Shown: positions 1 through 64,000 of the stretch, piece after piece
Position numbering within the stretch: the stretch's first letter is position 1
Layout of the letters: every line of letters starts with the position of its first letter
Notes under the pieces: generated by a model
Databases searched by the model: none
What the model saw: the letters and a program-made list of their open reading frames with translations, nothing else
Told to the model about the DNA's origin: nothing
DNA from: Escherichia phage ukendt
Sequence record: NC_052661.1
DNA length: 64,000 bases
Reading direction: 5' to 3' (one strand)
Made by a program: the position numbers and the translations under genes

Positions 1-276
1 AATCTCTTCCTCCAAACGGGAGATCTCTTCTCTTAGATATACCATTTCGGATTCTTTCTCTTCTAATTCATTTTCAAATTTTACTTTATTAGCCTCATTT
101 TCATAATGCAGTTCAGCGTAATCATCACGCATTTGTTCAATAAGATGAATCAGAGACAAGATATAATTGTCTCCCGTTTCATCACGCCACTCTTCACCGT
201 GACGGAGAACGGTAATTCGTCCAGTATCTTCATCTAAAATTGTCTCATATTTACGATCATCTGTATAAATCTGCAT
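1..276 (-). CDS. hypothetical protein, partial (start at 276; C-terminal end lies beyond the window edge)
   Basis: ATG at 276..274 preceded by AAGGAG RBS; frame open to nt 1 (92 codons, no stop); Glu/Leu-rich coiled-coil-like; absent from ORF track only because no stop lies in the window. Confidence 0.45.
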   Translation of the reverse strand, partial: MQIYTDDRKYETILDEDTGRITVLRHGEEWRDETGDNYILSLIHLIEQMRDDYAELHYENEANKVKFENELEEKESEMVYLREEISRLEEEI

Positions 277-285
277 TATTTCTCC

Positions 286-690
286 TTATTGAAGTTTAAG
301 TGAACCACGAAGACGTTTCTCTTGCTGATCACGGATATATTGTGGAACCTCGTGAATTGAATCATTACCGTGCCTATTTTCAACAACTAAAGAGATAACT
401 TGATAACCAAACTCTTCAGCAAGAGCTAGATAAGGTTTAAGTTCTTTCTCTGTGGTTGAAGTATTAGAAACAATAATCTTGTTAAGATTAGATGCCATAG
501 CATCACGAACAATACCCTGACACCATGCGTGTGCTTTACCTACATTTTCTGGCTTCCAATCGTAAACACCACTCTCTGTGTAATGATATTGATCTGCCTC
601 ACAGATAGGCCAATAACCTTCAGAAATAATTTCTGCTACTGTAGATTTACCAGCACCTGAAACGCCACGTAAAATGATAAGTTGTTTCAT
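286..690 (-). CDS. P-loop kinase (polynucleotide/nucleoside kinase-like)
   Basis: Walker A GVSGAGKST near N-terminus; 134 aa; last gene of a kinase-ligase-phosphoesterase operon. Confidence 0.6.
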   Translation of the reverse strand: MKQLIILRGVSGAGKSTVAEIISEGYWPICEADQYHYTESGVYDWKPENVGKAHAWCQGIVRDAMASNLNKIIVSNTSTTEKELKPYLALAEEFGYQVISLVVENRHGNDSIHEVPQYIRDQQEKRLRGSLKLQ

Positions 691-1623
691 TTATCCTCCA
701 AAAAAGTTTTCGATTTTTTCACGTCGCTCTTGCTGATTTAAAGCAGCCCATTGAATCTTCGTAAAATTATTTCGAATCCATTCTAACAAAGCGTAATATT
801 CTTCGTCAACCATTTGTTTGGCATTTTTTGGATTATCCCAAATCAGATCCCACTTTTTATCTCCACCGCGCATAAGAAACTTCTTAGTAAGATAGTGTGG
901 TGATTTAATTTTTAAAAGTAAGTTGAACGGATAGTTTGTTTCACGAACTACAAACCCTTCGTGTTTACAATGTTTAGACATTTCAACAACATCTGAAAAC
1001 TTAACCATTGGATGAACTTCAGGACGCTTAAATTTGGTGACAGAAGCAATTCCATCAAGAGCACCTTCAGGTAACATAAAACTTGTCCCATCAGGATTTT
1101 GAATTCTGGCACCAATTAAGTATGCACCTGGTTCTTCTTCGACAATATGCGGATCAGAAGGATCACAGATTTCAAAAAGGAAAGTTGCTTTTGCGCTCTC
1201 TGTCCATTTGATGAAATGTTCTATGTCATCACACTCTGAAACAATATGATTCTTTGCAATACTTGCAAAATCTGATTCAAGGCTTCCTGTTGTCGATACA
1301 ATAAGTTGACCTTTATATACACCTACAGAGGCCATAAAACCATTTACTTTACGAACCACATCTACAAGTTCATCCGCTGGTAGATCTGTGCCATTCTCAA
1401 AACGATTAAAAATCTTAGTGAAAGGCCAAATAACAACATTGTCATCAGCATCAACAACGATTCCGCGACATTCTAGAAGACGAGAATCAATGCTCCATAA
1501 GTTATCCCAGAAAACTTTGTTCTTATACTTAAGAACAGATAGACCAGAATACTCTCCTTCTTTATATGTTTTCTTATGAACTAAACCTTTTTCAACCAAA
1601 TCGTCGCAATTAAATTTAGTCAC
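691..1623 (-). CDS. ATP-dependent RNA ligase-like nucleotidyltransferase
   Basis: Covalent nucleotidyltransferase motifs in canonical order and spacing: RKVNGF (motif I lysine), HEGFVVRE (motif IV), LLKIKS (motif V); stop/start abut flanking genes. Confidence 0.55.
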   Translation of the reverse strand: MTKFNCDDLVEKGLVHKKTYKEGEYSGLSVLKYKNKVFWDNLWSIDSRLLECRGIVVDADDNVVIWPFTKIFNRFENGTDLPADELVDVVRKVNGFMASVGVYKGQLIVSTTGSLESDFASIAKNHIVSECDDIEHFIKWTESAKATFLFEICDPSDPHIVEEEPGAYLIGARIQNPDGTSFMLPEGALDGIASVTKFKRPEVHPMVKFSDVVEMSKHCKHEGFVVRETNYPFNLLLKIKSPHYLTKKFLMRGGDKKWDLIWDNPKNAKQMVDEEYYALLEWIRNNFTKIQWAALNQQERREKIENFFGG

Positions 1624-1624
1624 A

Positions 1625-2176
1625 TTACTCTCCTTTGATTATTTTGTGATGGTCTACAGTCACGATATCTCGTTTACTCATCATAGAAATTATCTCATCA
1701 AAATGCAAGATTTTTCCGTGTGCATCCCAACCCACATCTAACATTTTACCATAAGCTTCATCAGGGAAAGATCCGTGGGAATGCCCATGTAGCATGATTG
1801 ATCCACGACCTTGTTTATTCCAGGAGGCAATAGGGTAATGACTTAAGACGAAGAACAGCTTCTGGTATTTCACTTCGTCATAATACACCACTTCGCCATA
1901 CTCTGCAAGCACTTCTCGGTGTTTGCTGTAGTCATGGTTCCCAACACAGTAGGTGATATCTCCTTGGAGACGGGAAGCAATTTTACGGGTATCTTCTTCA
2001 GTTCCGAAACAGAAGTCGCCCAAATGCCACATCTTAACACCAGGAGTAGTAGCACATTTGTTCCATGCTTCGATCAAGGCTTCTGTCATGTGGTCCATAT
2101 CTTCCCACGGACGATATTCAGGAGCAAACTCTCGAATACGTTTATGCATAAAATGCAAATCGCTTGTAATAAACAT
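1625..2176 (-). CDS. calcineurin-like metallophosphoesterase
   Basis: DLHF, HLGDFCFG, VGNHDY and LHGHSHG motifs in the order typical of the metallophosphoesterase fold; 183 aa. Confidence 0.7.
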   Translation of the reverse strand: MFITSDLHFMHKRIREFAPEYRPWEDMDHMTEALIEAWNKCATTPGVKMWHLGDFCFGTEEDTRKIASRLQGDITYCVGNHDYSKHREVLAEYGEVVYYDEVKYQKLFFVLSHYPIASWNKQGRGSIMLHGHSHGSFPDEAYGKMLDVGWDAHGKILHFDEIISMMSKRDIVTVDHHKIIKGE

Positions 2177-2532
2177 TAGTATAATCCCTCGCTAAATAAT
2201 TCATGATCGTGACCATTACGCTCATGGTCGATCTGGTCAGCATTTTCCGCGATGATGTAAGCATCCGCACGACTCCACCAATTGTAATACTGATCGATAA
2301 AGCCTTGATTATCTGGTGTGCACAAAGTTTTGTTGATTACACCTGCTTCTTTCAACACGTTTAACTGTGCATATAGTACAGGATTTGCATGTCGAACACA
2401 AGGAATAATTAACTCTTCACCATTATTCAAAATATACTTATTTGCAGCACAGACGATAACACGTTGCGCATAATGACCCTCACCCATCCAGGTAAGAGGT
2501 TGGTAACAAATATTGTTTTCAATACCACTCAT
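2176..2532 (-). CDS. hypothetical early protein
   Basis: 118-aa ORF, start overlaps stop of downstream gene; no recognisable motif. Confidence 0.4.
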   Translation of the reverse strand: MSGIENNICYQPLTWMGEGHYAQRVIVCAANKYILNNGEELIIPCVRHANPVLYAQLNVLKEAGVINKTLCTPDNQGFIDQYYNWWSRADAYIIAENADQIDHERNGHDHELFSEGLY

Positions 2533-2691
2533 TGTTTCCTAATCCTCCTCTCTTAAGTTATCCTCGAAAAAACTAGTGTCTGGAAGTAAAAGATCATTAC
2601 TTGTGTCGGGCCAATCCTCTTCTTCTCGGTAGATAAAGTAACCTTCGTCCTCTTCTTGTTCCGACCAAACCGAATGATGCATGTTCTCTCC

Positions 2692-3048
2692 TTAATAGTG
2701 CACACGAATCATTTTAATACCATAACGCAGCATGGATTCTTTTGCAAGCATGAATTTATCCCCAGCGGCGGGATTAGAAGTATGCACGAAAATGGTAGGT
2801 GAACCAAAGCAAGGTTTACCAAACGCCAAAAGTTCTTCCAGGCGCAGGAAAACATCATACCCATCTTGGTCAGAATCTTCACCCAAATCGTTGTCAAAAT
2901 GCCACTCGTCTACAAAACGATAACCCTTCTGCACCTCGTTCATGTAGCGAGAGGCAAGAAGTTCCTGTGATGTTTTAAACCAGATTGCATCTGGACAACC
3001 ATAATCTTTTGGATCACGTAAATCATCAAGCCAAATAATAGTACCCAT
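2692..3048 (-). CDS. hypothetical early protein
   Basis: 118-aa ORF in the co-directional early block; function not recognisable. Confidence 0.4.
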   Translation of the reverse strand: MGTIIWLDDLRDPKDYGCPDAIWFKTSQELLASRYMNEVQKGYRFVDEWHFDNDLGEDSDQDGYDVFLRLEELLAFGKPCFGSPTIFVHTSNPAAGDKFMLAKESMLRYGIKMIRVHY

Positions 3049-3058
3049 ATAACCTCCT

Positions 3059-3529
3059 CTAAGCTGGCATGATTAAAAAAGAACTCTCCACTTCAAAATG
3101 CCAATCATCTACAAGCCCTGATTCCCAATCCTTCTCTTCATGGAAAGAGCAAATCCAACGGTACATACCTGGCGGTGTATTCTCAACATCTTCTGGCAAC
3201 CCATAATCCAAAGCTGTCTTACCGTTCTCGGTAAAACCAGGATGGAGATTAGGAGCTTTCAGTACAGAAACCATACCTCCAACATCTACAGCCACGATCC
3301 ACTCTGTCATGTATGGGCTGTCATATTGAGGCTCATCAGAACCTACCTCAACAGCCTCTGTGCGTAAGATGATAATAGCCTGCTCTGTGATTGGGGCTTT
3401 GACAATATACCCGTGATCCTCAAAAAGATCGATAACCTCGAACTCATCGCCGTTTTCGATACCATAGCTCTTATTCAAAGAGATAAACTTCGGGTTATCA
3501 TCGTAAGCTTTAGTTACTTTAATTTTCAT
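3059..3529 (-). CDS. hypothetical early protein
   Basis: 156-aa ORF, acidic; tightly packed with neighbours. Confidence 0.4.
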   Translation of the reverse strand: MKIKVTKAYDDNPKFISLNKSYGIENGDEFEVIDLFEDHGYIVKAPITEQAIIILRTEAVEVGSDEPQYDSPYMTEWIVAVDVGGMVSVLKAPNLHPGFTENGKTALDYGLPEDVENTPPGMYRWICSFHEEKDWESGLVDDWHFEVESSFLIMPA

Positions 3530-3750
3530 TTTTCCTCCTTCACTTTAACCTCAAATTCTACAGGCTTACCCTCAATGTAAAAACACTGATACTCTGCCTT
3601 ATCATCCTCATCACGAGGCCAAGTTACCAAGGAGTTATAGCAATCTTCTGGTGCTTTGAAGATGGTTTTAGTCTCCACAGTAACATTCCCATTAAGTGTT
3701 GCCAATACCACCCACCCAGCTACAGGGATCATAGTGCCTCCACTTTCCAC
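3526..3750 (-). CDS. hypothetical early protein
   Basis: 74-aa ORF; 4-nt start/stop overlap with neighbour. Confidence 0.35.
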   Translation of the reverse strand: MESGGTMIPVAGWVVLATLNGNVTVETKTIFKAPEDCYNSLVTWPRDEDDKAEYQCFYIEGKPVEFEVKVKEEK

Positions 3751-3911
3751 GTTTTACCCTTATCAACCAAGGTCTTTGCTACAGCATACTCCTTCCCATT
3801 AACAATGAAATAATAAACTATAAAAGATTTTCCGATTGTTACTGTCTTAGTAACCTCTACGCGTTTAACACCTTGCATGTATTTCGCCTTACCGGAATAA
3901 AGTAAAATCAT
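3729..3911 (-). CDS. hypothetical early protein
   Basis: 60-aa ORF overlapping neighbours in the operon-like packing. Confidence 0.3.
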   Translation of the reverse strand: MILLYSGKAKYMQGVKRVEVTKTVTIGKSFIVYYFIVNGKEYAVAKTLVDKGKTWKVEAL

Positions 3912-4189
3912 TTTGCATTCCTCTTATTATTGATAACATCCATAGCAGTATATGGTTTATTAGTGCCATGATACTCCAGAATCATTGGAGAGCCTTCTTG
4001 CACTACTTCAAAAATACCATAAACAGAACTTTCAGCAAATACCATTTGCTTCGTGCCTTCATCGTTTACAACGAGAGAAAACTTCTTGCCTGTCCCGTTG
4101 AGGATCTCGTATTTCTTGCCAGCAGTGAATAATCCAGAGTACCACTCGTTATCTGTTGCTTTTACACACTTCAGGAAAGTCTTGATCAT
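3908..4189 (-). CDS. hypothetical early protein
   Basis: 93-aa ORF; start/stop overlaps with flanking ORFs. Confidence 0.35.
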   Translation of the reverse strand: MIKTFLKCVKATDNEWYSGLFTAGKKYEILNGTGKKFSLVVNDEGTKQMVFAESSVYGIFEVVQEGSPMILEYHGTNKPYTAMDVINNKRNAK

Positions 4190-4539
4190 TTCTTTTTGCT
4201 CCTCTTTTTAGATTTCTCATACAAACCTAACACAGCCGCCTCTTTTGCACAAGTAGGAACTGAAGTCATTCCTCTTCGTTTTGCTTCTGGTAGTTGCAAA
4301 GTCCATATTCCCCACCAATAAATTTGGTCTGCCGTGAGTGGTTCAGCCATTGGATCTGCCTCCTGCTCCTCAAGACGTTGCAACGCTTCTTCAATCTTCT
4401 CGATTGGTGTGTCAAAGACGAATGCCTCCGTATCAAATTTATCTTTCTTAGGAACTGATTTGGCTACTTTGAGAACCTCGTTTTTCGGTTTCTTAGTAAC
4501 GTTCTTTGGCTTTGATAACTTCTTCGGTGTTTTCGCCAC
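4186..4539 (-). CDS. hypothetical Lys-rich protein (possible nucleic-acid binding)
   Basis: GTG start at 4539..4537 with GGAGG RBS 6 nt upstream; very basic N-terminus and KKRSKKK C-terminus. Confidence 0.4.
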   Translation of the reverse strand: MAKTPKKLSKPKNVTKKPKNEVLKVAKSVPKKDKFDTEAFVFDTPIEKIEEALQRLEEQEADPMAEPLTADQIYWWGIWTLQLPEAKRRGMTSVPTCAKEAAVLGLYEKSKKRSKKK

Positions 4540-4732
4540 TTACTACCTCCATACGATCTAAAAAGTCATTCACAAATCTCCAGTAACGTTGACCTGTTCT
4601 AAGATCTTCATAGATAACCACAGGATCAAACACTTTAGATATTCCGGCAGGTTTTGGAAATTCCACTACCGTATATAAACCACCTTTTGCTACACAAGAA
4701 TAGGTTACGCCTGTAATTGGATAGTTGCTCAT
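4493..4732 (-). CDS. hypothetical early protein
   Basis: 79-aa ORF. Confidence 0.35.
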   Translation of the reverse strand: MSNYPITGVTYSCVAKGGLYTVVEFPKPAGISKVFDPVVIYEDLRTGQRYWRFVNDFLDRMEVVSGENTEEVIKAKERY

Positions 4733-4923
4733 TTCTTTACGTACTCCATGATTGGGGTATGGTCGCCAGTAAGTGTAACACGGCTGTAGGACACATCTTG
4801 TGTCTTCAGTGTATCAATCCACTCTAAGAAGTGTTCTTTCGCTTCTGTGTAGTTCTGTGTGCCTTTAACAACGTGTATACCATCTAGAGTTACACGGAAT
4901 ACCATTTGAATAACGTCTTTCAT
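4729..4923 (-). CDS. hypothetical early protein
   Basis: 64-aa ORF; 4-nt overlaps with both neighbours. Confidence 0.35.
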   Translation of the reverse strand: MKDVIQMVFRVTLDGIHVVKGTQNYTEAKEHFLEWIDTLKTQDVSYSRVTLTGDHTPIMEYVKK

Positions 4924-5117
4924 TTCTTACCTCCTTTGTTGTCAAAATAACTTACCAGAACATCGTGAACCACACACATGGCAAAAATCAGAACAATTGT
5001 TGTCAGGACTGGATTCTCACTAATTAGTGCTATCATCTTTAACCACCTCCAATTGCCTTTCGAGTTTGACTTTGTTTGAGAACTGATAATGACACAACTT
5101 ACATTGCATGTCAACAA
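4920..5117 (-). CDS. hypothetical small membrane protein (true start probably the internal ATG at 5036)
   Basis: Hydrophobic stretch VLTTIVLIFAMCVVHDVLV; track ORF overlaps upstream gene by ~98 nt, the internal Met reduces this to 17 nt. Confidence 0.25.
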   Translation of the reverse strand: MLTCNVSCVIISSQTKSNSKGNWRWLKMIALISENPVLTTIVLIFAMCVVHDVLVSYFDNKGGKK

Positions 5118-5343
5118 TCTGATCGTGATTTAACCCTACAATTTTAACTTCCTTTGCACCATCCCATTCCAAATACTCAAAGCCATCCAAATGATTACTC
5201 TTGTCCAACAGGAATGCTATCTGCTGCCATTCAATCTGAATATCATTTAAATGATATGCTGCACAGAAGATATCCTCATAGTAAAAGACGACCATTGTCA
5301 TTGCTTCGTCCAGTACAACTACCTCTTGTCTTGTAAATCTCAT
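5020..5343 (-). CDS. hypothetical early protein (first gene of the minus-strand block)
   Basis: 107-aa ORF directly downstream of the divergent control region. Confidence 0.4.
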   Translation of the reverse strand: MRFTRQEVVVLDEAMTMVVFYYEDIFCAAYHLNDIQIEWQQIAFLLDKSNHLDGFEYLEWDGAKEVKIVGLNHDQIVDMQCKLCHYQFSNKVKLERQLEVVKDDSTN

Positions 5344-5598
5344 TCTAGCCTCCTAAACGCGTCTCTGACGCACTTTTTATATATAAGATGATAAATCACC
5401 TTACCTAGTAAGTAAACTTGCTCTACGAGCCTCTTATGAAGCTTATGTTATAGGCTATACTATTGCTACCTGTTTAAGCAAGGTTTTTGCACACAGAAAA
5501 TAATTTTTAATAAAACTCTTGACTTTTGTGTTCGAAGTATGCTACCCTAGAAATCTATTAACGAGCGAAGCGAGTTAAGGTTTTAGGTTGTTGATGTA

Positions 5599-5630
5599 GT
5601 ACTCTGTACTCAAGTACTGTACTCCGTACT
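5599..5630. repeat. five closely spaced GTACT repeats
   Basis: GTACT at 5599, 5606, 5614, 5619 and 5626; further GTAC-containing motifs at 5681..5716. Confidence 0.6.
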
Positions 5631-5766
5631 AGATTAATAATTATTAAATATTAATAATAAATAATTATTAGATCTAACAAACAGGTACAGTGTATCAGAA
5701 CTGGTACGTACAGATCAACTTCTATCAATTAAAAAATAAAATAATAAATTATTATAAATAATACTT

Positions 5767-5778
5767 GATCTATAGATC
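5767..5778. repeat. perfect 12-bp palindrome GATCTATAGATC
   Basis: Read directly from sequence; 48 bp upstream of the first plus-strand ORF. Confidence 0.6.
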
Positions 5779-5825
5779 AGTATGAAGTATAGTACGGAAC
5801 ATCTTAACAAGAATGGAGGTGTGCA

Positions 5826-6011
5826 ATGATTAGTGAGAATCCGTGCAAATGGCATCATGTGCCTATTAAAGATTGTATGTCTTGTAATCCACGTTCTATT
5901 TATAACATTGCATCTTATGATGATGACAATGTGTTAGACGATGATGAAGGCTGGGAGGATTTAGATTGGACTGGTTATGAAACCAAAAAGGATAAAATTA
6001 TTCCTAGTTGA
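5826..6011 (+). CDS. hypothetical small acidic Cys-containing protein
   Basis: ATG preceded by GGAGG RBS; 61 aa. Confidence 0.4.
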   Translation: MISENPCKWHHVPIKDCMSCNPRSIYNIASYDDDNVLDDDEGWEDLDWTGYETKKDKIIPS

Positions 6012-6048
6012 CTTAAGATATCCTTCGTGCTAAACTAGAAATGAGGAG

Positions 6049-6300
6049 ATGCCGATCACTCCCCATTTGGGGTTCGAAGGATATATGCAAAATAGCTTTT
6101 ATTTTAGGTGCCGTGCTTGTAATAGGCATTTGACAAACCACTCCAGACGTGATAAAAATGGAGTCATCAAGGAATCAGACCTCTGTTCTATTTGCACAGG
6201 TTTGGCTTTTGATGATAGTCCCGAAAGGGTTTATCAGCATCAATGTATAACAGACGTTCTCGTGTCAAACTTGGTAGAGGACGAACAACTAACAGATTAG
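6049..6300 (+). CDS. hypothetical zinc-ribbon-like protein
   Basis: CRAC...CSIC cysteine pairs; possible alternative start at ATG 6085 with better RBS spacing. Confidence 0.35.
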   Translation: MPITPHLGFEGYMQNSFYFRCRACNRHLTNHSRRDKNGVIKESDLCSICTGLAFDDSPERVYQHQCITDVLVSNLVEDEQLTD

Positions 6301-6308
6301 GAGGAACA

Positions 6309-6557
6309 ATGTCTCTATTAGAAAAACACGTGTTTGAAGATGGTAACGGCAATGCAGTTTTTCTTTTCCATCCAGAAAAATACACATCTGAAAACAATGG
6401 TACAACTTCTATTGTAATCACTAAAGATGTTAAAGTTATTGATTTCTTGGCTCTGATGCGAGAGATGGATCTTGAAATTAATACTTTTAACGCAGAAGCT
6501 TTGGTTGTTGCTCTTCTGGAAAAGAAAGATAGTGAAGAAGTAGCAGAATATGCTTAA
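6309..6557 (+). CDS. hypothetical protein (start refined from track start 6243)
   Basis: ATG 6309 preceded by AGGAGG RBS; followed by a 10-bp-stem hairpin at 6571..6598. Confidence 0.45.
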   Translation: MSLLEKHVFEDGNGNAVFLFHPEKYTSENNGTTSIVITKDVKVIDFLALMREMDLEINTFNAEALVVALLEKKDSEEVAEYA

Positions 6558-6564
6558 ATAACTA

Positions 6565-6594
6565 TTGACAAACGTATCCTTCATATGTTAGGAT
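6565..6594 (+). promoter_or_regulatory. sigma70-like promoter (TTGACA, 18-nt spacer, TG-extended TAGGAT)
   Basis: Exact TTGACA at 6565..6570; TG then TAGGAT at 6589..6594; upstream of the first tRNA pair; overlaps the hairpin. Confidence 0.4.
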
Positions 6595-6804
6595 ACGTTC
6601 ATCAAGTGTGGTAACAGGGTCGTTGACTTTTGTTAAGAGAGGCTTGCACTGCGGATAGTGTTAGAGACTACTTCTTCAGAGGTTAGCTACCAAAGAGGAA
6701 AAGGAATAGTCTCGGCTCAAGAACTTTTACGCTGAAAGTTGGGCTTGGTCTTAGAGAATGTAGCGGTTCTCTACAATCGTCAGCGTCTCTGTTACCACAT
6801 TTAT

Positions 6805-6879
6805 GGCCCTGTAGCTCAATGGGAGAGCTGTCGGCTCATAACCGATAGGTAGCTGGATCGAAACCAGCCAGGGCCACCA
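6805..6879 (+). tRNA. tRNA-Met (anticodon CAT; elongator vs initiator vs Ile-lysidine not resolved)
   Basis: Hand-folded cloverleaf: acceptor GGCCCTG/CAGGGCC, D-stem GCTC/GAGC, anticodon loop CTCATAA, T-arm GCTGG-ATCGAAA-CCAGC, encoded CCA. Confidence 0.75.
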
Positions 6880-6881
6880 AC

Positions 6882-6956
6882 GTCTTTATGGTGTAATGGA
6901 TAGCACAGGAGTCTTCTAAACTCTTAGTCAAGGTTCGATTCCTTGTAAAGACACCA
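6882..6956 (+). tRNA. tRNA-Arg (anticodon TCT)
   Basis: Acceptor GTCTTTA/TAAAGAC, anticodon loop CTTCTAA, T-arm CAAGG-TTCGATT-CCTTG, encoded CCA. Confidence 0.75.
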
Positions 6957-7028
6957 GAACATTTTAACATGAATTAGCTCAAGTGATTTGAACCCACTAC
7001 TGATCATGGTGGCAGAGAATGAGGTAAG

Positions 7029-7100
7029 TATGTCAGACATTATAAACAAAGGCCACGGTTATATTAGAAGACATAAATGCTCGAAGAGCACCGTTCGCTG
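7029..7100 (+). CDS. possible 23-codon micro-ORF between tRNA blocks
   Basis: ATG 7029 with GAGG 5 nt upstream; MSDIINKGHGYIRRHKCSKSTVR; may equally be untranslated spacer or RNA. Confidence 0.15.
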
Positions 7101-7152
7101 AGAACGGGGGTTGGTGGAGTCACCATTCATGGTAAAATGTTTTAAAAAACTA

Positions 7153-7182
7153 TTGACAACTAACACTATTTTATGTTAGATT
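7153..7182 (+). promoter_or_regulatory. sigma70-like promoter (TTGACA, 18 nt, TG-extended TAGATT)
   Basis: Exact -35 at 7153..7158; predicted start site a few nt before tRNA-Ser at 7191. Confidence 0.5.
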
Positions 7183-7190
7183 ATAAGCAT

Positions 7191-7281
7191 GGAAGGGCAA
7201 ATCGACGTGGCGACGAAAACGGTCTTGAAAACCGCCGAGCTTGAAAGAGCCTTGGGAGTTCGACTCTCCCTCCTTCCGCCA
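7191..7281 (+). tRNA. tRNA-Ser (anticodon TGA), type II
   Basis: Acceptor GGAAGGG/TCCTTCC, anticodon arm ACGGT-CTTGAAA-ACCGC, long variable arm, T-arm GGGAG-TTCGACT-CTCCC, G73, CCA. Confidence 0.7.
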
Positions 7282-7285
7282 GATT

Positions 7286-7371
7286 GGTAGATTGGTGAAA
7301 TGGTAGCCACGACAGTTTGCTAAACTGTAGTCGGAAACGGCGTGTAGGTTCGAGTCCTACATCTACCGCCA
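7286..7371 (+). tRNA. tRNA-Ser (anticodon GCT), type II
   Basis: Acceptor GGTAGAT/ATCTACC, anticodon arm ACAGT-TTGCTAA-ACTGT, long variable arm, T-arm GTAGG-TTCGAGT-CCTAC, G73, CCA. Confidence 0.75.
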
Positions 7372-7501
7372 AGTTCTTTTTAATGTAGCTTACTTTAGCA
7401 GAGTAAATCTTCGGCAAGTGGCGGTAACCACTTTACCGATACCTCATAGTTAGTGGTGTGAACACTGGCTATTTTAAAAAGAATTTAAATATTAGTATTT
7501 A

Positions 7502-7589
7502 GGTGAGTTAATTCCGTAGGGGTAGCGGGGCAGACTGTAAATCTGTTATCATTGCGATTCGGGTGGTTCGACTCCATCACTCACCACCA
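7502..7589 (+). tRNA. tRNA-Tyr (anticodon GTA), type II, with atypical 5' region
   Basis: Acceptor GGTGAGT/ACTCACC perfect, anticodon arm GCAGA-CTGTAAA-TCTGT, A73, CCA; junction between acceptor and D-arm is longer than canonical. Confidence 0.5.
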
Positions 7590-7595
7590 AATTAA

Positions 7596-7681
7596 GATGA
7601 GTTGGCTGAATGGTTTAAGCGGCGGACTGTTAATCCGTGTTCGAAAGAACAATATAGGTTCGAATCCTATACTCATCGCCA
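7596..7681 (+). tRNA. type II (long variable arm) tRNA with anticodon GTT; isotype ambiguous (Ser-like body, Asn anticodon)
   Basis: Acceptor GATGAGT/ACTCATC, D-stem GCT/AGC, anticodon arm GCGGA-CTGTTAA-TCCGT, variable-arm hairpin GTTC-GAAA-GAAC, T-arm ATAGG-TTCGAAT-CCTAT, G73, CCA. Confidence 0.55.
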
Positions 7682-7688
7682 GAATTAT

Positions 7689-7765
7689 GGACTTGTAGAG
7701 TTAAGGTAAACCCCCAGTCGCCAATAGGCTTCTGGAATTGCAGGTATCGAATCCTGCCGAGTCCC
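7689..7765 (+). pseudogene. tRNA-like remnant (acceptor and T-arm-like pairing, no canonical anticodon arm)
   Basis: GGACTTG...CGAGTCC acceptor-like pairing, T-like GCAGG-TATCGAAT-CCTGC with 8-nt loop, no encoded CCA, no 5-bp/7-nt anticodon arm found. Confidence 0.25.
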
Positions 7766-7771
7766 AGCATT

Positions 7772-7846
7772 GCTCCTATAGTATAATGGCTATTACAACG
7801 GTTTTGTAATCCGTGGATCTCTGTTCGATTCAGTGTGGGAGCACCA
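7772..7846 (+). tRNA. tRNA-Thr (anticodon TGT)
   Basis: Acceptor GCTCCTA/TGGGAGC with one G-U pair, anticodon loop TTTGTAA, T-loop TTCGATT, encoded CCA. Confidence 0.65.
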
Positions 7847-8118
7847 ACACAACATTAAGAGCACTGTGATTGATCGTCGTATCCTGTGCACAAGGTCTGC
7901 TCGAAAGACAGTGTTCTTAGTATTGTGTTGATCACAAAAAGAGTCACCCGAAACTTGACCGGAGTAGGGTTGGATGGGGCAAAATGAGAAGCGGCTCTCC
8001 CATCGACAGCAACGAAGAATAATATTTGACTTTGGTTTTGTATTATTTAAGTTAGCTTACCGAACGTAGGGCTAGTCACCCAACGGGATACTCGTCACTG
8101 TCCCAATCAATAAAAGTC

Positions 8119-8148
8119 TTGACAACAAATAGTAAAATGTAGTATAGT
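8119..8148 (+). promoter_or_regulatory. sigma70-like promoter (TTGACA, 18 nt, TG-extended TATAGT)
   Basis: Exact -35 at 8119..8124 and TATAGT at 8143..8148; predicted start just upstream of tRNA-Gly. Confidence 0.55.
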
Positions 8149-8159
8149 AAAGATATAGG

Positions 8160-8233
8160 GCGTTCTTGGTGTAGCGGTAGCATTCCGTCCTTCCAAGTCG
8201 GCGGCACGAGTTCGATCCTCGTAGAACGCTCCA
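8160..8233 (+). tRNA. tRNA-Gly (anticodon TCC)
   Basis: Acceptor GCGTTCT/AGAACGC, anticodon loop CTTCCAA, T-arm ACGAG-TTCGATC-CTCGT, encoded CCA. Confidence 0.7.
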
Positions 8234-8330
8234 AATTATTTAATAAAGGGTTGCCAGAAAACTTTCTCTTTTACTCATGGTTTTCTCCTTCTCTCACACT
8301 TCTTCTGGTTGCCCTTCATTAAATGATTTT

Positions 8331-8406
8331 TGGTTTGTAGTGTAGTCCGGTAGCACACGACACTTTGACTGTCGTAGGTTTGGTTCAAATCCAGACAGAC
8401 CAGCCA
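8331..8406 (+). tRNA. tRNA-Gln (anticodon TTG)
   Basis: U1-A72 pair and G73 as in enterobacterial tRNA-Gln; anticodon arm CGACA-CTTTGAC-TGTCG; T-loop TTCAAAT; CCA. Confidence 0.7.
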
Positions 8407-8411
8407 TATAA

Positions 8412-8488
8412 CGGAATTTAGCTCAGTTTGGTAGAGTGTACGCTTTGGGAGCGTATTGTCGCAGGTTCGAATCCTGCAATTCCGACCA
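8412..8488 (+). tRNA. tRNA-Pro (anticodon TGG)
   Basis: Acceptor CGGAATT/AATTCCG, anticodon arm TACGC-TTTGGGA-GCGTA, T-arm GCAGG-TTCGAAT-CCTGC, CCA. Confidence 0.8.
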
Positions 8489-8494
8489 ATTAAA

Positions 8495-8568
8495 TGTTTC
8501 GTAGTTCAATGGTAGAACCCACGACTGATAATCGTGAGACACAAGTTCGATTCTTGTCGAAACAACCA
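8495..8568 (+). tRNA. tRNA-Ile (anticodon GAT)
   Basis: Acceptor TGTTTCG/CGAAACA, D-arm GTTC-AATGGTA-GAAC, anticodon arm CACGA-CTGATAA-TCGTG, T-arm ACAAG-TTCGATT-CTTGT, CCA. Confidence 0.8.
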
Positions 8569-8570
8569 GT

Positions 8571-8643
8571 TTCCCGTTAGACTTACAGGATAAGAGTTCC
8601 ACAGCTTATTGTGATGCTGGTTCGAATCCAGCACGGGATACAT
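8571..8643 (+). pseudogene. tRNA-like remnant (good T-arm, degenerate anticodon arm, no CCA)
   Basis: T-arm GCTGG-TTCGAAT-CCAGC and 6/7 acceptor pairing (TTCCCGT/ACGGGAT); no acceptable anticodon stem-loop. Confidence 0.25.
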
Positions 8644-8646
8644 AAT

Positions 8647-8725
8647 AGCGGGATAGAGGAGTCTGGTCGTCCTCGCCAGTTTCATATGCTGGAGATCATT
8701 GGTTCAAATCCGATTCCCGCCTCCA
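8647..8725 (+). tRNA. second CAT-anticodon tRNA (Met/initiator/Ile-lysidine), with a 1-72 mismatch
   Basis: Anticodon arm CCAGT-TTCATAT-GCTGG, T-loop TTCAAAT, acceptor AGCGGGA/TCCCGCC with an A1-C72 mismatch, CCA. Confidence 0.6.
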
Positions 8726-8840
8726 AATATCGCTTGCCAGCGGTATCTTTGAAGACCTTGCCTGGTTCCTTCTAAGATGGAGGGGTGCGACTCCTTAACG
8801 CACAATTATAATAAAGCATTTCAAATTAACAGTATTTATT

Positions 8841-8864
8841 AGCCTCCTTATTGGAGGCTTTTTG
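8841..8864 (+). terminator. rho-independent terminator closing the tRNA array
   Basis: AGCCTCC-TTATT-GGAGGCT hairpin followed by TTTTT. Confidence 0.7.
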
Positions 8865-8883
8865 CTATCTATTGAATAAAACT

Positions 8884-8911
8884 TGACTTATTATTTTTTA
8901 TATGTTAAGAT
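8884..8911 (+). promoter_or_regulatory. sigma70-like promoter (TTGACT, 16 nt, TG-extended TAAGAT)
   Basis: -35 at 8884..8889; TG at 8903..8904 then TAAGAT; AGGAGG RBS and ATG 8933 follow. Confidence 0.5.
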
Positions 8912-8932
8912 AAAGTTTAGGAGGATTTTATT

Positions 8933-9229
8933 ATGCCTAAACTAAAACGTGGTCGTGGAAGACCAACAGCCGAAATGCAACAGATCTACGCAATGGATGC
9001 GGCGCAAGCAAGTGTAAAAGAATTATTTGCAGAGCATTATTTAGAAGCTATGCGATATATTGTTGAACTTGTTAATGATAAGGATGCAGCAAAACCTCTC
9101 CGCTTCCAAGCAGCTAAAGCTATTAAAGAGCAAGTAGAAGAATGGTTAGAAGAACATTATGAAGCTATGGAAGAAGAAACCCCTGCCGTGCAGAATACAG
9201 ATGACGTTCCTAAAAAGATCGTAATCTAA
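8933..9229 (+). CDS. hypothetical protein; possible small terminase subunit / DNA-binding protein
   Basis: N-terminal KRGRGRP basic motif; first ORF of the module that contains the large terminase; AGGAGG RBS. Confidence 0.3.
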   Translation: MPKLKRGRGRPTAEMQQIYAMDAAQASVKELFAEHYLEAMRYIVELVNDKDAAKPLRFQAAKAIKEQVEEWLEEHYEAMEEETPAVQNTDDVPKKIVI

Positions 9230-9369
9230 TCCCTCTCCTCTCTTGGGGCTTTGCCCCTCCTCCTTGTTATTTTTAACACCCCTCTCCGAAAGGTTAGGGG
9301 CTTTTTTATTTTTAATGCTTGCAATTGTATATCATTTTGTGATAAGATCAGATATGAGGAGGATAAAAT

Positions 9370-9540
9370 ATGCGCAATTTTGTAGTTAAAAATGATTTTA
9401 ACCGTTCTTCTTATCATAAAGATAAAAAGAATGATTACACACGGGTTTGGAACTTGGAGGAAGAACTTTATGATGACAGAGAAGACTTGGGAAGAGATCC
9501 TAGCGGAGGCTCAACCAATGGAAGTGAAGAAGATAGTTAA
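9370..9540 (+). CDS. possible 56-aa ORF missing from the track
   Basis: ATG 9370 preceded by GAGGAGG; acidic product; overlaps the 9392..9607 track ORF in another frame, so at most one is real. Confidence 0.25.
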   Translation: MRNFVVKNDFNRSSYHKDKKNDYTRVWNLEEELYDDREDLGRDPSGGSTNGSEEDS

Positions 9541-9590
9541 CAACGCCCCTTCTCTTCCTAAAATAAAATTTTATGAGGAAGTAGAAGATA

Positions 9591-9983
9591 ATGAATCTAA
9601 AGACTAAAACTGTATTAAGTTTTGTTTTAATTGTTGTTCTTATTCTTGCCGGAATGTTTGCTTATAACAAGATACGTGAGTCTGGCTACAAAGATGGTGT
9701 TGCCTATCAAACGCAAGTATATCAAGCAGCCCAAGCAAAAGCAAAACAAGATTTCGATGTTCTTCAAAAAAGAGCGGATGAAGAAAGAGCATTATTAAAT
9801 ACTCAAATAAACAACTTGTCTAAAAACAATGCACAATTAAAAGCAGATTTAGAGAAGAAGAAACAAACGATCAATGAGGATACAACGAATTATGCAAAAA
9901 CTAATTCTGGCAGTATGTCTTGCTTTGCCCCTAATGATGACGGGTTGTTCATCATCAACAAAAGTTTCCCCAGTTCTTATTGA
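9591..9983 (+). CDS. i-spanin (Rz-like inner-membrane spanin)
   Basis: N-terminal transmembrane segment VLSFVLIVVLILAGMFAY followed by a long coiled-coil; overlapped by a lipoprotein ORF in another frame. Confidence 0.55.
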   Translation: MNLKTKTVLSFVLIVVLILAGMFAYNKIRESGYKDGVAYQTQVYQAAQAKAKQDFDVLQKRADEERALLNTQINNLSKNNAQLKADLEKKKQTINEDTTNYAKTNSGSMSCFAPNDDGLFIINKSFPSSY

Positions 9984-10218
9984 TGAGTGTAAGGCCGTAG
10001 CAATAGAAAAGGTTAAAGGTCCAGATTCGGACTTGATGGATAAAGTATCGACACCTGTGCCATACACTAAAAATCAAATTGCAAAAGGGGTTAGTAGATC
10101 TGAAGTTGTCAACAACCAAACTCAAAACAATGCTCTTTGGGAGCAAGATAGACGAAAGGTTTTAGGTTTACAAGCATATATTAAAACACTGCAAGAAAAA
10201 GGTATTATTGCTGAATAA
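9874..10218 (+). CDS. o-spanin (Rz1-like outer-membrane lipoprotein); start may be ATG 9892
   Basis: Signal sequence ending in lipobox-like LMMTG-C; begins inside the i-spanin gene in a different frame. Confidence 0.5.
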   Translation: MRIQRIMQKLILAVCLALPLMMTGCSSSTKVSPVLIDECKAVAIEKVKGPDSDLMDKVSTPVPYTKNQIAKGVSRSEVVNNQTQNNALWEQDRRKVLGLQAYIKTLQEKGIIAE

Positions 10219-10227
10219 GGAGGGAAT

Positions 10228-12303
10228 GTGGCAAAGAAAAAGGCAGCAGGTAGTTTAGCTGGAGTAGATATTGAAGTAAAGGCTCAACCAGGTAAACAGA
10301 CTCTTGCAATGGATTTAATGCCAGAAGTTATGATTTATGGTGGTGCCGCTGGATGTGTTTCTGCTGAAACGGAATATCTTACAAAAGATGGTTGGAGACA
10401 GATTAGTGAATATTCGGGAGAAGATATTTACCAATACAACCCTAAGAATAAGCGTTTAGAATTGGTAACACCTTACTTTGTAGAATACGATTTAAATGGA
10501 GATAATCTATACAGAATAACAAATGGTGTAGGATTGTTCCAAGAACTTAGTATGGAACACCGTTTTGTATTCTATAAGAAAAAGAAATCAAAGAAACATT
10601 TCGAGATTCTTGTAGGAGATCTTATTGCATTACAGCAAATAGGAAAACCCCTGCAAGGTTATGTAGAAAATCCATTCGGTAAACGTGTTCCTTTTAACAT
10701 ACCTGGTAAAAAGAGCACTTACTTAAAAATACACGAGGTTATTTCAACAGATGATAAGAAATATTGTTTTGAGACTCCAAGCAGCTATATTGTCTTTAGA
10801 CGTGGCGATCACTGCTTCGTTACTGGGAATAGCGGCAAGTCTCGTCTGCTATTGCTGAAAGCTTTAAAATACGCCTACAAAGACCCTTTGTTTGGTGGAA
10901 TACTTTTCCGTAAGAACACCACTGCTCACCGTAAACCAGGTGGTCTGTTTACAGAAGCAAAACGTTTGTATCTTCCTTTACAACCGCACGTAAAAGAAAG
11001 TACAATGGATATCATTTTTGAAGCCACTGGCGGTGGAACCCTCAAATTTGACCATTTGGAAAACGATAACGTAACCGCAGAAACAAACCATCAGGGTACA
11101 CAGTATTCAATGGTAGGTTTTGACGAGTTAACCCACTTCACACAGTATGAAATGCTCTATCTTCTGGGACGTATGCGTTCAGAATCAGAAACAAGCTTCA
11201 TGTTGTGCACATGTAACCCCGATGCAGATAGTTGGGTTTTGAATTGGGTACTACCTTATCTCGATGAGGGCGGTTATCCTAGAGAAGATATGTGTGGTAA
11301 ACAAAAATATTTCATCATTGTTAACGATGAACCTGTTTTTGCTGACACACCTGAAGAACTGAAAGAAAAATATCCAGAAAACTGTTTCATGGAAAACCCT
11401 AATACAGGGGAGACAGTTATTATTGAACCACAAACTTTCGTATTTATCGGTGGGACAATATTTGATAACCCAGAATTGATTAGGCTTAACCCTAATTATT
11501 TAGCACAGCTTAAATCACAAACAGCAATCAAAAGAGCACAACTCTTGGACGGCTGTTGGTTTGCACGTATACAGAAAGAGTCTTTCTTCCAACGTGAATG
11601 GTTGCATAAGATATCTTATAAAGATGTTCCTAATAATCTTAAACTAATGCGAGCATGGGATAAAGCTGTTTCAGTTCCTACAGAAACTTATCGTTATCCA
11701 GACTATACAACATCTGTCAAAATGGGTAAAGACCAAGATGGTAATATCTACATCTTTGGTGACTATGATTATGATGCTGTGGATGAGAAAAGTAAAATTT
11801 TCGGAAGGTTTCGAAGATTACCTGGGGAAAGGGATAACCTGATTCTAAATCAATGTAAGATTGATGGACCAGAAGTTACAGTAGTTCTTCCTAAAGACCC
11901 ATCTGGTGCTGGGACAATAGAATATACAGAGTCTGCAAAGAAACTTATTCTAGAGGGTTTTGTTGTTAAACCGGATGCTATGCCAGGTAACAAGAAAAAG
12001 CTTCAGCGTTTTATGCCTTTTAGTAGTGCGTGTCAAAACGGTTTTGTTTATATTGTTGAAGATTCTTTCCCTAATGTGGAAACTTTAACCCACTTTTATA
12101 AAGAATTGGAATCTTTCAATGGTGAAAGATCTACAGCCACTATTAAAGATGACATTCCCGATGCTGCTGCTTCTTGTTTCAATACTCTGTCAAAAGAGAA
12201 TACTTTCAAAGCAGTAGCTATCCCTGCAACAACAAATGCTCCTACAGGATACAGTAGAATGAACAGCGGATTTCACCAACCGTATAGTGTCCGTAAAAGA
12301 TAA
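10228..12303 (+). CDS. terL: terminase large subunit, interrupted by an in-frame intein
   Basis: GTG start after AAGGAGGG RBS; Walker A reconstituted as GAAGSGKS once residues 43-201 are removed; Walker B MVGFDEL; nuclease-like C-terminal half. Confidence 0.85.
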   Translation: MAKKKAAGSLAGVDIEVKAQPGKQTLAMDLMPEVMIYGGAAGCVSAETEYLTKDGWRQISEYSGEDIYQYNPKNKRLELVTPYFVEYDLNGDNLYRITNGVGLFQELSMEHRFVFYKKKKSKKHFEILVGDLIALQQIGKPLQGYVENPFGKRVPFNIPGKKSTYLKIHEVISTDDKKYCFETPSSYIVFRRGDHCFVTGNSGKSRLLLLKALKYAYKDPLFGGILFRKNTTAHRKPGGLFTEAKRLYLPLQPHVKESTMDIIFEATGGGTLKFDHLENDNVTAETNHQGTQYSMVGFDELTHFTQYEMLYLLGRMRSESETSFMLCTCNPDADSWVLNWVLPYLDEGGYPREDMCGKQKYFIIVNDEPVFADTPEELKEKYPENCFMENPNTGETVIIEPQTFVFIGGTIFDNPELIRLNPNYLAQLKSQTAIKRAQLLDGCWFARIQKESFFQREWLHKISYKDVPNNLKLMRAWDKAVSVPTETYRYPDYTTSVKMGKDQDGNIYIFGDYDYDAVDEKSKIFGRFRRLPGERDNLILNQCKIDGPEVTVVLPKDPSGAGTIEYTESAKKLILEGFVVKPDAMPGNKKKLQRFMPFSSACQNGFVYIVEDSFPNVETLTHFYKELESFNGERSTATIKDDIPDAAASCFNTLSKENTFKAVAIPATTNAPTGYSRMNSGFHQPYSVRKR
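10354..10830 (+). mobile_element. mini-intein (159 aa) inserted in the terminase P-loop
   Basis: Begins with Cys43 (CVSAETEYLTKDGW), S-x-x-H block (SMEH), ends ...HCFVTGN followed by Ser; no endonuclease-sized domain. Confidence 0.75.
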
Positions 12304-12306
12304 TTG

Positions 12307-12336
12307 TTGACAAAAGTCACTTTAAAGTGTATTATA
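12307..12336 (+). promoter_or_regulatory. sigma70-like promoter (TTGACA, 17 nt, TATTAT with upstream TG)
   Basis: Exact -35 at 12307..12312 and TATTAT at 12330..12335, between terminase and portal genes. Confidence 0.5.
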
Positions 12337-12404
12337 ACTAGATAGGTGAGGTTGTATATAATACAGCCTTGCCTTAACGATTTTATACCTGACTGGAGGA
12401 ACAA

Positions 12405-13970
12405 GTGTCAACAGGAAAAAGAACGTACACTAAAAAGTCAGAATACTGGGACAAAGGTGCTGCAAATAAAGCTGCTCTCTCTCCAACAAAAGAGGCAGAG
12501 AAAGAGAAAACGTTACTCCTGTCACCTGAAATAGGAACGATCGGATTAAACTCAATCAAAGCATTTACGAATTTCATGCAACCTTATGAGACTCGTTTCC
12601 CAGAATGTATTCGCACTTTTAAAGAGATGGGTGAAGACCCTGATGTAGCTACTGCTCTTGACGCTACATATATCTTTGTAGATAGAGCATTCTTTGATTT
12701 CAAGATAAAATACAATGTAAACTCGGCAAAGTCAAGAAAAGCTGCTAAGTTTATTGATTACATGTTACGCAATATGCAAGCCCCTCTACGTCAATATGTT
12801 AGATCACTTTTGACATATAAGCAATATGGTTTTGCATTCGCAGAGAAAGTTTATGAGTTGGATGAAGATCCTAAAAGTCCTTACTTTGGGTATTGGCGAT
12901 TGACCAAACTGGCTTTTAGACCACAAGACACTCTTCACATGGCTCAACCTTTTACATATTCGGCAGACGGACGTTCTATTCTATCTGTTAACCAGAATAT
13001 CACCAATACGATGTTAGCTCCAGGTAATACAACTTTAGAAACTGGTATTAAAGAAATTCCTTTCAGTAAAGTTTTATTTGTTGGTAGTAACATTACAGAG
13101 AATAACCCACTAGGAGTTAGTCCGCTTTTAGCTGTATATCGTAGCTGGCGTGAAAAATCTCTTATTCAGGAATTTGAGGTTATTGGGGTATCTAAAGATT
13201 TAGGTGGTATGCCAGTTCTTAAGGTTCCAAGTGACATTCTAAACAGAGCATCTTTAGATCCTGCTGGGGATGAAGCACAATCTCTTCGAGTTCTCCAAGC
13301 CAACATCGCTAACCTGCACTCTGGTGAGCAAGCCTACATGGTATTGCCTTCAGACGTTTATGAAGGCACAGTGATGCGTCAATACGATCTTGTATTCCAA
13401 GGTGTTGATGGCACGGGTAAACAGTTTGACACTCAAGCACTAATCAAACAACGCAAGCTAGATATTTATAACCGCTTTGGTGCGGGTGTGTTGATTATGG
13501 GTGATGGTGATGCAGGAAGTTTTGCGCTTTCTGACAACAAACAAACACTATTGTCTCATTTTATTGAGCGAGATGTAGATATTGTTGTAGAAGCTATAAA
13601 CTCTCAACTGATCCCTCAAACACTACGACTAAACAATATCTTCCTTTCTGATGAAGATATGCCTAAGTTTGTCAGTGGTGAAATGGGTGATCCTGATATT
13701 GAAGTAAATGCTAAAGCTATTCAGCAGTTGGTAGCCTCTGGTGCAATACCTTTAACACCAGAAGTTATTAACGAGTTCCTTGAAAAAATTGGTTTTGAAT
13801 ATCGTATCCCTGACGATATTGTTGCCAATAAAGAGAAATTCTTTGAATTCATGGATAACTACATGCCTGACAAAACTTCACGATCAGGAGATGGTTTAGC
13901 TACAGCGGGAACTGGAACGTCTGATACTGTTTCTGCTTTAGATCCTTCAGCACAAAACCTGTCGAATTAA
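12405..13970 (+). CDS. portal protein
   Basis: 521-aa ORF immediately after large terminase; GTG start with GGAGGA RBS; call is by position and size only. Confidence 0.55.
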   Translation: MSTGKRTYTKKSEYWDKGAANKAALSPTKEAEKEKTLLLSPEIGTIGLNSIKAFTNFMQPYETRFPECIRTFKEMGEDPDVATALDATYIFVDRAFFDFKIKYNVNSAKSRKAAKFIDYMLRNMQAPLRQYVRSLLTYKQYGFAFAEKVYELDEDPKSPYFGYWRLTKLAFRPQDTLHMAQPFTYSADGRSILSVNQNITNTMLAPGNTTLETGIKEIPFSKVLFVGSNITENNPLGVSPLLAVYRSWREKSLIQEFEVIGVSKDLGGMPVLKVPSDILNRASLDPAGDEAQSLRVLQANIANLHSGEQAYMVLPSDVYEGTVMRQYDLVFQGVDGTGKQFDTQALIKQRKLDIYNRFGAGVLIMGDGDAGSFALSDNKQTLLSHFIERDVDIVVEAINSQLIPQTLRLNNIFLSDEDMPKFVSGEMGDPDIEVNAKAIQQLVASGAIPLTPEVINEFLEKIGFEYRIPDDIVANKEKFFEFMDNYMPDKTSRSGDGLATAGTGTSDTVSALDPSAQNLSN

Positions 13971-13998
13971 AAATATTTAATATTTTTTAATTTTTCTA

Positions 13999-14027
13999 TT
14001 GACAAAACAACAAATATCCTGTAGACT
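13999..14027 (+). promoter_or_regulatory. sigma70-like promoter (TTGACA, 17 nt, TG-extended TAGACT)
   Basis: Exact -35 at 13999..14004 in the AT-rich spacer after the portal gene. Confidence 0.45.
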
Positions 14028-14063
14028 AAGATTTATGGGATATCTGTTTTTAAGAGGTTTCAA

Positions 14064-14543
14064 ATGGAACTCAATAAAGATACACTGTGGGAACTCTTCA
14101 AAACCTTCGCTGGTTTTAAAGAGAATTCTGAATCCCAACAAGATTCTATACCATCTCAAAAACCTGAAACTCTAGTCAAACAAAATAAATTTGATGAAGA
14201 AAAGATGCAGGTTATTGAGGTCTTGTATTGTCCACCTGAAGAAGACGATCTCCACGGAGAGCGCATGTCTGATTTGGAAATCAGGAAGATGGTTGACAAC
14301 TTCAATGAGAATATTACCAATATTAGTGGTAATCTTGGTCACATGAAGAACACCGATAAGTTTTCTCCAATTAAAGCTTGGGTAAATGAAGTCGATTGTT
14401 ACATTGGTGACGAACTCGTTGTGGAAGGAACTCCCCTCGTTAAAATCCAATTCAACGACCCTGAATTATATCAAGCTCGTAAAGACGGCGTTCTTAAAGG
14501 TTTGAGTATAGGCGCAATGGGCGTTAAAGTCAAGAAGGACTAA
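14064..14543 (+). CDS. hypothetical head-morphogenesis protein
   Basis: 159-aa acidic ORF between portal and scaffold genes. Confidence 0.3.
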   Translation: MELNKDTLWELFKTFAGFKENSESQQDSIPSQKPETLVKQNKFDEEKMQVIEVLYCPPEEDDLHGERMSDLEIRKMVDNFNENITNISGNLGHMKNTDKFSPIKAWVNEVDCYIGDELVVEGTPLVKIQFNDPELYQARKDGVLKGLSIGAMGVKVKKD

Positions 14544-14545
14544 TC

Positions 14546-15661
14546 GTGGCAAATACATATTTAACTAACGTAGACTTTTCTGGAAAAGCTACGGAAGAGT
14601 CACTAGGTGCTCATATTGCTTACACTTTTGATTTTCAAGGTGGAGCGGCATCTGGTTATAATACCCCCCTTTTATTTAAGTCAGACGGATCTCCAGACAT
14701 AACTTTTGAAAAGTTAGAAGCTCTCACTAAAATGGGAGAAGATGTTACAGAGTTACGTAAAAGCTATATTCAACAAGTGATGGATCGCATTTCTGAAAAA
14801 GTGCGTGAAAAATTTGAAGCTGGTTGGGATTGGGTTTACGTTATTGATGCTGACTTCGATGCGAACGTTGCAATTTTCTGTTCAGATAACGGTATGTTCT
14901 CTGTTGGCTTTAAAGTTGACGGACTGAATATTGAAGTTGAAGAGGTTGCTAAACCTGTTGTTCGTGTTACTGATTATCAAGTTGTTGATGGTGATGTAAT
15001 GATCTCCATTGATTTCTTTGAGGACGTTTTAGACGATGCTTTGAGTAATCTCGTTAAGAGTTCCTTGAAACAAAGTCAAGTTAAAGATTATTTAGTGAAA
15101 GCTCACGCTAAAGCTAATACAAACTCTGTGGATGCAGAGGCTAACCCCGCAGGTGATAAATCTGCAAACACAACTGGAATCAATAAAGGAGAAACCCCTT
15201 TGGAAAATATCAACAAAGAAGAATTCCTGAAATCTGCTGAATTCCAAGAACTGATGAAAGCACAAATCGCTGAAGCTGTAGAAAAAGCAGCCGCAGATGC
15301 ACGTGCAGCCGCAGAACTTGAAGCACAGGAAAAAATCGCTAAGGCAGAACAGGAAGCAGAAGAACTTCGTAAAGCTGAACAAGCTCGTATCGAAGAAGAA
15401 TATACAACTGTTGTTAAATCCTATTCTTTCGTAGAAGAAGACAAAGTTGAAGCTCTCGTTAAATATCTGGTAGACAATAAAGATATCGCTGAAACTATCG
15501 TCAAAGCATTCGAAAAAGCACGTGCAGAAGTGGACGCAGTTAAGAAAGAATTTGGAACAGAACGTGGTGTTGACGTGATCAATACTCAACCTGTAGCTAA
15601 ATCTTCTTCTGAACTGATTAGTCAGAAAGCTGCTGAACTTAAAAAAGCCCAGAAACAATAA
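14546..15661 (+). CDS. prohead scaffolding protein (possibly with an N-terminal processing domain)
   Basis: GTG start overlapping upstream stop; C-terminal half is an Ala/Glu/Lys-rich coiled-coil; sits directly upstream of decoration and capsid genes. Confidence 0.5.
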   Translation: MANTYLTNVDFSGKATEESLGAHIAYTFDFQGGAASGYNTPLLFKSDGSPDITFEKLEALTKMGEDVTELRKSYIQQVMDRISEKVREKFEAGWDWVYVIDADFDANVAIFCSDNGMFSVGFKVDGLNIEVEEVAKPVVRVTDYQVVDGDVMISIDFFEDVLDDALSNLVKSSLKQSQVKDYLVKAHAKANTNSVDAEANPAGDKSANTTGINKGETPLENINKEEFLKSAEFQELMKAQIAEAVEKAAADARAAAELEAQEKIAKAEQEAEELRKAEQARIEEEYTTVVKSYSFVEEDKVEALVKYLVDNKDIAETIVKAFEKARAEVDAVKKEFGTERGVDVINTQPVAKSSSELISQKAAELKKAQKQ

Positions 15662-15680
15662 TCTTAGGAGATTAAATTAA

Positions 15681-16079
15681 ATGGCTAAAGGAATTACTTT
15701 ATCTAACTCTCGCCAGGAATTCGGACACCTGGTTCTGGGTGGAGTGTTTAGCTCTGACCTTGGACACTGTGTACGTGAAGTTAACCTGGTTAAAACAGCA
15801 ACCATGAAAATTGGTTCTATCCTGAAAGCTGACAACACTGAAGCTGCTAAAGCTGAAGCTGCCGATGCTGCTAAAGTTCTGATTTGGACTGATGCTCTGT
15901 TCGGTATTGACGATGTAGCAGTAGGTGACACTTTCACCGCAGTTGTTGGCGTACGTGATCTTACTCTGAACCGCTTTGCAGTATACTACAAAGATGGCTC
16001 CCTGGTAGATGACGCTGGCGTAGCAGCACTGGAAACACATGATCTGAAACTGACCGAAAAAGTCGTTTTCACTTCTTAA
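15681..16079 (+). CDS. head decoration protein (tentative)
   Basis: 132-aa ORF immediately upstream of the major capsid gene; shares its host-optimal codon usage. Confidence 0.4.
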   Translation: MAKGITLSNSRQEFGHLVLGGVFSSDLGHCVREVNLVKTATMKIGSILKADNTEAAKAEAADAAKVLIWTDALFGIDDVAVGDTFTAVVGVRDLTLNRFAVYYKDGSLVDDAGVAALETHDLKLTEKVVFTS

Positions 16080-16100
16080 TTTTAATAGGAGATTAATATA

Positions 16101-17102
16101 ATGCCAGCAGTAATTTTAGATCAGGTTGTAGATTTCAGCCCTATGATCGAACTTCAGGATTCCCCTGATACACTGATTGCCAGCCTGAATCTGTTCAGTG
16201 TTGACTATCATTCAACTACCGCTATTGAAATCGGTAAAGAAAAAGCTGAAGATGCTCTGATCTCCGCTCGTGAGCGTGGTGGTGAGCGTAACTTCCTGAC
16301 CATGAAAAATCCAGAACTGAAAGCGTTCCGCATTCCGTTCTTCCCTCTGGATAAAAACATCAAAGCTCAAGATATTCAATCTTTCCGTAGCTTTGCAATG
16401 GCAGGAATCAATGACTCTCTGCGCACAGACGCTGAAGTTGTTAACCGCTATATGTCCCAGATTCTGCGTGATGTAGCAAAAACCAAAGAAAAAATCTTTG
16501 CAGAAGCAGTTATGGGTCGTGCCTATAACGGCGTAGGTGGTGCAGCTAACTCTGCATACAACTGGTATACCGAATGGGGTGCTACCCAGAAATCTGTTGC
16601 TGTAGACTTTGCTTCTACCACTGTTTCTCCAGCAGCCACTATCGAACAAGAAGCTCGTGCTTACATCATCGATACTAAACAAGATGGCTCTACCGCTACC
16701 CGTATCGTAGCTCTGTGCTCTCGTGAATTTTTCGCATCTCTGGTTAACTCTCCATTTGTTCGCCAGGCGTATCAGTATTTCCAGGGAACTCCTAACCTTC
16801 TGCGTGACCGCCTTAGCGGTAACATGGATGTTCAGGTGTTCGAATGGAACGGTGTAACTTACATTGAAGATATCCACGGTAACATCCCTGCTGGTGAAGC
16901 ATATGTTCTGCCTATGGGTATCGAAGGTATGTTCCAGGCGCACTACGCTCCTGCGGATACTCCAGAACTGGCTAACACCCAGGCTCGTGAACTGTATACC
17001 TTCATGATCAGCCAGCACCGCACTATTCAGCTTCAGTCTGAATTCTCGCTGCTCGCAGTTAACACCCGTCCAGAACTGGTAGTTAAACTGACTACGGCTT
17101 AA
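16101..17102 (+). CDS. major capsid protein
   Basis: 333-aa ORF after scaffold/decoration; strong RBS TAGGAG; high-expression codon choice (ctg, cgt, ggt, aac); followed by a strong terminator. Confidence 0.7.
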   Translation: MPAVILDQVVDFSPMIELQDSPDTLIASLNLFSVDYHSTTAIEIGKEKAEDALISARERGGERNFLTMKNPELKAFRIPFFPLDKNIKAQDIQSFRSFAMAGINDSLRTDAEVVNRYMSQILRDVAKTKEKIFAEAVMGRAYNGVGGAANSAYNWYTEWGATQKSVAVDFASTTVSPAATIEQEARAYIIDTKQDGSTATRIVALCSREFFASLVNSPFVRQAYQYFQGTPNLLRDRLSGNMDVQVFEWNGVTYIEDIHGNIPAGEAYVLPMGIEGMFQAHYAPADTPELANTQARELYTFMISQHRTIQLQSEFSLLAVNTRPELVVKLTTA

Positions 17103-17123
17103 TAGAACTCTGTTAAGATTAGA

Positions 17124-17154
17124 GGCTCGTCCGTGATGGGCGAGCCTTTTCTGT
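17124..17154 (+). terminator. rho-independent terminator after the major capsid gene
   Basis: GGCTCG...CGAGCC stem followed by TTTTCTGTTT. Confidence 0.7.
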
Positions 17155-17186
17155 TTACAATAAGAGTTTACAACGAGGAGATTGAT

Positions 17187-17531
17187 ATGTCAAACCCAGA
17201 ATTGAAACGTTACTTTAGTTATCACGAAATGATTCGTGATTTCGAATCGCTTTCACCACTGATCGATGCTGATAAAACATTAGTATCTGCGCCACCAATG
17301 TCTTTCTATCTGAAAGATGGTCGTATTGCATTAGGTGGAAACTTCATTCACTTCCTCACGCGTTTGAGAGAAGAAACAGGTATTCTTGTGCATCCTTTTG
17401 CAAGTGAAGAACACATGGGTTACTATCTTGTAAGTTACGAAGACTATGCACCTGTAAAAATCAAAGAAGAAGTTTTAAAAGTAGAAGCGGTAGACACTCC
17501 AGCTAAAAAACGTTCCCTTCGTAAAAAATAA
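17187..17531 (+). CDS. hypothetical head/neck protein (start refined from track start 17133)
   Basis: ATG 17187 preceded by GAGGAG; the track start lies inside the terminator hairpin. Confidence 0.4.
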   Translation: MSNPELKRYFSYHEMIRDFESLSPLIDADKTLVSAPPMSFYLKDGRIALGGNFIHFLTRLREETGILVHPFASEEHMGYYLVSYEDYAPVKIKEEVLKVEAVDTPAKKRSLRKK

Positions 17532-17540
17532 GGTGGGCTT

Positions 17541-18089
17541 ATGCTGAATGCGGTAGAGTTGGCACCACTGATCCGAATTCTTGTTTATAACCCTTCTCAA
17601 GAAGTATTGCCAGATGTGATGCTGATTCAGATCATCCAAACTTGGATTGATATTATAGGGAATGAAGATAAGGATAAGTGTGCAGTATTGTGGAACAGCT
17701 TGATTTCTGTTTTAGAGTATTTATGGAACAACGATGTTCTTAACAACAGTACTCAAACAGGAGGAGCTATGTCCCGCAGAGAAAAGATGGGTGAAGTCGA
17801 AGTTGAAGTTAAATTTAACAACGGTCAAGTCACTTATAAATCTCCGTGGGAAGATATCTATCATAACTATTTAAATGGTCTTATGGTGATCCCTGGGTGC
17901 ACGGCAGGACGAGGAGCAACCAGCAAAGTTCTTATTGGCGGTGTGGATGCTCGTGAGATTGATCGAGTAAACAGCGATCCTAACTCTGTAAATGGTCTTG
18001 GTAATGTTGCAAGTGTTGATCGTAATACACGCAACGTTAATTATTTGCGAAATTATGGACCTGTTTCTTTTTATCGTAGGGACAAATAA
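17541..18089 (+). CDS. hypothetical head-tail joining protein
   Basis: 182-aa ORF in the neck region between capsid and tail genes. Confidence 0.35.
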   Translation: MLNAVELAPLIRILVYNPSQEVLPDVMLIQIIQTWIDIIGNEDKDKCAVLWNSLISVLEYLWNNDVLNNSTQTGGAMSRREKMGEVEVEVKFNNGQVTYKSPWEDIYHNYLNGLMVIPGCTAGRGATSKVLIGGVDAREIDRVNSDPNSVNGLGNVASVDRNTRNVNYLRNYGPVSFYRRDK

Positions 18090-18577
18090 TGGAAAGTGAG
18101 ATCTTACCAGGTGACGATACAGATTGGGAAACCATTATCAAAAAGATGATGGACCTTGAACAAGTTCAAATCGAAGCTGGTTTTTTAACAAACAAAAGGC
18201 ATCCTGAATCAGATCTCACTATTCCTGCAATAGCAGCTATTCAACAATATGGTAATGAAACAAATAACATACCTGCTCGCCCTTTTATAACAGATGGTGC
18301 TGTTATCTCACAGAACGATATCGCTAAAAAGATGAAGCAGGTTTTTTCAAATTACCTAATGAACAATGTTGGGTTGGCTGTTTTTGAGCCTATAGCGAGA
18401 GCCTCTAGAGAAGGAATAGCTCAAGCGATTGCAATGCAACGTTATCGTCCTTTATCTCCTGTGACAATTAAGATACGACAAGATAAAGGCAACTATTCTA
18501 ATCATATCTTAATAGATACGGCATATATGATAAATGCAATCGAAACAAAAATCACAAAAAGCAAGTCTAAAAAATAA
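18089..18577 (+). CDS. hypothetical head-tail joining protein
   Basis: 162-aa ORF; start overlaps upstream stop. Confidence 0.35.
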   Translation: MESEILPGDDTDWETIIKKMMDLEQVQIEAGFLTNKRHPESDLTIPAIAAIQQYGNETNNIPARPFITDGAVISQNDIAKKMKQVFSNYLMNNVGLAVFEPIARASREGIAQAIAMQRYRPLSPVTIKIRQDKGNYSNHILIDTAYMINAIETKITKSKSKK

Positions 18578-18622
18578 CTTGCATAAACTTTGTTTTTGAT
18601 GTATACTAAAAAGGAGATACAA

Positions 18623-19039
18623 GTGTTACTAGATCAATTTACTCTCCTTGATCTAACTGAATACCAAGGTCGTAGACGAGTCTACAAAGAGGCAGTTGAT
18701 TCAGTTATTGCTAACTTAGACAGTAGTGTAGAGTATGAACCATTTACTATTGAAGCAGCAAGCTTACAACCGATATCTGGTAAAACACTGAATGCACTAC
18801 CTGAAGGTTACAGATCTAAGGCTCAATATAGTTTCTGGACTAAAACAGAAATGAAGGGGTTACAACAAGGAACAGAACAGTTATCAGATCAGATATTGAT
18901 AGATGGTAAATGGTATTCTGTTTATTCCCTTAAGGATTGGACCAGAACATCTTTCTTAGTCCATCATCACTGTGTTGCAATATTAGACGATCAAAACAAC
19001 TCCTGGTCTTATGGAACAGAAGGAGGAAACTTTGGCTAA
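18623..19039 (+). CDS. hypothetical neck/tail-completion protein (start refined to GTG 18623)
   Basis: AAGGAG RBS at 18611..18616 followed by GTG 18623, in frame with the track ORF starting 18590. Confidence 0.35.
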   Translation: MLLDQFTLLDLTEYQGRRRVYKEAVDSVIANLDSSVEYEPFTIEAASLQPISGKTLNALPEGYRSKAQYSFWTKTEMKGLQQGTEQLSDQILIDGKWYSVYSLKDWTRTSFLVHHHCVAILDDQNNSWSYGTEGGNFG

Positions 19040-19670
19040 TATTTACCAACAAATAGAAGCATACGAAAATGCCATCTACTTAAATATAGGTGGCTTCCTT
19101 CAAGAATTAGTGGGGTTGCCAGTCTATGTTATGGATAAGCCATTCATTAAACCGGATACTCCTTACCTAGCACTACGTATTATCACTTCCAGCGATTCTG
19201 GAGGTTGGTCTTACCGAAGCTCTATTCAAAATGATATGTATTCCTACGAGATGGATAATACCTACGAGATTGAACTTGTAGCCTATCGTGGAAGACCTAC
19301 TACTTTGATGAGCTATGTTCTGGCTGCTCTCCGTGGTGCAGAGGAATTAAAATACAAACATCTCTATTCTAAAGGTCTTGGTTTTTTAGGAGCCTCCAAT
19401 ATAGCTCAAGCCAATACAATTGTAGACGGAGATAAGACTGAATTAAGAGCGCGTATGGTTATGACGTTCAACACTCGTATGAGTATTGAAGATATTGCTA
19501 CTACACCAATAGAAGCAATCAACATGCACATCCGTTCATTCAGAGATAGTTACAATGATCCTATCCCTTTAGATTTAATTCTAAACAGGGTTTATGCAAT
19601 TACTTTGGTTCCAGGCGAATACTCGTCAGTTAATCAAAATGGATCATTATTTAACAACCCTACCGAATAA
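19032..19670 (+). CDS. hypothetical neck/tail-completion protein (start refined to TTG 19032)
   Basis: AGGAGG at 19021..19026 then TTG 19032, in frame with the track ORF starting 19011. Confidence 0.35.
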   Translation: MANIYQQIEAYENAIYLNIGGFLQELVGLPVYVMDKPFIKPDTPYLALRIITSSDSGGWSYRSSIQNDMYSYEMDNTYEIELVAYRGRPTTLMSYVLAALRGAEELKYKHLYSKGLGFLGASNIAQANTIVDGDKTELRARMVMTFNTRMSIEDIATTPIEAINMHIRSFRDSYNDPIPLDLILNRVYAITLVPGEYSSVNQNGSLFNNPTE

Positions 19671-19704
19671 ACTCATTGGAATTAAGTTTCTAACAGGAGC
19701 ATAA

Positions 19705-21078
19705 ATGGCAACTTTTCGTGAAAAGGTAGCAACCGTAACTTTACTGTATGGTGCTACATCAATTCGTGAAACCCAGTTCGATATTCCCCTGATCCTTACA
19801 GGTCAGAACGTAACTGGCGAAGCGATTCAATATTACTCTTCTTCCGATGCACTTTTGGAAGCAGGTTATGGATTAAATGATCCAGCGTATATTATGGCAG
19901 TCAAACTGTTTAACGGTTTGTTCCCACCAGATCAAGTTATGGTTGGTAAGCGTGAAGTTACAAACTTTACTCTAACTCCAATCGTAGAAGATAGTACAAC
20001 TTACACAATTACCATCAAAAATGGTACCAAGAAAAAAGAATTTAAATTCATTGCTGATGACACTGCAACTGCACAAGAGATTGTAGTTGGTCTGACTGAA
20101 ATGATCAATGCAGATCTTGTTTATGGCCCACTGTTTACAGTAGCTAACAACGGCGCTGCAATGACTTTCACTCCAGTAGAAGGTAAGTTTGGTTCTATTG
20201 ACAGCACAGGTTTCACTCAAGAAACTGTCTATGCTAATGCTATTACGGAAGATATCGCTGCTCTGCATGATATTGATAGTAGCTGGTTCTGGACCCTTTC
20301 AGATTCCCATGAAACAGAAGATGTTCTAGCTTTGGCTGCATGGGTAGAAGAGAATGATAAAGTTTACTTCTTCTCTAGCTCTGAACCTGGAATTAAAACG
20401 AAAGCAGAAGATAACGTTCTGGAACGACTGAATGACCTCGGTTATAATAACACTTGCTTTGCTTTGTGGATGACTGATGCAGATTCTGTATTCCCAGAAG
20501 CAGCAGTTGTTGGTGCAATCTGTTCTCGTCAACCTGGTTTAACTACTCTTCACGGTAAAACACTGGTAGGTGTAGAGATCGAGAAACTGGATCAGACTTC
20601 GGAAAACAATATTGTTCAACAGAACGGTAACATCTATCGTAAAGAGCATGGAACTCTGTTCTATCGTGATGGATTGATGGTTAGCGGTTTCTTTGTTGAC
20701 TATGTTGTTCATGCTTTGTGGTTTAAAGCTCGCACAGAAGAATCACTGTTTACACTGTTTAAACAACAGTCTATGCTGGGTGGTGGTGTTCGTGCTACTT
20801 CAAACGGTCTAGCTTTGATTCGACAAGCTGTTCTGGCTAACCCGATCCAAGTAGGTATCCTCAACGGTTCCATCGCTAATGAAGTTGTTACTTCTGAAGA
20901 GACTGGTTTGCGTGTCGATCTGAAACCTATTGTTTATATTCCTTCTCGTGCCGATATGACCGATGCGCAAATCAATGCTCGTCTGGTTGATGGGATGAAG
21001 ATTGAATATGTTTACGCTGGCTTCTTCCATTACGTTAAAGTTCAGGTCAACGTCCTGACTAACCGTACTGCAAACTAA
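19705..21078 (+). CDS. tail sheath protein (tentative)
   Basis: 457-aa ORF followed by a ~160-aa tube-sized ORF, a frameshifted chaperone and the tape measure; baseplate wedge-like gene further on supports a contractile tail. Confidence 0.5.
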   Translation: MATFREKVATVTLLYGATSIRETQFDIPLILTGQNVTGEAIQYYSSSDALLEAGYGLNDPAYIMAVKLFNGLFPPDQVMVGKREVTNFTLTPIVEDSTTYTITIKNGTKKKEFKFIADDTATAQEIVVGLTEMINADLVYGPLFTVANNGAAMTFTPVEGKFGSIDSTGFTQETVYANAITEDIAALHDIDSSWFWTLSDSHETEDVLALAAWVEENDKVYFFSSSEPGIKTKAEDNVLERLNDLGYNNTCFALWMTDADSVFPEAAVVGAICSRQPGLTTLHGKTLVGVEIEKLDQTSENNIVQQNGNIYRKEHGTLFYRDGLMVSGFFVDYVVHALWFKARTEESLFTLFKQQSMLGGGVRATSNGLALIRQAVLANPIQVGILNGSIANEVVTSEETGLRVDLKPIVYIPSRADMTDAQINARLVDGMKIEYVYAGFFHYVKVQVNVLTNRTAN

Positions 21079-21083
21079 TACGG

Positions 21084-21100
21084 CGGGGGTTAAGCCCCCG
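21084..21100 (+). terminator. GC-rich hairpin after the sheath gene (weak terminator or stability element)
   Basis: CGGGGG-TTAAG-CCCCCG; downstream T-tract is poor. Confidence 0.35.
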
Positions 21101-21124
21101 TTATCAAAATAAAGAGGATCTATA

Positions 21125-21604
21125 ATGGATAAAATGCTTACTGGCGTAATGGCCTACGACCCATCTCAAGTTATCCTTTCATTAGGTGGTTGGGAACCGT
21201 GGGGTTTTGCGGCTGATACTAAAATCGTTATTGCTAAATCTAACGATATTATCAACCCTTATTCAGGGACTGATGGGGACGTTTCATTAGCTTTGAGTCG
21301 TAACCGTTTGGGAACACTCACAATGTCTTTGCAACGCACATCTCCAGCTAACGAAGTACTTGCAACATATGCACAAACAATGTATTCTACTCGTCAAGTA
21401 GCATTCAGTGTTTACTTGGAAGACCCACGTGGCTATTACATTAGCACGATTGGATGGATTCAAAGTCAGCCTGAAGATACTATTGGCGAAATGATTACAG
21501 AGAACCAATGGGTTATTGGTCTTAAAGATGCAAGCCTTCTGCGTAATGAAGTTGGTGTAGGTTTGAGCACCCTTAACTCAATCTCTGCTCTGACAATTCA
21601 ATAA
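21125..21604 (+). CDS. tail tube protein (tentative)
   Basis: 159-aa ORF between sheath-like gene and chaperone; flanked by terminator hairpins. Confidence 0.5.
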   Translation: MDKMLTGVMAYDPSQVILSLGGWEPWGFAADTKIVIAKSNDIINPYSGTDGDVSLALSRNRLGTLTMSLQRTSPANEVLATYAQTMYSTRQVAFSVYLEDPRGYYISTIGWIQSQPEDTIGEMITENQWVIGLKDASLLRNEVGVGLSTLNSISALTIQ

Positions 21605-21611
21605 TAAATAA

Positions 21612-21632
21612 AGGGCAGAAATGCCCTTTTTA
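21612..21632 (+). terminator. rho-independent terminator after the tube gene
   Basis: AGGGCA-GAAA-TGCCCT hairpin followed by TTTTTA. Confidence 0.65.
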
Positions 21633-21649
21633 TCATTAGAGAGGAAAAT

Positions 21650-22132
21650 ATGTCACAAGAACAAGATAACACAATTCAAAAATATGCTCGACCAGAAGAA
21701 GTAGTTGAGATTCCATTAGATGGAAACAGATCTGTTACTTTCCGTATTATGAAATGGAGTCCATCTAAAGTGTTCGACAGGATTCCAGAATTAGGTAGTG
21801 TTCTGGTTGTTCCTATGACTATGTATAGCACAGCAACAATGTCCGCAGACGAAGACCTTGAGTCACGTATTGCTATGGCACTGATCCAACTTTTTGCAGG
21901 TTTGGAAGAAAAGAATTTAACTGTCTTTTTGCGTAAAATTTTAGATGAGGTTTATACCCAAGACGGTTATAACGTTGCAGAAAATTTTGATGAATTATTT
22001 ATGGCTCACCCAGAACTAGTGTTAGATCTTACTGCTAAAGTTCTGGAGGTAAACTACGGCCCTTTTTTCAAACGAGGTTTCGGAAAACTGTTCACACAGC
22101 TTCAGGCGATGACGAGTTTAGCAGCAAATTAA
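21650..22132 (+). CDS. tail assembly chaperone (short, in-frame product)
   Basis: 160-aa acidic ORF directly upstream of the tape measure; contains slippery heptamer T-TTT-TTC. Confidence 0.55.
   Translation: MSQEQDNTIQKYARPEEVVEIPLDGNRSVTFRIMKWSPSKVFDRIPELGSVLVVPMTMYSTATMSADEDLESRIAMALIQLFAGLEEKNLTVFLRKILDEVYTQDGYNVAENFDELFMAHPELVLDLTAKVLEVNYGPFFKRGFGKLFTQLQAMTSLAAN
22063..22069 (+). promoter_or_regulatory. -1 programmed ribosomal frameshift slippery site (TTTTTTC)
   Basis: X-XXY-YYZ heptamer in the zero frame of the chaperone ORF; the -1 frame is open from 22039 through 22398. Confidence 0.5.
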
Positions 22133-22398
22133 CACCTGCGATTGAACATGCTATCGACACAGCAACGAAAACCCTTACTTTGAAGTGGTATGAGGTTATT
22201 CTTTGCAAAGTCGTTAAAGATACCTCGGAAACACTGAAAACATTAGATAACTACGGTGTAGATTATCTTTTAAAACTATATGAGTATTTAACATACGAAG
22301 AGTATGTTGAAGCCATGTATGTTAAAGACACTTCAATAAAGAGAAAACATCAAAACCAGACAAATAAAATGTCAGATTTGTTTAAGAAACTTGTTTAA
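22069..22398 (+). CDS. C-terminal extension of the chaperone made by -1 frameshift (fusion of about 248 aa)
   Basis: -1 frame open across the overlap; the downstream track ORF has only a TTG start and no RBS, consistent with expression by frameshift. Confidence 0.45.
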   Translation, partial: QTRFRKTVHTASGDDEFSSKLTPAIEHAIDTATKTLTLKWYEVILCKVVKDTSETLKTLDNYGVDYLLKLYEYLTYEEYVEAMYVKDTSIKRKHQNQTNKMSDLFKKLV

Positions 22399-22418
22399 TC
22401 CAACACGAGGAACATACT

Positions 22419-24407
22419 TTGTTAGAAATTAACGCCTCCAGAATTAGTAACGTGGTTACGTTTAAGGTGGACAAGAACAGTCTCAAGGAAGCAAAAGATG
22501 CCGTGTTGAGTGTTCAGAAGTTTGCAAATAAAATGCAACCCACTATGAACATGACCAAGTTTAGACAACAAATGAAAGAGATTGAACGTGAACTTAAGAA
22601 AGCTCAAACTCAAAGCCAAAAACCTATGCGAGCACCTACTCCCGCTGGAGCGGGTGCTCCTGTAGGTGGTTCTGGTAGACCTAGAACTCCTAAAACCCCA
22701 CAAGGTAGAGAAGAAGAAAAAGCTCGTAAAGCGGCTGAACGCGAAGCTAAAGCAGCAGCACGTAGGGAAGACTTAGGTAATCTTCGTTTACAGAACTTTA
22801 ACTATCGAGCAAGAGCATTTAGTAAAGCCAGTCCTGGAGCTATGCAAGAAGCTAGAGACGTTATGGGTAAAGCTGTAGAGCAATACAAAAAAGGTGAAAT
22901 AACTCTTCAACGTATGAACCAAGCTCTTGCTCACCAGTTAGATGCTTTACGCAGATCTCATCGTGAAAAGAATGCTGAAATAGAAGATGAGGTTCGCGGT
23001 CGTCGCCGTATTCGTAGAGAGCTAGAAGCAGAAGCTAAAATGCGTATACGTATGCGAAATCGTGAACTTAGGGATATAGAACGAAATCGTAAGCGTGAAT
23101 TGGCACAACAAAAACGTGATCGTGATCGTAGATATGGACAACTAAAAGAAGGTGCAGCAGGTCTTAATCCACGCATGATTGCATCCTCTTTGATTGGTGC
23201 TGGGCTGTTTGCAGGTGGTTCTGTAGTTGGTAACACGTTGATGAATACTAACGAAAGAATTAAACTTGTAAGCCGTGGTGCTGAAAACGTTCAGACAAAC
23301 GCCAACGCTATTTTGGCAATGACAGCTTGGGGTGAACAGAACGGTGTAGACTCTGCAAATATTATTAAATCAATAGATAATATTAAAGACGTTCGTGAAC
23401 GTCTTGGTAATACAGTTTTAGCTGCAAAGTGGAATGAGAAAGAAGGGAAGTGGAAAGGCGGTGATAATGGCATAACTGACATTATGAACTTGTTTGGATG
23501 GAATCCAGAACAGCTTAAACCTTTACAGAACGATCCTTTAGCTTTTATTCAGGCTACTGTTAATGAAGGTGAGCGTCGAGGTATGAACTCTGCTCAAATA
23601 GGGCGACTTCTTGAAAACCTTGGTGATGACCTTATGCACTACCAACGTATGTTTAGTAAAAACGGCGAAGGGTATAATGAAGTATTGAAAATGCTTCAAA
23701 GAACAGGTGCAACATTAACTCAAGAACAAATAGATGCTTCTAAAGAGTTTACTCGTTTTGCTGCAACAGTTCAGCTTGTAGGTCAAGGTATGCAGAACCA
23801 CTTCTTAGAGGGTTTTGTGAAAGCCTTACCTAAAGATGATTCTTGGTTGGATAACGTTAAAGTGCTAGATCAGTTTGCCAAAGATTTAGGTGAAGAACTC
23901 GGTAAGACAACAGTTCAATTAGGAGGTTTTGCTAAAGAATTGGGAGATGGTTTCGGATCTTTTACCAATTGGCTTAAAGAAACATTCCCAGATACATTCG
24001 GAGACAACACAGATCCTAATAAATCTATGGCACAAAAAGCATACGAGGCAACGCAAAGTGGAGACAGCAATCCTGTAGCAGATTGGTTGTACAATTTAAC
24101 AGGTATTGATACACAAGACATTGGTCGTATGTGGAGAGGAGAACAAACAAGGACACGTGCTTTTGGATTTGGTAATCCTCTTGAAGATTTACGTGAATCA
24201 GCCTACACACCTAACGTAAGTTTGGCTCGTAATCAACCTGTTGTTGAGAATACGGTAGCAATACCAAGTGATCTTATCAAAGTTACGATCAGCCCTTCTT
24301 CAGAGTTTGGAAATATTCTTGATGCAAGAATTCAAAATAGCGGAAATAGCATTTTCCAACGTTTGTCTCTTTCAACTCTAAGTGGACAATCTAACACTGG
24401 TGGTTAA
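22419..24407 (+). CDS. tail tape measure protein
   Basis: 662 aa; long Arg/Glu/Ala-rich predicted coiled-coil; sits after the frameshifted chaperone; TTG start with GAGGA RBS. Confidence 0.7.
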   Translation: MLEINASRISNVVTFKVDKNSLKEAKDAVLSVQKFANKMQPTMNMTKFRQQMKEIERELKKAQTQSQKPMRAPTPAGAGAPVGGSGRPRTPKTPQGREEEKARKAAEREAKAAARREDLGNLRLQNFNYRARAFSKASPGAMQEARDVMGKAVEQYKKGEITLQRMNQALAHQLDALRRSHREKNAEIEDEVRGRRRIRRELEAEAKMRIRMRNRELRDIERNRKRELAQQKRDRDRRYGQLKEGAAGLNPRMIASSLIGAGLFAGGSVVGNTLMNTNERIKLVSRGAENVQTNANAILAMTAWGEQNGVDSANIIKSIDNIKDVRERLGNTVLAAKWNEKEGKWKGGDNGITDIMNLFGWNPEQLKPLQNDPLAFIQATVNEGERRGMNSAQIGRLLENLGDDLMHYQRMFSKNGEGYNEVLKMLQRTGATLTQEQIDASKEFTRFAATVQLVGQGMQNHFLEGFVKALPKDDSWLDNVKVLDQFAKDLGEELGKTTVQLGGFAKELGDGFGSFTNWLKETFPDTFGDNTDPNKSMAQKAYEATQSGDSNPVADWLYNLTGIDTQDIGRMWRGEQTRTRAFGFGNPLEDLRESAYTPNVSLARNQPVVENTVAIPSDLIKVTISPSSEFGNILDARIQNSGNSIFQRLSLSTLSGQSNTGG

Positions 24408-24414
24408 TAAAATA

Positions 24415-24436
24415 CCTCGCTTCGGCGGGGTTTTTT
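24415..24436 (+). terminator. rho-independent terminator after the tape measure gene
   Basis: CCTCGC-TTCG-GCGGGG (UUCG tetraloop) followed by TTTTTT. Confidence 0.75.
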
Positions 24437-24444
24437 CGTTTCCC

Positions 24445-24474
24445 TTGACACGAAGTTTCTATATGTGTTACAAT
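24445..24474 (+). promoter_or_regulatory. sigma70-like promoter (TTGACA, 18 nt, TG-extended TACAAT)
   Basis: Exact -35 at 24445..24450, TACAAT at 24469..24474, just after the terminator and before the baseplate genes. Confidence 0.55.
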
Positions 24475-24533
24475 AATCAATATGGGAAGATCTTGCATCT
24501 TCCTTTTGGCATTATCATTACTACGAGGTTATC

Positions 24534-25235
24534 ATGGCAGCAATGACTCCACAACAGTCGGTGAGAGCCGTCTATAAGGCAGAACAGGAAATCAACTCTA
24601 CCGAGAATAAAAATACCTCGGCATCTACTGTAAAGGGTGATAATGGTTTCTGCATTTTAGCAAGTGTTTATAATAGTTCAAGTGATCAATACATTCAAAA
24701 CTTTAAAGCAATTACTTTCGATTCAGTCCCTGAAATAGGTGTAACTCGTGAGGCAGATGTTACAAGTTTTCCAGTAGAATCAGGATCGGATGTAAGTGAC
24801 CACGTTCAAATAAAAAACAACAGATTTAAACTTTCAGGTATAATTACCGAAACACCAATTCGGCTTATGCGAGATCAATTATACAGTGCAGGTGTAAATG
24901 GTGCAAGGATTTCTCAAGCAATAGAATATCTAGATCAAATATTTGAGTCAAGACAACCAATAGTTCTTTTGACAGAACACAGAACTTTTGAAAATGTTAT
25001 TCTCAAAGGTTATTCGTATGATTATAAATCTGAATTTGCTATGCAATTTGATTTAGAGTTTGAACAAATCCGTCTCGTTTCTAAGGCCACTACTAATGCT
25101 ATTGCTGTAAAAACAGCACCAAATAAATCGACGGGTGGTGATGTGAAAGGTCAAGTTGCTTCGAATGGTCCTAAGTCAGATATTACAGTAAGAACGGCTG
25201 AAGCTACTAATACCCCAACAAACAACGGAGGTTAA
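24534..25235 (+). CDS. hypothetical tail/baseplate protein
   Basis: 233-aa ORF, first gene after the tape measure. Confidence 0.35.
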   Translation: MAAMTPQQSVRAVYKAEQEINSTENKNTSASTVKGDNGFCILASVYNSSSDQYIQNFKAITFDSVPEIGVTREADVTSFPVESGSDVSDHVQIKNNRFKLSGIITETPIRLMRDQLYSAGVNGARISQAIEYLDQIFESRQPIVLLTEHRTFENVILKGYSYDYKSEFAMQFDLEFEQIRLVSKATTNAIAVKTAPNKSTGGDVKGQVASNGPKSDITVRTAEATNTPTNNGG

Positions 25236-25237
25236 TA

Positions 25238-25651
25238 GTGACAACTTATTCTAAAACAACAAGGTCTACAAGTAATACAGGCTACAGTGCAGTTTATCTA
25301 GAGGACCATTCTACTTATTTTGCATGGTACCTGAAAACTGAAGAGTATCCTGATCAAACATATACAGTTACATTGGATGGAGTTGATTATGACATTCGTT
25401 TAAGGTGGAACACTAGGGACGAGTCTTGGCAATGTCAGATTGGATTATCTGGAGATGATCCAAGTATAAGTTTCAAAGTTACAAATGGTTTAGATCTTCT
25501 TAAACCTTATAAATATCTTGAAAGTGTGCCAGATGGTCAATTGTATATAGTAGATACAGTTAAGATTAATGGTCGTCCTGGGTATACAACTACAGGTCGA
25601 GATAAACGTTTTGTATTGGTTTATATTGATAACAAACCTAATCAGGCGTAA
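25238..25651 (+). CDS. hypothetical tail/baseplate protein
   Basis: 137-aa ORF tightly packed in the baseplate block. Confidence 0.35.
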   Translation: MTTYSKTTRSTSNTGYSAVYLEDHSTYFAWYLKTEEYPDQTYTVTLDGVDYDIRLRWNTRDESWQCQIGLSGDDPSISFKVTNGLDLLKPYKYLESVPDGQLYIVDTVKINGRPGYTTTGRDKRFVLVYIDNKPNQA

Positions 25652-25660
25652 GGAGATAAT

Positions 25661-26671
25661 ATGGCAGAAAGAGAGTATACAAAAGCTCCTGCCCCTAATT
25701 TAAACAGGGCATACAAATTATTAATTGGTTCTGCCACAAACACAATACAGAAGAGAACTAAGAACTCGGCATTTAAATCTACAGTAGATTTGGATACCAA
25801 GTTAGGAACAACAGAAAAATCCTCTTCTAATTTGTATTTGTTGCAAGACCATCAAATAACCTTCAGTATTAAGAAAGATAATAACAAAGATCCTAACCAA
25901 GCAGAGATTGTAGTTTATAACCTTTCGGATGATACTGTTAACTATATAAACCGTGGTATCCGAAATAACTTGGCTGTTGCTTTAGCGGTAGGATACGAAG
26001 GTGAAGAGTTGGTTATGGTCTTCAAAGGAACTATCCAGTGGGTTAGTGATACTTTTGACTCGGTAGACAGGAAAACCACTTTACACTGTTTGGATGGCGG
26101 TATTAACATTGCAGAAGCAAGAACAAGCCGCAGTTATCCAAAAGGAACTAAAATCAAACGTGTTGTGACAGATTTGGTAAAGGATTTAGGAACTACAGAA
26201 GGTAATATACACGTAGATAATGATCAAACCTTATCCTCAGCAACAGCTATGTGTGGAAACACTTCACATTACCTAGAACATATTTGTAAAAGTATTGATC
26301 ACAATGTGTCAATACAAGATGGATCTGTTTATGTCACTCCTCGTTCACAAATGTCTAGTGCACGTAGCGCCTACATTAGCCCTGAAACTGGTCTGATAGG
26401 AAGTCCAGAACCATTCCACAACGATATAAAACCTACTAAAAAAGTTACCAAGTCATCTAAGAAGGCAAAGAAACCTACAGATGGTGTTAAATTCAAATGC
26501 CAAATGAATGGTGCAATATTACCAGAAAAAACAATCTGGTTAAAAAGCCGAGATTATGATGGTCCATTTAAAGTTGTTTCTGTTTCTCACAATGGTGATA
26601 AAGAGGGTAAAGAGTGGGTTACTGAGGTGGAGTGTGTATCCGTGTCTGAAATAATGACTAAGGAGAAATAA
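25661..26671 (+). CDS. baseplate hub-like protein (tentative)
   Basis: 336-aa ORF between tape measure and spike-like gene; position-based call. Confidence 0.35.
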   Translation: MAEREYTKAPAPNLNRAYKLLIGSATNTIQKRTKNSAFKSTVDLDTKLGTTEKSSSNLYLLQDHQITFSIKKDNNKDPNQAEIVVYNLSDDTVNYINRGIRNNLAVALAVGYEGEELVMVFKGTIQWVSDTFDSVDRKTTLHCLDGGINIAEARTSRSYPKGTKIKRVVTDLVKDLGTTEGNIHVDNDQTLSSATAMCGNTSHYLEHICKSIDHNVSIQDGSVYVTPRSQMSSARSAYISPETGLIGSPEPFHNDIKPTKKVTKSSKKAKKPTDGVKFKCQMNGAILPEKTIWLKSRDYDGPFKVVSVSHNGDKEGKEWVTEVECVSVSEIMTKEK

Positions 26672-27405
26672 TGGATGCATTGAATTTTGTCACAGCAATG
26701 CGTGGCTTAATGACAGAACAATTAGCAGAAGTCCATACAGCCTTGCCAGTCCGTGTGACTGGCGTTAATTATGGTGCTAAAACTGTCACTTTAGAATCTA
26801 TTGTTAAAAACACACGATCTAGTGAAGATGAAATAGATTATCCTACTTTTGAAGATGTTCCTTTTATGGTTAATGGTGGGGGGACAGGAAGAATCTCATT
26901 CCCTATTAAAGCTGGTGATTTAGGAACTGTTATATTTTCTGAAAGAGATCCTTCTAATGCACTGCAAACTAGTGGAGAAACCTCTTCATCATCCACTTTT
27001 ATGCAGCCTTGTGGATTATACCCTATTTGTTTTATTCCCAAAATAGCTACAGGAACAGATTCAACAGAAGCTGTAGATTCTGAAAAGGTAGTTATTTCTA
27101 ATAACAAAAACACGTACGCTTCTTTCGACCCTACAGGTAATATTTCAATATGGAATAGTCAAGGGATGAAAATAGATATTACTACCTCTGGTATTACTAT
27201 TACAGATGGCACAGGGACTTTGGATCTAAAAGGTGGTAATTTAACTTTCAAAGGCGGCGTAGCAGATATTAATGGTCTTAAAATAGATCAGAACGGTTTG
27301 ATGACAGATGGTAATGGCATCGGATTCCATACTCACACACACACGGTTCGTAACATTCAGAGCGGTAGCTCAAGTGCCGAGTCCTTAAAACCAACAGGAG
27401 CCTAA
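26671..27405 (+). CDS. baseplate central spike protein (tentative)
   Basis: 244 aa; Gly/Thr-rich repetitive C-terminal half ending in a HTHTH histidine cluster. Confidence 0.45.
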   Translation: MDALNFVTAMRGLMTEQLAEVHTALPVRVTGVNYGAKTVTLESIVKNTRSSEDEIDYPTFEDVPFMVNGGGTGRISFPIKAGDLGTVIFSERDPSNALQTSGETSSSSTFMQPCGLYPICFIPKIATGTDSTEAVDSEKVVISNNKNTYASFDPTGNISIWNSQGMKIDITTSGITITDGTGTLDLKGGNLTFKGGVADINGLKIDQNGLMTDGNGIGFHTHTHTVRNIQSGSSSAESLKPTGA

Positions 27406-27406
27406 C

Positions 27407-28033
27407 ATGGGAATCCCTTTTGACTTAAAGCTTGGACCAAACAACGACCTCATCATGGACGATGGGGATTTGGTCCTCACCACAACCAGAACAGAAATTG
27501 CAGCACAAACTCTTGGGATAACTCTGAACACGTATCGTGGAGAGTGGTTTTTAAATACTAACTTCGGTGTTCCTTACTTACAAGAGATTATTGGTGTTGC
27601 TAGAAAGAAAGATATTGTAGACAGAATATTTTTAGCGGAGATTGCCAAAAACGTTTACATAGATACAATAAACAGTTATAAATCTGCTTATGACATGGAT
27701 CAACGTTATTACTCAATGACAGTTATGGTGACAGTTGGAGCAGATACAGTAACATCCGTATTCAATACTCAACCTTCTGAAGAGTTTATTTACCCTGAAG
27801 CTGGTGAAGACAATGCAGCGATCATTTGTGAAGCTTACAGTATTGTTGAGAATTCGAATAGACTTTATCGCTTTATCAACTTTGTTGGTTTGCCACGTGA
27901 TACCTACTCTACTTGGTGGAATGAATGGTCTACAGAGTCAGCAGGGGAAAGAATCATGGTTAACGAAAAAGGTGATGCATTAGCTACAAACAATAATTTC
28001 GGTATAACAGCTATGACAGGAGTAGAAGAATAA
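27407..28033 (+). CDS. hypothetical baseplate protein
   Basis: 208-aa ORF, 1-nt spacing from the spike-like gene. Confidence 0.3.
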   Translation: MGIPFDLKLGPNNDLIMDDGDLVLTTTRTEIAAQTLGITLNTYRGEWFLNTNFGVPYLQEIIGVARKKDIVDRIFLAEIAKNVYIDTINSYKSAYDMDQRYYSMTVMVTVGADTVTSVFNTQPSEEFIYPEAGEDNAAIICEAYSIVENSNRLYRFINFVGLPRDTYSTWWNEWSTESAGERIMVNEKGDALATNNNFGITAMTGVEE

Positions 28034-28506
28034 TGGCAGATTTAACTACGATCAAAGTTTCTGATCTTACACAAACAACCTCTGTATCTGATACAGATTT
28101 CTTTGTAACAGATCAGGCTGGAATAACAAAGAAGACTTCTTTGAAAGTGCTGTTGAGTGGTGCAGGGGTAACTAGAAACCGTTTAAATGCACGGGGAACA
28201 GTAACTAGCACCTTGGCATTAGATATTAGTTCAGCAGAATATTTTTCGGCAACCTTATCTTCTGCAACGTGCACAATTAGTTTTACTAATATTCCAGTAG
28301 CAACGAATGCAGTTTTAAACTTTACTTTATCTTTGCGTCAAGGAAGTGGCGCAAATAAAGTCGTATGGCCTTCTTCTGTAAAATGGAGTTTTGGTCGTTC
28401 CCCAGTTTTGAGTTATCGTCAAGGTGCAACAGACACTTTTGAATTTATCAGTTATGATAATGGTGCAACTTGGACAGGTAGCTTAGTTTTAGCAGGAGTT
28501 ATTTAA
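28033..28506 (+). CDS. hypothetical baseplate/tail protein
   Basis: 157-aa Ser/Thr-rich ORF; start overlaps upstream stop. Confidence 0.3.
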   Translation: MADLTTIKVSDLTQTTSVSDTDFFVTDQAGITKKTSLKVLLSGAGVTRNRLNARGTVTSTLALDISSAEYFSATLSSATCTISFTNIPVATNAVLNFTLSLRQGSGANKVVWPSSVKWSFGRSPVLSYRQGATDTFEFISYDNGATWTGSLVLAGVI

Positions 28507-31382
28507 TGTCAAGAGTTAAGCACAATATTGACAACACGTTTCAGTTGATTGAAGGGTTGGTTCAGTTTTTGGAAAGAAATACTGGGCTTACCATAGATCC
28601 TACGGTTCAGCATTACATTATCAACCCACAAAACGTATTGGCGAACAACAGACACTTTATTAACTGGACAGCGCAGGAAGGGCAACCAAACGGTGACGCT
28701 ACTACCGAAGGTCAATCTGTGCTTATCACTGGTTTTGCTTATGCATATTTGGCTACAGGGGATAAAAAATATCTTGAATCTGCCGAGAAGTATTGGCAAG
28801 CCTATATAGATCACTTCTTCGGGGGCCAACCTATTCCTGATCCTCCGGCTAAGTATCGTCCCAACTGGATCATCAATGGTAAAGAACCACGTTTAGCACA
28901 TTACCCTCTCACAGATGATGGGTATCCTACGCACGGTGGGTTCAAAGGTAGCATGATGACTTGGATTAACGGAAGGACTGTTATTCCTAAAGGTGCACCG
29001 CATTGGGGGGAATACTTAGATAAAGCTTGGTTTGCTTTCAATGGCAATCTTGGTTGGAACTCCGTTAACGCAACAGTTTATGCAACTAATCCAGATGGTT
29101 CAACCAACTGGAAAGAATATGGAGATCAGTGGGACGTTGAATGGATTATAGATCGTCTAGGACGTAAAGTTGATTGGGATGGTAACATTTTATCTACAGG
29201 TCACAGCTTCGCAGAATATGGAACAGTGCAACTTAAAAATGCTTCTGTGAACGGTGATTATAAATTCAACTACGCTACATGCAACCCTGTAGAACACGGT
29301 GGATATCTGCTTAAGCGTAATGAGATGTGGCATAACCGTCCTGTAAACGTTCCGGTAGAGTTAGGTTATCAAGATAATGCTTCCGATGCTGAAACGTGGT
29401 GGTGTGATGCAAACTACTTGATGTATCAGATCACAGGAGAGAGAAAATACTGGCTTTGCTGGCAATCTTCTTTATTGTTGTGTCAAGACTACTCAAACAT
29501 CGATATGTTTGATAAATTCTTCCGTAGATCTACGACAGCAATAATTCCTTTTACAGATGGTATCTCTTATGATTACTCATACCCATCTACAGCAATACCT
29601 AAATATTCTCGTGACGAATTAGGATACACAGTAATTCGCCAAGATGTTGCAGCACAAACAACTCTAGAACAACAGGCAGTTTGGTTCAGAGTGGATCAGA
29701 ATTCAAAACTGCGTATTGAGTTTCAAGGTGTAGATGATGCAGGGGAAGGTGTTCTTTTCCGTCCAGAGTTAGAATTAAGCAAGACTAAGAGTGAAACAGA
29801 CACAGTGACATATCGTTGTGGCTTACCTCTTGGTGCAGCTAATATGACTAAGATGGATATACCTTTATCTAGTTTTATGCGCACTGAACCTCCTGGAGGT
29901 GGTGTATATATTATTGCTGAACCTAGAATAATTGTTGACTGGGGAAGCAATACTGTGGTACAATATAAATATGCAACTGGTATTGCTGGGACAAATAGTG
30001 ATCAGATAGTTTCTGCTAATATGGATTCAGATGGTGGTTTTACTATTGGATTTTGGTTAACACCAACTAAAACAGCTAATTTAAAATCTATTACGTATCG
30101 TTCATATGCAGATGATTTTAACATCACTATTACGGATTCCGCAGGTTGGAGATGGTGGGCCATGTTAGAAAAAACAAATTCTGCATGGGTTACTAAAGCT
30201 TTAAGTCCTGCTGATTTCAAATTAAGCACTTGGCAACCTAATCACAATGACACAGAGACAAAACCTTCGTCAATAAACCTGACTACTGTTGATCAGATCA
30301 ACATTGCATTGGATTCTGAACCTGCAAATGGCTTGACAGGGGCAATCGACTTTTATTGCGTTAACGATATCCCATCTTTGTATTCTTCAGCCGCTGGCGA
30401 TGATTACACAATGTATTTCAGGGTTACAGTTTCATCTGAAAATCCTTATACAGCAAAACTTGGAGATTGTACAATACTGGACTACAAACTTGACAGTTTG
30501 AATTATACTCCAGGAATCATTCCATTTTCCAATATTAGTGATCCTAACACAGCATTATATGACGGTTGGCGTGGTATTCCTTACCCAGGTTATCAATACC
30601 CATCCTTATATTGTTTTAAAGGGAGAGATATTGACTGGGTTCGTATGAACAACAGTATAGACTTTTTATATGATTCCCAAATGTGGTTTTATAATAAGTT
30701 TGCCCCTGTGATGCCTGGGCCAATGGCACAAGCTTATGTTTGGGATCGTTGGGATGCTCATAAATACGGAAACAAGAATGAGTTCACAATGTATCATTGG
30801 AACGATAAAGCTTGGGATGGTTATGAAGCACGAGCATTCTTCTGTGCGTGTCATACAGTATACGAACTGAAGCAACGAGGAGCAGAAGTTCCTGAAAAAC
30901 TTTTAACAGTTTGTAAAAACTGGATCAATTATCTGAAGTGGTTCCAAGATAACAACGAAGGAAGAACACCAACAATATTTTATCCCAACGGAGAAGTGGC
31001 TGCGCCTGTAGATGACTTTACAAGTCACATGTCTGCGCTCTTTATGGCGGGATGTGCTATAATGGGGATGGCTGGATATGATTCAGAAATTCCTAACATT
31101 AAAATAGTAGCAGATCGCTGTTTTGAACTTATTCAGGAAAATTATATTGTTCTTGGTCCTAATCACGTTATGAATGGTTGTTGGAGTGCTGCTCCTAGAC
31201 CAGACAGTGATAACGGAGTCTTCTTTGGCTTCCACGCCGGAGAGTTGTTACGTGGTTTTGGGTTGTATGCCTTATACAAAAAACTTAATCCCCAAAATGC
31301 ATTACCTGTTTTGGATTCGAGCAATATTCCTGCACTTACTGTTTTGACAATGGCAAACATTAGTGTGGACGTTACCGAGTAA
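28506..31382 (+). CDS. large tail-associated protein with helical, Trp/Tyr-rich enzyme-like domains (candidate polysaccharide depolymerase)
   Basis: 958 aa; Trp/Tyr-rich segments (e.g. FAYAYLATGDKKYLESAEKYW, WDGYEARAFFCACHTVYEL) resembling alpha/alpha-barrel glycosidases or lyases; in the fibre/spike block. Confidence 0.4.
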   Translation: MSRVKHNIDNTFQLIEGLVQFLERNTGLTIDPTVQHYIINPQNVLANNRHFINWTAQEGQPNGDATTEGQSVLITGFAYAYLATGDKKYLESAEKYWQAYIDHFFGGQPIPDPPAKYRPNWIINGKEPRLAHYPLTDDGYPTHGGFKGSMMTWINGRTVIPKGAPHWGEYLDKAWFAFNGNLGWNSVNATVYATNPDGSTNWKEYGDQWDVEWIIDRLGRKVDWDGNILSTGHSFAEYGTVQLKNASVNGDYKFNYATCNPVEHGGYLLKRNEMWHNRPVNVPVELGYQDNASDAETWWCDANYLMYQITGERKYWLCWQSSLLLCQDYSNIDMFDKFFRRSTTAIIPFTDGISYDYSYPSTAIPKYSRDELGYTVIRQDVAAQTTLEQQAVWFRVDQNSKLRIEFQGVDDAGEGVLFRPELELSKTKSETDTVTYRCGLPLGAANMTKMDIPLSSFMRTEPPGGGVYIIAEPRIIVDWGSNTVVQYKYATGIAGTNSDQIVSANMDSDGGFTIGFWLTPTKTANLKSITYRSYADDFNITITDSAGWRWWAMLEKTNSAWVTKALSPADFKLSTWQPNHNDTETKPSSINLTTVDQINIALDSEPANGLTGAIDFYCVNDIPSLYSSAAGDDYTMYFRVTVSSENPYTAKLGDCTILDYKLDSLNYTPGIIPFSNISDPNTALYDGWRGIPYPGYQYPSLYCFKGRDIDWVRMNNSIDFLYDSQMWFYNKFAPVMPGPMAQAYVWDRWDAHKYGNKNEFTMYHWNDKAWDGYEARAFFCACHTVYELKQRGAEVPEKLLTVCKNWINYLKWFQDNNEGRTPTIFYPNGEVAAPVDDFTSHMSALFMAGCAIMGMAGYDSEIPNIKIVADRCFELIQENYIVLGPNHVMNGCWSAAPRPDSDNGVFFGFHAGELLRGFGLYALYKKLNPQNALPVLDSSNIPALTVLTMANISVDVTE

Positions 31383-31390
31383 GGGGTAAA

Positions 31391-33544
31391 ATGAAACAAG
31401 CTATATTTACTGTCACGCGAGACAAGAGAGTAAATGCGAGTTCATTTAACTACACGACTGTTGACGGAACAGCAGTCGCTGGTAGAGATTATATTGCAAA
31501 ATCGGGAACACTTGTGTTCCCTGATGATGCTGATTCTGCTACCATTGTGGTTGAAGTATTTGAACGACCAAAGAACTCAATAGATCTTAACTTCTCCCTC
31601 CAAGTTTCAGGGATTAGTCAAAATAATATGATGGTTGAAACAATCATCAATTGTATTATAACTACTATCCAAGAAAATACCACTCCAATAACTTGGACTA
31701 CAAAAGACGTTAAAATGTTCTCTCCTATGTATTGGACAATAGATTCTCAAGCAACGGAAAGTTGTTCTATTGTATCTCATGGAGACTCTTTTACTGCAAG
31801 ATTTGTAAACAGAACAACAGCAGGTTTGGCAGGGGTTATCTGGAGCACAGTTGACAAATATGACCATAAAGGTGTTGGGTATTTACCCCACACAGATTTA
31901 AGTTCAGAGAAACTTTGGTTTAAAATGGAAATTAGTCAAAACATGCCAGGTTTTAAAGAAGAACCTTTGGTGCCGACTTTGACTGTAACTCTCCTGGATA
32001 AAAGTGTTCATTATGTCAGTTTAGGATTCTACGCTTCAGATATTTCAGAAGATGGTAAAACAGCTACAATCAAGTTAGATTTTGGTAATATCTTTTCTGG
32101 CCCTAATAATGATATTCCTTTGGATATGAGTGCTGTAGATAATATTTTCTTCTCTTTGATTACAGCAAGGTATGAAGAAATAGAAGAGATTGTACCTATT
32201 GCCAGTCTAGAGGCTTGGTTTACTTTCACTCTTCTTGAACCTACTTCTGGTTACAGTATGATGAAAGTCAGCAACCTTGTCCAGCCTGAACATGATATTC
32301 GCATGTGCACATCTTATGATGATATGTATAACCTGACTCCAGAGAGAGTTATTTATAATACATATGCACTAGGTTATCGTGGAATGATTAACCATTATAA
32401 CGGAATGTCTCACTATTATGAGTTCTCATGGAACGGAACATCTTGGGCTTTAAATAGATCTGTTTTCCTGAATCCGGCTACAGAAGCTTGGCTTAACAGT
32501 TTCCATTCTATAGCTAATGAAAATGGCTACACAATAATGAACTCTTTGAGTTTTGAGTTGATGAGCACAGTTTGTCCTGTTGAATGGGTCCAGCATGATT
32601 GGAACGATGCTCTTGCAGCAACAGGGTATAAGCCTCCTAGTTACGTGTTGTCTCCAACTATTGACGAAGGCATGGAATATTTGCAAAATGTTATTAACAA
32701 AATAGCATCTATTTCTCAAGCTAATAACATTCCAGTCGTCATTCAAATTGGTGAACCTTGGTGGTGGTATAATACAGCAAGTAAAATGCCTTGTATATAT
32801 GATTACACTACCAAACTGGCATTCAATACAGAAACAGGCTTATTTGCACAAGATGCAGGAACAATAGATAATTATAAAACAGGAACGCCATTTGACGAAT
32901 ACTATGCATTTCTGTCTCGTAAACTAGGGTTAAGAGTTACAAAGTTTGCAACAGACACCAGAGCAACTTATCCTGGAGCTAAAGTAACATTGCTTCCGTT
33001 CTTACCATCAATTATCGGCAACGGTTTGATGGAGAAAGTTAACTTTCCGTCTGATTACTACATTCCTGAAGCTTTTGATTTTTATTGTTCAGAATGTTAC
33101 GACTGGCTTCTGGAAGGTAAAATGATGAAAGCATTCGATGCAATTACCATACCACATGAAAAATTAGGTTTTGAATATTCTGATATTCACTATCTTTCGG
33201 GTTTTGTTCCAGATGCTACTCTTGCACCTTTGTATGGCTTCGATCCTGAATCAAACTACCGCACGTATCTTTGGAAAATGATTATAGGTAATATAGTGTT
33301 GAACGCCAATAAGTTTGACGGACTTACACAATATATATGGGCCTATCCTCAAATAATGCATGATTCTATCACGGTAGTTAATTCTCAATCCCAAGTTTTC
33401 TATATGGGTAACGTGCCTTTGAACGTCTATTTACAGGATATCACTCTTAAACAGGCAAATGTTGAGATTGCCACCATAAGTGGAATTACATTAGCCACTA
33501 AATCTGGAGAAGATTTAGTAACAACACAAAAATTTTATATATAG
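31391..33544 (+). CDS. tail fibre/spike protein
   Basis: 717-aa ORF co-linear with neighbouring spike genes; no catalytic motif recognised. Confidence 0.4.
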   Translation: MKQAIFTVTRDKRVNASSFNYTTVDGTAVAGRDYIAKSGTLVFPDDADSATIVVEVFERPKNSIDLNFSLQVSGISQNNMMVETIINCIITTIQENTTPITWTTKDVKMFSPMYWTIDSQATESCSIVSHGDSFTARFVNRTTAGLAGVIWSTVDKYDHKGVGYLPHTDLSSEKLWFKMEISQNMPGFKEEPLVPTLTVTLLDKSVHYVSLGFYASDISEDGKTATIKLDFGNIFSGPNNDIPLDMSAVDNIFFSLITARYEEIEEIVPIASLEAWFTFTLLEPTSGYSMMKVSNLVQPEHDIRMCTSYDDMYNLTPERVIYNTYALGYRGMINHYNGMSHYYEFSWNGTSWALNRSVFLNPATEAWLNSFHSIANENGYTIMNSLSFELMSTVCPVEWVQHDWNDALAATGYKPPSYVLSPTIDEGMEYLQNVINKIASISQANNIPVVIQIGEPWWWYNTASKMPCIYDYTTKLAFNTETGLFAQDAGTIDNYKTGTPFDEYYAFLSRKLGLRVTKFATDTRATYPGAKVTLLPFLPSIIGNGLMEKVNFPSDYYIPEAFDFYCSECYDWLLEGKMMKAFDAITIPHEKLGFEYSDIHYLSGFVPDATLAPLYGFDPESNYRTYLWKMIIGNIVLNANKFDGLTQYIWAYPQIMHDSITVVNSQSQVFYMGNVPLNVYLQDITLKQANVEIATISGITLATKSGEDLVTTQKFYI

Positions 33545-33552
33545 GAGTAAAA

Positions 33553-35967
33553 ATGTCAACTACAATTACTAATTTACCCGAAACATCAAAAGTTAATGGT
33601 TCAGATTACCTGGTTTTAGATCAACCTGATAAAACTGTTAAAAGCACAGTTTCCAACTTTCTTGCTGACACTGGGGTGGTTTTAGCCACCCAGTTGAAAG
33701 ATACAGATGGAGCAGATTTAATACAATCCTCAAATGGTAATACTGTTCAGGAAGAGTTGAATAACAATCTTCTTAATGATCGTGAACAGTGGCGTCGTAG
33801 TCTTGCTGAAGCAGGGCTAACACTGGTAAGCGGTAGCTTTGAGGAAGGCGCTACAGTAAATAGTAAAACGGATGCTGTTTGGCACATTTCTGTTGGACAG
33901 TGTTATACATGGCATGGCGCTTTCCCTAAAACTGTTCCTGCTGACTCAACCCCTACATCAACCGGTGGTGTTGGTCCTAGTGCGTGGGTTAGTGTTGGTG
34001 ATGCGAGTTTGCGGTCAATAGCTCAATATAGAGCCAATAACATCGAAGCGTTAAAATCATTGCCGCTTGCAGTTGGAGACATTGTTAATATTGCTGGATA
34101 TTATGATGTTTTTGATGGAGCGCAGCATTACCGAGTGATTAGTGATGCAGATGATGGAACAGGAGTTCAGCTCAATAATGGTTTATGGGCAAATATTATC
34201 ATTAATGGCGATGCTTGTGTTGATTGGTTCGGGGCTAAAGGTGACGGTGTAGCTGATGATTGGTGGGCTATCAATAAAGCCATTAATGCTTCAATTTCTA
34301 CCGCTTATCAGGGCGGTTGGTGGGAAACGTCAAGTAGAAACCCTAAATTTAAGGTGCATCTCAGTCGCCGCTCTTATCGTATTACTCGGCAAATACTACT
34401 ACCTCCTTACATAGAGTTTTATGGTATGGGTTCGCGCTGGTATTTTTCTGGTGATAATAATTCTCGCTTAATCCCTGATTTTGATAATCCGTTGCAATTC
34501 GCTGTGAAATCTGCTAGCTATATTGTTGAAACCGGTGAACTAGCACCTGAGGGGTGGTATTCTGGGGTGGTTTGGGTTGACCCAAAAAAACTAACGACTT
34601 GTCATGGTATTAAAACTTATGGATATAGCATCGAACCAACAAAACAAATTTTAGGCGGTATAAGACTGATAGCGAGCCCAATTTCTCATGTATATGATAT
34701 ATTCATAACAAATGTTGATTTTGGAGTTTTACTGAATTGTTCATGGGTGAGTAAGGTTGACGTTAAAACTCATCATAATAAATGTGGGGTTATGTCTAGT
34801 CATGATGGTAATAACACTCACGTGGATGGTTATTTTACAGGGACAGAAATCAAACCGCTTGATGGTAATCCTTACCTCAACCCAATAGAGTCTTTAGACC
34901 CTACAACAGGGCTCCAAGACAAATCTATATCTGACCCAGACAGTAAAATAGGTGTGATTTTTTATTGGTCACAGGGGTCAACAAGTACGAATATGACGTG
35001 TGAGGGTAACACTATTTCGTTGGCTGTGGCTAAGGGTGGTGCTGATGTAAGGTGTTTATACTCAGAACGTAATTCAGATTGTACATTTACTGGGTACAGT
35101 TCACTAGTTACAATTGGTGAAATAACTGGCATTGGTGACGGTGGAACTTTTGAGCTTGGTGTAAATAATACTATTTCGTTAGACAAAGACACTCAGTATG
35201 GTGTCGCTAAACGATTTAAGTACGTGAGCGAGTGGGGTAATAAGATGTTTATGCCCTCTAGCTGGAAAGAATACACCAAAGGTTGTTTAGTTAAAGGATT
35301 TGATTATAGCGAAATTTTTGTAGATGCGATAAATGGAGATGACACTAATGTTGGTTCCAGTCTTTACCCTGTGAAAACTTTGGAGAGAGCTCTAACGCTT
35401 GTGAATTCAGTGTATACTACATCTAACTTGCTAAGCTCAGTGCCGAGGGATAGAGTAATAAAGTTAGTAGGCTCAGCAACATACTATCCAGACGGACAGC
35501 ATAGGTTCATAGGTGGATCGTTGACAATTACAAAAGCTGATAACTCACGACCGATTGTTAATTTATCAAAACCAATCCGAATTAACGACACATCTCTAGT
35601 ATTTGAGGAAGTAAATTTAGTGCGACCAACAGATGACCACGGGAATGGTGAGAATGGCGCAATTTTCCTTGAGGATGGGAGTAATGAAGTCAGATTGAAA
35701 AACTGTGATCTAAGTCTACAAAAATTCAGCTTCTTATATCCTACTTGGGGTTTTGCTGGAATATGTACCTTGGTGTTACACGGGGTTAGTGTTACTGGTG
35801 ATTCAACAACAAGAATGATACAAACAGCTGATGGATATCATGATTTGCACTTGTTTAATGTAATTAGCTACGAGACAACTTACACTGGAGGAATAGAGTC
35901 AAGACTAGATAAAGGCTATGATATACCAGCAGATAGACGTGGTCATATATTGGGTGTATCAATATAA
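33553..35967 (+). CDS. tailspike with pectate-lyase-like beta-helix domain
   Basis: 804 aa; WFGAKGDGVADDWWAINKAINAS (GDG-x-DD signature of pectate-lyase-type beta-helices); shares the FPK..VPA..STP..TGG..AW motif with two other spike genes. Confidence 0.6.
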   Translation: MSTTITNLPETSKVNGSDYLVLDQPDKTVKSTVSNFLADTGVVLATQLKDTDGADLIQSSNGNTVQEELNNNLLNDREQWRRSLAEAGLTLVSGSFEEGATVNSKTDAVWHISVGQCYTWHGAFPKTVPADSTPTSTGGVGPSAWVSVGDASLRSIAQYRANNIEALKSLPLAVGDIVNIAGYYDVFDGAQHYRVISDADDGTGVQLNNGLWANIIINGDACVDWFGAKGDGVADDWWAINKAINASISTAYQGGWWETSSRNPKFKVHLSRRSYRITRQILLPPYIEFYGMGSRWYFSGDNNSRLIPDFDNPLQFAVKSASYIVETGELAPEGWYSGVVWVDPKKLTTCHGIKTYGYSIEPTKQILGGIRLIASPISHVYDIFITNVDFGVLLNCSWVSKVDVKTHHNKCGVMSSHDGNNTHVDGYFTGTEIKPLDGNPYLNPIESLDPTTGLQDKSISDPDSKIGVIFYWSQGSTSTNMTCEGNTISLAVAKGGADVRCLYSERNSDCTFTGYSSLVTIGEITGIGDGGTFELGVNNTISLDKDTQYGVAKRFKYVSEWGNKMFMPSSWKEYTKGCLVKGFDYSEIFVDAINGDDTNVGSSLYPVKTLERALTLVNSVYTTSNLLSSVPRDRVIKLVGSATYYPDGQHRFIGGSLTITKADNSRPIVNLSKPIRINDTSLVFEEVNLVRPTDDHGNGENGAIFLEDGSNEVRLKNCDLSLQKFSFLYPTWGFAGICTLVLHGVSVTGDSTTRMIQTADGYHDLHLFNVISYETTYTGGIESRLDKGYDIPADRRGHILGVSI

Positions 35968-35989
35968 ATAATTGATATTATGCTTCATG

Positions 35990-36022
35990 GTAATTGTGGG
36001 TGAATCACTCACAATTACTTTT
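35990..36022 (+). terminator. long near-perfect inverted repeat after the tailspike gene, followed by TTTT
   Basis: GTAATTGTGGGTGA / TCACTCACAATTAC arms (one mismatch), then TTTTAG. Confidence 0.5.
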
Positions 36023-36547
36023 AGGTACTACAGTTGATAATTCAGATTGATACATTGGATTAGCAGGTGCGTGTACTACTAGCACTTGAATTTTGATACA
36101 TAAATCCGGCACCCTCCCTCACCCTCAACGCGCCCAATTGCCTCCATAGGAGGCTCATTACCTCCTTGTGGGCTTTGTTGTAGGCATGATTGCTGTTCAA
36201 TATTTTAGGCACTAACCAGCCGACATTGTTGATGGAAATATAAACGTAAACAACAATGCATATAACTCAGTTGTTGTGGCACTAAATTCTTACGTAGGTT
36301 ATAGGTTGTTGTAAAACAAAACCCCGACTCGGCGGAGAATTATAAAGGTACTATCATGGACTTCATTACGATTCAAACAAACTATGTCCTGCAAGCGCAT
36401 GTCATCGCCATGTGATAAAATGATGAAAACATATCGTAGCAGGGTTAATCTTGTCTTTAGTTACTATCGTACTAACTCAAAGTGTTGTCACTACCACTGC
36501 AAGCCCCCTCCAAAGAGGGGCTTACTTAGAAAAACAAAGAGGTTTAT

Positions 36548-36856
36548 ATGAACGAATTATTCTCACAAGGTGGTAAGGGTTCAACAGGAATCCTAACCAA
36601 CAAGCAAGCAGTAGCCCGTCACTTTGGGGTTAAACAATCTGAGGTTGTTTACTTCTCAGTAGGTGCTCTGCTTACAGGTTACAAAGTCATCTATGACAAA
36701 GTGTCACAGAGGGCTTACTCATTACCTGCTGATATTGCCCCAGGTACTACTGCCATTAGTCTTAGTGCTGCTGTACTTGTGCATTCAGCGGGTTCTGTAG
36801 ACCTTGGGGAATTAGCTATATCTCGTGATTTAAAAAGTAATGAGAACGCACTATGA
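36548..36856 (+). CDS. orphan tail-spike module (homologous to an internal segment of the 41160..44213 spike)
   Basis: ARHFGVKQSEVVYFSVGALLTGYKVIYD...GSVDLGELAISR aligns with ARKYGLLDDEVAYATAGQSLTGIKALYD...GSVDLSALAVER in the 1017-aa spike; preceded by 580 bp without ORFs. Confidence 0.35.
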   Translation: MNELFSQGGKGSTGILTNKQAVARHFGVKQSEVVYFSVGALLTGYKVIYDKVSQRAYSLPADIAPGTTAISLSAAVLVHSAGSVDLGELAISRDLKSNENAL

Positions 36857-37095
36857 GAAAATTTTTAATAGGTATGTTCTGTACATATCCTGATAATAAA
36901 GTCAGTTCTACTAAAGTCTGGAACGCTGTAGGCATGTCGGTTATGACAGGCATGTTTATCTTTTTAGGAATAGAAAAAGAAATTCCTGAATGGATGGGTT
37001 GGGCTTTTGTTTTCATGATAACTCCTTCTCGCCTCATGAAAAATCTTATTGATTTACGCTGGGGCAGATCACAATCTACCAAAGAGGATGACTAA
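36853..37095 (+). CDS. small two-TM membrane protein (holin-like or exclusion-type)
   Basis: 80 aa; hydrophobic segments VWNAVGMSVMTGMFIFLGI and WMGWAFVFMITPSRL; charged C-terminus. Confidence 0.35.
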   Translation: MRKFLIGMFCTYPDNKVSSTKVWNAVGMSVMTGMFIFLGIEKEIPEWMGWAFVFMITPSRLMKNLIDLRWGRSQSTKEDD

Positions 37096-38582
37096 TGGAC
37101 GAATATGGTTTGACAGATGCGGGATTTGTAATCCCGACTTTTGACGATGTTTTAAACAACTACATGACAGCAGTAAAAAACACATTTGGTGCAGATGCAG
37201 CCACTTCGGAAGATACTGTGATCGGACAACTGTTTAGAATAATTGCATACACAGATTACACATTGTGGGAAGGTATGCAAGGGGTTTATAATACTCAAAC
37301 ACTGGATGGTGCAGAAGGTATTTATCTTGACGAAATCTTTTCTAAACGTGGTTTCTATCGAGCAGGGGCAGCAGCAAGTACAGGTTATGCCTATGTTAAG
37401 AGTAATAACAAAGCAGCTTGGACTTATGAGTTAGGCACAGATATTTACTTCAACTCTGATAGTGATATGAACTACTATGTTAGCACACCAACTATGTTGA
37501 ATGCTAAGATTGCAGCTTATCAAATTTCTCGTGCTAATGCAACTGCTACAGGTGTTCCAAATATTACTTTTTATGCACAAAGTGCGATAGATGGAGGACT
37601 AAACAGTAAAACACTTGCACCTGGTTCTTCTACATTTATAACCGATCTTGAAACTTTTATCAAGGCGAATTTAACAGAAGCTGATCGTAGTCTTGTATTT
37701 TCTGATTCAGGTAACTTATCAATTGGTTTTACTTCTTTAACCAGTGATACTCCAGTGGGGCTGGTAACTCCTATTAAATTTTATGCTAGTGTTCCGGTTG
37801 GAACCAAGTGGAGTGAGATTCCGGTAGTTGCAGCAGAGAAAGGATACAATCCTGTTGGTGTGGAGTCTATTACAGGGATATCTTCTACCTTTACAGGTTA
37901 TCTTGACAGTGGTAACTTTTATTCATTTTCTCCTGGTCGGGATGTTGAGACAGACGCAGAATTCCGCTCTCGTTTCAATGACAACGTTGATGAAGCTAAC
38001 GCAGGGACACGAGCAGCTATTGTGAAAGCTCTGTTACTTACAGATGGTGTTACTAAGGTGAAGATTTATGATAACCCTACATTACATGATCAAGAACACG
38101 CTCCAGCTATGACTTTCCAGACTATAGTTTATGGTGGCAGTGCAGAAGAAATTGCAAATGTTATCTATAAAACCAAACCAATCAACACTTTGACACACGG
38201 AACAACAAACATAACTGTTACAACGGAAGACGGAGGACAAGAAATTATTCGTTTTTCTCCTGGTGCTTCTGCTACATATTCCGTAAAACTTGTTTATCAA
38301 ACTGTCAACGGAACAACTTTAAGTGGAACAGAAAAACAAAACATTGTAGAAGCTTTACAAAACCTGCAAGCTTACTTTGAATTAGGTTCTTCAGTAACGA
38401 ACGATCAAATCAAAGGTGTTATTTATGCAGCACTTGCTTTTGGACGCTTGACTTCTCTTCGTGTTTATGTTAAACTTAATACTGAGGATGACAGTAAATA
38501 TACAGAGAATAATATAGTTCCTGCTTATAATGTTGTCCCTTCTTTTGACCTTGATAACATTTCTTACGAGTATGGAGTGTAA
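37095..38582 (+). CDS. baseplate wedge protein (J-like)
   Basis: 495 aa; position immediately upstream of a fibre gene and its assembly chaperone, matching the wedge-fibre-chaperone order of contractile-tail phages. Confidence 0.5.
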   Translation: MDEYGLTDAGFVIPTFDDVLNNYMTAVKNTFGADAATSEDTVIGQLFRIIAYTDYTLWEGMQGVYNTQTLDGAEGIYLDEIFSKRGFYRAGAAASTGYAYVKSNNKAAWTYELGTDIYFNSDSDMNYYVSTPTMLNAKIAAYQISRANATATGVPNITFYAQSAIDGGLNSKTLAPGSSTFITDLETFIKANLTEADRSLVFSDSGNLSIGFTSLTSDTPVGLVTPIKFYASVPVGTKWSEIPVVAAEKGYNPVGVESITGISSTFTGYLDSGNFYSFSPGRDVETDAEFRSRFNDNVDEANAGTRAAIVKALLLTDGVTKVKIYDNPTLHDQEHAPAMTFQTIVYGGSAEEIANVIYKTKPINTLTHGTTNITVTTEDGGQEIIRFSPGASATYSVKLVYQTVNGTTLSGTEKQNIVEALQNLQAYFELGSSVTNDQIKGVIYAALAFGRLTSLRVYVKLNTEDDSKYTENNIVPAYNVVPSFDLDNISYEYGV

Positions 38583-38584
38583 AA

Positions 38585-39214
38585 ATGGCAGTGAGTGTTG
38601 ACCATGTAACAACTTGGGCCAGTATCAATGAAGACGTTAAAAACCTTCTGATTGAAGATTTTAAATCTTCTCCTAACATTGTCAAGCTCCTCTACATCGT
38701 ATCCAGTGAAAAGCAAAAGATAGATCAGGCAATGATCTATCTTGCTAAACACCGCTTGATCTCCACAGCCACAGGCAAATACCTAGATATTTTAGGAGAA
38801 GAAATGGGGATTGAACGTAATGGCTCTGATGATGAAGAGTATAGAACAATATTAAAAATCAGGGCTTACCGCGTAGCCTCATCGGGGACTCGTGGTGACA
38901 TAATTGATATCTTCGCCCGTTTCACAGGGACAGAGCGTGAAACGCTTAATACTTATGTAGGTTTGAATAAAACCTTTGACGTGTTTTTCTACAACCTGTG
39001 TCTTCAATCTGATCAAGCTTTAGAGCAGTTACTAAGTGTTTTCCCTATTATTAGTAGCTACCGTCTTGGAGCAAAAGCAGGATCAGCTTTTGGTTTTAGT
39101 TCTTATTATGCTACCAAACCGCCTCATGGTATTGGTGGTTTAGGTTCCCTGTACATGGAATCTACTGGGGATGAAACAGGACGCATGTGTACGCTTCTCA
39201 AGCAAATAGATTAA
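38585..39214 (+). CDS. baseplate/tail-fibre-attachment protein (tentative)
   Basis: 209-aa ORF between the wedge gene and the fibre gene. Confidence 0.35.
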   Translation: MAVSVDHVTTWASINEDVKNLLIEDFKSSPNIVKLLYIVSSEKQKIDQAMIYLAKHRLISTATGKYLDILGEEMGIERNGSDDEEYRTILKIRAYRVASSGTRGDIIDIFARFTGTERETLNTYVGLNKTFDVFFYNLCLQSDQALEQLLSVFPIISSYRLGAKAGSAFGFSSYYATKPPHGIGGLGSLYMESTGDETGRMCTLLKQID

Positions 39215-39223
39215 GGAGTTTAA

Positions 39224-40255
39224 ATGGCGAAGCCAATATATTATCCTGACTGGGCTACACAAACTGTAACGCTCCCAGGAACTTTAAACACAAACAAAAT
39301 TAGACCTAAAGAAACTATCCGCACAGTCGGTATGGACTATGGTCAGATCATGACTTGCGAAGAAATGAACTGGATTCTTAATAATATCGGTTTGTGGATT
39401 CGTTATTTGGTTGATGATTTTATTCCTACTTTGCCTGATACTTACTTGCCTTTAGTGGGAACTAAGATTACAATGGCTGGTGATGCTACTGGTGAGGCTA
39501 CTTGGAATGGTAATAAAGAAGTTATTTTATCTATACAAGTTCAAGATAACAGCCATAATCACTTATCGGCAAACATTACAGACGCTACTAGTTCAATAGT
39601 AAAACCAAATGTATTGGTAAAACGTGATGCAGGTGGTGCTATTTACGGTGGTGATATTTATGTTAATGGCACTTCCACAACAGATCCTGCAACCCTGTTC
39701 TTCAAAAACTTTGCAGGACAAACAAATGGTGAGATTTCTGCCGAGTATCAAACCGGAGGCCAGCTTTACATCTATCGTAGAAATCCTAGCACAGGTGGCG
39801 TTGCGGCTGGCGTTCGTTTATATGATGCTGGTTATGTTCTAATTGACAATCCAAGATCGAATAGTGGACAAGATACTTCAAACGGAAACGCTTTGGTCCG
39901 CTTAGATTATTTGAACTCTCGTTTAAGCTCTCTTCAAAATACATTACAAACAAACATTAACAGTGTTCAAAATAATTTGAATAATGTTAATAGCAATTTA
40001 AATTCTCGTATTGATAATTTGCAAAACAGCTTACAAAGTCAGATAAACTCGCTTCAAAGTCAAGTGAATGCACGTGTAACGGCAGTTCGTATTAATGGAC
40101 GTATTCAGTTAGGTGTATCAGAATCCCCTTACTATGCTGGTCACGTTATGACTGGTTGGGCTTTCGGTGATAAGAAAGAACTTCGTGGTGCTTCTTATTG
40201 GTCTGGTCCATTGCAGTACTATGTAAATGGTAGATGGGTAACAGTAAGCTACTAA
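39224..40255 (+). CDS. tail fibre protein
   Basis: 343 aa; Asn/Gln/Ser/Leu heptad-like repeats (LQNSLQSQINSLQSQVNARV) typical of trimeric fibre shafts; followed by an assembly chaperone. Confidence 0.5.
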   Translation: MAKPIYYPDWATQTVTLPGTLNTNKIRPKETIRTVGMDYGQIMTCEEMNWILNNIGLWIRYLVDDFIPTLPDTYLPLVGTKITMAGDATGEATWNGNKEVILSIQVQDNSHNHLSANITDATSSIVKPNVLVKRDAGGAIYGGDIYVNGTSTTDPATLFFKNFAGQTNGEISAEYQTGGQLYIYRRNPSTGGVAAGVRLYDAGYVLIDNPRSNSGQDTSNGNALVRLDYLNSRLSSLQNTLQTNINSVQNNLNNVNSNLNSRIDNLQNSLQSQINSLQSQVNARVTAVRINGRIQLGVSESPYYAGHVMTGWAFGDKKELRGASYWSGPLQYYVNGRWVTVSY

Positions 40256-40270
40256 GTAGGAGAATAAATA

Positions 40271-40810
40271 ATGAATATTGTTTACGATGGTTTTGAACTA
40301 TATACTCCAGAACCTAATGAAGAGACGCTCTTTTTAATTGGTTTAGGGGTAGGATTTTTAAGAGATTCCTCTGGCAGGGATTGGTATGATTTATCGAAAG
40401 AGTTAGATGCTAAGTATCCTGATGCATATTTTGTTAGTTTAAATACTGATAACTTAGTCTTAGGTGTAGGGGAAGATGCAGTAGGATTATTCCCCCACAA
40501 TATGCGTGTTGTTGTTACAGATAACGTTCCAAAAGGTATGGCTGAATACCCAAGACAATGGAGATATAATGGAACAACTTTTGAAAAACATAACACTTGG
40601 ACGCAAGAAGATGTGGATACTACACTAGAGACAGAATTGACGTGGGCTGGAAACCAAATAGGTGCTTTGACAGATTTGCAAGAGTTACAAGGTTTGTCAG
40701 AGGAACAAGAAAAATGGTTAAAAGCTGTTAAGTTATATCGAGCATCTTTAGTTTTGTTAGATCTGAAAGACTTGAACAACATTCAATGGCCCGATAGACC
40801 TACTCAGTAA
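40271..40810 (+). CDS. tail fibre assembly chaperone
   Basis: 179 aa; C-terminal LYRASLVLLDLKDLNNIQWPDRP resembles the conserved end of fibre-assembly proteins; sits right after a fibre gene. Confidence 0.6.
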   Translation: MNIVYDGFELYTPEPNEETLFLIGLGVGFLRDSSGRDWYDLSKELDAKYPDAYFVSLNTDNLVLGVGEDAVGLFPHNMRVVVTDNVPKGMAEYPRQWRYNGTTFEKHNTWTQEDVDTTLETELTWAGNQIGALTDLQELQGLSEEQEKWLKAVKLYRASLVLLDLKDLNNIQWPDRPTQ

Positions 40811-40820
40811 GGGATACAGT

Positions 40821-41156
40821 ATGGAATTTCAAGAAGCATGGGGACTTGCCAAGGATGCAATCATCCCTTTAATCGGAGTCATCTGGTTCTTTTTCAAACA
40901 AAAAATGGATAAATTCGGCTCTGATCTTGAGGAAATGGAGGAGAAAAGTCGAGAGCTAGAGAAGAAGTTGGTCTTTGTTGAATCAACTTATGCAACTAAA
41001 GCCGAACTTACCCAGATGCTAAATCAAATTAACTCTACATTAATGGCAAATAATAACACTCTTGAGCAAAAAATTGAAAAGATTATGGACCTCAAGAATG
41101 CGACTATTCAAATGATGCTAGATGACATAGTTAAACGTACACAGAATAAGGGGTAA
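40821..41156 (+). CDS. small membrane-anchored coiled-coil protein
   Basis: 111 aa; N-terminal hydrophobic segment AIIPLIGVIWFFF then a charged coiled-coil. Confidence 0.3.
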   Translation: MEFQEAWGLAKDAIIPLIGVIWFFFKQKMDKFGSDLEEMEEKSRELEKKLVFVESTYATKAELTQMLNQINSTLMANNNTLEQKIEKIMDLKNATIQMMLDDIVKRTQNKG

Positions 41157-41159
41157 TTA

Positions 41160-44100
41160 ATGGCAACATTCCCAACATATCCAGCAACGTCTCTTGAACA
41201 GGGCGTAGATCTGGTTATTTTCTCGTCTAACCAACTCCATGATGTTATTAATGGAAGTGCTACAGAGAGTATTGAAACAGAATCAGGGTTGATACCAACC
41301 CTGAGAAAAGCCCTTGTTGACAACTTTTTCTTTAAAAGCCCATTAGATTGGGCGCAAGGCACAAACGAAACAGTTTTTAACCAACTTCGTTATTTCCAGA
41401 ATGGAGTATTGAGCGGTTATTACTACGCCCCTAACGCTACATTGGTTAACCCAATCCCTATGCAAGGGACTCCAGTAGGAGATAACAACTGGGTATTGTG
41501 GGGACTGAAAACAGAACAATTGGCAACAGAAGTCACCCCTTGGGTATATTCTGGTGCAACTGGTTATGAAACAGTAATCAGTCCTCCCTACATCTTTGAT
41601 AGTGCTATTGTTACGATCAATGGTGTTATTCAGGTTCTGGGAGAAGCTTTCCGCATAGAAGATAGTAAGATCATCTTATCTGAACCTTTGGGACACGATC
41701 CTGCGACAGGACTGCCAAACAAGCTTTTTGCTTATATTGGTAAAATCGTAGCTTCAGCAGATACAGATCCTAACCTAGAGAATCGTCTTGTTAGTTTAGA
41801 AACAAAAACGGAAGAACTAACAGAAAGCATGGATAAAGTCCCTCTGCAAACTATTGCTCGTAAATATGGTTTGTTAGATGATGAGGTAGCTTATGCTACA
41901 GCGGGTCAATCATTAACAGGGATTAAAGCTCTGTATGATCCAGTAGCACAATCTTCCTACACATTGCCTCCTAACATTACAGGGACGTTAACATCTTTGT
42001 CTGTTTCTGGAGTAATGACTTATTCTGGTGGTTCTGTAGATCTTTCTGCACTAGCTGTTGAACGTGGACAATTTGTTCATTTACCTACAAGCTTTGGTAA
42101 TAACGTAACCTTGACAGCTAAAAACCAGACGATTGGACGTGGTGCTGGTCGATATCGTTGGGCTGGAAGTTTACCAAAAAGTATTTTGGCCTCCGATACA
42201 TTGGAGACAAGCGGTGGATTAGGTCCAAATGCATGGGTTCTGACCAATACAGAAGGACTGTTAACCCCTCGTGGTGGAACATACAACGATTTATTCGATG
42301 TTGTCTACTTGTCAGAATTTGCTAACAACACAACAACATATACCACACCAGAAGCAGCTTTCCAAGCGGCACTGTTAGCAGCAAAAGCTTCGAAAAGCAA
42401 GATTCTCGATGCTTACGGTTGCGATATGACTTTCACGACAAGCTCTTTTGATATTCAAGGTATCACTTTGCGTGGGGGTGTGTTCCGTGGTCAACGCGAC
42501 TATCGTGTGCAAAATGCTACAGTAGAAGGCACAACTTTCCGTAACTCTCGTGTTATGTATTGGGGTGGTGCTGTGCGCATGTTCGATTGTTTGTGGGACG
42601 GTGCTCCTCGCGCAGGTCAAGTTGGTAGCTTGGTATTCCAAGGCAACCCAATATCAGGTACTTTTGAAATTGATAATTGTACTTTTAAAAACGGGTTGTA
42701 TGGCATCCTTCAACAAGGAACAGGGGAACCAGTAACACGCGGTGTCTTCCGTAACCTTACCTTCATGGACATGCAAGGTGATGCAATAGAACTGAACGTC
42801 ATCAATAAACATTATGATGATGGTTGTGTGATTGAGAATATTTACCTGTCTAATATCGATGGGACTAACGCTCCTATTCCTCTGTCCAACTGGGGTATCG
42901 GTATTGGTGTAGCTGGTAAAGGACCATATGGTTACGGAATTCCTGATGATCAATATTGCAAGAATATTACAATTCGTAACGTTTTTGCAAAACGTTGTCG
43001 TCAGATTGTCCACGTAGAAGTTGGTCGTAATATTTCTATCGAAAACATTCATGGCGATCCAGATCAAACTGTATCTGTTGGAACAGGTTTGGCAACTGGC
43101 GCAGTTGTAATGTATGGAAGTAAAGATTTTACGATTGATGGTGTTTATGGAGAGCCTAAAACAGACGGTAGCACACTTGCAAGTAATATCCGTATGATTT
43201 ATTTGGAGTGGGGAACTAACGCAGTTCTGGACGAAGAGGGTAATCCGGTAGTTCCGGCACAGGGTAGACCTTCAAACCCATGCTTTAACTATTCTGTTCG
43301 TAACATTCACACCAAAACTGGGCGGGTTTTTGCAGGAGTTTCCGCTGGGCCAGGTTATGAAAACAGAGTCAGCTTTGAGAATATCCGTTGTGCTGCGTTG
43401 CAGTTGTTCGGTGTAGCTTCTTGGCTTTCAATGTCTAACATCACCTGTAATATCTTTGATTGTGTTGGTCAACCTGAATCTGGTCCAGGGACATTTTATG
43501 ATGGATTCTTCCGTAGAGAAAAATCTGTTCTTGAGATGGTTAACGTAAACTGTTACCCAGATGGCAAGACGATGGTTACTGGTCGTCCACAGTGGAGCCG
43601 TTGCCGTTACTCGGATATTCATCGTGTCAACTGTAATGTTGAAGCTAATATGTATACCAATATCGCAGGTGGTATTGGAGCTATTGTAGGGACAACTGGC
43701 AAAGTTTATTACTTAGAGCCTAACCCTAGCCGAAACATTGATGGGATGCATTTCCCAACAGGGAAGGAGTTTGACAAAGGGGATATGATAGTCAAAGCGG
43801 ATAATACGTTCTTCCTTGTAACAACAAGCGGGGCATACATTCCAGATATCCCAGCTTTCGGTATTCGAGCTACACAAGCAGGAGATACCTTCCTGACACA
43901 GAACTTGACTCCTAATGGGACAGCAACAAACGCTTCTTGGTTGTATCACTATCCTCTGTCAGCAGGAACACGTATCCGTATTCCTGGTGCTGGTGTAGGT
44001 GGAGCAGATTTGGACACAGTTATTACTCGTGCACCTTATCAAGATAATGATACGTGGACTAACCCAGTTAAAATAGACATTGCAGATCCAATTGTAACGC

Positions 44101-44213
44101 CTACGAGTGCTGGAGTTAGAATCAAAACCATACCTAACGATTCTAGTAATGTTTCTGTAGGTAATACTGCGGTTATTCGCCCAACACCAGTGGTAGATGT
44201 GCCAACAACCTAA
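41160..44213 (+). CDS. tailspike with parallel beta-helix domain
   Basis: 1017 aa; repetitive beta-helix-like segments (NCTFKNGLYGIL, NITIRNVFAKRC, NISIENIHGD); shares N-proximal modules with two other spike genes. Confidence 0.6.
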   Translation: MATFPTYPATSLEQGVDLVIFSSNQLHDVINGSATESIETESGLIPTLRKALVDNFFFKSPLDWAQGTNETVFNQLRYFQNGVLSGYYYAPNATLVNPIPMQGTPVGDNNWVLWGLKTEQLATEVTPWVYSGATGYETVISPPYIFDSAIVTINGVIQVLGEAFRIEDSKIILSEPLGHDPATGLPNKLFAYIGKIVASADTDPNLENRLVSLETKTEELTESMDKVPLQTIARKYGLLDDEVAYATAGQSLTGIKALYDPVAQSSYTLPPNITGTLTSLSVSGVMTYSGGSVDLSALAVERGQFVHLPTSFGNNVTLTAKNQTIGRGAGRYRWAGSLPKSILASDTLETSGGLGPNAWVLTNTEGLLTPRGGTYNDLFDVVYLSEFANNTTTYTTPEAAFQAALLAAKASKSKILDAYGCDMTFTTSSFDIQGITLRGGVFRGQRDYRVQNATVEGTTFRNSRVMYWGGAVRMFDCLWDGAPRAGQVGSLVFQGNPISGTFEIDNCTFKNGLYGILQQGTGEPVTRGVFRNLTFMDMQGDAIELNVINKHYDDGCVIENIYLSNIDGTNAPIPLSNWGIGIGVAGKGPYGYGIPDDQYCKNITIRNVFAKRCRQIVHVEVGRNISIENIHGDPDQTVSVGTGLATGAVVMYGSKDFTIDGVYGEPKTDGSTLASNIRMIYLEWGTNAVLDEEGNPVVPAQGRPSNPCFNYSVRNIHTKTGRVFAGVSAGPGYENRVSFENIRCAALQLFGVASWLSMSNITCNIFDCVGQPESGPGTFYDGFFRREKSVLEMVNVNCYPDGKTMVTGRPQWSRCRYSDIHRVNCNVEANMYTNIAGGIGAIVGTTGKVYYLEPNPSRNIDGMHFPTGKEFDKGDMIVKADNTFFLVTTSGAYIPDIPAFGIRATQAGDTFLTQNLTPNGTATNASWLYHYPLSAGTRIRIPGAGVGGADLDTVITRAPYQDNDTWTNPVKIDIADPIVTPTSAGVRIKTIPNDSSNVSVGNTAVIRPTPVVDVPTT

Positions 44214-44222
44214 TGGAAATAG

Positions 44223-44242
44223 AGAGGGGGAAATCCCCCTCT
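44223..44242 (+). terminator. hairpin after the spike gene (putative terminator)
   Basis: AGAGGGGG-AAAT-CCCCCTCT; pyrimidine-rich but weak U-tract. Confidence 0.4.
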
Positions 44243-44278
44243 TCTTCCAATAGAATGGTCTAATAATAGGAGAGATAA

Positions 44279-46303
44279 ATGAATTTAACAAGACCTAATA
44301 GTGCGATAGCCGATCTGGTAGAAGCTACTTATCGAAAACGTCGCAGTTTTGAGGCAGGTTTTACATTACGTAATTCCCGTGAAGTTTTGCTGTTAGCAGC
44401 AGAAGGGAATTATTACCAATGGAAAGGAACTTTTCCTAAAGTAGTTCCAGCAAACTCTACGCCAGCCACCACAGGTGGTATTTCTTCCCTTGCATGGCAA
44501 AGTGTTGGGACCGCTGATGATATAGCAATTATCAATGCCAAGTTTACGGCAGTGCAACAACAGATCGATGATTTGTCAGAAGCAATACCTGAAGCTGGTA
44601 AATCGGCTTATCAGATCGCACTTGATAATGGTTTTGTTGGAACAGAAGCCCAGTGGCTTGCTTCTTTGAAAGGGGATACTGGTGCTCAACTTAATATTAA
44701 GGGATCATTAGCAAGCACTAGTGAACTACCATCTACAGGTAACATTGCAGGAGATGGTTATATCGTAGGTGATGTGATTTACGCTTGGGATGGTTCTGTT
44801 TGGAAACTTATTTCTTCTCTTGGGCCAGAAGGGAAATCAGCTTATGAGGTATGGTTGGCAGATGGTAATACAGGATCTGTTTATGATTTTCTTACCTCTA
44901 TAAAAGGTGATAAAGGTGATGTTGGTCCTACAGGGCCACAGGGAGCACCTGGTGTTAACGCCAACGGTTTTGATTATCGTGGGGATTTGCCTTCTACAAG
45001 TAACTTACCACAACCTAACTCTGAAAACGTAAGCCAAGCGTACTCTATCGATGGTAATCTTTATGTCTCTAATGGGACAGCTTGGGTCAACATGGGTAAT
45101 ATTGTTGGTCCTCAAGGCCCACAAGGTGAGGCAGGTAAAGACGGTCTAGATGGAACAGATGGAGACGAAGGGAAATCTGCATATCAAAGTTGGCTGGACG
45201 CTGGTAATGAAGGGACAGAAGTAGATTTTGTTGCTTCCTTAAAAGGAGAGAAGGGTGACAAAGGAGATAAGGGAGATCCTGGTCCACAAGGTGAACAGGG
45301 TGTTCAAGGTATCCAAGGTCCGGTTGGTGCAGGTCTTTCTGTAAATGGTGAATTGTCAGATGTTTCAGAATTACCTTCTGTAGCGGAGGTTGGTGATGCC
45401 TACATTGTAAAAAATGACCTTTACGTGTGGATCGACGACAATCAAACGTGGCTCAATGTAGGTAGTTTGGGTGGTAGATCTATTACAGCTAAAGGTCATG
45501 TTGCAAACGGCGAAGCTCTTCCTGTTTATAATAACTATGGTGATGCTTACTTAACTGAAGACACTAGTAATCTTTACATCTATACCTACGATCAAGACAC
45601 CAATTCCGCATCTTTTGTTGACATGGGAAGTATTAAAGGCGACAAAGGTGAAAAAGGGGATAAAGGAGATAAGGGTGATCCTGGAACAAACGGAACCAAC
45701 GGTACTGATGGGACCAACGGTAAGGACGGCGCACAGTGGTTTGTAGCAACAACTAATCCAGTCGCAGGAGACGGTGTTATCAATGATTACGCCTTCAATA
45801 CTACCACTGGAGCAGTGTTTAAGAAAACAGATTCTTCTACGTGGACGCTTATAGGAACTCTTCCTAGTATACCAGAAGCCCCTCAAGACGGCTTGACGTA
45901 TGGTAGGTCTGATGGAAACTGGATCGAAATATCAGGATCAGATCCTACGGAAGCTATAACACCAACTAGAGTTACAGCAGGTTTCATGGAACTTGAAACA
46001 ACTACTGCCAACTCTGGAGCATCTTGGACTCCTTCTGGAACTTCCAATATGTATGTTGTTACAGTAACTGATGCTCTGACAGTTGGAGCATGGCCTGGTG
46101 TCACTGGCTCTACAAAACCTAAAGCGTTTTCAGCAATGATTTATTTGATTCAAGATACAACGGGACACACGGTTACACTAGATGCGTCTTATGGAGCACT
46201 AAATGATACAGAAATAGCAACTACTGCTAACGCAGTAACAATTTTGCAATTAACGTATCCTGGTGTGGGTGATATCGTGGACATGGTTGTTGTAACACGA
46301 TAG
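44279..46303 (+). CDS. tail fibre with collagen-like Gly-X-Y tracts and repeated fibre modules
   Basis: 674 aa; Gly-X-Y runs at residues ~209-229, 277-299, 322-352, 452-483; three copies of a ~29-aa module GKSAYQ..L..G...E..W/F L.S.KGD. Confidence 0.6.
   Translation: MNLTRPNSAIADLVEATYRKRRSFEAGFTLRNSREVLLLAAEGNYYQWKGTFPKVVPANSTPATTGGISSLAWQSVGTADDIAIINAKFTAVQQQIDDLSEAIPEAGKSAYQIALDNGFVGTEAQWLASLKGDTGAQLNIKGSLASTSELPSTGNIAGDGYIVGDVIYAWDGSVWKLISSLGPEGKSAYEVWLADGNTGSVYDFLTSIKGDKGDVGPTGPQGAPGVNANGFDYRGDLPSTSNLPQPNSENVSQAYSIDGNLYVSNGTAWVNMGNIVGPQGPQGEAGKDGLDGTDGDEGKSAYQSWLDAGNEGTEVDFVASLKGEKGDKGDKGDPGPQGEQGVQGIQGPVGAGLSVNGELSDVSELPSVAEVGDAYIVKNDLYVWIDDNQTWLNVGSLGGRSITAKGHVANGEALPVYNNYGDAYLTEDTSNLYIYTYDQDTNSASFVDMGSIKGDKGEKGDKGDKGDPGTNGTNGTDGTNGKDGAQWFVATTNPVAGDGVINDYAFNTTTGAVFKKTDSSTWTLIGTLPSIPEAPQDGLTYGRSDGNWIEISGSDPTEAITPTRVTAGFMELETTTANSGASWTPSGTSNMYVVTVTDALTVGAWPGVTGSTKPKAFSAMIYLIQDTTGHTVTLDASYGALNDTEIATTANAVTILQLTYPGVGDIVDMVVVTR
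45242..45334 (+). repeat. collagen-like Gly-X-Y coding repeat
   Basis: Encodes LKGEKGDKGDKGDPGPQGEQGVQGIQGPVGAG. Confidence 0.6.
45632..45727 (+). repeat. collagen-like Gly-X-Y coding repeat
   Basis: Encodes IKGDKGEKGDKGDKGDPGTNGTNGTDGTNGKDG. Confidence 0.6.
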
Positions 46304-46306
46304 TAG

Positions 46307-46331
46307 AAGCCCCGAAAGGGGCTTTCTTTTT
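46307..46331 (+). terminator. rho-independent terminator
   Basis: AAGCCCC-GAAA-GGGGCTT then TCTTTTTA. Confidence 0.7.
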
Positions 46332-46344
46332 ATGGAGGGTTTAA

Positions 46345-49017
46345 ATGTTTCCAATTCCAATATTTACTATTATGACCAGCACTGGTGTCGTTCCTCTGCC
46401 AGCGGGTATTGTTAAAAAAGTAATCACTTTAGATTACCCAGACAATGCTGGTAATTCTAACAGCAGTTTAGCAATTTTGCTTAACGATGGTAGATTGTTT
46501 ACTCAAGGTGCAAACCTTTTTGGTGAGATTGCAGATGGAACTCGTAGTGCACGATTCAATAATTTCCACTTAGCTTCTACTGTAGTAGCGGATGTGTTTA
46601 CCGCAGATCGTTGTTTTGTTATTAAAACTAATAGTGGGGGATGGCAATATTCAGGATTGACAGCAGGGTTGGTAGGATCTATAGCAGCAGGTGGTGCGGA
46701 TGCATGTGTAACTACTTGGACCAGCTTTCCATCTGTAATAACGGGGACTATCTCTTTAGCCAATCTTAAAGAGGTTAAGGGAGGATATAACAACACTCTC
46801 TGGTTAATGAATAGTGGTGTTCTTTATGGATCGGGTCAAAACACAGTAGGCAGTTTAGGTGCAAGTACTACTAACGAAGTTTCTACTCCTCGTCAAATAA
46901 CGAGTGCAGCAGTTGCTTTTGATGCAGGTTACAACCAATGCTCTTATGTCAACAATGTGGGAACCTTGCGTGTTTGTGGAGCCAGCAAAGGTTTAGCAGG
47001 TAATAATAACACAACAAAAGCTTTTGTAAATGCTACGATATCCACTACTGAAACAGTGTATGTCAAAGATTACATCAATACCGTTTCCCAGACAATAGTT
47101 GTAGGAGATACCTCCGGTGGAACTGGTACAACAAACTACCTTTATGTTAGATCTAATACAGAAACAACCTACACTAAGCTGGATACCTTTGCAGCAGGTT
47201 TCTCAACATGGAAGTTTCCACCGAGCCGTCACTCTTTTTTCGTTGGGATTAATAATTCCTTGTGGGCTATCGGTAAGAACTATACGGCAAACTTAGGTCT
47301 GGGGTATGATTCTGCGAGCGGAGATCCACTCCAAGTGGGAAAACCAGTTAAACCTGAAGGAGTGGGTTCCTGGGATATAAACAAGCTCACAAGCGTTCAT
47401 ACGCTGAATATGGATGTTACTAACCAATTAGGTTATCAAGGAACATTTTTCGTTTATAATGGAAGTATGTATTATTCCGGTATTTGGAAAGATGGGAAAG
47501 CGTCATATCTGTTCAATAGCGGTCTAAACTATAATAAATTCACACCAATAGCAAGCTCCGTGATTACGGGTGATGTGCTGGCAACTAGCTTAACTACAGA
47601 TTCTTTAGGAATTTGTATTGTAGGTGGAACTAAACAGTTGACACATTCTGTTAGCCCAGAAGGAGGTAAACTTTTCAATATTAAATACACTTCTTCTGCC
47701 CCTGCAAACATGACAATATCATCTACTGGCTTAATGACTTTCCAAGCAGAAGGTGGTTTTGATGCAGGTATGACAGCCTTAAACGCTGAAGGAACAACTC
47801 TATCAGATATCTCTGGAGGATATGCTTCAACATTGAGCGTTTACACCCCTAGCTTATCTGCGATGGATGTAGGAACAACACAAACAATGGTAGCAGAAAT
47901 AACGCCAACAGGAGCAGCAAGCTTACCTGGTATGGTTGTTGAGTATACAACTACAGATCCTAGTGTTGCTACAGTAGATCCTACAACTGGCGTAATAACT
48001 GGAGTTGGTGATGGTGGTTGTAGAATTGGTTGCACAGCTACGTATCAAGGTGTTGTTACCGCTTCTGATAGTTCTTATTTAACGGTGAACGCTGTTGCGG
48101 GAAAGGAGTTAGCTCCATCTCCGAGTAGTAGTTTAACGGTTCTAAACGGATATTTCAACCACTCGGCAGATGGGGCGATTACGTTCCCAACTTTATCGGG
48201 TACTGTTACACCAGCTAACTTTGTAGTTAAGGTGGATGACGTTGTAGTTCCTTCAAGTAAAGTAATATTTAGAAATAAAGCTTTCTCTACAGTGGATAGT
48301 TATCCAGCAGGAGAATATAGACTGGCTATTGAATTTGCAAGTGCTTCTGTAGTTAATAATGTTGAGGTATCTATGGAAGCAAATCCAGATCTTTTAGAAT
48401 TGTGGGGCGGCAACAGGATTGGTTATTCTACAAGCCCAGCCTCACAGTTCTTAAAAGGTTGTGCTAACTTAAGACGAATAACCTCTGATTGTTTTAGTAA
48501 CACATCTTACACCGGAACGTCTATAAGTGGTATTTTCTCTGGCTGCACAAGTTTGACAGCTATCCCTGAAGGATTATTCAGCGATACTTTATTTCCTTCG
48601 ATGACAACAATGTCAAGCACGTTTGAAGGTTGTACGTCTTTAACATCTATTCCTTCTGATTTATTTAAAAATTTATCAAAAGTTACAAGATACTCTTACA
48701 CCTTTAAAAATTGCACCTCTCTTGCAGAAGTTCCAGCCGGAATGTTTGACAATATTCCAACGAAAGTAACCTCTTTAACAGCTACGTTCCAAGGTTGTTT
48801 AGCACTTACAGATTTTAATAAAATCTTTAATGACAACCCAGGGTTAACGGTTTGTGGTCAACGTGGAGCATTGTCTTCTTTCTTTAGTGGATGCACAAAT
48901 CTTACAGGAACAGGAGTAACATTAACAAGCACATTAGGTGGAGCAGCTAATAGTTACCTATTCAGGTATTGCACAAAACTTTCTGATTATAACAACATTC
49001 CTTCGGGTTATAAATAA
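46345..49017 (+). CDS. multidomain adhesin-like tail protein (RCC1-like repeats, Ig-like segment, BspA-type leucine-rich repeats)
   Basis: 890 aa; N-terminal repeated G-x-N-x-x-G-x-L-G units; central TTTDPSVATVDPTTGVITGVGDGG segment; C-terminal repeats of F.GCTSLT.IP..LF. Confidence 0.5.
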   Translation: MFPIPIFTIMTSTGVVPLPAGIVKKVITLDYPDNAGNSNSSLAILLNDGRLFTQGANLFGEIADGTRSARFNNFHLASTVVADVFTADRCFVIKTNSGGWQYSGLTAGLVGSIAAGGADACVTTWTSFPSVITGTISLANLKEVKGGYNNTLWLMNSGVLYGSGQNTVGSLGASTTNEVSTPRQITSAAVAFDAGYNQCSYVNNVGTLRVCGASKGLAGNNNTTKAFVNATISTTETVYVKDYINTVSQTIVVGDTSGGTGTTNYLYVRSNTETTYTKLDTFAAGFSTWKFPPSRHSFFVGINNSLWAIGKNYTANLGLGYDSASGDPLQVGKPVKPEGVGSWDINKLTSVHTLNMDVTNQLGYQGTFFVYNGSMYYSGIWKDGKASYLFNSGLNYNKFTPIASSVITGDVLATSLTTDSLGICIVGGTKQLTHSVSPEGGKLFNIKYTSSAPANMTISSTGLMTFQAEGGFDAGMTALNAEGTTLSDISGGYASTLSVYTPSLSAMDVGTTQTMVAEITPTGAASLPGMVVEYTTTDPSVATVDPTTGVITGVGDGGCRIGCTATYQGVVTASDSSYLTVNAVAGKELAPSPSSSLTVLNGYFNHSADGAITFPTLSGTVTPANFVVKVDDVVVPSSKVIFRNKAFSTVDSYPAGEYRLAIEFASASVVNNVEVSMEANPDLLELWGGNRIGYSTSPASQFLKGCANLRRITSDCFSNTSYTGTSISGIFSGCTSLTAIPEGLFSDTLFPSMTTMSSTFEGCTSLTSIPSDLFKNLSKVTRYSYTFKNCTSLAEVPAGMFDNIPTKVTSLTATFQGCLALTDFNKIFNDNPGLTVCGQRGALSSFFSGCTNLTGTGVTLTSTLGGAANSYLFRYCTKLSDYNNIPSGYK

Positions 49018-49020
49018 GAA

Positions 49021-49048
49021 AAGGAGCCATTTGGCTCCTTTCTTTTAT
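49021..49048. terminator. bidirectional terminator between the convergent structural and replication modules
   Basis: AAGGAGCC-ATTT-GGCTCCTT hairpin flanked by an A-run upstream and T-run downstream. Confidence 0.7.
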
Positions 49049-49073
49049 AAAAACTCTTTATAAATCAATAAGA

Positions 49074-49955
49074 TCAGAACGGAATATCATCGTCGAAGTC
49101 CATTGGAGGTTCTTCTTGATTACTTGGTTCTGGTTGTGGTTCAGGTTTCTTCTCTTCTTTCTTCTCTTCTTTCTTAGGTTGTTCTGCGGAACCACGGATG
49201 GCAGCAGCAACTTTATCAGACAGAGCCAGAACTTTACGAGCAGAGTCAATCAGATCTTCTACAGATACAGTCTTAATGGTATGGTCTTTACAAGCATTGA
49301 GAATAGCGTGACCAACAGATGCCCCAAGATCATAATCATTAATATCAACACCACGAGATTCAGCAACTTCCGATTTCAGCGTGACAGTTGCAGATTGAAC
49401 AACCCCAGCGATATCGAAAGCATCGCCTTTAACACCATTACGAATCAGTTCCAGTGCACCATTTACTGCGTGACCAGTTTCCAGACCTACAGTATCACGT
49501 TTTTTATAGGATTGCTTAGGAGCAGCATCGTTGGAACCCTTATTGCCAGAAGATTTGTTAGACTTCTGAACACCATCGGTAGACAATACTGTAATACGAG
49601 ATTTTTTAGTATTGTAGTAAGTTTTACCGCCTTTATTATCAACGCGATCAATATCAATACTTACTTCTACACCTTTTTCAATAGTGATCCAATTATCACC
49701 TTCTTTGACTTGCAGGTTTTCATAACCTTCTTTCAGTTCAATGTCACCAAGAGAAATCCAAACACCTTTCTCATCTGGTTTAGCACCTTTCTCTTTCAGA
49801 ACAAGAGAGGCTCGGTGAGTTGAAACAATCGTTTTTCCTTCCCAATGAAAAGTTTTAGGTTCAGCGAATTTATCCAGTTTAACGTAGTCTACGATACCAG
49901 TTGCATAAGTTACGGTTTTGCCTTTACGATCAGTTTCAGTATTAATTACGGACAT
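49074..49955 (-). CDS. ssb: single-stranded DNA-binding protein
   Basis: Gly/Pro/Glu-rich linker and C-terminus DFDDDIPF, identical in form to the acidic tail of bacterial SSB. Confidence 0.8.
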   Translation of the reverse strand: MSVINTETDRKGKTVTYATGIVDYVKLDKFAEPKTFHWEGKTIVSTHRASLVLKEKGAKPDEKGVWISLGDIELKEGYENLQVKEGDNWITIEKGVEVSIDIDRVDNKGGKTYYNTKKSRITVLSTDGVQKSNKSSGNKGSNDAAPKQSYKKRDTVGLETGHAVNGALELIRNGVKGDAFDIAGVVQSATVTLKSEVAESRGVDINDYDLGASVGHAILNACKDHTIKTVSVEDLIDSARKVLALSDKVAAAIRGSAEQPKKEEKKEEKKPEPQPEPSNQEEPPMDFDDDIPF

Positions 49956-49971
49956 TATTATCTCCTCTACA

Positions 49972-50364
49972 TTACATTAATTTTGCACAGAAAGAGCGGA
50001 GTCTTTCCATATCATCTTGCTCTAACAGGTATTTACCTTTACCTATTCCAACTCCAATTTCACCATTAGGAAAATGAACTATTTGCACTGGGAAACCTCC
50101 GAGTTTAATTGTGGCAGCTTTGCCTTCTTCGTCTATAACGTTTCGGATTGTATCTTGCAGTGAAATGAATTCTTTGTTTGTAACAGTGGTTTCAATTATT
50201 TCAGATGTTTCAACACGAGCGGTTAGCTTCTTGTCGCCACCTTGAATAACCAAAATTTGAAAATAAAAAGAGTTGTCAAGACCTACAACATTTTTCTCAA
50301 CTAGTGTTAAACTGGTATAATTTCCATAAACAGTTTCAACAGCTATCTTAGAACGTTCAGTCAT
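49972..50364 (-). CDS. hypothetical replication-module protein
   Basis: 130-aa ORF between SSB and the nucleotidyltransferase gene. Confidence 0.35.
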   Translation of the reverse strand: MTERSKIAVETVYGNYTSLTLVEKNVVGLDNSFYFQILVIQGGDKKLTARVETSEIIETTVTNKEFISLQDTIRNVIDEEGKAATIKLGGFPVQIVHFPNGEIGVGIGKGKYLLEQDDMERLRSFCAKLM

Positions 50365-50409
50365 TGAATGCTATCCTATCATAAAATGTTTAATATTGTC
50401 AAGCTTTAA

Positions 50410-51003
50410 TTACCAAGGAATATCATCTTCTTCCAATCTGGTATCTATTTGAGGTGGACGTGGAACCTTAACCTCTTTCACAAAACGAAGATATGGGAAA
50501 CGTGTAGCAATTTTAATAACATGTTTGGCATCTTCTCTAACATCTTTGTGCAAGAAGCAGATCCCTGTTTCCAAAGTTGTTTCAAAATCTTTAGAGTAAT
50601 AACAATCCTTTCCATCAAATGCAGCCTGGCAGATAGACAGATCAAACTCATTTAGAAAGGTTGTCATTACGCTTGGTTCCATAATCATAAGGTTGCAAAG
50701 CTGACCATCACGTTCAAACTCAAAAACGTGTTTAAGACCAGTAACACCCTCATAATTGTCAGAAGCCTCTTTGTTTCCTAGTTTACGAACATTAGTTCCC
50801 ATCAAAGCAGATGCAATCAATTCTTGTATTTGCTCTTCTGATCGATGTGCAGGAAGGGATGTGTAGAAATCCAGATCACGTCCAGCAATATCAAGAATAC
50901 GCCAATCACGAACAGCACCGCCAGCCAAGACAGAATTAGGATCAGCGATCTTTAATACGGTAAGAATCTCTTTGGCAATATTGATTTGTTTTGATTTAGT
51001 CAT
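50410..51003 (-). CDS. minimal nucleotidyltransferase (CCA-adding-enzyme head-like) with SSB-like acidic C-terminal tail
   Basis: LAGGAVRDWRILDIAGRDLDFY matches the GGxVRD...DxD signature of CCA-adding/poly(A) polymerase head domains; 197 aa; ends EEDDIPW. Confidence 0.55.
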   Translation of the reverse strand: MTKSKQINIAKEILTVLKIADPNSVLAGGAVRDWRILDIAGRDLDFYTSLPAHRSEEQIQELIASALMGTNVRKLGNKEASDNYEGVTGLKHVFEFERDGQLCNLMIMEPSVMTTFLNEFDLSICQAAFDGKDCYYSKDFETTLETGICFLHKDVREDAKHVIKIATRFPYLRFVKEVKVPRPPQIDTRLEEDDIPW

Positions 51004-51214
51004 TGATACGCTCCACAGTTACTTTTACAACATCGTCCATATTAATCTCATCCCCCAAGACCTCAATAACACCTTCCTCATAAAGTCGAGCACATTCTTC
51101 CCACACTTCAGCTTCCGTCATTCCACCTGCAATCTTATTTGCAAGACCTTTAATAACATCTTCATTTTGTTCATCAACAAGAATTGAAACATTAAAGCTC
51201 ACTAATTTACGCAT
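50996..51214 (-). CDS. hypothetical small acidic protein
   Basis: 72-aa ORF; start overlaps upstream gene. Confidence 0.3.
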   Translation of the reverse strand: MRKLVSFNVSILVDEQNEDVIKGLANKIAGGMTEAEVWEECARLYEEGVIEVLGDEINMDDVVKVTVERIND

Positions 51215-51385
51215 TGTTTTCTCCTTATACTTCTAAACGGAAAGTTTCTTTAGATACAAAATCGTATCCACCTTTTTCAAGCCAGTCATTGTAAACATCA
51301 TCGGCTTGAGACTCTATCATAAAATACCGAGTGGTAACTTCGTCTCCCACAATACGCACAATTTTATAGCAAATCATGATACCAT
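51212..51385 (-). CDS. possible 57-aa ORF missing from the track
   Basis: ATG at 51385..51383 preceded by GGAGGA; MGNGIMICYK...; below the 60-aa track cutoff. Confidence 0.25.
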
Positions 51386-51391
51386 TTCCCA

Positions 51392-51583
51392 TTAATCTTC
51401 CTCCAGATCAATTTCATTGTAACAATGTATGCAGAAACCATCATTGTGCATATGTTGTTCATAAGACATATCTTTACCACAAGACCAACAACGGATATCA
51501 CCATCGTCCCATTCACGTTCTTCTTCGCCTTCAAATTCATCTGGTAGGTAAGGCATACCAAGACAATCTAAATCGTAATGCAT
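51392..51583 (-). CDS. small acidic Cys/His-rich (zinc-binding-like) protein
   Basis: 63 aa with CWSCG...CIHC pattern; AGGAG RBS; directly downstream of the polymerase gene. Confidence 0.35.
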   Translation of the reverse strand: MHYDLDCLGMPYLPDEFEGEEEREWDDGDIRCWSCGKDMSYEQHMHNDGFCIHCYNEIDLEED

Positions 51584-51631
51584 ATCTCCTCCTATAAAGG
51601 GGCAGAAGCCCCTTATAAAACAATGAGTTAA

Positions 51632-54600
51632 CTAGTGACAGGACGCCCAGGAGTTACCCACATCATATCCGGCAGTAAGCTGAACATTAAGATTGTAAAA
51701 TTCTCCAGCCTTAGTAACAGCTAAAGCAGCAAGTTCACCTGCCCGACTATAGGCTGTAAACCATCCACCTTTGGGAGATTCATGAATGTTAGCCCAAATT
51801 TGCCCTGTCTCTTTTTCCTTATTATGCTTCCATTCTTCAACTTTAGCAAGGCATTCTTTATCAATTTTCTTTTGTTCTTCAGGATCGTCTACTTTCTTCC
51901 AACCTAATGATTCAGGTGAAAACCATTTAAATTCTACAAGGTTACGAGAAACTTCAAGCTGGGCTTCATCGTGATATGCAATCATTTGTTGCACGAAGTC
52001 TTTATTCTTCCAGTCATCTTTAAAGAAGTCAACACTTAGCCCTTCTTCTTCGATCATGTCGTCATAAATAACCATTGCACGTTTAGCACAGATAACCCCA
52101 CCACTTTGGAACAGAGAGTTAAGAATCGCGTGAGCAGAACGAGTAGGAACCTTACGACCGTCAATACCCAAAACATACTGTTTACCAGTCTTAACCCAGA
52201 AATCGTTTAAACGTTCTTTAAGACGCGCCAGTGGGAATGCAGCTTCCCAGAAAGCATCGAACACCAGTTGCCCTGTGTATTTATCGCTACCAATTGTTTT
52301 AGCAACCTTGTCTGCTTGAGCGCCGTACGTGCAGTTACCTGTCAACGTGATAAAACCATTCTGACGCATAACAAAAGATTCATTCTTGGTTGAGATACAG
52401 AATACATCTGTTACTCGTGAAAAAGCTTTTGTCAACCTCTGTCCTGAAATAGTTTGTCCGTTATTGATTGCCAACGTTAACATGCCATCTTTTTGAACAG
52501 AACCATACGCAATATTACCTGTCATATTGATAGCCAAAGAAACAGCGTCGCTAATCTTACCTTTCTTTTGACGGATAACAAGACTGCCGTTTGGACGCTT
52601 ATGACCATCTGCCATCCAGAATGCCTCTAAGAATGCTTCCAACACAGCTTGACCTTGATTAGCAATTAATGTAGACCAGTCCACTTCGTGCTTATTTTGA
52701 CCCACTTCAACGCCACATTTAGTCAAAAATTCCCTAAACTGACTCTTATTAGGACGTAATGAATGCATCGTTCCAGATACATACTCGTCAAATGTGAAGA
52801 TATCTCCCACAGCCTCACGTGCTTCTTCTAAGAATTTTTTCTCATCTTGATCTACCGTGACTGTAATACCCATTACTTTATTTCTGGCTTTGCCAGACCA
52901 CTTATAGTAGCCATCCGAAAGAAGCCAGCCTAAGAAACGACCTTCTTCCACTGTTAGAGTAGACACCACACCAGATCGCCCTGCTGCAATTATGTTTGAC
53001 TCCGAGTTTAAATCCTCTGTAGATCTACGCTCCACTTGCATATACTTAACATTGTTACCATCTGATCGCATAGTTTTTCTCTGTGCGTTAATCCACATAT
53101 GATCGTTAGTAACTTCTACTTTGAACCACTTGTTACCGAGAGAGACAACTTCTGCATCGTTATAGTCCCACAGCTTAAGAATAGGGGTATATTCGTAAAG
53201 AGCGGTGTGAGTATTATAAGATAAAACTTCATCCCCTACAAAAAGATCTTTACGTTTCTTCCAACCCGTTCTTGTTAACACTTCCGTATTATCTACAGGT
53301 ACACAACCGTATTTAACGCTCTTAGCAGGACCACGTTCAAACTTACGTCCAATAATATCAGTAATATGTTTTGCCATCATAGTATGCACATCGTTTGGTT
53401 TTTCTAACAGAAGTGCATTACAGTAAGCATGATCAGGATTATCATATCTCCACGTATAATGCGACTCAATCTTCGCCTCTAATGAATCAAAGTCATAACC
53501 AATCTGGAAGTATTTAGGAACCTCTACACCAAACAGGTTACGCATTTGCCATCCAAACAAAGAGGTAACACGAGGAATATTGGCTACAGACCTATGCTTC
53601 ATACGAGAGGTTGCTGCATCGCATGTAGCCGCTGGCGTAGGTATACGTCCATCTGCACGAACTGCTGCCAAGAAACCTTTGTTGTATTCTTGATCTTCTT
53701 CGTCTTCTTCCCAATCAGCACCACCGCCTAAAATAGAGTTCCTACGATGCTTATACGTTAAGTATTCTACAATCTGCGTAGCATAAGGAAACTTCTCACC
53801 CAAAGCTTGCAGGTTAGGACAAATTTCTTTTTCCTGACCTTTGGTAAAACATGGGTTAGTCAATACTTTAAGACCGCGACCTTTACCTTTTGCTATACGC
53901 TCTTGAATCTTCCTTTCCAAGGTTTCGGGTGTGCACTCCAGATGATCACAACGATCCTGACAAAAATTAGAAGATAGAGTTTGCTCAACGTAAGCTCGAA
54001 TACCTTTCTGAAGTTCTTCCTCACTCTTTTTAATTTTGGTGCCAGATTTAAGCGTCAAGTCTTTATCTTTGTATTCAGACGGTACCCAACCTAATCCTAC
54101 AAGCCAGTTTTTAATATGGGTTGTATCGTTCAATGTTGCAGGGATGTTAGGATCACATAGAGGCTCATCTGCTGCAACTGGCAGTTTCCACTCTTTCCCC
54201 AACATAACTAACCACCAATCTCCATCCCTCTCTTCCAAATGACCATCATGTTTCTTAGCAAAATTGATCATATGGTTAGTTGGCTCTAAGTTCTTTTTAA
54301 TTTGCAACTTAGGTGGAATAAAAGCCTTAAGATAACCTTTTGTTGCTGGTTTAGGTGGCAAAATAGGCTCAACGAGTAAACGAAGACGCTCCATTTCTGC
54401 ATCCAAAAAAGCAAGGTTCTCTTCTGCTTGCTTCATGTTAAAAGCAAACCCACGGTGTTCCTGGCGTGTAATAATGTCTGCTACACGTTGTTCAAGTTCA
54501 AATGGACCTTCCCATTTATCATAATCACCCCACTCTTCCATAAGGTAATTATATACGCTCGTATTGGCTTTGTTGTCATAGATACAGTAATAAAGCATAT

Positions 54601-55201
54601 CAGCAGCAAAAGTCTTAAATCGATCTTCTTCTGGAATCTCTTTACGGAAATCTATTTTTACATCACCTCCTGCCTTTCGAGAAAGTGCTGCCAAGCTATG
54701 TCCTGATTTGCCCTCAATCTTTCGATCTGGGTTTAACACTTTACTCAAAATCAAGGAGTCAATAAGTTTTACCTTATTTTTGCCCCACGTATTATATTTA
54801 ACACTGTAATCTAAGCCATAAAACAGTTTTGTAGCCAACCAGTCATAGTTGATACCGTTGTGAGCCACAGCCATTTCAACCAGATATTCAGGCTTATCTT
54901 TAAAATAACCTTCATGATTAATAAAGTCTGGGAAATCTTTTAGTTGAAAATGTGTGTAATCTTGCGCCACATACTCTTTAAGAACATATGTGTATTTGCC
55001 ATCTGACTCTTCATAAGGACGCCCATCAAAGATGTATTTAGGGCCATCGTGGAAAGCTACTATTTCTCCTGTTTCATGGTTCTCTAAGACAATACAGTGC
55101 ATTTGAAATGTGTCTTTGAGACGATAAGGACTAGCTAAATAATCGATAGTGTCATTATTCAACAAGCCGTTTGCTTCAATATCCCATGTAAACTTACTCA
55201 C
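51632..55201 (-). CDS. family A DNA polymerase with 3'-5' exonuclease domain, interrupted by an intein
   Basis: N-terminal DIEANGL exonuclease motif; motif B reconstituted as RGPAKSVKYG-CTYGAQADKV after removing residues 633-956; motif C YHDE; GTG start overlaps the stop of the upstream methyltransferase. Confidence 0.85.
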   Translation of the reverse strand: MSKFTWDIEANGLLNNDTIDYLASPYRLKDTFQMHCIVLENHETGEIVAFHDGPKYIFDGRPYEESDGKYTYVLKEYVAQDYTHFQLKDFPDFINHEGYFKDKPEYLVEMAVAHNGINYDWLATKLFYGLDYSVKYNTWGKNKVKLIDSLILSKVLNPDRKIEGKSGHSLAALSRKAGGDVKIDFRKEIPEEDRFKTFAADMLYYCIYDNKANTSVYNYLMEEWGDYDKWEGPFELEQRVADIITRQEHRGFAFNMKQAEENLAFLDAEMERLRLLVEPILPPKPATKGYLKAFIPPKLQIKKNLEPTNHMINFAKKHDGHLEERDGDWWLVMLGKEWKLPVAADEPLCDPNIPATLNDTTHIKNWLVGLGWVPSEYKDKDLTLKSGTKIKKSEEELQKGIRAYVEQTLSSNFCQDRCDHLECTPETLERKIQERIAKGKGRGLKVLTNPCFTKGQEKEICPNLQALGEKFPYATQIVEYLTYKHRRNSILGGGADWEEDEEDQEYNKGFLAAVRADGRIPTPAATCDAATSRMKHRSVANIPRVTSLFGWQMRNLFGVEVPKYFQIGYDFDSLEAKIESHYTWRYDNPDHAYCNALLLEKPNDVHTMMAKHITDIIGRKFERGPAKSVKYGCVPVDNTEVLTRTGWKKRKDLFVGDEVLSYNTHTALYEYTPILKLWDYNDAEVVSLGNKWFKVEVTNDHMWINAQRKTMRSDGNNVKYMQVERRSTEDLNSESNIIAAGRSGVVSTLTVEEGRFLGWLLSDGYYKWSGKARNKVMGITVTVDQDEKKFLEEAREAVGDIFTFDEYVSGTMHSLRPNKSQFREFLTKCGVEVGQNKHEVDWSTLIANQGQAVLEAFLEAFWMADGHKRPNGSLVIRQKKGKISDAVSLAINMTGNIAYGSVQKDGMLTLAINNGQTISGQRLTKAFSRVTDVFCISTKNESFVMRQNGFITLTGNCTYGAQADKVAKTIGSDKYTGQLVFDAFWEAAFPLARLKERLNDFWVKTGKQYVLGIDGRKVPTRSAHAILNSLFQSGGVICAKRAMVIYDDMIEEEGLSVDFFKDDWKNKDFVQQMIAYHDEAQLEVSRNLVEFKWFSPESLGWKKVDDPEEQKKIDKECLAKVEEWKHNKEKETGQIWANIHESPKGGWFTAYSRAGELAALAVTKAGEFYNLNVQLTAGYDVGNSWASCH
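52334..53305 (-). mobile_element. intein (324 aa) with LAGLIDADG homing-endonuclease domain, inserted in polymerase motif B
   Basis: Starts CVPVDNTEVLTRTGW, T-x-x-H block (VTNDH), two LAGLIDADG-like motifs (LGWLLSDGY, LEAFWMADGH), ends FITLTGN followed by Cys. Confidence 0.8.
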
Positions 55202-55995
55202 TATTCCTCCTTTCTAATGTTCTCCAGAACCCACTGAAGTTCTTTTAAACTTAAACTTCTTACTCCCGCAGTTTTACTAGCTTCCGCTTTAAGTAACGGG
55301 TAAGCTTCAATGATACGCGTTTTAAGATCAGAAGTCAAGGCTTTTAAAAAATAGGTAGATGCTTCAGATAAAGAATCTTCTTCTGTTAGCACTTTACCTG
55401 CGCTTGCTCCGGCTCTCCTAACAGCTATGTCGTAGTCTTTGCTGTTACCTAATACGAACAGTCGATTCTCTCCTAAAACAACGGGAGAACGCTTCTGGCT
55501 GCGTTTAATCCATATTTGGAATACACAAGGAACATCCCAAGGTTCTCCATGAAGAATAAAAGATCCTTTGGGACACTCTTCTTCGTGAAGAAGATGCATA
55601 TAAGGATTTAGTTTGTGTGCAAAAAAGATTTTTTGAAATGTGCGAGGTAAGATAAAACAAATACCACCTTCGTTATCCAGCATTTCAGCACAATGGTTAA
55701 AGAACTTAATGGCAAGACTAGCGTTTTTTCCGAATGGAGGATTACCAACAAAAGCCGTTACACTACCAACAGACTCAACAGATTGAGCTAAAAAATCTGC
55801 CTCAATACAATCTTCAAACTTAGGGTCAATATCAAAAGAAGTTATGTTTTTAAAACAAGAAGAGAAAGCTCCTTCTCCCGCAGATGGTTCTACGTAGTTA
55901 GCTTCCTCTCCAAAAATTTCTTTGATCTTATCACATAAGAACCCCGCATAAGCGGGGTTAGTGTAATATTGATCAAGTGTGTTCAACTTGCTCAA
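55201..55995 (-). CDS. amino-methyltransferase (probable DNA N6-adenine or N4-cytosine methyltransferase)
   Basis: AdoMet-binding EPSAGEGAF precedes catalytic VGNPPFG (NPPF), the gamma-class motif order; 264 aa. Confidence 0.7.
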   Translation of the reverse strand: MSKLNTLDQYYTNPAYAGFLCDKIKEIFGEEANYVEPSAGEGAFSSCFKNITSFDIDPKFEDCIEADFLAQSVESVGSVTAFVGNPPFGKNASLAIKFFNHCAEMLDNEGGICFILPRTFQKIFFAHKLNPYMHLLHEEECPKGSFILHGEPWDVPCVFQIWIKRSQKRSPVVLGENRLFVLGNSKDYDIAVRRAGASAGKVLTEEDSLSEASTYFLKALTSDLKTRIIEAYPLLKAEASKTAGVRSLSLKELQWVLENIRKEE

Positions 55996-56004
55996 TAGTC
56001 CTCC

Positions 56005-56436
56005 TTAGTTGTTAGCGAACTCAATAGTGAGGTCAACTTTACCATCATCAGAAATAACCATGTTTTTGGTATTTTTAAAGATGATATCTACTTTACCTTC
56101 ACTTACACGACAGAATGCAACACCATCTGCAACTTTATCGATATAATATTTGTAAGAAAGAATACCCACTTTACTACGACCAGCACCTTTTGTGAAAGAA
56201 GGGCTTACATCGAAACGAAAACCTTTAGAAGAAACAACACGGTAAGAACGTCCAGTTGGAAGATGTTCAATAACAGAGACATTGTTCTCAACAACTTTTA
56301 CAGCAAACTCTTCAGGATGATCCTCAACAATCATGTGTGGGATGGCAAATGCCAACGCTTGTTTGTGTTTAATAACACCAGCACCCAGAGCACCAGCAGC
56401 TTTAACTTTTGCATTCAGATCGATTGTCATACGCAT
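56005..56436 (-). CDS. hypothetical protein with its own promoter
   Basis: 143-aa ORF; GGAG RBS; promoter TTGACA/TATACT immediately upstream. Confidence 0.4.
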   Translation of the reverse strand: MRMTIDLNAKVKAAGALGAGVIKHKQALAFAIPHMIVEDHPEEFAVKVVENNVSVIEHLPTGRSYRVVSSKGFRFDVSPSFTKGAGRSKVGILSYKYYIDKVADGVAFCRVSEGKVDIIFKNTKNMVISDDGKVDLTIEFANN

Positions 56437-56469
56437 TTTTACTTCTCCTCTTGTTTGGTTGATGAGACA

Positions 56470-56499
56470 AGTATAAGTCCCTTCCGCAAAGTTGTCAAC
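56470..56499 (-). promoter_or_regulatory. sigma70-like promoter on minus strand (TTGACA, 18 nt, TATACT)
   Basis: Reverse complement of 56494..56499 is TTGACA and of 56470..56475 is TATACT; lies between a terminator hairpin and the 56436 start. Confidence 0.55.
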
Positions 56500-56514
56500 A
56501 GGTATTTTTAATAA

Positions 56515-56530
56515 AAGGGCCGAAGCCCTT
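56515..56530 (-). terminator. terminator-like hairpin at the end of the primase-helicase gene
   Basis: AAGGGC-TTCG-GCCCTT on the minus strand overlapping the stop codon, followed by TTATTAAAAA. Confidence 0.45.
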
Positions 56531-58307
56531 AGTAGTTGCTATCCGTAGGTAAGTTAGCAGGGTTGTTAAAATACTGCTCTTTGTCGTGAAGAGTTGCAGT
56601 TCTAATGTCATAGTAAAACTGCCCTGCTGGACCAGTCTCCGAGAACTCACGGTTTTTTAGGATAAAGCAATGAGTTGTATTACGTTCTACAGGATCTTCA
56701 GCAGCCTTATCTCGTTCCAAAGCCAAGGTAATACCAGCACCTTTAGCCAAGAAACTACTACCCATTGCATCGTCCTCTGTTAAGTGCTCATTGCCACCAT
56801 TAGCTGACTTCTTAACGTGTGAGATGACGATAATAGTTATAGCATACTCTTTCATGATTCGCTTCAACCATGTTGCTAACTCTTCCTGGGCTTGAACATC
56901 CATACCAGAAAGCAAATCAGAATAAGGGTCGATAACAAGAATTGTTACTCCAAAATAGATGATCATCTCCAAAACTTTTTCTTTGATAGACTCCACATCT
57001 GCTCCACGATCATCACACACGTAAAAACGTGGTGATCCATCTTCTCTTTCGTAAAAATCTAGGATTTTTTCTTTATTCTCTTCCAAGATTTGAAATTTCT
57101 CTTCCGGTGTTTTCCTGTGTAGAGGAATGTGTAGGAAAGAGGATAACAGGTTACGAGAATACTTTTTATAAGTCGCTTCCAAGGACAGAATACCTAGGGT
57201 ATGTTCTGGGTGTGCAACAATAATATGTTTGGTGATCTCGTTCACCATCAAAGTTTTACCGATACTGGTCTTTGCCAGGATGACTGTAATCTCTTCCTCT
57301 ACTAAACCACCACCCAACATGTTTGCAGCAACACGCATAAAAGGAGGCAAGGTAATCATCTTGGATTCCAAGCATTCCAATGCAGCTTCATACAAGACAT
57401 TAGAAGCATAAACACCTGCTGGGGTGTATAGACGAGCACTCCAAAAAGCTTTTACGAAATCTTTTGCACGGCCTTCTTCCAGATACTGATTGGCATCCTT
57501 AAGATCCATCTGCATACGGTAGACTTTGTTACGAGGCAGCACCTTAACAATATTTTCAAATGCCTCGTTACCTGCTTTGTCGTTATCCATGCAAACAATA
57601 ATCTTCTTAAATTTTTCAAAGAAAGGATATTGTGCCTGAACTTGTTTATACATACTGGTTTCACCAGTTGTGCCACTTACTACGGCTGGAAGCTCATATT
57701 TACTGTCCAAGTTTTCAGATAGCATTTGATAAGCTGCCAGAGCATCGTGTTCACCACCTGTAATTACAACAGTATGAGAACGATCTGCAAAACGAATTTG
57801 TCCAAAAAGATCTACATCTTTACCTACTTGACCAATAGGTTTACTGAAATCTTTAGGATGAATACGACGCTTAAAACCAACCAATTCTTTACCGATGGTA
57901 GTTGGATATAAACAACTTTCTACTACCATCTGATCCCCTTCCTGACGGTATTCATAACGAACACCATAGAAAGATGAAACTTTTTCTTTAATGCCTCGAT
58001 AACCACGTGGGTTGGTTGATGTTTCTTGAACAATTTTACGATGAATCTGTTTATTAAATTCCGAACCCACAATCTCCTCCTCTTCTTCTAAAACTTCACC
58101 ATTTTCTCGTAACCATTCTACGCTAGGAATAGTGTATTCACACGCAAAGCACTTAGCACCTTTATGCTCTCCATTAGAATCTAATCCATAAACCATCAGG
58201 TTATTACGAGAGCGATCCTTGCCATTTTTCATGCAGCGCGGACAACCTGTATGTCCTTCCTTGCTAAGATCAACATCAAATCCATATTTAGTTATAATGT
58301 GCGACAC
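56529..58307 (-). CDS. bifunctional primase-helicase
   Basis: N-terminal Cys4 zinc ribbon (CPRC...CFAC), TOPRIM-like VVITGGEHDALAAYQ, helicase Walker A AKTSIGKT and Walker B ILVIDPYSD. Confidence 0.8.
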   Translation of the reverse strand: MSHIITKYGFDVDLSKEGHTGCPRCMKNGKDRSRNNLMVYGLDSNGEHKGAKCFACEYTIPSVEWLRENGEVLEEEEEIVGSEFNKQIHRKIVQETSTNPRGYRGIKEKVSSFYGVRYEYRQEGDQMVVESCLYPTTIGKELVGFKRRIHPKDFSKPIGQVGKDVDLFGQIRFADRSHTVVITGGEHDALAAYQMLSENLDSKYELPAVVSGTTGETSMYKQVQAQYPFFEKFKKIIVCMDNDKAGNEAFENIVKVLPRNKVYRMQMDLKDANQYLEEGRAKDFVKAFWSARLYTPAGVYASNVLYEAALECLESKMITLPPFMRVAANMLGGGLVEEEITVILAKTSIGKTLMVNEITKHIIVAHPEHTLGILSLEATYKKYSRNLLSSFLHIPLHRKTPEEKFQILEENKEKILDFYEREDGSPRFYVCDDRGADVESIKEKVLEMIIYFGVTILVIDPYSDLLSGMDVQAQEELATWLKRIMKEYAITIIVISHVKKSANGGNEHLTEDDAMGSSFLAKGAGITLALERDKAAEDPVERNTTHCFILKNREFSETGPAGQFYYDIRTATLHDKEQYFNNPANLPTDSNY

Positions 58308-58319
58308 TTTGTTCTCCTG

Positions 58320-58598
58320 TTAAAATGGTTCGTTAGTCTCCATCATATATTCTGCTTCTAGTTCTTCCATGTGCTTTCTAAATTGGAAAGCAATTTCTGC
58401 TACAGTTACATTTAAATCTTTTTCAAAAACTTCTGTAGATCCTTCATAAAAACGAATACCGTCAATTAAAAGCCCTCCGTGGTAATCCCAATCGCTTTCA
58501 CGAGAAAGTGGATTAGGTTCTTCATAATAGTAATCCACCTCCACGACCAAGGCTTTCCCGTTACGAGTGGTGTATTCAAAATCAAAAGTGTTAATCAT
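58320..58598 (-). CDS. hypothetical small protein with acidic-aromatic C-terminus
   Basis: 92 aa ending EAEYMMETNEPF. Confidence 0.35.
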   Translation of the reverse strand: MINTFDFEYTTRNGKALVVEVDYYYEEPNPLSRESDWDYHGGLLIDGIRFYEGSTEVFEKDLNVTVAEIAFQFRKHMEELEAEYMMETNEPF

Positions 58599-59542
58599 TA
58601 TAGCTCCTCAAATAAAAGTCTACGACGCTCATTCAACACATCAATGTGATAATGAGTCCTGACATACTTAGCTAATGCTAATCCTTTCTCCATGCAAACA
58701 TCGGGAGCACTTAATAAGTATTCCGTAATATCTTTCCACTCGGAAGGTGTTTCAGCAAAGAATAACAAATCTTTAAACTCTTGTGTATGATAATTCTCAC
58801 GAGGAGAGCAGATTAAAGGTAAACCCTTAGCACCTGCCTCAAGAATTTTAAGATTGCTTTTTGCATTATTAAACACGTTATCGATCAATGGTGCAAGACT
58901 GATTTGATGACCATCGTAAGATTCCATGTAGTTGGCATATGGTCTTACACCTTCATAAACACAAGTTGGTGCTACATTTTCCCTGATTAAAGACCATTCA
59001 CGACTACTTAAAACTTCAGAATCCCTACGAAAACCACATATTGTAAGATCTTTACCAAAATCGGGCAAGATAGCCAAATCTTGTTTATGTGTTTCACTTC
59101 CAGCCCAGACTAATGGAGTTTTGGAGTAGCGATCACGGGTCAACACAAATTGACCTTCATCGTAAGGAAGTCCATTAGGGATTATGTGCACATTATCATT
59201 GTATTGTGAAAGTTCAACTTGCAAGGCAGGTGTCGTAGTTGTAACAAGATCACTGTGCTCTAAAAACCATTTTAAATGTTCACGAATACCTGATTCAAAA
59301 ATACCTTCTAACATGTGTCCTTTTGGAATAACTAAAGAGTCATCCAAATCCATAACCATTTTAAAGCCCAGGTTTTTAAGGGCTAAAAAGCCCTCTTTAC
59401 CTTTTGTTGGCACTCCGTTAAAAACGAAAACGTTGTGTTTAGGTTGTGAAGAGAACTGCCTTGAGTAAGGCAGCACTACCCTATGGAAATCGCAGACACT
59501 ATAATTGATTCCGTTACGATTGTCAAGAATTATTTGTCCCAT
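58598..59542 (-). CDS. glycosyltransferase (GT-B-like), paralogue 1
   Basis: 314 aa; TPLVWAGSETH and KSNLKILEAGAKGLPLICS resemble the donor-binding C-terminal half of GT-B enzymes; paralogous to next gene. Confidence 0.55.
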   Translation of the reverse strand: MGQIILDNRNGINYSVCDFHRVVLPYSRQFSSQPKHNVFVFNGVPTKGKEGFLALKNLGFKMVMDLDDSLVIPKGHMLEGIFESGIREHLKWFLEHSDLVTTTTPALQVELSQYNDNVHIIPNGLPYDEGQFVLTRDRYSKTPLVWAGSETHKQDLAILPDFGKDLTICGFRRDSEVLSSREWSLIRENVAPTCVYEGVRPYANYMESYDGHQISLAPLIDNVFNNAKSNLKILEAGAKGLPLICSPRENYHTQEFKDLLFFAETPSEWKDITEYLLSAPDVCMEKGLALAKYVRTHYHIDVLNERRRLLFEEL

Positions 59543-59549
59543 ACTTCAC

Positions 59550-60497
59550 CTACAAACTTTCAATAACCTGGCGTCGCAATTCGTTTGCATCTGCCAGATT
59601 ATAATGTGTTCGAACATGTTCCGCTAAGAACAAGCCGCGATCTTCCCGATAGTTCGGATTGCGAAGAAGCTTAACAATTTCGTAATGCCATTCAGCTTTA
59701 TTCTCTGCGTAAGCAACAGCGCGAGCATCTACAGGGTTAAAATAAGGTAATACCTTAGAACAAACAATCGGAATACCTTTTGCCCCAGCTTCAAGGATTT
59801 TGAGATTACTTTTACAATTATTAAAATCATTGTCTACCAAAGGAGCTATAGCAATAGCATGACTTTCGTAAACACTCATGTAATTATCTAAATCTTTTAC
59901 AGCAGCTTTATATTTGGCGTTTGGTAAATTTCTACGGATCTTAATCCACTCTTGCCCTGTGATACTCTGCGATGCTTCATATCCTGCAATAGTAAGAAGT
60001 TCATCATCGAAAGTATTAGAGACTAGTCGTAAATCGGGTTCGTGACTAGCACCGCCAGCCCATACAACAGGGGTACCGGATGAACGATCATTTGACAAAG
60101 TGAATTGTCCGCTATCAAAAGGAAGTGCATTTCGGATCACAACAACATTCCTATTTAAGTGACGGATTTTATATGCCAAATATTCCGTAGTCACAATGAC
60201 CACATCGGCAAGCTTAACCATAGCTACAATAGCATGAGTGTTTGACTCATATAAACTTGCTAAATAATGTTCTGGATTAAGTTGGTAGAAATCATCTAAA
60301 TCTACAACAATCTTAACACCTTGACGTTTCAGGGACAGAACATATTCTGCCCCTTTAGAATGAATACGGTTAAACACGACAACATCTTTCTTAGGCTGAA
60401 AATTATTGTTGTTAAATGGTATAACAATACGATGATAATCACAACCACTGTGAGGTTTTGCATCAATTTTCAGTTTAGTCCATTTTTTATTTGACAT
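59550..60497 (-). CDS. glycosyltransferase (GT-B-like), paralogue 2 (start refined from track start 60536)
   Basis: TPVVWAGGASH and KSNLKILEAGAKGIPIVCS; internal ATG 60497 has an AGGAGG RBS and aligns with the paralogue N-terminus. Confidence 0.55.
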   Translation of the reverse strand: MSNKKWTKLKIDAKPHSGCDYHRIVIPFNNNNFQPKKDVVVFNRIHSKGAEYVLSLKRQGVKIVVDLDDFYQLNPEHYLASLYESNTHAIVAMVKLADVVIVTTEYLAYKIRHLNRNVVVIRNALPFDSGQFTLSNDRSSGTPVVWAGGASHEPDLRLVSNTFDDELLTIAGYEASQSITGQEWIKIRRNLPNAKYKAAVKDLDNYMSVYESHAIAIAPLVDNDFNNCKSNLKILEAGAKGIPIVCSKVLPYFNPVDARAVAYAENKAEWHYEIVKLLRNPNYREDRGLFLAEHVRTHYNLADANELRRQVIESL

Positions 60498-61170
60498 GTG
60501 CCAGTGCCTCCTCATAAGAAATTCGGATTTTCCCATTTTTAATATCTTCTAAAGACGCTTTATATTCTTCCCAGTTAATGCCAATAGCAGCTTCTTTCTC
60601 TTCTTTTGTCAGATTAGCAAAAGGCATAGGATTGTTTCCAAAAACATCGTCTGGGTGGATATAAGCCATGATACGAAGTGGACAAGGTATTGCCTGAATG
60701 CCCTGATTCAAACCAGCAGCTTTCAAACGGTGTACCCATTCAGCATCTTCAAAACCATAGCCGTGAGTGTAAGGGCGGAAATAACCCATCTTCTCAATAA
60801 CGGCACGAGAATACATTGCAAATTGACACATTGCAAGTTCCCAGAGAATAACTTCTCCTTTACTCCCAACAACTTTATCTTTGAAATACTCCGGCATACC
60901 AAAGAAATCCCATCCTCCAGAGACAGCTTGATCTACAAAATATGTTTCCCATCCCTCCATGATTGGGTAGCAATCGTCGTCAAAAATAAACCAATAATCA
61001 TAACCTTCTTCATAAAACTGGTGCATAAGTTCATTCCTGGCGTAAGCTACACCTTTACGATCTGGATCGTTGAATACTCGAAAATCTGCATGTGGATCTG
61101 TTACAAGGTAGTCTTTAAGTGGACGGACACCTACAGTGATAACACCCACTCCGATTTTAATATTTTCCAT
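60487..61170 (-). CDS. glycosyltransferase (GT-A-like, DxD motif)
   Basis: 227 aa; YDYWFIFDDDCYP acidic DxD-type motif. Confidence 0.5.
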   Translation of the reverse strand: MENIKIGVGVITVGVRPLKDYLVTDPHADFRVFNDPDRKGVAYARNELMHQFYEEGYDYWFIFDDDCYPIMEGWETYFVDQAVSGGWDFFGMPEYFKDKVVGSKGEVILWELAMCQFAMYSRAVIEKMGYFRPYTHGYGFEDAEWVHRLKAAGLNQGIQAIPCPLRIMAYIHPDDVFGNNPMPFANLTKEEKEAAIGINWEEYKASLEDIKNGKIRISYEEALAHVK

Positions 61171-61178
61171 TTTCTCTC

Positions 61179-61742
61179 CTAAATAGTTTTACTGTGATCG
61201 TGACAGTGTAATAAATGATGTATAGACCGTTGAGGATTTGTTTGACCTAATCTGTAAATGTGAAACAGATACATTCCCCGCATCAATCCTAACCTCTTTC
61301 CTTTTTCATGTAAAGTGCGAGAGAAAATTAAGTCGAATTGGATAGATTTTTCTTCGAAAGGAATTTCATTCCACAATGATTTTCTAAAAAGCAAAAAGAA
61401 ACCTGCCAGAGGTGTTCCGAAAGGAACTTCTTCAACACTCACTTTATGATATTCTCTTGCAATCTTAGCATATTTTATATGGTTTAGAATGTCTGGATCA
61501 TCGTTAATTTGGTTAGAGAAAAGCTGATAACCACTACCTAACCTGTTACAAGTTGCACCTATTACATCAAAAGGCGGGTTTGACATAACAAGCTCTTCAA
61601 GCATAGATGGTTGATCAGGCAGGAGGAACATTGTATCGGTATCTCTTAAACACACCCAACTATCATCTGGAAGAACGGCAATAGCTTCATTGATAGCCTT
61701 GCCGATATTTCCTGTCAGATAGGGAGTAATATAATAAATCAT
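61179..61742 (-). CDS. putative glycosyltransferase (small GT-A-like)
   Basis: 187 aa; VCLRDTDTMF acidic motif; first gene of the four-gene block. Confidence 0.4.
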   Translation of the reverse strand: MIYYITPYLTGNIGKAINEAIAVLPDDSWVCLRDTDTMFLLPDQPSMLEELVMSNPPFDVIGATCNRLGSGYQLFSNQINDDPDILNHIKYAKIAREYHKVSVEEVPFGTPLAGFFLLFRKSLWNEIPFEEKSIQFDLIFSRTLHEKGKRLGLMRGMYLFHIYRLGQTNPQRSIHHLLHCHDHSKTI

Positions 61743-61758
61743 TCTCCCCTCCGTTATA

Positions 61759-61950
61759 TTAACTGTCAGCTACAATCCCACGTTTAATCATTTCTTGTTG
61801 GATTTGGATGACACGATCTCGTGCTTCCATATATTCTTTAAAAGATTCTTGGAGATGGTCACGAGCTACATCCCGTAGTTTAATCAGTTTGTCGTTTGTC
61901 ACTTCTTGAAGAGAGATTTCGCCAGTTTCATTGGTCCCAAGCGTTTTCAT
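61759..61950 (-). CDS. hypothetical small protein
   Basis: 63-aa helical, charged ORF. Confidence 0.3.
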   Translation of the reverse strand: MKTLGTNETGEISLQEVTNDKLIKLRDVARDHLQESFKEYMEARDRVIQIQQEMIKRGIVADS

Positions 61951-62206
61951 TTACAACCTCCTTAATAGCTACTGCACAGTTCTTACAAATACATTGACCT
62001 TTGTTCTTAGAAATTTCAATGTAAGGTTCATTTTCGTTTTCTCCGCGTCGTGAATCGTATATTACAGTATTGAAGCAGACAACGCAAATGTTTTTAATAA
62101 CGACATATTTTTGCACTTTTTGCTTAGTGCGAAAATTGACTTCAATGACTTCTCCCATCAGTGAATCTCCCCTAAAATGTTGTTTTGAGACATTACTGCG
62201 GAGCAT
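61928..62206 (-). CDS. zinc-ribbon-like small protein
   Basis: 92 aa with CVVC...CICKNC pattern. Confidence 0.35.
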   Translation of the reverse strand: MLRSNVSKQHFRGDSLMGEVIEVNFRTKQKVQKYVVIKNICVVCFNTVIYDSRRGENENEPYIEISKNKGQCICKNCAVAIKEVVNENAWDQ

Positions 62207-62505
62207 TCTACAGCATCATGAGTCCTTGCAAAACGCTCCCACAGCACAGCATCTACTTTAAGAACCATACAAGGATAAATACTGTCGTTGATCATATCAA
62301 TGCTATATTTATCTACATCCTTTTCATCTTCCATAAACAAAGTAGCGTATGCTTCCAAATGTTTATGGGTGTAGTATACGTCCTCTTCGGTAAGACCGAC
62401 AACCAGGTAACTTGCTACAACAACAGTATTATCTTCTTGCATTTTAACTCCCCTTTGGTAGATAGAAACCATGCACTTTATCTCGATAAACAAGACGCAT
62501 ATCAC
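62158..62505 (-). CDS. hypothetical protein (may start at the internal Met after the endolysin stop)
   Basis: 115-aa track ORF overlaps the endolysin 3' end by ~60 nt. Confidence 0.3.
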   Translation of the reverse strand: MICVLFIEIKCMVSIYQRGVKMQEDNTVVVASYLVVGLTEEDVYYTHKHLEAYATLFMEDEKDVDKYSIDMINDSIYPCMVLKVDAVLWERFARTHDAVECSAVMSQNNILGEIH

Positions 62506-62965
62506 GCTCCCAGTGTGTCCTTATATTCCGTTTCTTGAAGTATAGAGCACCTTTAGTAACATCTAAAACAGACCGCAATTCAGGAAAATGTTTCTCTAAA
62601 TAAAGTAAACGTTCCGCTATTGCTTTTGCTTCCTGCCACTTATCTTTCTCTGTTACGTTAAAAGTTTTCGCATATGAGAATTGCCCTTTCTGGAACAAGA
62701 CTCCTCTGACTGTGTTAGGGAAGTATGTATCATTTCTTCTGTTGATTACTACATTCCCAACGGCATTCATTCCTTTTTTACCCAGACCTCGACCTTCTGC
62801 GTAAATTGCACAAGCTAATAGAATTTTATCATTATATTGCTTTGTACATTTGTGAACTACTTTAGCGGTTTTTACGTTTGCAGCTTCGGCTTTCGCCACA
62901 ACAGGTGTAAATGTAAAAGCAGTTAAGGATAGTAACGCAACTGTTACAAAGTTTTTTATCAGCAA
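62444..62965 (-). CDS. endolysin, SleB/CwlJ-type cell-wall hydrolase with N-terminal signal sequence
   Basis: N-terminal hydrophobic leader ending AKA-EA; mature region contains LLACAIYAEGRG...VGNVVINR...VLFQKGQFSY. Confidence 0.65.
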   Translation of the reverse strand: MLIKNFVTVALLSLTAFTFTPVVAKAEAANVKTAKVVHKCTKQYNDKILLACAIYAEGRGLGKKGMNAVGNVVINRRNDTYFPNTVRGVLFQKGQFSYAKTFNVTEKDKWQEAKAIAERLLYLEKHFPELRSVLDVTKGALYFKKRNIRTHWERDMRLVYRDKVHGFYLPKGS

Positions 62966-63066
62966 ATTTTGCCTCCTTTTTAAGTTAACGAATTTCTAGT
63001 ATAACACGATAGAGGCTTTATTGCAAGAGGGGGATTTCTCCCCCCCTCAAAATCATTTGTTAATTA

Positions 63067-63669
63067 TTATGGACATTCATACCATTCTTTTTTACCACCG
63101 AAGGCCATCACCACATCACAAATATCCAGACCAGCTTTACCTACACCATATGCTTTCAGCTTCCATTCCCCATCTTCACGAACCAAGGAAGCCACGTGGC
63201 AGATTGTGTTGCCAGCTACTTCAGGAGCCAGGAAGTCAAAATCCAGAATTTCCACATTGCGCTCGGAGTCGAAGATTTTAAGCATACCTTCAGAAGCATG
63301 ACCAAAACGTTTCAGACCTGTATCATCATCAATGGTCAGAACAAAGGCAATCTCTTGTGCATCAGGAGAGATTTTAGCCAGAGTAATATCAATCTGCTCC
63401 ATGCTGCCAGTTCCATCACGAACATCATCACCAGCAAAGGTAGAACGTTCAGGATCAAACTTGTTAGCATAGCAAACCAGATGACGTGCAGACAGCATTT
63501 CAGGATTGCCAGCGGCATTGTGACGACAAACCAGTGCACTTACATCCAGATCCAGTTTAGAATCAGATTTCCAAGAGAATTCCAGGCGCAGTTCTTTCAG
63601 AGCCGGAGCAACTTTCTTCAGGGAAATTTTTTCGCTAGAGCCTTTTTTCAGGGAAATTTTATCAGTCAT
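63067..63669 (-). CDS. TerD-family protein
   Basis: 200 aa; ISLKKGSSEKISLKK N-terminal repeat, LDLDVSA, FVLTIDDD and GEWKLKAYGVGKAGL align with hallmark segments of bacterial TerD. Confidence 0.7.
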   Translation of the reverse strand: MTDKISLKKGSSEKISLKKVAPALKELRLEFSWKSDSKLDLDVSALVCRHNAAGNPEMLSARHLVCYANKFDPERSTFAGDDVRDGTGSMEQIDITLAKISPDAQEIAFVLTIDDDTGLKRFGHASEGMLKIFDSERNVEILDFDFLAPEVAGNTICHVASLVREDGEWKLKAYGVGKAGLDICDVVMAFGGKKEWYECP

Positions 63670-63684
63670 CTTTTGTCTCCTCTA

Positions 63685-63954
63685 TTATTTAAGTGTAATA
63701 CCAGTTACAGTCAATTCTACTTCCAAAAGCTTAGATGTGTTTTGGATTGATACTAATTGTGCATGATGGTTTAGTTCTACAGCAGAATAATCATTTTCCC
63801 CATCGTCTACTTTTAAATAAACAATGATTTCACTAAGATCTAAACCATTTTCGTCAAATGCATTTTCATAGACGAAAGTATCTCCTACATCCAAATCTTT
63901 AATGGTAAGGCATCGTTTATTTACTTTTTGCTCATCAATTTCGAAGTTTAACAC
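63685..63954 (-). CDS. hypothetical protein
   Basis: 89-aa acidic ORF at the window edge. Confidence 0.35.
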   Translation of the reverse strand: MLNFEIDEQKVNKRCLTIKDLDVGDTFVYENAFDENGLDLSEIIVYLKVDDGENDYSAVELNHHAQLVSIQNTSKLLEVELTVTGITLK

Positions 63955-64000
63955 TTCTTCCTCCTAATGTTATCTCCGGTTTGTATATACGAAGAATTAT

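Follow-up and report, generated by a model that had tools for sequence, protein, structure and literature searches.

The region at positions 6565–8864 of the window (the whole 64,000-nucleotide stretch of Escherichia phage ukendt that was analysed, NC_052661.1) carries twelve tRNA genes interleaved with conserved non-coding blocks, all on the plus strand. The window is a Phapecoctavirus sequence with ~99% identity to Escherichia phage AV126; the annotated GenBank record MZ726793 shows 98.6% identity. At least 80% of the region was covered by 62 records at 95–99% identity, the best of which annotate 12 tRNAs. Arrays of Phapecoctavirus, Justusliebigvirus and Vequintavirinae (phAPEC8, ESCO13, phi92, rV5, PVP-SE1 group) represent the same locus. 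The spacers in these records bear either no annotation or spurious "hypothetical protein" calls; the records describe neither the structured RNAs and tRNA-like elements nor the class II shape of the Asn tRNA. The 12-gene tRNA cluster is already known, the same 12 tRNAs being annotated in GenBank relatives. However, about half of the 2.3 kb is made up of folded, conserved non-tRNA RNAs that carry no annotation. No open reading frame within the array was plausible as a gene; all comprise 59 amino acids or fewer except one of 78 amino acids on the minus strand, and most overlap tRNA genes. The yardstick for conservation was the comparison of the window with the phiWec clade (phiWec181/190), which is ~80% identical (phiWec181: 79% in the RNA A comparison). 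Identity to this clade was 94–100% for the tRNAs, 62% for the upstream coding sequence and 31–46% for the variable spacers, the weakly conserved stretches being 8006–8062 and 8806–8840.

ARAGORN detected ten tRNA genes, to which Rfam added a Tyr (GTA) and a Ser (TGA)-like gene. This agrees with a preliminary description of the DNA, made from the letters alone, which had counted about 12. The tRNAscan-SE annotation of MZ726793 contains exactly these 12 (Ile-CAT, Arg-TCT, Ser-TGA, Ser-GCT, Tyr-GTA, Asn-GTT, Thr-TGT, Gly-TCC, Gln-TTG, Pro-TGG, Ile-GAT and Met-CAT), and the isotypes proposed earlier, including an odd long-arm GTT tRNA, were borne out by ARAGORN, Rfam and this annotation. The statement that most genes encode their own CCA was right in kind but too low, as a 3' CCA is encoded in 12/12. 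The genes for tRNA-Arg (TCT; 6882–6956), tRNA-Ser (GCT; 7286–7371), tRNA-Thr (TGT; 7772–7846), tRNA-Gly (TCC; 8160–8233), tRNA-Gln (TTG; 8331–8406), tRNA-Pro (TGG; 8412–8488) and tRNA-Ile (GAT; 8495–8568) were called by ARAGORN and Rfam and are annotated in MZ726793. The same applies to two tRNAs with the anticodon CAT. The one at 6805–6879 (Ile-CAT in MZ726793) is probably of the AUA-reading Ile2 type; its nearest T4 tRNA is T4 tRNA-Ile, with 71% identity and the first 18 nt identical. The other, called Met (8647–8725; Rfam 47 bits), is 79 nt long, with a D stem of 5 bp and a mismatch between A1 and C72. The gene for tRNA-Tyr (7502–7589) was recognized by Rfam with 39 bits (match 7502–7586) and by tRNAscan-SE in relatives. 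The tRNA-Ser (TGA) at 7191–7281 has an atypical D arm and was not called by ARAGORN. Its Rfam match (7191–7277) was to the tRNA-Sec model only, with 37.4 bits, which is below the threshold of 47; it is Ser-TGA by tRNAscan-SE in MZ726793 and 94.5% conserved in phiWec181. The Asn (GTT) tRNA at 7596–7681 (ARAGORN; Rfam 62 bits) has a class II shape with a 4-bp variable-arm stem and G73. This stem covaries in phi92, SSE121, GAP31 and Spc35, and the anticodon arm equals that of E. coli asnT over 19 nt.

A consensus scan revealed promoter-like sites with 10–11 of 12 consensus matches exactly at 6565, 7153 and 8119, where promoters had been proposed. Site P1 (6565–6594; TTGACA, 18 nt, TG-n-TAGGAT) keeps its hexamers in phiWec181/190, with a diverged spacer, and would start transcription near 6601, with RNA A transcribed first. 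For P2 (7153–7182) a start at ~7189 is predicted, 1–2 nt ahead of tRNA-Ser (TGA); the same motif precedes this gene in phi92, PHB05, phiWec181 and phiWec190. P3 (8119–8148; TTGACA, 18 nt, TATAGT; 11/12 matches) would start at ~8155, 4–5 nt ahead of tRNA-Gly. It is 90–93% conserved in phiWec, and an equivalent lies just upstream of tRNA-Gly in phi92 and PHB05, that is, in another genus. The -35 and TGnTA...T elements are kept in phiWec181/190, while the spacer bases differ. A generic promoter scan of the region showed no enrichment (8 sites versus 7.5 expected in shuffles); the stricter motif TTGACA-N15-TGTNR was enriched in the window (5 found versus 0.49 expected). Because the hexamers are kept while the spacers diverge, and because P2 and P3 have equivalents in phi92 and PHB05, it is likely that all three are real sigma-70-type extended -10 promoters. 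The array ends with an intrinsic terminator (8841–8864; AGCCUCC-UUAUU-GGAGGCU, then UUUUU); MZ726793 has a terminator annotated at this position as well. The single strong terminator postulated at 8841 was recovered as a hairpin with a T run (8841–8859). No terminators were found between the promoter units of the array, and therefore these units probably represent nested read-through transcripts. A division into three sub-operons remains plausible with regard to its promoters, whose hexamers are kept and which have counterparts elsewhere in the case of P2 and P3, but probably not in the sense of closed operons.

Approximately 1.1 kb of "spacer", overlooked in the preliminary description, consists of conserved structured RNA modules (A, B, C, D1, D2, D4, E and F), most of which show covariation or tRNA-level conservation. 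Several are common to rV5-like, T5-like and Seunavirus phages and lambdoid prophages. None of the modules A–F is annotated in phage records, and an Rfam scan of 6000–9500 (E ≤ 1) yielded no non-tRNA family above noise, GOLLD and ROOL included. RNA A (6604–6802, ~199 nt) folds into a multi-helix structure with a closing stem of 16+7 bp (MFE -78 kcal/mol, z -5.9). It occurs only in Phapecoctavirus, in 69 phage records, and is annotated in none of them. Comparison with phiWec181 over 74 pairs showed 9 that are changed on both sides and kept, 5 one-sided changes and 5 broken pairs, compensatory evidence that comes from two clades only. RNA B (6957–7142, ~186 nt, z -3.5) has a long closing helix and the invariant blocks AUUAGCUCA, ACUGAUCAU, GGAGAAUGAG and GGUGGAGUCACCAU. 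Homologs with ~71% identity are likewise located within tRNA arrays in the Seunavirus phages GAP31 and SSE121. Compensatory changes were observed in 15/51 pairs, and 97.5% of the alignment cells are paired versus 41–48% when slid; 0/500 shuffles matched the real value. RNA C (7371–7490, ~115 nt) is closed by a stem of 13+5 bp and contains three hairpins, among them CUUACUUU-ARY-AGAGUAAA, whose stem is invariant. Its homologs, always inside tRNA arrays, were found in rV5-like phages (98%), the T5-like phage Spc35 (81%), PBES02, phi92, PHB05 and the phiWec phages. Here 7/40 pairs are compensatory and 100% of the cells are paired (38–55% slid), and the covariance model scored 100–138 bits on the plus strand versus 23–41 bits on the minus strand.

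RNA D1 (7847–7928), a hairpin of 82 nt, has a stem of ~20 bp topped by a conserved apical domain, GAUUGAUCGUCGU..GUCUGCUCGAA, and is 100% identical across the phiWec clade. A covarying stem carries the same apical domain in Klebsiella phage SCNJ1-C, Nonanavirus PJ16 and ~15 IMG/VR contigs; among the latter are lambdoid prophages, in which D1 follows tRNAs at a distance of ~190 nt and is flanked by Q and the lysis genes. Eight pairs are compensatory, a value equalled by 0/500 shuffles. RNA D2 (7940–8005) is a block with two helices and AGUCACCC, 85–89% conserved versus 33% for the neighbouring variable stretch 8006–8062; GGAUGGGG/CUCCCAUC is replaced by GGAUGGAA/UUUCCAUC in phiWec181. RNA D4 (8063–8105), two small hairpins that also carry AGUCACCC, is 95% conserved in phiWec and shows 89.6% identity to a stretch of Citrobacter phage Tr1. 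RNA E (8234–8328, z -5.8) has a long interrupted closing stem around a loop with conserved CUCAUGGUUUUCUCCUUC and is 99% conserved in the phiWec comparison. The loop sequence is kept in phi92 and PHB05, where the 13-bp stem is wholly different in sequence and still pairs. RNA F (8735–8805, z -2.2), with three or four small hairpins, is 87% identical in phiWec and ~90% in phi92 and PHB05, and the sequence beyond it is unalignable; the evidence for F is conservation within close relatives, without covariation. Relatives also possess a 93-nt module between the Gln and Pro tRNAs, which is absent from the window.

Two tRNA-like elements retaining acceptor and T-arm pairing without an anticodon arm had been noticed before, and folding recovered both at the same places. 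Each has an acceptor stem of 6–7 bp, a T arm and a non-anticodon hairpin replacing the anticodon arm (z -3.0 for TL1, -3.2 for TL2); neither is called by ARAGORN or the Rfam tRNA model. TL1 (7689–7769) is a member of the T5 RNA3 family according to covariance model, family alignment and fold. Its fold combines an acceptor stem of 7 bp and a T arm whose loop measures 8 nt with a long hairpin that lacks an anticodon loop; the UAGAGUUAAGGUAAAC region is conserved, and CCA is not encoded. The covariance model gave 74 bits at TL1 and 86 bits at T5 RNA3. Within the family, which spans Demerecviridae (T5), Stephanstirmvirinae and one unrelated 56-kb contig, 8/12 acceptor and T-stem pairs show compensatory changes and 95% of the cells are paired. 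The acceptor/T-arm/elbow half of the tRNA is kept and the substitute for the anticodon arm varies freely, one member having a UUCG-capped hairpin there. TL1 adjoins the 3' side of the Asn tRNA at 2–7 nt in the window, phi92, Spc35 and T5. TL2 (8571–8643) combines an acceptor stem of 6 bp with a canonical T arm (GCUGG-UUCGAAU-CCAGC) and one hairpin with a 10-nt loop, and has no D arm. It is 93–96% conserved in phiWec181/190 and ASO2A, its support being sequence conservation within close relatives without covariation. Membership of TL2 in the TL1 family was rejected, as the TL1 model gave 23.8 bits, the level of ordinary tRNAs.

The term decayed copies, which had been applied to both elements, is not supported. 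TL1 and TL2 are 97.5% and 94.5% identical to the phiWec clade, like the tRNAs, versus 62% for the coding sequence; both appear to be under selection. For TL1, the homology to T5 RNA3 and the compensatory stem changes also speak against a decaying pseudogene. A more general reading, in which the spacers are unconstrained filler and the tRNA-like stretches are pseudogenes decaying after duplication, is highly improbable. It accords with the missing 7-nt anticodon loops, the absence of ARAGORN and Rfam tRNA calls, the lack of CCA in TL1 and the truly unconstrained stretches 8006–8062 and 8806–8840. It is contradicted by the functional-tRNA level of conservation of TL1 and TL2 next to a far less conserved coding sequence, by the breadth of the TL1 family and its fully compensated acceptor and T stems, and by the many compensatory pairs in A, B, C and D1. 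None of the modules is filler; each closes into a fold of its own and is under purifying selection.

The arrangement resembles that of T5, whose record NC_005859 lists eight features named "stable RNA with unknown functions" among the tRNAs (RNAI, RNAIII, RNAIV, RNA1, RNA2, RNA2H, RNA3 and RNAX). Both arrays combine tRNAs, several sigma-70-type promoters and interleaved long-helix non-tRNA RNAs, some of them tRNA-like, and RNA3 is a true homolog of TL1 by one and the same model, placed directly after tRNA-Asn. However, RNA3 is the sole homolog; blastn found no significant match between the remaining T5 RNAs and the window array, and the RNA C model did not match T5 itself, though RNA C is present in T5-like Spc35. 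Unlike TL1, T5 RNA3 encodes CCA, and the T5 array is broken by many ORFs and homing endonuclease genes, whereas that of the window is ORF-free. T4 (NC_000866) has eight tRNAs for host-rare codons and two co-transcribed small stable RNAs, rnaC (species 1) and rnaD (species 2). The window set covers 7/8 T4 anticodons (UUG, UCC, UGG, UGA, UGU, CAU, UCU), and rnaC shares with TL1 and TL2 a tRNA-like T arm and closing stem. No sequence homology of rnaC or rnaD to the window was detected, nor any match of the TL1 model in T4. The window array contains four times as many non-tRNA modules, and all of its tRNAs encode CCA, whereas some T4 tRNAs do not. GOLLD and ROOL are large ornate phage-associated structured ncRNAs that adjoin tRNA genes and form Rfam families. 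The modules of the window are likewise structured ncRNAs travelling with phage tRNA genes, but measure 45–200 nt versus 500–800 nt for the single RNAs of GOLLD and ROOL. The modules of the window most likely form one class with rnaC and rnaD of T4 and the stable RNAs of T5.

In our view the region is probably an island of non-coding stable RNAs in a Phapecoctavirus, an E. coli myophage similar to phAPEC8. This overall judgement merges three estimates, for the anatomy of the array as described, which is very likely correct, for the promoters, and for the modules as functional RNAs in their own right, towards which we lean on balance. Host sigma-70 RNA polymerase would start at the three extended -10 promoters and run rightward to the terminator at 8841. 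In the resulting nested polycistronic precursors, 12 tRNAs would be interspersed with eight or more non-tRNA modules (A, B, C, TL1, D1/D2/D4, E, TL2, F). As in E. coli and T4 tRNA operons, RNase P would cut each tRNA and tRNA-like 5' end, and units with pre-encoded CCA would be freed by RNase E, RNase III or both, in combination with 3' exonucleases. Once their tRNA neighbours are cut away, the modules would be left as stable small RNAs; co-transcription and such excision by tRNA-processing enzymes are most likely by analogy. Several module families appear to move between unrelated phages together with tRNA genes, and recent horizontal transfer, as opposed to long-term constraint, may account in part for the high cross-genus conservation of D1, E and TL1. 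Because invariant loops and apical domains are conserved beyond the needs of base pairing, we infer a specific partner, protein or RNA, for each module; a search for partners and targets of every module found none.

A purely cis-acting role is conceivable but rather unlikely. The modules would then be punctuation or folding insulators of the precursor and the excised pieces by-products: long helices would serve as RNase III entry sites, tRNA-like minihelices as RNase P sites freeing the upstream tRNA 3' end, and closed folds would keep neighbouring tRNAs from mispairing. Each module is indeed closed by its own helix 0–10 nt from the tRNA ends, the constant position of TL1 behind the Asn tRNA fits, and D1 of the lambdoid prophages, between tRNAs and lysis mRNA, occupies a natural processing-site position. 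T4 tRNAs, too, mature from multimeric precursors in an ordered way. However, RNase III and RNase P depend on shape and not on sequence, whereas conservation is highest in the unpaired parts: the apical domain of D1, the single-stranded blocks of B, the invariant hairpin of C, the loop of E and the D-region of TL1. Moreover, many tRNAs of the array are 2–7 nt apart with no module between them; since this is so and the Gln-Pro module is absent here, modules are dispensable for tRNA separation. A reading of some conserved spacer blocks as coding for micro-proteins or minus-strand features instead of RNAs, for example a ribosome binding site and ATG on the minus strand of E, is very unlikely. On the minus strand, the E loop reads GAAGGAGAAAACCATGAG, followed by an ORF of 12 codons in the window and 8 in phi92, whose first residues are similar (MSKRESFL and MSEKRNFL), and the spacers contain small "hypothetical proteins" according to some GenBank records. 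Against this, 6000–9500 contains no minus-strand promoter-like site, the G-U pairs of the E stem favour the plus-strand hairpin, the ORFs of the region are short and overlap tRNAs, and the substitution patterns of A, B, C and D1 fit RNA helices and not codons.

The tRNAs of the array may also act as insurance against host tRNA-cleaving defences. An extension of this idea makes the array, including the anticodon-less tRNA mimics and the other modules, mainly a counter-defence device, in which tRNAs replace host tRNAs destroyed by anticodon nucleases and tRNA-like RNAs act as decoys or inhibitors of tRNA-targeting or tRNA-sensing host factors. It draws on the documented rescue of infection by T5 tRNAs from PARIS, PrrC-type and retron-associated tRNases (PMC11464382, PMC10264068, ref. 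37 in PMC13056530). The RNA3 homolog in T5, the retention of the acceptor/T-arm/elbow half in the TL1 family with its freely variable remainder, and the long-arm Asn tRNA as a host anticodon arm on a different body point the same way. We nevertheless consider this extension unlikely. No experimental or contextual link of any module to a defence system was found here, the Asn anticodon loop is that of the host, without a loop mutation of the kind proposed for evasion, and codon-usage skew alone explains the tRNA set. The rV5 paper, which describes sigma-70-like promoters, some with extended -10 elements, also explained the tRNAs by codon usage (PMC3606486). At a phage GC content of 39%, AGA accounts for 20% of Arg, ATA for 19% of Ile, ACA for 42% of Thr, GGA for 26% of Gly, CAA for 71% of Gln and CCA for 37% of Pro codons in 47 ORFs of the window. 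E. coli O157 usage quoted in PMC3606486 is 5.1% for AGA, 14.6% for ACA and 19.1% for CCA. The tRNAs would thus top up the decoding of codons far commoner in the phage than in the host, such as AGA, AUA, ACA, GGA, CAA and CCA.

The tRNA array at 6565-8864 was compared with other phage genomes using the surrounding stretch 6300-9100. This stretch aligned over its full length with many Phapecoctavirus genomes (phAPEC8, ESCO13, AV126 and others; Stephanstirmvirinae) at 98.3-98.9% identity, and 62 phage records covered at least 80% of it. Of the relatives, MZ726793 has the best annotation: the region is given 12 tRNA genes, called by tRNAscan-SE, and a predicted terminator, and the large terminase gene lies approximately 1.4 kb downstream. 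Thus, the locus is already known and annotated as a tRNA cluster in GenBank. ARAGORN called 10 tRNAs in the array, and the Rfam model RF00005 recognized 11 with scores of 39-72 bits, adding Tyr(GTA) at 7502-7586 to the ARAGORN set. Together with the 12 calls in MZ726793 these results bear out the preliminary description, which had listed about 12 tRNA genes by hand; all of its isotypes, "GTT type II" included, were correct as judged by ARAGORN, Rfam and the MZ726793 annotation. It had also credited most of the genes with an encoded CCA, which was found at all 12 3' ends.

The weakest of the 12 calls is Ser(TGA) at 7191-7281, because its sole Rfam match (7191-7277) was to the tRNA-Sec model at 37.4 bits, below the threshold of that model. 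ARAGORN missed this gene; tRNAscan-SE calls a Ser-TGA in MZ726793. A different Ser(TGA) allele, one that ARAGORN calls, is present in phiWec190 and in phi92, and Cronobacter phage PBES02 (locus L007, 4798-4888) carries an unannotated copy of the Ser(TGA) gene of the window with approximately 85% identity. The second CAT tRNA (8647-8725) is 79 nt long with a 5-bp D stem and a 9-nt loop. It combines an initiator-like A1-C72 mismatch atop the acceptor stem with an anticodon stem that lacks the three G-C pairs of initiators, and may be a Met, fMet or Ile2 tRNA. It is 96% conserved in phiWec, and a 79-nt CAT tRNA of the same layout was called in phi92 and PHB05.

In 47 ORFs of the window AGA accounts for 20% of Arg codons, ACA for 42% of Thr codons and CCA for 37% of Pro codons, compared with 5.1%, 14.6% and 19.1% in E. 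coli O157 (PMC3606486); ATA, GGA and CAA are likewise high. The comparison of phage and host codon usage proposed earlier thus showed that codons matching the supplied anticodons are much commoner in the 39% GC phage than in the host.

Of the 2,300 nt of the array, approximately 950 belong to the tRNAs. The remainder had been passed over in the preliminary description. It consists mostly of separately closed RNA folds, and the ORF listing contained no plausible ORF in this non-tRNA part. These spacers define several unannotated structured RNA families which are supported by covariation and absent from Rfam. The families recur beside tRNA genes in T5-like, rV5-like and phi92-like phages, Seunavirus, 9NA-like siphoviruses and lambdoid prophages. 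Conservation was assessed against phiWec181 and phiWec190, an approximately 80% identical Phapecoctavirus clade, and against phi92 and PHB05, which belong to a different genus.

RNA A (6604-6802; z = -5.9) differs from its phiWec homolog at approximately 20% of positions. Among its 74 predicted pairs, 9 were changed on both sides and 5 on one side with pairing kept and 5 were broken, a comparison based on two clades. RNA B (6957-7142) has homologs with approximately 71% identity in the Seunavirus phages GAP31 and SSE121, where they also lie between tRNA genes; 15 of its 51 pairs were compensated, and 97.5% of cells were paired versus 41-48% in slid controls. A 14-mer scan of IMG/VR for RNA B gave chance matches only, and no new homolog remained after filtering. 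The CUGAUCA of RNA B was considered as hammerhead-like and rejected by eye, as the essential G of CUGAUGA is replaced by C; there was no Rfam match. RNA C (7371-7490) is 74-98% identical in rV5-like, Certrevirus, phi92-like and some T5-like phages, in which it is found immediately 5' of tRNA-Tyr or tRNA-Lys. Seven of its 40 pairs were compensated with all cells paired, and its covariance model scored 100-138 bits on the tRNA strand versus 23-41 bits on the opposite strand. A scan of IMG/VR with the RNA C hairpin returned only 4 true matches.

D1 (7847-7928) is 100% conserved in the phiWec clade. Its apical domain of approximately 40 nt was found in three other settings on a stem of approximately 20 bp which differs in sequence and keeps its pairing, with 8 compensated pairs: in a Klebsiella siphovirus adjoining tRNA-Arg and tRNA-Met, in a 9NA-like phage, and in lambdoid prophages, where it follows tRNA genes at a distance of approximately 190 nt, with the Q antiterminator on one side and the holin/lysozyme genes on the other. 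D1-type hairpins share a common basal stem (CAACAGGTAAGAGCA / TGCTCTTnnCGTTGTG) while their apical domains differ between phages, so that they look like a scaffold with exchangeable tips. Such hairpins occur in the loci L148 (2497-2588), L149 (2485-2575 and approximately 2690-2790), L003 (2214-2300), L153 (4451) and L156 (7844). In lambdoid prophages they stand downstream of Q, between the tRNA genes and the lysis cassette. At gathering thresholds Rfam recognized only tRNAs in the D1-bearing loci and no family for these hairpins.

D2 and D4 are conserved blocks (85-95%) on either side of a stretch that could not be aligned. In RNA E (8234-8328; z = -5.8) the sequence of an 18-nt loop is kept in phi92 and PHB05; the closing stem of 13-14 bp is wholly different there, yet pairs. 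RNA F (8735-8805) is approximately 90% conserved to phi92-like phages, the evidence for it being this conservation. With Rfam 15 at E<=1 no family was matched within the coordinates of modules A-F or of the tRNA-like elements TL1 and TL2 in the array region; the other matches were a 29-bit match of the RyhB model on the terminator hairpin and weak matches overlapping tRNA genes. At gathering thresholds the whole window yielded only tRNAs. The GenBank records beneath the modules contain "none" or stray "hypothetical protein" calls, and we found no earlier description of the module RNAs for this phage group in the literature.

With both strands counted, the 64 kb contain five copies of the motif AGTCACC, and three of these lie on the + strand within the array, where we estimated an expectation of approximately 0.1. 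Each is part of a conserved block (7118-7124 in RNA B, 7942-7948 in D2 and 8074-8080 in D4). A related GGUGAGUCACUACC hairpin belongs to the additional module that relatives carry between Gln and Pro (L001, 3611-3703). The window has two other long internal ORF-free stretches, neither of which gave an Rfam match. The divergent intergenic region at 5344-5825 is AT-rich and includes an 18-nt palindrome (5635-5670). In the other stretch (35968-36547) a 14-nt palindrome (35990-36018) is accompanied by a terminator-like hairpin on the minus strand (36337-36322).

Two tRNA-like elements, TL1 (7689-7769) and TL2 (8571-8643), had been regarded as decayed tRNA copies that retain acceptor and T-arm pairing without an anticodon arm. 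Both indeed fold in this manner, but they are conserved at the level of tRNAs and are not decaying. Identity to the phiWec clade is 97.5% for TL1 and 94.5% for TL2, in the range of the tRNAs (94-100%), versus 62% for the CDS directly upstream of the array and 31-46% for variable spacers. The pseudogene reading, which predicts relaxed constraint, with divergence as in neutral sequence and eroding helices, was rejected on these values and on the helices of the TL1 family. Across this family pairing in the acceptor and T stems reaches 95%, with changes on both sides in 8 of 12 pairs, compared with 26-46% when partners were slid. TL1 and T5 RNA3 both carry UAGAGUUAAG(G)UAAAC and both have an unusual T loop of 8 nt, YAUCGAAU, and a single covariance model scored 85.8 bits on RNA3 and 74 bits on TL1. 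RNA3 is labelled "putative tRNA-like RNA" in NC_005859 and directly follows the T5 tRNA-Asn; the Asn tRNA and the TL1-type element are separated by 7 nt in the window, by 4 nt in phi92 and by 2 nt in both Spc35 and T5. By sequence, structure and position TL1 is a member of the T5 RNA3 family. This family extends over Phapecoctavirus, Justusliebigvirus, T5-like phages and one unrelated 56-kb IMG/VR contig, in which a long UUCG-capped hairpin replaces the anticodon arm. TL2 was rejected as a relative of TL1, since its 23.8 bits with the TL1 model correspond to the level of ordinary tRNAs. It is generally tRNA-like and among the loci examined occurs in Phapecoctavirus alone; the evidence for TL2 is its conservation.

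The GTT tRNA upstream of TL1 (7596-7681) is built as a class II tRNA, its variable arm forming a stem of 4 bp (GUUC-GAAA-GAAC). This stem is compensated in phi92 (GAAC/GUUC), SSE121 (GAGU/ACUC), GAP31 (GGGA/UCCC) and Spc35 (GUC/GAC); in T5 itself and in PBES02 the Asn tRNA is of the ordinary short-arm kind. Long-arm tRNAs of bacteria are normally those for Leu, Ser and Tyr, a textbook rule that this conserved tRNA, class II in shape but with the anticodon of Asn, does not follow. AsnRS recognizes the anticodon GUU and G73. Both are present, the entire anticodon arm (19 identical nt) matches that of E. coli asnT, and CCA is encoded; the long arm with G73 is a Ser-like feature as well. Comparison with the Tyr, Ser and Leu tRNAs of the same phage gave identities of 54-72% and no consistent nearest relative, and a BLAST search of 5,426 E. 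coli genomes returned nothing useful at that database size. We found no description of a long-arm Asn tRNA in the literature.

The array had been described as three promoter-driven sub-operons closed by one strong terminator. The promoter scan placed sigma-70-like sites exactly at 6565 (P1), 7153 (P2) and 8119 (P3). All three have the extended -10 arrangement of a TTGACA -35 element, a spacer of 17-18 nt, TGn and a -10 hexamer whose second and sixth bases are A and T. P1 and P2 match the consensus at 10 of 12 positions and have TG, and P3 matches at 11 of 12. The generic scan found 8 sites versus 7.5 expected in shuffles and hence no enrichment; the stricter motif TTGACA-N15-TGTNR is enriched in the window with 5 sites versus 0.49 expected. 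In phiWec181/190 the -35 and TGnTA...T elements are kept and the spacer bases are changed, and phi92 and PHB05 have equivalent promoters directly before Ser(TGA) and Gly. Because the strict motif is enriched, the promoter elements are kept over diverged spacers and equivalents exist in the other genus, the three promoters are likely real. The predicted starts lie 1-2 nt (P2) and 4-5 nt (P3) ahead of a mature tRNA 5' end, and that of P1 a few nucleotides ahead of the 199-nt RNA A. The single strong terminator at 8841 was recovered as a hairpin at 8841-8859 with 7 bp (5 GC) and a loop of 5, followed by TTTTT. No terminator between the promoter units was detected in the scan of the array. Consequently, the units behind these likely promoters are probably nested transcripts, all ending at 8841, rather than closed sub-operons.

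Taking as observed the gene content, the folds and the selection on them, the promoter and terminator motifs with their conservation, and the codon-usage skew, we infer the whole scheme of transcription and processing as follows. Transcription of the island by host RNA polymerase would start at P1-P3, RNase P would set the 5' end of each tRNA or tRNA-like element, and 3' ends would be set by RNase E, by RNase III at long helices and by 3' exonucleases, roles that are established biology of E. coli and T4 tRNA operons. As CCA is encoded in every tRNA, a repair step would be unnecessary. The tRNAs would decode the codons that are much commoner in the phage than in the host. In a second, compatible role they may replace host tRNAs cut by defence nucleases, as documented for T5 tRNAs (PMC11464382, PMC10264068).

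Excision of the tRNAs would necessarily free the modules, and these should persist as small stable RNAs since their folds are compact and closed. Loops and apical domains, rather than stems, are their best conserved parts, and for this reason we lean slightly towards a specific partner for each module. No partner was identified for any module. The RNA E loop (8274-8291) exactly complements a textbook RBS plus AUG (GAAGGAGAAAACCAUGAG) and may serve as an anti-RBS seed, or else mark where a minus-strand micro-ORF of 12 codons (8 codons in phi92) starts. The search of the window for a trans target of this loop gave nothing specific, the best site (51210) being a generic RBS with 3 mismatches, and a scan of genome contigs gave scattered unrelated bacteria with no E. 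coli among the matches listed. The alternative, that the modules serve solely as processing punctuation, appears unlikely.

A wider interpretation, which we consider improbable, sees in the array a horizontally shuffled toolkit of at least eight functional RNA families, each with a specific cellular target, beyond a tRNA supplement. It would comprise RNA B, RNA C, the D1 scaffold with tips that can be exchanged, the RNA E loop as an anti-RBS, TL1 and TL2 as anticodon-less tRNA mimics, and others, all riding tRNA operons between unrelated phage families and manufactured by the host tRNA-processing machinery. The mimics could act as decoys for tRNA-targeting immunity or tRNA-binding enzymes, and the class II Asn tRNA could be a body-swapped form that escapes a nuclease or modification enzyme recognizing the host Asn tRNA.

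The systems closest to the array are the tRNA regions of T5, with eight annotated "stable RNAs with unknown functions", and of T4, with rnaC and rnaD, and the modules resemble both in kind. When all T5 stable RNAs, along with rnaC and rnaD of T4, were compared with the array by blastn, the sole match was that of RNA3 to TL1. For rnaC/rnaD, blastn at word size 7 gave chance matches of T-loop size only, and the TL1 and RNA C covariance models had no match in the T4 locus. Apart from RNA3, the T5 RNAs and T4 rnaC/rnaD thus showed no homology to the modules on testing. The tRNA array itself is ordinary, and the modules are further stable RNAs of phage tRNA operons. The T4 and T5 stable RNAs were first described decades ago, and their GenBank records assign no function. 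Homologous or analogous modules in many genomes open the question of stable-RNA function to comparative and genetic study; their number, covariation support and spread across families are useful to specialists rather than astonishing. In T5 an unannotated stretch of approximately 95 nt (L028, 8429-8524, minus strand) lies between promoter P14a and tRNA-Tyr; judged by eye, it is closed by a long helix (UGAAUGAGAAGUAA...UUACUUUUCAUUCA). This stretch occupies the position of RNA C in Spc35 but is not homologous to RNA C.

Comparison of close relatives shows a clear mosaic structure of the array. The long-arm Asn gene is replaced in phiWec181/190 by a 42-codon ORF that has a strong GGAGG RBS, and alleles have been exchanged at Tyr, Thr and Pro. 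Most relatives have an extra 93-nt module between tRNA-Gln and tRNA-Pro which is absent from the window. Mosaic differences, including inserted structured modules absent from the window, were located in relatives at L002 (1804-1932), L001 (3611-3703) and L003 (2214-2400 and 2950-3149). The high cross-genus identity of D1, E and TL1 may partly stem from recent cassette exchange. The array is also present, 80-99% identical to that of the E. coli phages, in phage records labelled Campylobacter, Acinetobacter, Pseudomonas, Klebsiella and "Dompiswa", among them Campylobacter phage B15 (98.5%) and Pseudomonas phage PsgM04F (80%). For sequence so typical of coliphages these host assignments seem questionable.

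Follow-up and report, generated by a model that had tools for sequence, protein, structure and literature searches.

The recurrent TTGACA-type sites in this stretch of phage DNA are, in all probability, functional promoters for the host's own transcription machinery: their sequence points to the E. coli RNA polymerase carrying sigma-70, and to the "-35/TGn" class of promoters. They are elements of an ordinary, well-known kind, and similar ones have been predicted before in related phages. The window, i.e. the whole stretch analysed here, comprises 64,000 nucleotides from Escherichia phage ukendt (NC_052661.1), a Phapecoctavirus and thus a phAPEC8/ESCO13-like E. coli myovirus with a genome of ~150 kb. 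The sigma-70 reading follows from the enrichment of the sites, their intergenic position and orientation toward genes, their pairing with terminators, and the retention of the RNA-polymerase contact bases in three lineages.

Anatomy of the sites

The first-pass annotation had listed eight sites at which TTGACA or TTGACT is followed 16-18 nt later by a TG-preceded -10-like hexamer. All eight are present. The coordinates 6565, 7153, 8119, 12307, 13999 and 24445 (plus strand) are right, and the other two shift by one nucleotide, from 8884 to 8883 (plus) and from 56499 to 56498 (minus). The -35 element is an exact TTGACA at seven of them and TTGACT at 8883. Spacers of 17 or 18 bp are borne out, and 16 bp is found at none. 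The TG is in its canonical register (-15/-14, giving TGnTAnnnT) at four of the eight, namely 6565, 7153, 8883 and 24445. At 12307 (gTG-TATTAT) and 13999 (cTG-TAGACT) it adjoins the hexamer with a shift of one base; site 8119 has it at -17/-16, and 56498 has no TG. The shared TATGT core is real, with TATGTTAGGAT at 6565, TATGTTAGATT at 7153 and TATGTTAAGAT at 8883, and it is looser at 24445 and 8119. The promoter interpretation thus holds up strongly in silico, with corrections to the TG register, the spacer range, two coordinates and one gene label (TerS, below).

Further members lie at 5519, 6008, 9319, 29935 and 38448, and on the minus strand at 50402 and 63026. Across the 15 sites, the base consensus upstream of the hexamer is T-17 (11/15), R-16 (14/15), T-15 (12/15) and G-14 (11/15), while T-12, A-11 and T-7 are present in every one. 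This TRTGn extended -10 motif is both the 15-site consensus and the "TATGT core".

Enrichment and placement

Comparison with shuffled sequence, named earlier as a way in which the proposal could fail, bears the motif out: TTGACW-N13-16-TGNTANNNT has 9 matches in the window against 0.82±0.90, and none of 100 dinucleotide shuffles reaches 9. The TRTG version of the pattern is seen 8 times where 0.25 is expected. A sigma-70 weight-matrix scan gives 14 matches of at least 14 bits, against 1.2±0.9 expected; within the 4.6 kb of non-coding segments there are 9 such strong matches against 0.07, with a maximum of 1 in 500 shuffles of the same segments. Ten of the 14 top matches (6008, which sits at a gene boundary, and nine others) fall in the non-coding 7.8% of the window (binomial P = 6e-9), and all ten of these strong intergenic or boundary matches are oriented toward the downstream gene. 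The signal is confined to near-perfect matches, as a relaxed scan that accepts 9 or more consensus matches out of 12 finds 47 sites against 50.7 in shuffles. Upstream of genes in the window, no alternative motif or k-mer stands out as enriched.

The relatives show the same pattern. phiWec190 and the Klebsiella phage phi1_175008 have 6-8 extended-pattern matches per 28 kb against 0.23-0.24 expected, and the phi92 locus has 8, a count taken without a shuffle baseline. In all three phages, nearly all of the matches are on the gene strand. Alignments of the source phage with these three genomes, which together represent three genus-level lineages, show that the -35, the TG and T-12/A-11/T-7 are fixed at orthologous positions as spacers and flanks diverge. 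Conservation is therefore bipartite, with the spacing fixed and the spacer sequence variable. Because the -10 sequence changes while T-12, A-11 and T-7 are kept, this is the signature of sigma-70 contacts, unlike that of a protein operator. Sites before structural genes are as strongly conserved as those of the tRNA region.

Sites before the tRNA and terminase genes

On the plus strand, the series begins with P5519 (5519..5548; TTGACT-18-TGcTACCCT; 12.7 bits), which lies in the divergent intergenic region 5344-5825 and has orthologues in phiWec190 (L004 6229) and phi92 (L002 3386). P6008 (6008..6036; TTGACT-17-TGcTAAACT; 14.6 bits) overlaps the stop codon that closes gene 5826-6011, and 12 nt separate it from the ATG at 6049; its phiWec190 orthologue is at L004 6701. 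The tRNA groups named in the first-pass annotation are confirmed as the context of the next three sites. P6565 (6565..6594; TTGACA-18-TATGtTAGGAT; 14.9 bits), also found in phiWec190 (L004 7272), is the first of them, and is followed by a leader of ~200 nt that is structured when folded, then by tRNA-Met and tRNA-Arg. P7153 (7153..7182; TTGACA-18-TATGtTAGATT; 14.9 bits) has its predicted start ~2 nt 5' of the tRNA-like gene 7191-7277, which precedes tRNA-Ser, Asn and Thr; TATGTTAGATT is identical in its orthologues in phi92 (L002 7459) and phiWec190 (L004 7861). P8119 (8119..8148; TTGACA-18-TATAGT; 14.2 bits) has no canonical TGn and ends 11 nt 5' of tRNA-Gly at 8160. Its TTGACAA and the -10 positions T, A, A, G and T are invariant in the four genomes. 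For both P7153 and P8119, the distance to the 5' end of the following tRNA or tRNA-like gene is within 8-11 nt.

The tRNA region is closed by an intrinsic terminator (8841..8859, plus; 7-bp stem and T-run), whose hairpin is kept in three of the four genomes. Directly downstream is P8883 (8883..8911; TTGACT-17-TATGtTAAGAT; 14.0 bits); its -35 is TTGACT or TTTACA in the four genomes, and aTGnTA...T is invariant. It precedes gene 8933-9229 (98 aa), called terminase-small in the first-pass annotation. That label comes from one deposited annotation; the gene has no Pfam match and belongs to a PHROG family without an assigned function, and it is designated here as putative TerS. A second intrinsic terminator (9279..9307, plus; CCCCTCTCCGAAAGGTTAGGGG and a T-run), near-invariant in the four genomes, lies 5' of P9319 (9319..9348; TTGCAA-18-TGTGaTAAGAT). 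This site stands before the small-gene/spanin/TerL block, and its TTGC and TTTTRTGATAWGAT are kept in the four genomes.

Sites before virion genes

P12307 (12307..12335, plus; TTGACA-17-TATTAT; 14.0 bits) lies between TerL and the portal gene. In the four-genome alignment, TTGACAAAA does not vary and the -10 takes different forms (TATTAT, TACAAT, TGnTAAAGT), a pattern which suggests that function is preserved. A stem-loop (12344..12374, plus) begins ~3-6 nt past the predicted start. It is found in the same place in the four genomes at -19 to -21 kcal/mol with unrelated stem sequences, as expected of a 5'-terminal mRNA stem-loop. P13999 (13999..14027, plus; TTGACA-17-TAGACT; 14.5 bits) precedes the prohead protease/scaffold/decoration/major capsid operon, whose first gene, 14064-14543, is a Peptidase_S78_2 prohead protease. 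The sequence from its -35 through the ribosome-binding site hardly varies among the four genomes, and a palindrome conserved in the alignment, ACAAATATCC-N18-GGATATCTGT (14010..14047, plus), spans the -10 and the predicted start; this is possibly an operator. A strong intrinsic terminator with a 13-bp stem (17121..17149, plus) lies just 3' of the major capsid gene and would close the operon.

Another intrinsic terminator (24414..24431, plus) follows the tape-measure gene directly 5' of P24445. It is found in the source phage and phi92; the phiWec190 hairpin differs, and none is aligned in the Klebsiella phage. P24445 (24445..24474, plus; TTGACA-18-TGTGtTACAAT), the top score in the window at 16.5 bits, stands before the baseplate module, in which gene 24534-25235 encodes a Dit-like tail protein. 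TTGACA and TGnTAnnAT are invariant in the four genomes and the flanks diverge. The stem-loop that follows (24484..24504, plus) is identical in phiWec190, and is weaker and of another sequence in phi92. The portal, head operon and baseplate contexts proposed earlier are thus upheld.

Two candidate internal promoters lie inside baseplate and tail genes. P29935 (29935..29964, plus; TTGACT-18-TGTGgTACAAT; 15.2 bits) falls in gene 28506-31382, which encodes a 958-aa tail protein. The site is unchanged in a Justusliebigvirus sequence with 78% overall identity, which is weak evidence of conservation since two sequences are compared. P38448 (38448..38476, plus; TTGACT-17-TATGtTAAACT; 14.6 bits) is at the 3' end of a gp6-like baseplate wedge gene, 109 nt 5' of the gene at 38585; CGCTTGACTTC and TGTTTATGTTAAACT are invariant in three lineages, one only 68% identical overall, and the spacer varies. 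As both are in coding sequence, their conservation could come partly from protein constraint.

Sites on the minus strand

P-50402 (50373..50402, minus; TTGACA-18-TATGaTAGGAT; 14.9 bits) keeps its -35, TTTTATGATAGGAT and the spacing to the ATG in phiWec188 (70% overall identity). Its -10 ends 8 nt 5' of the ATG at 50364, an indication that the mRNA is leaderless or nearly so. P-56498 (56470..56498, minus; TTGACA-17-TATACT; 15.2 bits), with a GGGCTTCGGCCC hairpin before it, lies upstream of gene 56005-56436 and after the primase/helicase gene; the locus is rearranged in Justusliebigvirus. P-63026 (62998..63026, minus; TTGCAA-17-TGtTATACT; 12.9 bits) also has a hairpin before it, which is G/C-rich.

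A model for transcription of the region

The sites would be built as UP, -35, extended -10 and weak -10 elements. Sigma region 4 would contact the perfect or near-perfect TTGACA, and sigma regions 2.4/3 the TRTGn element. These contacts would offset both the slightly long 17-18 bp spacer and the non-consensus -10 hexamers (TAGGAT, TAAGAT, TAGATT, TAAACT, TACCCT), which retain just the essential T-12, A-11 and T-7, with transcription expected to start ~7 nt past the -10. The sites are arranged in modules: a terminator hairpin comes first, followed by an upstream tract rich in A/T and the promoter, in many cases by a 5' stem-loop, and finally by a ribosome-binding site or tRNA; terminators are found directly 5' of P8883, P9319 and P24445. 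P6565, P7153 and P8119 would each drive one of three tRNA units, P8883 the putative TerS gene, P9319 the lysis/TerL block, and P12307 the portal gene. The protease-scaffold-decoration-capsid unit would run from P13999 to the terminator at 17121, and P24445 would serve the baseplate and tail-fibre block, probably reinforced by the internal P29935 and P38448.

As proposed earlier, host sigma-70 may plausibly drive much of this region, structural genes included. Conserved sites of this kind are placed ahead of putative TerS, the block of lysis genes and TerL, the portal gene, the operon from protease to capsid, and the baseplate module, with two more inside baseplate/tail genes. No sigma factor or RNA polymerase gene occurs in the ESCO13 annotation stretches examined, which exclude record positions 75826-99813. 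The weight-matrix scan of the window finds no such promoter upstream of the tail genes at 17.1-24.4 kb, so sigma-70 promoters alone are not obviously enough for the expression of all structural genes. For phages of this subfamily, the searched literature reports no experimentally mapped start sites, in vitro transcription or reporter assays.

Alternative explanations

The sites may instead be real sigma-70 promoters of a separate, regulated class (middle/late or delayed) that needs a phage-induced change for full activity or timing, a reading that is distinctly less likely yet deserves consideration. Such a change could be the action of a factor that remodels sigma-70 region 4, of an activator or of a repressor, or a shift in DNA supercoiling. 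The marks of the class would be the 17-18 bp spacer, the reliance on TRTGn and the weak -10, as opposed to the early promoters. In the near-identical ESCO13 genome, the early small-gene cluster (L006 39.5-49.5 kb) has ~20 stereotyped promoters, laid out as an A-tract, TTGACA, N16 (14/20), TAnnnT, and then a conserved leader hairpin, GTATCACRTAGGGCGG. A 16-bp spacer is found at 0/15 window sites (Fisher P = 1.8e-5 against the early cluster) and the early leader box is absent from the window. The near-invariance of P13999 and the palindrome over its -10, which could be an operator, also fit a regulated class, and an Srd-like anti-sigma candidate was noted in rV5 (PMC3606486). However, sites with 17-18 bp spacers are found before tRNA, replication and structural genes, with no separation of middle from late; no regulator has been identified, a palindrome at P6565 is not kept in phiWec190, and the differences in spacer and -10 may be a matter of promoter strength and not timing. 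A point against the favoured reading is that strong, constitutive-looking sigma-70 promoters before virion genes ought to fire early, and this would be unusual for a large virulent myovirus unless they were restrained. Since the early cluster has a visibly different, stereotyped sigma-70-like class, the firing time of the window class is not readable from sequence alone.

It is improbable that the sites serve just the tRNAs and early or low-level expression, with bulk late virion transcription left to an unrecognised phage-specific late promoter or a modified polymerase. Separate late machinery is the T4 paradigm, a T4-late-like motif (TggTAaAAtA) was reported upstream of rV5 late genes (PMC3606486), in Certrevirus phages the sigma-70-like promoters lie solely in early and middle regions (PMC7344957), and the tail-gene gap noted above would suit such a scheme. 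Yet TATAAATA shows no enrichment in the window (8 copies, 1 non-coding), TGGTAAAATA is absent from it, and the k-mer search upstream of window genes points to no other candidate. In rV5, no gp33, gp45 or gp55 homologues were found (PMC3606486), and the equal conservation of structural-gene and tRNA sites also speaks against this scheme.

Chance matches in A/T-rich intergenic DNA, or sites for a DNA-binding protein other than polymerase, are effectively refuted: despite the flat relaxed scan and a window that is 61% A+T, near-perfect matches are enriched 10- to 100-fold even against shuffled non-coding segments, non-coding DNA is no richer in A/T than the whole (0.608 vs 0.606), and the bipartite conservation with -10 turnover contradicts both.

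Comparison with known systems

The host sigma-70 promoters favoured here have counterparts among the "-35/TGn" and extended -10 promoters of E. coli, such as gapA P1, T4 Pminor and cspA; spacers of at least 18 bp and weak -10 hexamers are both more frequent in TGn promoters (PMC2613000). The phage sites likewise have a good -35 and a TGn (here TRTGn) that offset a -10 keeping only T-12, A-11 and T-7, along with a tendency to 18-bp spacers and an A/T-rich upstream tract. They differ in that they are predicted, in that their -35 is usually a perfect TTGACA, and in the recurrence of odd -10 words (TAGGAT, TAAGAT, TAGATT, TACCCT) in one genome.

[quoted passage not shown] In T4 they serve early genes only, followed by MotA/AsiA middle and gp55 late promoters, whereas here one type precedes tRNA, replication and virion genes, and the early cluster is marked by a separate, more stereotyped class (16-bp spacer and conserved leader hairpin). 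Among rV5-supergroup relatives, the Certrevirus phages CB7, CR3, CR8 and CR9 have the promoter AAAA(N3-4)TGTTGAC(N17-19)TATAAT (PMC7344957). It shares with the present sites a UP-like A-tract, a TTGAC -35 and a -10 common to members of the genus, and differs in its early/middle location, its consensus TATAAT and the lack of any noted TGn emphasis (PMC7344957).

A parallel in distribution is rV5 (Vequintavirinae), a related large myovirus with consensus-like promoters across its genome, late regions included: 33 sigma-70 promoters were predicted genome-wide, 11 with an extended -10, and its authors likewise inferred that reprogramming of the host polymerase may not take place (PMC3606486). rV5 belongs to another subfamily, and its sites are not orthologous as far as compared. 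The rV5 prediction was a consensus search only, to which the present sites add conservation across genera.

Promoter-like sites in the window

The eight promoter-like sites described in the first-pass annotation all exist in the window. On the plus strand, P6565, P7153, P8119, P12307, P13999 and P24445 (each named by the start of its -35 hexamer) lie exactly where they had been placed, and two positions shift by one nucleotide, 8884 to P8883 and, on the minus strand, 56499 to P-56498. Scans of the sequence add P5519, P6008, P9319 (TTGCAA-18-TGTGaTAAGAT), P-50402 and P-63026, as well as P29935 and P38448, which are both within coding sequence. The pattern TTGACW-N13-16-TGNTANNNT has 9 matches in the window against 0.82±0.90 in shuffles, and its TRTG version has 8 against 0.25 expected. 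A sigma-70 weight matrix scoring the -35, the spacer and the -10, with a bonus for TG, gives 14 matches of at least 14 bits, compared with 1.2±0.9 in whole-window dinucleotide shuffles. The non-coding segments (4.6 kb) contain nine strong matrix matches versus 0.07 when the same segments are shuffled (maximum of one in 500 shuffles). The 7.8% of the window that is non-coding holds 10 of the 14 best matches if P6008, on the edge of a gene, is counted (P = 6e-9), and each of these ten is oriented toward the downstream gene or tRNA. Non-coding DNA is no richer in A/T than the rest (0.608 vs 0.606), and therefore base composition does not account for the enrichment. The excess over shuffled sequence that had been anticipated thus holds for near-perfect matches and is lost in a relaxed consensus scan of the window (47 vs 50.7±9.0). 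Because the signal resides only in near-perfect matches, this null scan is not counted as a refutation.

When the 15 sites are aligned on the -10, T-12, A-11 and T-7 are present in every one, which gives the TAnnnT expected of sigma-70. The -35 hexamer is always near TTGACA (TTGACA at nine sites, TTGACT at four, TTGCAA at two); for the original eight, the reported choice of TTGACA or TTGACT is confirmed, with exact TTGACA in seven and TTGACT at P8883. Spacers are 17 bp at seven sites and 18 bp at eight, inside the sigma-70 range of 16-19 bp, and the 16-bp end of the 16-18 nt first proposed is never found. Just upstream of the -10, T-17 (11/15), R-16 (14/15), T-15 (12/15) and G-14 (11/15) show that the “TATGT core” is in fact the TRTGn extended -10 element. 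The canonical TG at -15/-14 occurs at 11 of the 15 sites with the TRTG consensus. Among the original eight, all thought to be TG-preceded, it occurs at four (P6565, P7153, P8883 and P24445); TG directly adjoins the hexamer at P12307 and P13999, lies two bases further upstream at P8119, and does not precede the -10 of P-56498. Likewise, the supposedly common TATGT-TA-R-A core is seen at P6565, P7153 and P8883, and more loosely at P24445 and P8119. The observation is real, with its details corrected.

Genome layout

Over window positions 1-25000, Escherichia phage ESCO13 (NC_047770.1, Phapecoctavirus, Stephanstirmvirinae) is 98.8% identical, and dozens of phAPEC8-like genomes match the window. 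Small leftward genes (1-5343) are followed by a divergent intergenic region (5344-5825), three small rightward genes, and a 2.3-kb tRNA region (6558-8932) with 10 tRNAs found by ARAGORN and two tRNA-like genes found with Rfam. The rightward virion block begins with a 98-aa gene after the tRNA region and continues through the lysis/spanin genes, TerL, portal, prohead protease, scaffold, decoration, major capsid, neck, tail genes, tape measure and Dit-like gene to the baseplate and fibre genes, ending at 49017. Replication and other genes are leftward from 49074 onward. The gene at 8933-9229, taken for a small terminase in the first pass, bears that name in one GenBank annotation only; it has no Pfam family and belongs to a PHROG family with no assigned function. 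The gene at 14064-14543 (plus strand) is a Peptidase_S78_2 member (XkdF-type prohead protease, E = 1.4e-11) that also matches head-maturation-protease PHROGs, and the name “DNA methyltransferase” given to it in RefSeq and several GenBank records is a mislabel, probably derived from a fusion family.

Several side observations concern this layout. At 5595-5800, between the divergent genes, five repeats containing GTACT (gtactctgtactcaagtactgtactccgtact) stand in tandem ahead of long palindromic runs of A/T only, a possible replication origin or regulator array. P5519 belongs to a sub-family of sites with an unusual -10 word and context, TATG(C/G)TACCCTAA, after TTGACT or TTGACA; its other members are at 16373 (minus) of locus L005, 30041 (minus) of the ESCO13 locus and 3386 of the phi92 locus. 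In phi92 and phiWec190, as in the window, the site is part of the divergent intergenic region. In the tail-fibre region, 416 nt (35968-36383) are without a convincing ORF or sigma-70-like site and contain several G/C-rich hairpins. Finally, database matches to 5300-14300 include records named “Campylobacter phage B15” (99% identity), “Acinetobacter phage vB_AbaM_ABPW7” (99.1% over 900 bp) and “Campylobacter phage” A150 and A110a (about 74%, phi92-like), all likely to be deposits with a mislabelled host or contamination.

Conservation of the sites

Three syntenic 28-kb loci are compared with the window: those of phiWec190 (a divergent Phapecoctavirus, ~80% identical), phi92 (Justusliebigvirus, ~74%) and Klebsiella phage phi1_175008 (~72%). 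The extended pattern occurs 6-8 times in each, almost always on the gene strand and in the corresponding intergenic gaps; shuffles of phiWec190 and the Klebsiella phage give 0.23-0.24. The -35 hexamer is identical in the four genomes at P8119, P12307, P13999 and P24445, and T-12, A-11 and T-7 are retained even where the -10 hexamer differs. Orthologous spacers have the same length or a 1-bp shift, with variable sequence. The TGn is present in the P12307 orthologues of phi92 and the Klebsiella phage, and in the phi92 orthologue of P8119.

Alignments of individual sites follow the same rule. Between TerL and portal, TTGACAAAA is unchanged, and the -10 is TATTAT, TACAAT or TGnTAAAGT. Between portal and protease, everything from the -35 through the ribosome-binding site is almost invariant. 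From tape measure to Dit, TTGACA and TGnTAnnAT are constant amid diverged sequence. 5' of gene 8933, either TTGACT or TTTACA serves as the -35, ahead of an unvarying aTGnTA...T. At the tRNA-Gly promoter TTGACAA is constant, as are T, A, A, G and T in the -10. P9319 keeps its terminator, TTGC and TTTTRTGATAWGAT, and P-50402 is kept in phiWec188 with its 8-nt gap to the ATG. As for the internal sites, P38448 has 11 (-35) and 15 (TRTGn/-10) consecutive invariant bases across three lineages, including one of only 68% overall identity, and a spacer that varies; P29935 is unchanged in a Justusliebigvirus (a two-sequence comparison). The locus of P-56498 is rearranged in Justusliebigvirus, with an endonuclease gene after the helicase gene, and is outside the cross-genus comparison. 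Hexamers and TG fixed in their spacing, a varying spacer, and -10 hexamers swapped for other TAnnnT words indicate selection on RNA-polymerase contacts.

Terminators, leaders and structured RNAs

Intrinsic terminators lie directly before P8883 (8841-8859), P9319 (9279-9307) and P24445 (24414-24431), and a terminator with a 13-bp stem (17121-17149) ends the protease-to-capsid operon of P13999. Upstream tracts are mostly A/T-rich (0.40-0.97, median 0.70). Downstream of P12307, all four genomes have a hairpin (-19 to -21 kcal/mol) that starts 3-6 nt past the predicted start. This hairpin of the portal-mRNA 5'-UTR (12344-12374, plus strand) keeps its position and stability in loci L002 (phi92), L003 and L004 (phiWec190) with four wholly different stems, and P24445 has a smaller counterpart. 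P7153 and P8119 end 8-11 nt upstream of tRNA or tRNA-like 5' ends, and P6565 leads directly into the stem that closes a structured RNA some 200 nt long. A start by E-sigma-70 is predicted about 7 nt past the -10; the 5' hairpins and tRNA 5' ends just downstream agree with it, which offers indirect support.

The structured RNA itself (6600-6804, plus strand, between P6565 and tRNA-Met) is unannotated, has an MFE of -78 kcal/mol (z = -6.1 vs shuffles) and a 16-bp stem pairing its two ends, and is without an Rfam family. Two spacers of the tRNA region, 6957-7152 and 7847-8118 (plus strand), are also more stably folded than shuffled sequence (z = -3.5 and -2.2), the former with a terminal stem made from its own two ends; an Rfam scan of 5300-9500 returns tRNAs only. 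ARAGORN misses two genes on the plus strand: a long-arm tRNA-like gene at 7191-7277 (37.4 bits with the tRNA-Sec model, gathering score 47), starting about 2 nt after the predicted P7153 start, and a tRNA-like gene at 7502-7586 (39 bits with the tRNA model), at the position of tRNA-Tyr in related records. On the minus strand, the -10 of P-50402 (50362-50402) is 8 nt from the ATG of gene 49972-50364; with this distance, kept in phiWec188, and no Shine-Dalgarno, a leaderless mRNA is implied.

The palindrome ACAAATATCC-N18-GGATATCTGT (14010-14047, plus strand) straddles the -10 of P13999. Mean column identity over 13999-14060 in four genomes is 87%, versus ~74% in flanking coding DNA, and the head operon may be controlled here, through an operator or at the level of translation. 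P6565 and P13999 both have a TATCC...GGATA palindrome; that of P13999 is conserved, but that of P6565 is not conserved in phiWec190, which speaks against an operator common to the two sites.

Which polymerase reads these sites?

A T4-type late system, with gp55-dependent promoters made of an TATAAATA -10 element without a -35, does not fit the window, where only one of eight TATAAATA copies is non-coding (5753) and none is upstream of structural genes. The rV5 motif TGGTAAAATA is not found in the window, k-mer enrichment upstream of 78 genes (-120 to -15) yields nothing convincing, and the ESCO13 annotation inspected, on either side of record positions 75826-99813, lists no sigma factor or RNA polymerase.

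A second alternative is that the window sites belong to the class seen in the early cluster, the small-gene region of ESCO13 (record 139.3-149.3 kb; 39500-49500 of the ESCO13 locus). There, about 20 near-identical, highly stereotyped promoters occupy the 70-80-nt gaps between small genes, each with an A-tract, TTGACA, N16, TAnnnT and a leader, GTATCACRTAGGGCGG(c/g)aatggtgCCGC, forming a hairpin that is a possible mRNA stabiliser or regulatory site. The 16-bp spacer is found at 14 of these 20 promoters versus none of the 15 window sites (Fisher P = 1.8e-5), and the CRTAGGGCGG leader has one match in the window, mismatched and within coding sequence, for 1.6 expected. The window sites lack the TTGACA-N16-TAnnnT plus GTATCACRTAGGGCGG hairpin arrangement, and the early-cluster sites are a distinct promoter-plus-leader family. 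Elsewhere in the genome, the window's class also precedes genes for replication and nucleotide metabolism, and hence marks “non-early-cluster” genes generally rather than virion genes specifically.

It is conceivable, though we consider it unlikely, that the phage relies throughout on host E-sigma-70, unmodified or only slightly modified, and that the two classes serve as a timing device. The early class would be the stereotyped one, with its 16-bp spacer and conserved GGGCGG leader hairpin; the second, with its -35, TRTGn, weak -10 and 17-18 bp spacer, would serve tRNA, replication and virion genes. Differences in spacer, -10 and leader would set the timing, possibly with the conserved P13999 palindrome. 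If true, a virulent myovirus of 150 kb would order early and late expression with neither a sigma factor of its own nor a late system like that of T4.

The best explanation of the window sites is that they are ordinary promoters of host type, conserved and from a known subclass. In the “-35/TGn” type, -35 and TGn contacts make up for a weak -10; spacers of at least 18 bp and weak -10 hexamers are commoner in TGn promoters, and positions -17 and -16 (TRTG) modulate activity (PMC2613000). The -10 hexamers TAGGAT, TAAGAT, TAGATT, TAAACT and TACCCT agree with the consensus at 3-4 of 6 positions, which would fit such compensation by the -35 plus TGn. Judged by their motifs, the window sites, 11 of 15 with the canonical TGn, would be of the “-35/TGn” type under this classification, and unmodified host E-sigma-70 would recognise them directly. 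As expected of sigma-70 promoters, the ten strongest non-coding or boundary sites are placed upstream of, and co-oriented with, transcription units. The first-pass suggestion that such sites precede the structural genes is borne out for the portal gene, the head operon and the baseplate block, each with a conserved site upstream; the 25-kb baseplate and fibre block also has two probable internal sites. On the plus strand at 17.1-24.4 kb (neck, sheath, tube and tape-measure genes) the weight-matrix scan gives no comparable site; transcription of the genes there would have to read through the 17121 terminator or start at a promoter of unrecognised type.

Comparison with known systems

That coliphages have extended -10 promoters of the host type is textbook knowledge, and no concept is altered by these conserved sites. 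The deposited annotation tables inspected list no promoter features, and no start-site or transcriptome study was found in the literature on Phapecoctavirus, Stephanstirmvirinae and Vequintavirinae. The practical value of the analysis is modest: for therapeutic coliphages like phAPEC8 and phi92 it maps conserved promoters and operons in a testable form, and it offers compact, strong promoter parts. UP, -35, TGn and -10 elements occur together in T4 early promoters (PMC2613000). The rV5 genome was reported to have 33 sigma-70 consensus promoters spread genome-wide, 11 of them with an extended -10, and its authors suggested that the polymerase may not be reprogrammed in the T4 manner (PMC3606486); for Certrevirus phages, a conserved UP/-35/-10 promoter was reported in their early and middle regions (PMC7344957). 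The findings back the idea raised for rV5 that the supergroup uses the host sigma-70 holoenzyme even for virion genes. Compared with the rV5 and Certrevirus predictions, the window sites are the Stephanstirmvirinae counterpart, to which evidence from conservation is now added.

Follow-up and report, generated by a model that had tools for sequence, protein, structure and literature searches.

A conserved family of long-variable-arm tRNA-Asn(GUU) genes in phages and its probable charging with asparagine

In the textbook view, the long variable arm of class II tRNAs is restricted to the Leu, Ser, bacterial Tyr and Sec isotypes. Nematode nev-tRNAs combine such an arm with Gly or Ile anticodons and are charged with Leu. 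Among three tested allo-tRNA suppressors, one inserted Ser and the others mainly Ala (PMC5389517). SerRS disregards the anticodon and depends mainly on the variable arm, and C2-G71 is an antideterminant against the E. coli enzyme; G73 is an antideterminant for TyrRS and LeuRS, U1-A72 is the GatCAB determinant for amidation of Asp-tRNA-Asn, and Asn identity (anticodon plus G73) can be transplanted to a different tRNA body (PMC9976931). The PARIS nuclease AriB has been shown to attack E. coli tRNA-Asn(GUU), cutting between positions 40 and 41 and contacting the D loop; phage tRNAs counter AriB, and the resistant tRNAs of T5 carry substitutions in the anticodon stem-loop (PMC12409363).

The window analyzed here is the whole 64,000-nucleotide stretch of Escherichia phage ukendt (NC_052661.1), an AT-rich Phapecoctavirus. 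ARAGORN called a tRNA-Asn(gtt) of 86 nt at 7596-7681 on the plus strand, and the Rfam model RF00005 was matched full-length by the same interval with 62.1 bits (gathering score 29, E=4.8e-11). The Rfam alignment placed GUU in a 7-nt loop, CUGUUAA, with about 12 bases inserted in the variable region, and the MFE fold is a cloverleaf with an additional hairpin, GUUC-GAAA-GAAC. Both the long-variable-arm fold with G73 and this hairpin and the GTT anticodon within the loop CTGTTAA, as proposed in an earlier sequence-only reading, were borne out. An 8-nt loop or a different anticodon was ruled out by ARAGORN and the Rfam alignment, and an intron was ruled out as well, the insert being a 12-nt hairpin inside the variable region. 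The counterparts of the gene in 99%-identical Phapecoctavirus genomes are annotated as tRNA-Asn. Its parts are as follows.

7596-7681, + strand: whole gene, class II (long variable arm) tRNA with GUU, G73 and encoded CCA (ARAGORN, Rfam RF00005)
7596-7602, + strand: acceptor 5' strand GAUGAGU, paired with ACUCAUC at 7671-7677 (G1-C72, A2-U71, U3-A70) (ARAGORN bracket structure)
7605-7620, + strand: D arm GCUGAAUGGUUUAAGC, 3-bp stem including C11-G24, 10-nt loop with G18 G19 (comparison with serV, serW and serU)
7622-7638, + strand: anticodon arm GCGGA-CUGUUAA-UCCGU (alignment with NC_000913.3 asnT)
7629-7631, + strand: anticodon GUU, decoding AAC/AAU (ARAGORN, Rfam alignment)
7639-7653, + strand: 15-nt variable region, 4-bp GUUC/GAAC stem with GAAA tetraloop (7639-7650), then unpaired AAU (7651-7653) (MFE fold, ARAGORN structure, covariation)
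7654-7670, + strand: T arm AUAGG-UUCGAAU-CCUAU (ARAGORN structure, covariation)
7678-7681, + strand: discriminator G73 (7678) followed by encoded CCA (7679-7681) (sequence)

The variable region exceeds 10 nt and forms a base-paired arm that is maintained in evolution, as in class II tRNAs, and its 15 nt and the 3-bp D stem depart from class I architecture (4-5 nt variable loop, 4-bp D stem). The anticodon GUU, however, specifies Asn, not Leu, Ser, bacterial Tyr or Sec. U8, A14, G18 G19, the GUUCRA T loop and the 3' CCA are all present, and the 7-nt anticodon loop has U33 and A37. We compared the gene with E. coli asnT and the ser genes, taken from MG1655 by coordinates. With asnT it shares GUU, G73 and the entire anticodon arm, which equals asnT positions 27-43 with no difference, together with the flanking G26; the wider family described below adds U1-A72 in most members, as well as C2-G71 and C3-G70. 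It differs from asnT in the 15-nt hairpin variable region (5 nt in asnT), the 3-bp D stem, the 10-nt D loop, G9, G1-C72 and A2-U71.

The likeness to tRNA-Ser (serV, serW, serU and the two Ser tRNAs of the phage itself) comprises the GNRA-capped long arm, G73, G1-C72, C11-G24, the 3-bp D stem and a similar D-loop sequence. The D arm, UGGCUGAAUGGUUUAAGC in this phage and UGGCCGAGAGGCUGAAGGC in E. coli tRNA-Ser, is by its sequence of the class II, Ser-like type, and the acceptor strand GAUGAGU resembles GGUGAGG of E. coli tRNA-Ser. The description of the body as Ser-like therefore stands for the D arm and acceptor but not for pair 2:71, where A2:U71 replaces the SerRS determinant G2:C71 that both Ser tRNAs of this phage have; G73 and G1-C72, the other two elements of the tRNA-Ser set, are present. 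A2:U71 recurs in the Justusliebigvirus and Erwinia-phage homologues, and the latter carries an asnT-like D arm. Further differences from tRNA-Ser are GUU in place of a Ser anticodon (NGA or GCU), the tRNA-Asn anticodon arm, an arm of 4 bp with three unpaired 3' bases against 5-7 bp with one in the three E. coli genes, and a D loop of 10 rather than 11 nt. The arm of the phage's own Ser(GCU) tRNA also has 4 bp.

The long-arm tRNA-Asn is a real tRNA that is conserved above chance. Within the genus, identity was 97.7-100%, and the two differences from phAPEC8 both lie at unpaired positions, while compensatory changes mark the V, T and acceptor stems of the Erwinia-phage homologue. Across 31 diverse homologues, 94.8% of the cells pair, compared to 33-45% with slid partners. 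All four pairs of the variable arm have changed on both sides, pairs 2-4 being paired in 97-100% of these homologues; covariation was found in all seven acceptor pairs across the family, and the G18, G19 and T-loop columns were without variation in the 31 homologues.

Beyond this genus, long-arm tRNA-Asn genes occur in T5-like, T4-like and Erwinia phages, the genera represented being Epseptimavirus, Tequintavirus (Bas32, Bas33), Karamvirus, Winklervirus and Justusliebigvirus; blastn matches reach jumbo phages. A scan of viral metagenome contigs yielded 117 contigs with 91 distinct sequences; many of the canonical-length tRNA-Asn matches in viral contigs are probably host attachment-site tRNAs. 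Among 185,579 cellular species genomes there were 26 pattern matches, approximately 16 of them real, and about 10 lay within arrays of 7-36 tRNAs. A blastn search of 5,426 complete E. coli genomes found no long-arm tRNA-Asn, the sole match being spurious (28 nt). The same 15-nt design of the variable region (4 bp, GNRA loop, 3-nt tail) is shared by 37 family members and sits on bodies whose D arms are Asn-like, Ser-like or Tyr-like. Hairpins capped by GNRA were seen in 52 of the 83 parsed members of the long-arm Asn family, in 67/119 phage tRNA-Ser and in 2/22 tRNA-Tyr. The family is thus large and phage-specific, extending beyond the single gene of the earlier reading, and "tRNA-Asn" calls of 81-91 nt of this type are genuine rather than artefacts of annotation. 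We found no description of it in the full-text literature searched, which took in few subscription papers; an earlier description is possible. With its conservation and covariation, this phage-confined class II tRNA-Asn is an exception to the long-arm isotype rule.

The acceptor stem of the family, as judged from its bases, is that of canonical tRNA-Asn, not of tRNA-Ser. Among 111 distinct members, G73 is present in 110, U1-A72 in 81, C2-G71 in 52 and C3-G70 in 50; canonical tRNA-Asn from similarly collected viral loci has U1-A72 in 88/115, whereas phage tRNA-Ser from viral loci has G1-C72 in 133, G2-C71 in 136 and A3-U70 in 127 of 149 genes. Ser and Asn likeness was scored region-wise with position-specific matrices, and whole-molecule covariance models were avoided, because a whole-molecule score would be dominated by the variable arm and the anticodon arm, which point in opposite directions. 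By this scoring, 75 of the 111 members were assigned to Asn, 9 to Ser and 20 were Tyr-like. The acceptor and T arm of the present gene, however, are nearer to tRNA-Ser than to tRNA-Asn (-29.0 vs -43.0). The E. coli AsnRS identity set, G34 U35 U36 plus G73, is complete in this tRNA; U1-A72, relevant to GatCAB in hosts without AsnRS, is replaced by G1-C72, and the host of this phage has AsnRS. Charging by TyrRS or LeuRS is ruled out, since G73 is an antideterminant for both.

The surrounding tRNA sets bear on decoding. In ESCO5 the gene is the sole tRNA-Asn among 10 annotated tRNAs, and ARAGORN found no second tRNA-Asn in ESCO5 1-50,000 or in the window; in the fetched arrays of 18-36 tRNAs, which otherwise cover nearly all amino acids, the long-arm gene is likewise the only tRNA-Asn. 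Asn codons amount to 59.7 per 1000 in the long ORFs of the window, and other tRNAs of the phage (Thr UGU, Gly UCC, Gln UUG, Arg UCU) fit codons that it uses heavily. In T5, Bas32 and Bas33, the same Cys-Asn-Asp slot holds either a type I or a long-arm tRNA-Asn, the 3' flank of the slot in Bas32 being identical to that of T5, and the two forms therefore look interchangeable. About 10 loci hold both forms together, which hints at differentiated roles.

The gene product would be a functional elongator tRNA reading AAC/AAU, to which the host AsnRS most likely attaches asparagine through recognition of GUU and G73, and in an AT-rich phage it would supply Asn decoding. The family to which it belongs occurs in phages and mobile tRNA arrays and has a class II scaffold: a variable-arm hairpin of 3-4 bp, usually GNRA-capped, with 3-4 unpaired bases after it, and a D arm recast in class II form. 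Class II synthetases reach the tRNA from the variable-loop side, so the extra arm might hinder AsnRS. On the sequence evidence as a whole, we consider charging with Asn quite likely for the long-arm tRNA, and 7596-7681 is probably a working Asn-accepting class II tRNA. Of the three options offered earlier, an unusual Asn tRNA is the best supported, given the Asn-type acceptors of most members and the sole-Asn status in the sets.

The gene lies in a tRNA sub-cluster, and an RNA repair cassette lies on the opposite strand.

286-3048, - strand: RNA repair cassette (Pfam; ESCO5 annotation)
286-690, - strand: AAA_33 kinase of the cassette
691-1623, - strand: Rnl1-type RNA ligase of the cassette
1625-2176, - strand: metallophosphoesterase of the cassette
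2692-3048, - strand: cyclic-phosphate-processing receiver domain of the cassette
7153-7182, + strand: sigma-70-like promoter TTGACA-18-TAGATT, TG-extended, upstream of the tRNA sub-cluster (a consensus match only)
7191-7846, + strand: co-oriented tRNA sub-cluster (ARAGORN, Rfam)
7191-7280, + strand: Ser(UGA)-like tRNA
7286-7371, + strand: tRNA-Ser(GCU)
7502-7589, + strand: tRNA-Tyr(GUA), immediate upstream neighbour of Asn(GUU)
7689-7766, + strand: tRNA-like element
7772-7846, + strand: tRNA-Thr(UGU)

The Rnl1/kinase/phosphoesterase cassette adjoins the tRNA cluster. Asn has Tyr and Thr(UGU) as neighbours here, and in SD2 it has Lys(UUU) as well. The tRNA-Ser(GCU) gene had been described as adjacent and one base apart in its anticodon; the one-base difference holds, but the next gene upstream is tRNA-Tyr(GUA).

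The conserved extra arm of the long-arm tRNA may bring a phage-specific benefit, most plausibly a tRNA body unlike that of host tRNA-Asn. Such a body would escape host tRNA-directed nucleases or factors that grip the anticodon stem and the D-loop region, and the host-identical anticodon arm would preserve AsnRS recognition and decoding. From the comparative analysis, this protective role is a tentative proposal. The attack of AriB on E. coli tRNA-Asn(GUU) and its countering by phage tRNAs (PMC12409363), the presence of the repair cassette by the tRNA cluster and the position of Asn next to Tyr and Thr(UGU) were counted in its favour. Against it, no substitution was found at the nuclease site: the anticodon arm is that of asnT including the AriB site (U36AAUC, cut before C41), whereas the resistant tRNAs of T5 are altered there. 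The tRNA-Lys, -Thr and -Asn of T5 resemble the present case in that they belong to the tRNA cluster of a virulent phage, represent isotypes targeted by the nuclease and differ in structure from the host isoacceptor (PMC12409363). They are changed, however, in the anticodon stem-loop, while here the body differs and the anticodon arm is unchanged. The T5 tRNA-Asn, which helps rescue PARIS toxicity, was ruled out as a long-arm type, because its gene is of type I, is 78 nt long and has a mismatched anticodon stem, so the T5 rescue is not direct evidence for the long-arm form. In the broader formulation, tRNA-Asn could be a fifth class II isotype whose Ser-style arm acts as a disguise, either shielding an AsnRS-charged tRNA from PARIS AriB-, PrrC/RloC- or colicin E5-like nucleases or letting SerRS partly recode Asn as Ser; we regard this as conceivable rather than probable. 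It would make "change the body, keep the anticodon arm" a candidate strategy by which phage tRNAs serve counter-defence. Tractable model phages carry the gene, among them BASEL phages Bas32 and Bas33 and T4-like and phAPEC8-like phages, which opens the question to direct testing.

The arm may instead be a neutral or entrenched variant that arose by hairpin insertion or by recombination with a neighbour, was tolerated by AsnRS and spread horizontally without specific benefit. Transfer RNA arrays are prone to recombination, type I and long-arm genes have been swapped at one locus in T5 relatives, and other class I isotypes are occasionally long-armed in phage arrays (52/980 and 17/621 tRNAs in two samples), which would fit a structural variant that is tolerated. 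However, only tRNA-Ile(UAU) was long-armed at a comparable rate in the sampled loci, the remaining class I isotypes being sporadic; the same 15-nt design is maintained on very different bodies, and the long-arm form hardly occurs in cellular core tRNA sets. Neutrality is accordingly possible, though we do not favour it.

A natural mistranslator, in which SerRS would accept the tRNA through the long arm and G73 and insert Ser, alone or with Asn, at AAC/AAU, is improbable. SerRS could compete in this phage because of G1-C72, C11-G24, G73, the Ser-like D arm, the arm of Ser(GCU) size and the Ser-nearer scores; R4-Y69, the closeness of the acceptor to that of E. coli tRNA-Ser, and the resemblance of the 4-bp GAAA-capped arm to those of the phage's two Ser tRNAs point the same way. 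The blindness of SerRS to the anticodon and its reliance on the arm (PMC9976931), the GNRA caps typical of both phage tRNA-Ser and the long-arm family, and the co-occurrence of canonical and long-arm tRNA-Asn in some phages would also fit. Yet A2:U71 stands where nearly all phage tRNA-Ser have G2:C71; U1-A72, carried by most members, and C2-G71 combine the Asn/GatCAB determinant with a SerRS antideterminant; and the arm has 3-4 bp and three unpaired 3' bases where E. coli and most phage tRNA-Ser have 5-7 bp and one. The asnT-like D arm of the Erwinia-phage homologue and the sole-Asn status in near-complete arrays speak against Ser as well, and heavy Ser insertion would harm the phage's own proteins, since Asn makes up 6% of its codons. 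The family-level evidence thus lends no support to the suggestion of charging by SerRS, which we judge unlikely. The nev-tRNAs and the bacterial or phage allo-tRNAs (PMC5389517) likewise join a class II-type arm to the anticodon of an amino acid normally served by class I tRNAs, but their discriminators and acceptors are of the kind that belongs to the arm-type synthetase, and some of them are charged to match; the long-arm Asn family keeps Asn-type acceptors, normal 7/5 acceptor/T geometry and its sole-Asn status. It offers a natural test of substrate partitioning between AsnRS and SerRS.

It is very unlikely that the tRNA is a non-translational decoy whose asnT-like anticodon arm titrates tRNA-Asn nucleases or another host factor with little decoding. 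The exact identity of this arm with that of the host and the tRNA-repair context, which fits a conflict over tRNAs, are compatible with a decoy, and the PARIS authors propose competition as the way in which some viral tRNAs, when overexpressed, may inhibit AriB (PMC12409363). Nevertheless, the features needed for translation are all conserved (G73, CCA, T loop, G18G19, 7-nt loop, U33, A37), Asn-type acceptor determinants such as U1-A72 are kept in the family, and the gene is the only tRNA-Asn of complete arrays under a high Asn codon demand.

The reading as a pseudogene, or as a duplicate of the nearby tRNA-Ser(GCU) in decay, suggested by anticodons one base apart and equal gene lengths (86 nt), has virtually no chance of being correct and is refuted, because compensatory changes accompany the conservation of the gene across phage families, changes within the genus are confined to unpaired positions, identity to tRNA-Ser(GCU) is only about 66%, and the gene scores highly as a tRNA. 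Origin from the neighbouring tRNA-Tyr was not supported family-wide, in view of the minority of Tyr-like members and the rarity of GNRA caps in tRNA-Tyr. The resemblance to that gene consists of its acceptor strand GGUGAGU, compared to GAUGAGU here, and a similar 3-nt tail.

ARAGORN called the gene at 7596-7681 on the plus strand as an 86-nt tRNA-Asn with a gtt anticodon, and the Rfam tRNA model spanned 7596-7678 end to end with 62.1 bits (E=4.8e-11; gathering score 29). The Rfam alignment had a 7-nt anticodon loop, CUGUUAA, and approximately 12 additional bases in the variable region, and the thermodynamic fold of 7596-7681 was a cloverleaf plus the hairpin GUUC-GAAA-GAAC. In the sequence, the acceptor stem is followed on its 3' side by G73 and an encoded CCA. 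The sequence-only reading of a GTT anticodon in a type II tRNA with G73 and this arm was borne out, and a differently placed anticodon, which would have spoken against it, is not indicated because no program shifted the register. We are practically certain that the gene is real and conserved, and it is exceedingly improbable that it is a pseudogene. The supposed adjacency to tRNA-Ser(GCU) did not hold: the immediate upstream gene is tRNA-Tyr(GUA), and tRNA-Ser(GCU), likewise 86 nt long, is only ~66% identical to the long-arm tRNA-Asn. The neighboring features are as follows.

7191-7280, plus strand: unannotated tRNA-Ser(UGA)-like gene, missed by ARAGORN
7286-7371: tRNA-Ser(GCU)
7502-7589, plus strand: tRNA-Tyr(GUA), Rfam 39 bits, missed by ARAGORN
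7689-7766, plus strand: tRNA-like element whose 7-bp stem resembles an acceptor stem and whose hairpin resembles a T arm
7847-7945, plus strand: long imperfect inverted repeat, aacacaacattaagagcactgt ... acagtgttcttagtattgtgttg, located after tRNA-Thr and before the next promoter

In the 800 bases surrounding the gene, identity to many Phapecoctavirus genomes (ESCO5, ESCO13, and phAPEC8 relatives) was 98-99.4%, and annotations of Phapecoctavirus relatives label the same gene tRNA-Asn. The phAPEC8 gene differed at two positions, both unpaired (variable-region tail and T loop). ESCO5 has 10 annotated tRNAs, all within the one cluster and one of them Asn; ARAGORN found no other tRNA-Asn in its first 50 kb. 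In a blastn search with the 86-nt query, 232 phage records had full-length or near-full-length matches annotated as tRNA-Asn, and 756 had partial matches. The representatives retrieved, Epseptimavirus SB9 (T5-like), Karamvirus CC31 and Winklervirus CBH8 (T4-like), Justusliebigvirus SD2, and the BASEL phages Bas32 and Bas33 (Tequintavirus), all carried a tRNA-Asn(GUU) of 83-86 nt with G73, CCA, and the same anticodon stem, the anticodon loop of Bas32 having U32 where the others have C32. Their variable-arm stems differed in a compensatory manner (GUUC/GAAC, AUCC/GGAU, GUCA/UGAC, GUC/GAC, and GAAC/GUUC). The gene order is tRNA-Tyr, long-arm tRNA-Asn, tRNA-Thr(UGU) in the window and Lys(UUU)-Tyr-Asn-Thr(UGU) in SD2.

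Using a pattern of the Asn anticodon arm followed by a T loop at class II distance, we scanned 2.9 million viral contigs and obtained 91 distinct long-arm tRNA-Asn sequences with very diverse bodies on 117 contigs. The same scan of 185,579 bacterial and archaeal species (one genome each) returned only 26 matches. About 16 of these were real long-arm genes, ~10 of them in arrays of 7-36 tRNAs (e.g., Micromonospora and Verrucosispora) and the remainder standing alone on MAG contigs. No long-arm tRNA-Asn occurred in 5,426 complete E. coli genomes or in the prophages they carry. Given this viral abundance and cellular scarcity, the long-arm form is therefore a feature of phages and mobile tRNA arrays, not of the cellular core set. 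The gene in the window is one member of a large family, and the interest lies more in that family than in the single gene.

Pairing and covariation were assessed in an alignment of 31 diverse members, all with a 15-nt variable region. Standard pairs occupied 94.8% of cells, compared with 65% in shuffles and 33-45% with partners slid, and the covariation score was 0.744 versus 0.178 in shuffles; none of 500 shuffles equalled the observed values. All four variable-arm pairs had changes on both sides, and pairs 2-4 were 97-100% paired, each in 3-5 different pair types. In the set of 111 distinct members compared, a stem of 3-4 bp with 3-4 unpaired bases after it is typical of the arm; a GNRA tetraloop caps 52 of the 83 parsed hairpins (GAAA in 34 of the 52), and most D arms belong to the class II type (3-bp stem, 9-11-nt loop, often G9).

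The identity elements of E. coli AsnRS are the three anticodon bases and G73, a set that can be transplanted into another tRNA (PMC9976931). The long-arm tRNA-Asn has all four, and its anticodon arm and G26 are identical to those of E. coli asnT. As to which amino acid it receives, the sequence evidence leans clearly toward Asn, and the gene probably encodes an Asn-accepting class II tRNA. The family was compared with 115 canonical tRNA-Asn genes from similarly collected viral loci and 149 phage tRNA-Ser genes, and by this comparison its acceptor stem is Asn-like, not Ser-like.

Acceptor-stem features in long-arm tRNA-Asn, canonical viral tRNA-Asn, and phage tRNA-Ser
U1-A72: long-arm Asn 81/111; canonical Asn 88/115; rare in phage tRNA-Ser (G1-C72 in 133/149)
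C2-G71: long-arm Asn 52/111; canonical Asn 62/115; rare in phage tRNA-Ser (G2-C71 in 136/149)
C3-G70: long-arm Asn 50/111; canonical Asn 58/115; rare in phage tRNA-Ser (A3-U70 in 127/149)
G73: long-arm Asn 110/111; canonical Asn 112/115; phage tRNA-Ser 104/149

U1-A72 is the determinant by which GatCAB converts Asp-tRNA-Asn, and C2-G71 is a documented antideterminant for E. coli SerRS (PMC9976931). Under a position-specific scoring matrix covering the acceptor, positions 8-9, and the T arm (84-93% correct in leave-one-out controls), 75 of the 111 members were classed as Asn, 20 as Tyr, 9 as Ser, and 7 as Leu. In the Micromonospora arrays (32-36 tRNAs) and in the 18-23-tRNA clusters of Erwinia and Justusliebigvirus-like phages, whose other tRNAs serve nearly every amino acid, the sole Asn tRNA is the long-arm gene. 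Asn codons make up 59.7 per 1000 in the long ORFs of the window (genome 39% G+C), and other phage tRNAs correspond to heavily used codons such as ACA, GGA, CAA, and AGA; this codon usage fits a supply role. That SerRS might compete for the tRNA and make it a serine-inserting mistranslator seems unlikely, and large-scale insertion of Ser at Asn codons would be self-damaging. The acceptor and T arm of the window gene do score nearer Ser (-29.0) than Asn (-43.0).

The Ser-like body proposed from sequence inspection held for this score, for the D arm, and for the presence of C11-G24. The acceptor GAUGAGU resembles GGUGAGG of E. coli tRNA-Ser, the D arm UGGCUGAAUGGUUUAAGC resembles its UGGCCGAGAGGCUGAAGGC, and the phage's own two Ser tRNAs likewise have 4-bp, GAAA-type arms. 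The window gene departs from tRNA-Ser in G2:C71, in the arm geometry, and in its anticodon arm, which is that of asnT. E. coli SerRS reportedly reads the tertiary shape of tRNA-Ser, and G2:C71 is described as absolutely conserved in E. coli tRNA-Ser (PMC9976931). In the window gene this pair is replaced by A2:U71, as it is in the Justusliebigvirus (GAUGGAU) and Erwinia-phage (GACGAGG) homologues, in which other acceptor positions vary. [quoted passage not shown] The Erwinia-phage homologue shares the acceptor type and 15-nt arm design of the window gene, and 32 of 35 nt of its D and anticodon arms match E. coli asnT positions 9-43; thus, the lineage is better seen as a tRNA-Asn to which an arm, and in some branches also a D arm of class II type, would have been added, than as a tRNA-Ser with a changed anticodon. 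The long-arm tRNA-Asn would be like tRNA-Asn in function and class II in build: it lacks the defining anticodon, G2:C71, and arm geometry of tRNA-Ser, and it departs from the class I architecture that every described tRNA-Asn has. Nematode nev-tRNAs bear identity features belonging to the arm-type synthetase. Allo-tRNAs do so as well (PMC5389517), unlike the long-arm tRNA-Asn. Searches of an incomplete literature collection found no description of such a tRNA-Asn, and the PARIS paper, which deals with phage tRNA-Asn, does not mention a variable arm (PMC12409363).

An RNA-repair cassette lies at 286-3048 on the minus strand, immediately upstream of the tRNA cluster.

286-690, minus strand: AAA_33 kinase
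691-1623, minus strand: T4 Rnl1-type RNA ligase, PF09511
1625-2176, minus strand: calcineurin-like phosphoesterase (metallophosphoesterase)
2692-3048, minus strand: cREC_REC cyclic-phosphate-processing receiver-domain protein

The cassette resembles the Pnkp/Rnl1 system of T4, which heals anticodon-nuclease damage with this kind of enzyme set, and the genomic context points to conflict over tRNAs. The nuclease AriB of the PARIS defence system has its cleavage site at 40|41 in the anticodon stem; D-loop reading is predicted for its second subunit, and T5 tRNA variants neutralise AriB (PMC12409363). The T5 tRNA-Asn alters its anticodon stem, whereas the long-arm family leaves the host anticodon arm as is; it has instead an altered D loop and an added helix next to position 44, emerging a few nucleotides from the cut site. 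With the helix so placed and the D loop altered, we infer that steric or shape-based escape from AriB through the arm is plausible, though tentative. Caution is called for because the sequence at the cleavage site is unaltered and because the PARIS paper (PMC12409363) reports ambiguous results for Bas33/Bas34. The main alternative is a neutral or entrenched arm variant; neutrality is disfavored by one arm design being kept on unrelated bodies and by the near-absence of the long-arm form from cellular genomes. A non-translational decoy is quite improbable.

In T5 (L271, 6953-7030), the tRNA-Asn is a 78-nt type I gene with a mismatched anticodon stem, and the same slot holds a long-arm tRNA-Asn in its relatives Bas32 (L272, 7805-7887) and Bas33 (L273, 146-231). 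In all three phages the gene lies between tRNA-Cys and tRNA-Asp, and the 3' flank aaattctgtgtaga is identical in T5 and Bas32. This looks like a cassette-like swap of apparently equivalent tRNA-Asn genes.

The acceptor of tRNA-Tyr(GUA), GGUGAGU, differs by a single pair from that of the Asn gene, which starts 6 nt downstream. The only Rfam match of the Ser(UGA)-like gene was the tRNA-Sec model (37.4 bits, under the gathering score of 47); it has G1-C72, G2-C71, A3-U70, G73, CCA, and an arm GCUU-GAAA-GAGC, and its D arm is aberrant. The tRNA-like element at 7689-7766 is without a normal D or anticodon arm (fold z-score -3.4); it could be a degenerate tRNA or an element for processing. The inverted repeat might form a stable structured RNA of the kind present in the T5 tRNA region.

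Long variable arms were also seen in 91-96-nt tRNA-Ile(UAU) genes at viral loci such as L014 (5224, minus), L018 (1697, minus), L020 (9355, plus), L040 (7444, plus), L096 (12394, minus), and L130 (5454, plus). The long form, often with a shared loop motif of AGAUUA/AGAUAA type, accounted for 16 of the 26 viral tRNA-Ile(UAU) genes seen and may represent a second recurrent non-canonical class II phage tRNA. Sporadic long arms occurred in Cys, Trp, Thr, Lys, Glu, Met, Gly, and Pro tRNAs (viral loci L005-L267); for other class I isotypes the counts were 52 of 980 tRNAs where the loci had been selected for long-arm Asn and 17 of 621 where they had been selected for canonical Asn. A Justusliebigvirus-like contig with a 23-tRNA cluster (L052, 9301, minus) encodes a 75-nt, amber-suppressor-like tRNA with anticodon CUA that ARAGORN labels Pyl. 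In ESCO5, outside the window (L269, 25294-25866), the annotation 'histidyl tRNA synthetase' is attached to a protein of 190 aa, much too small to be a complete HisRS; it may represent a fragment that binds tRNA.
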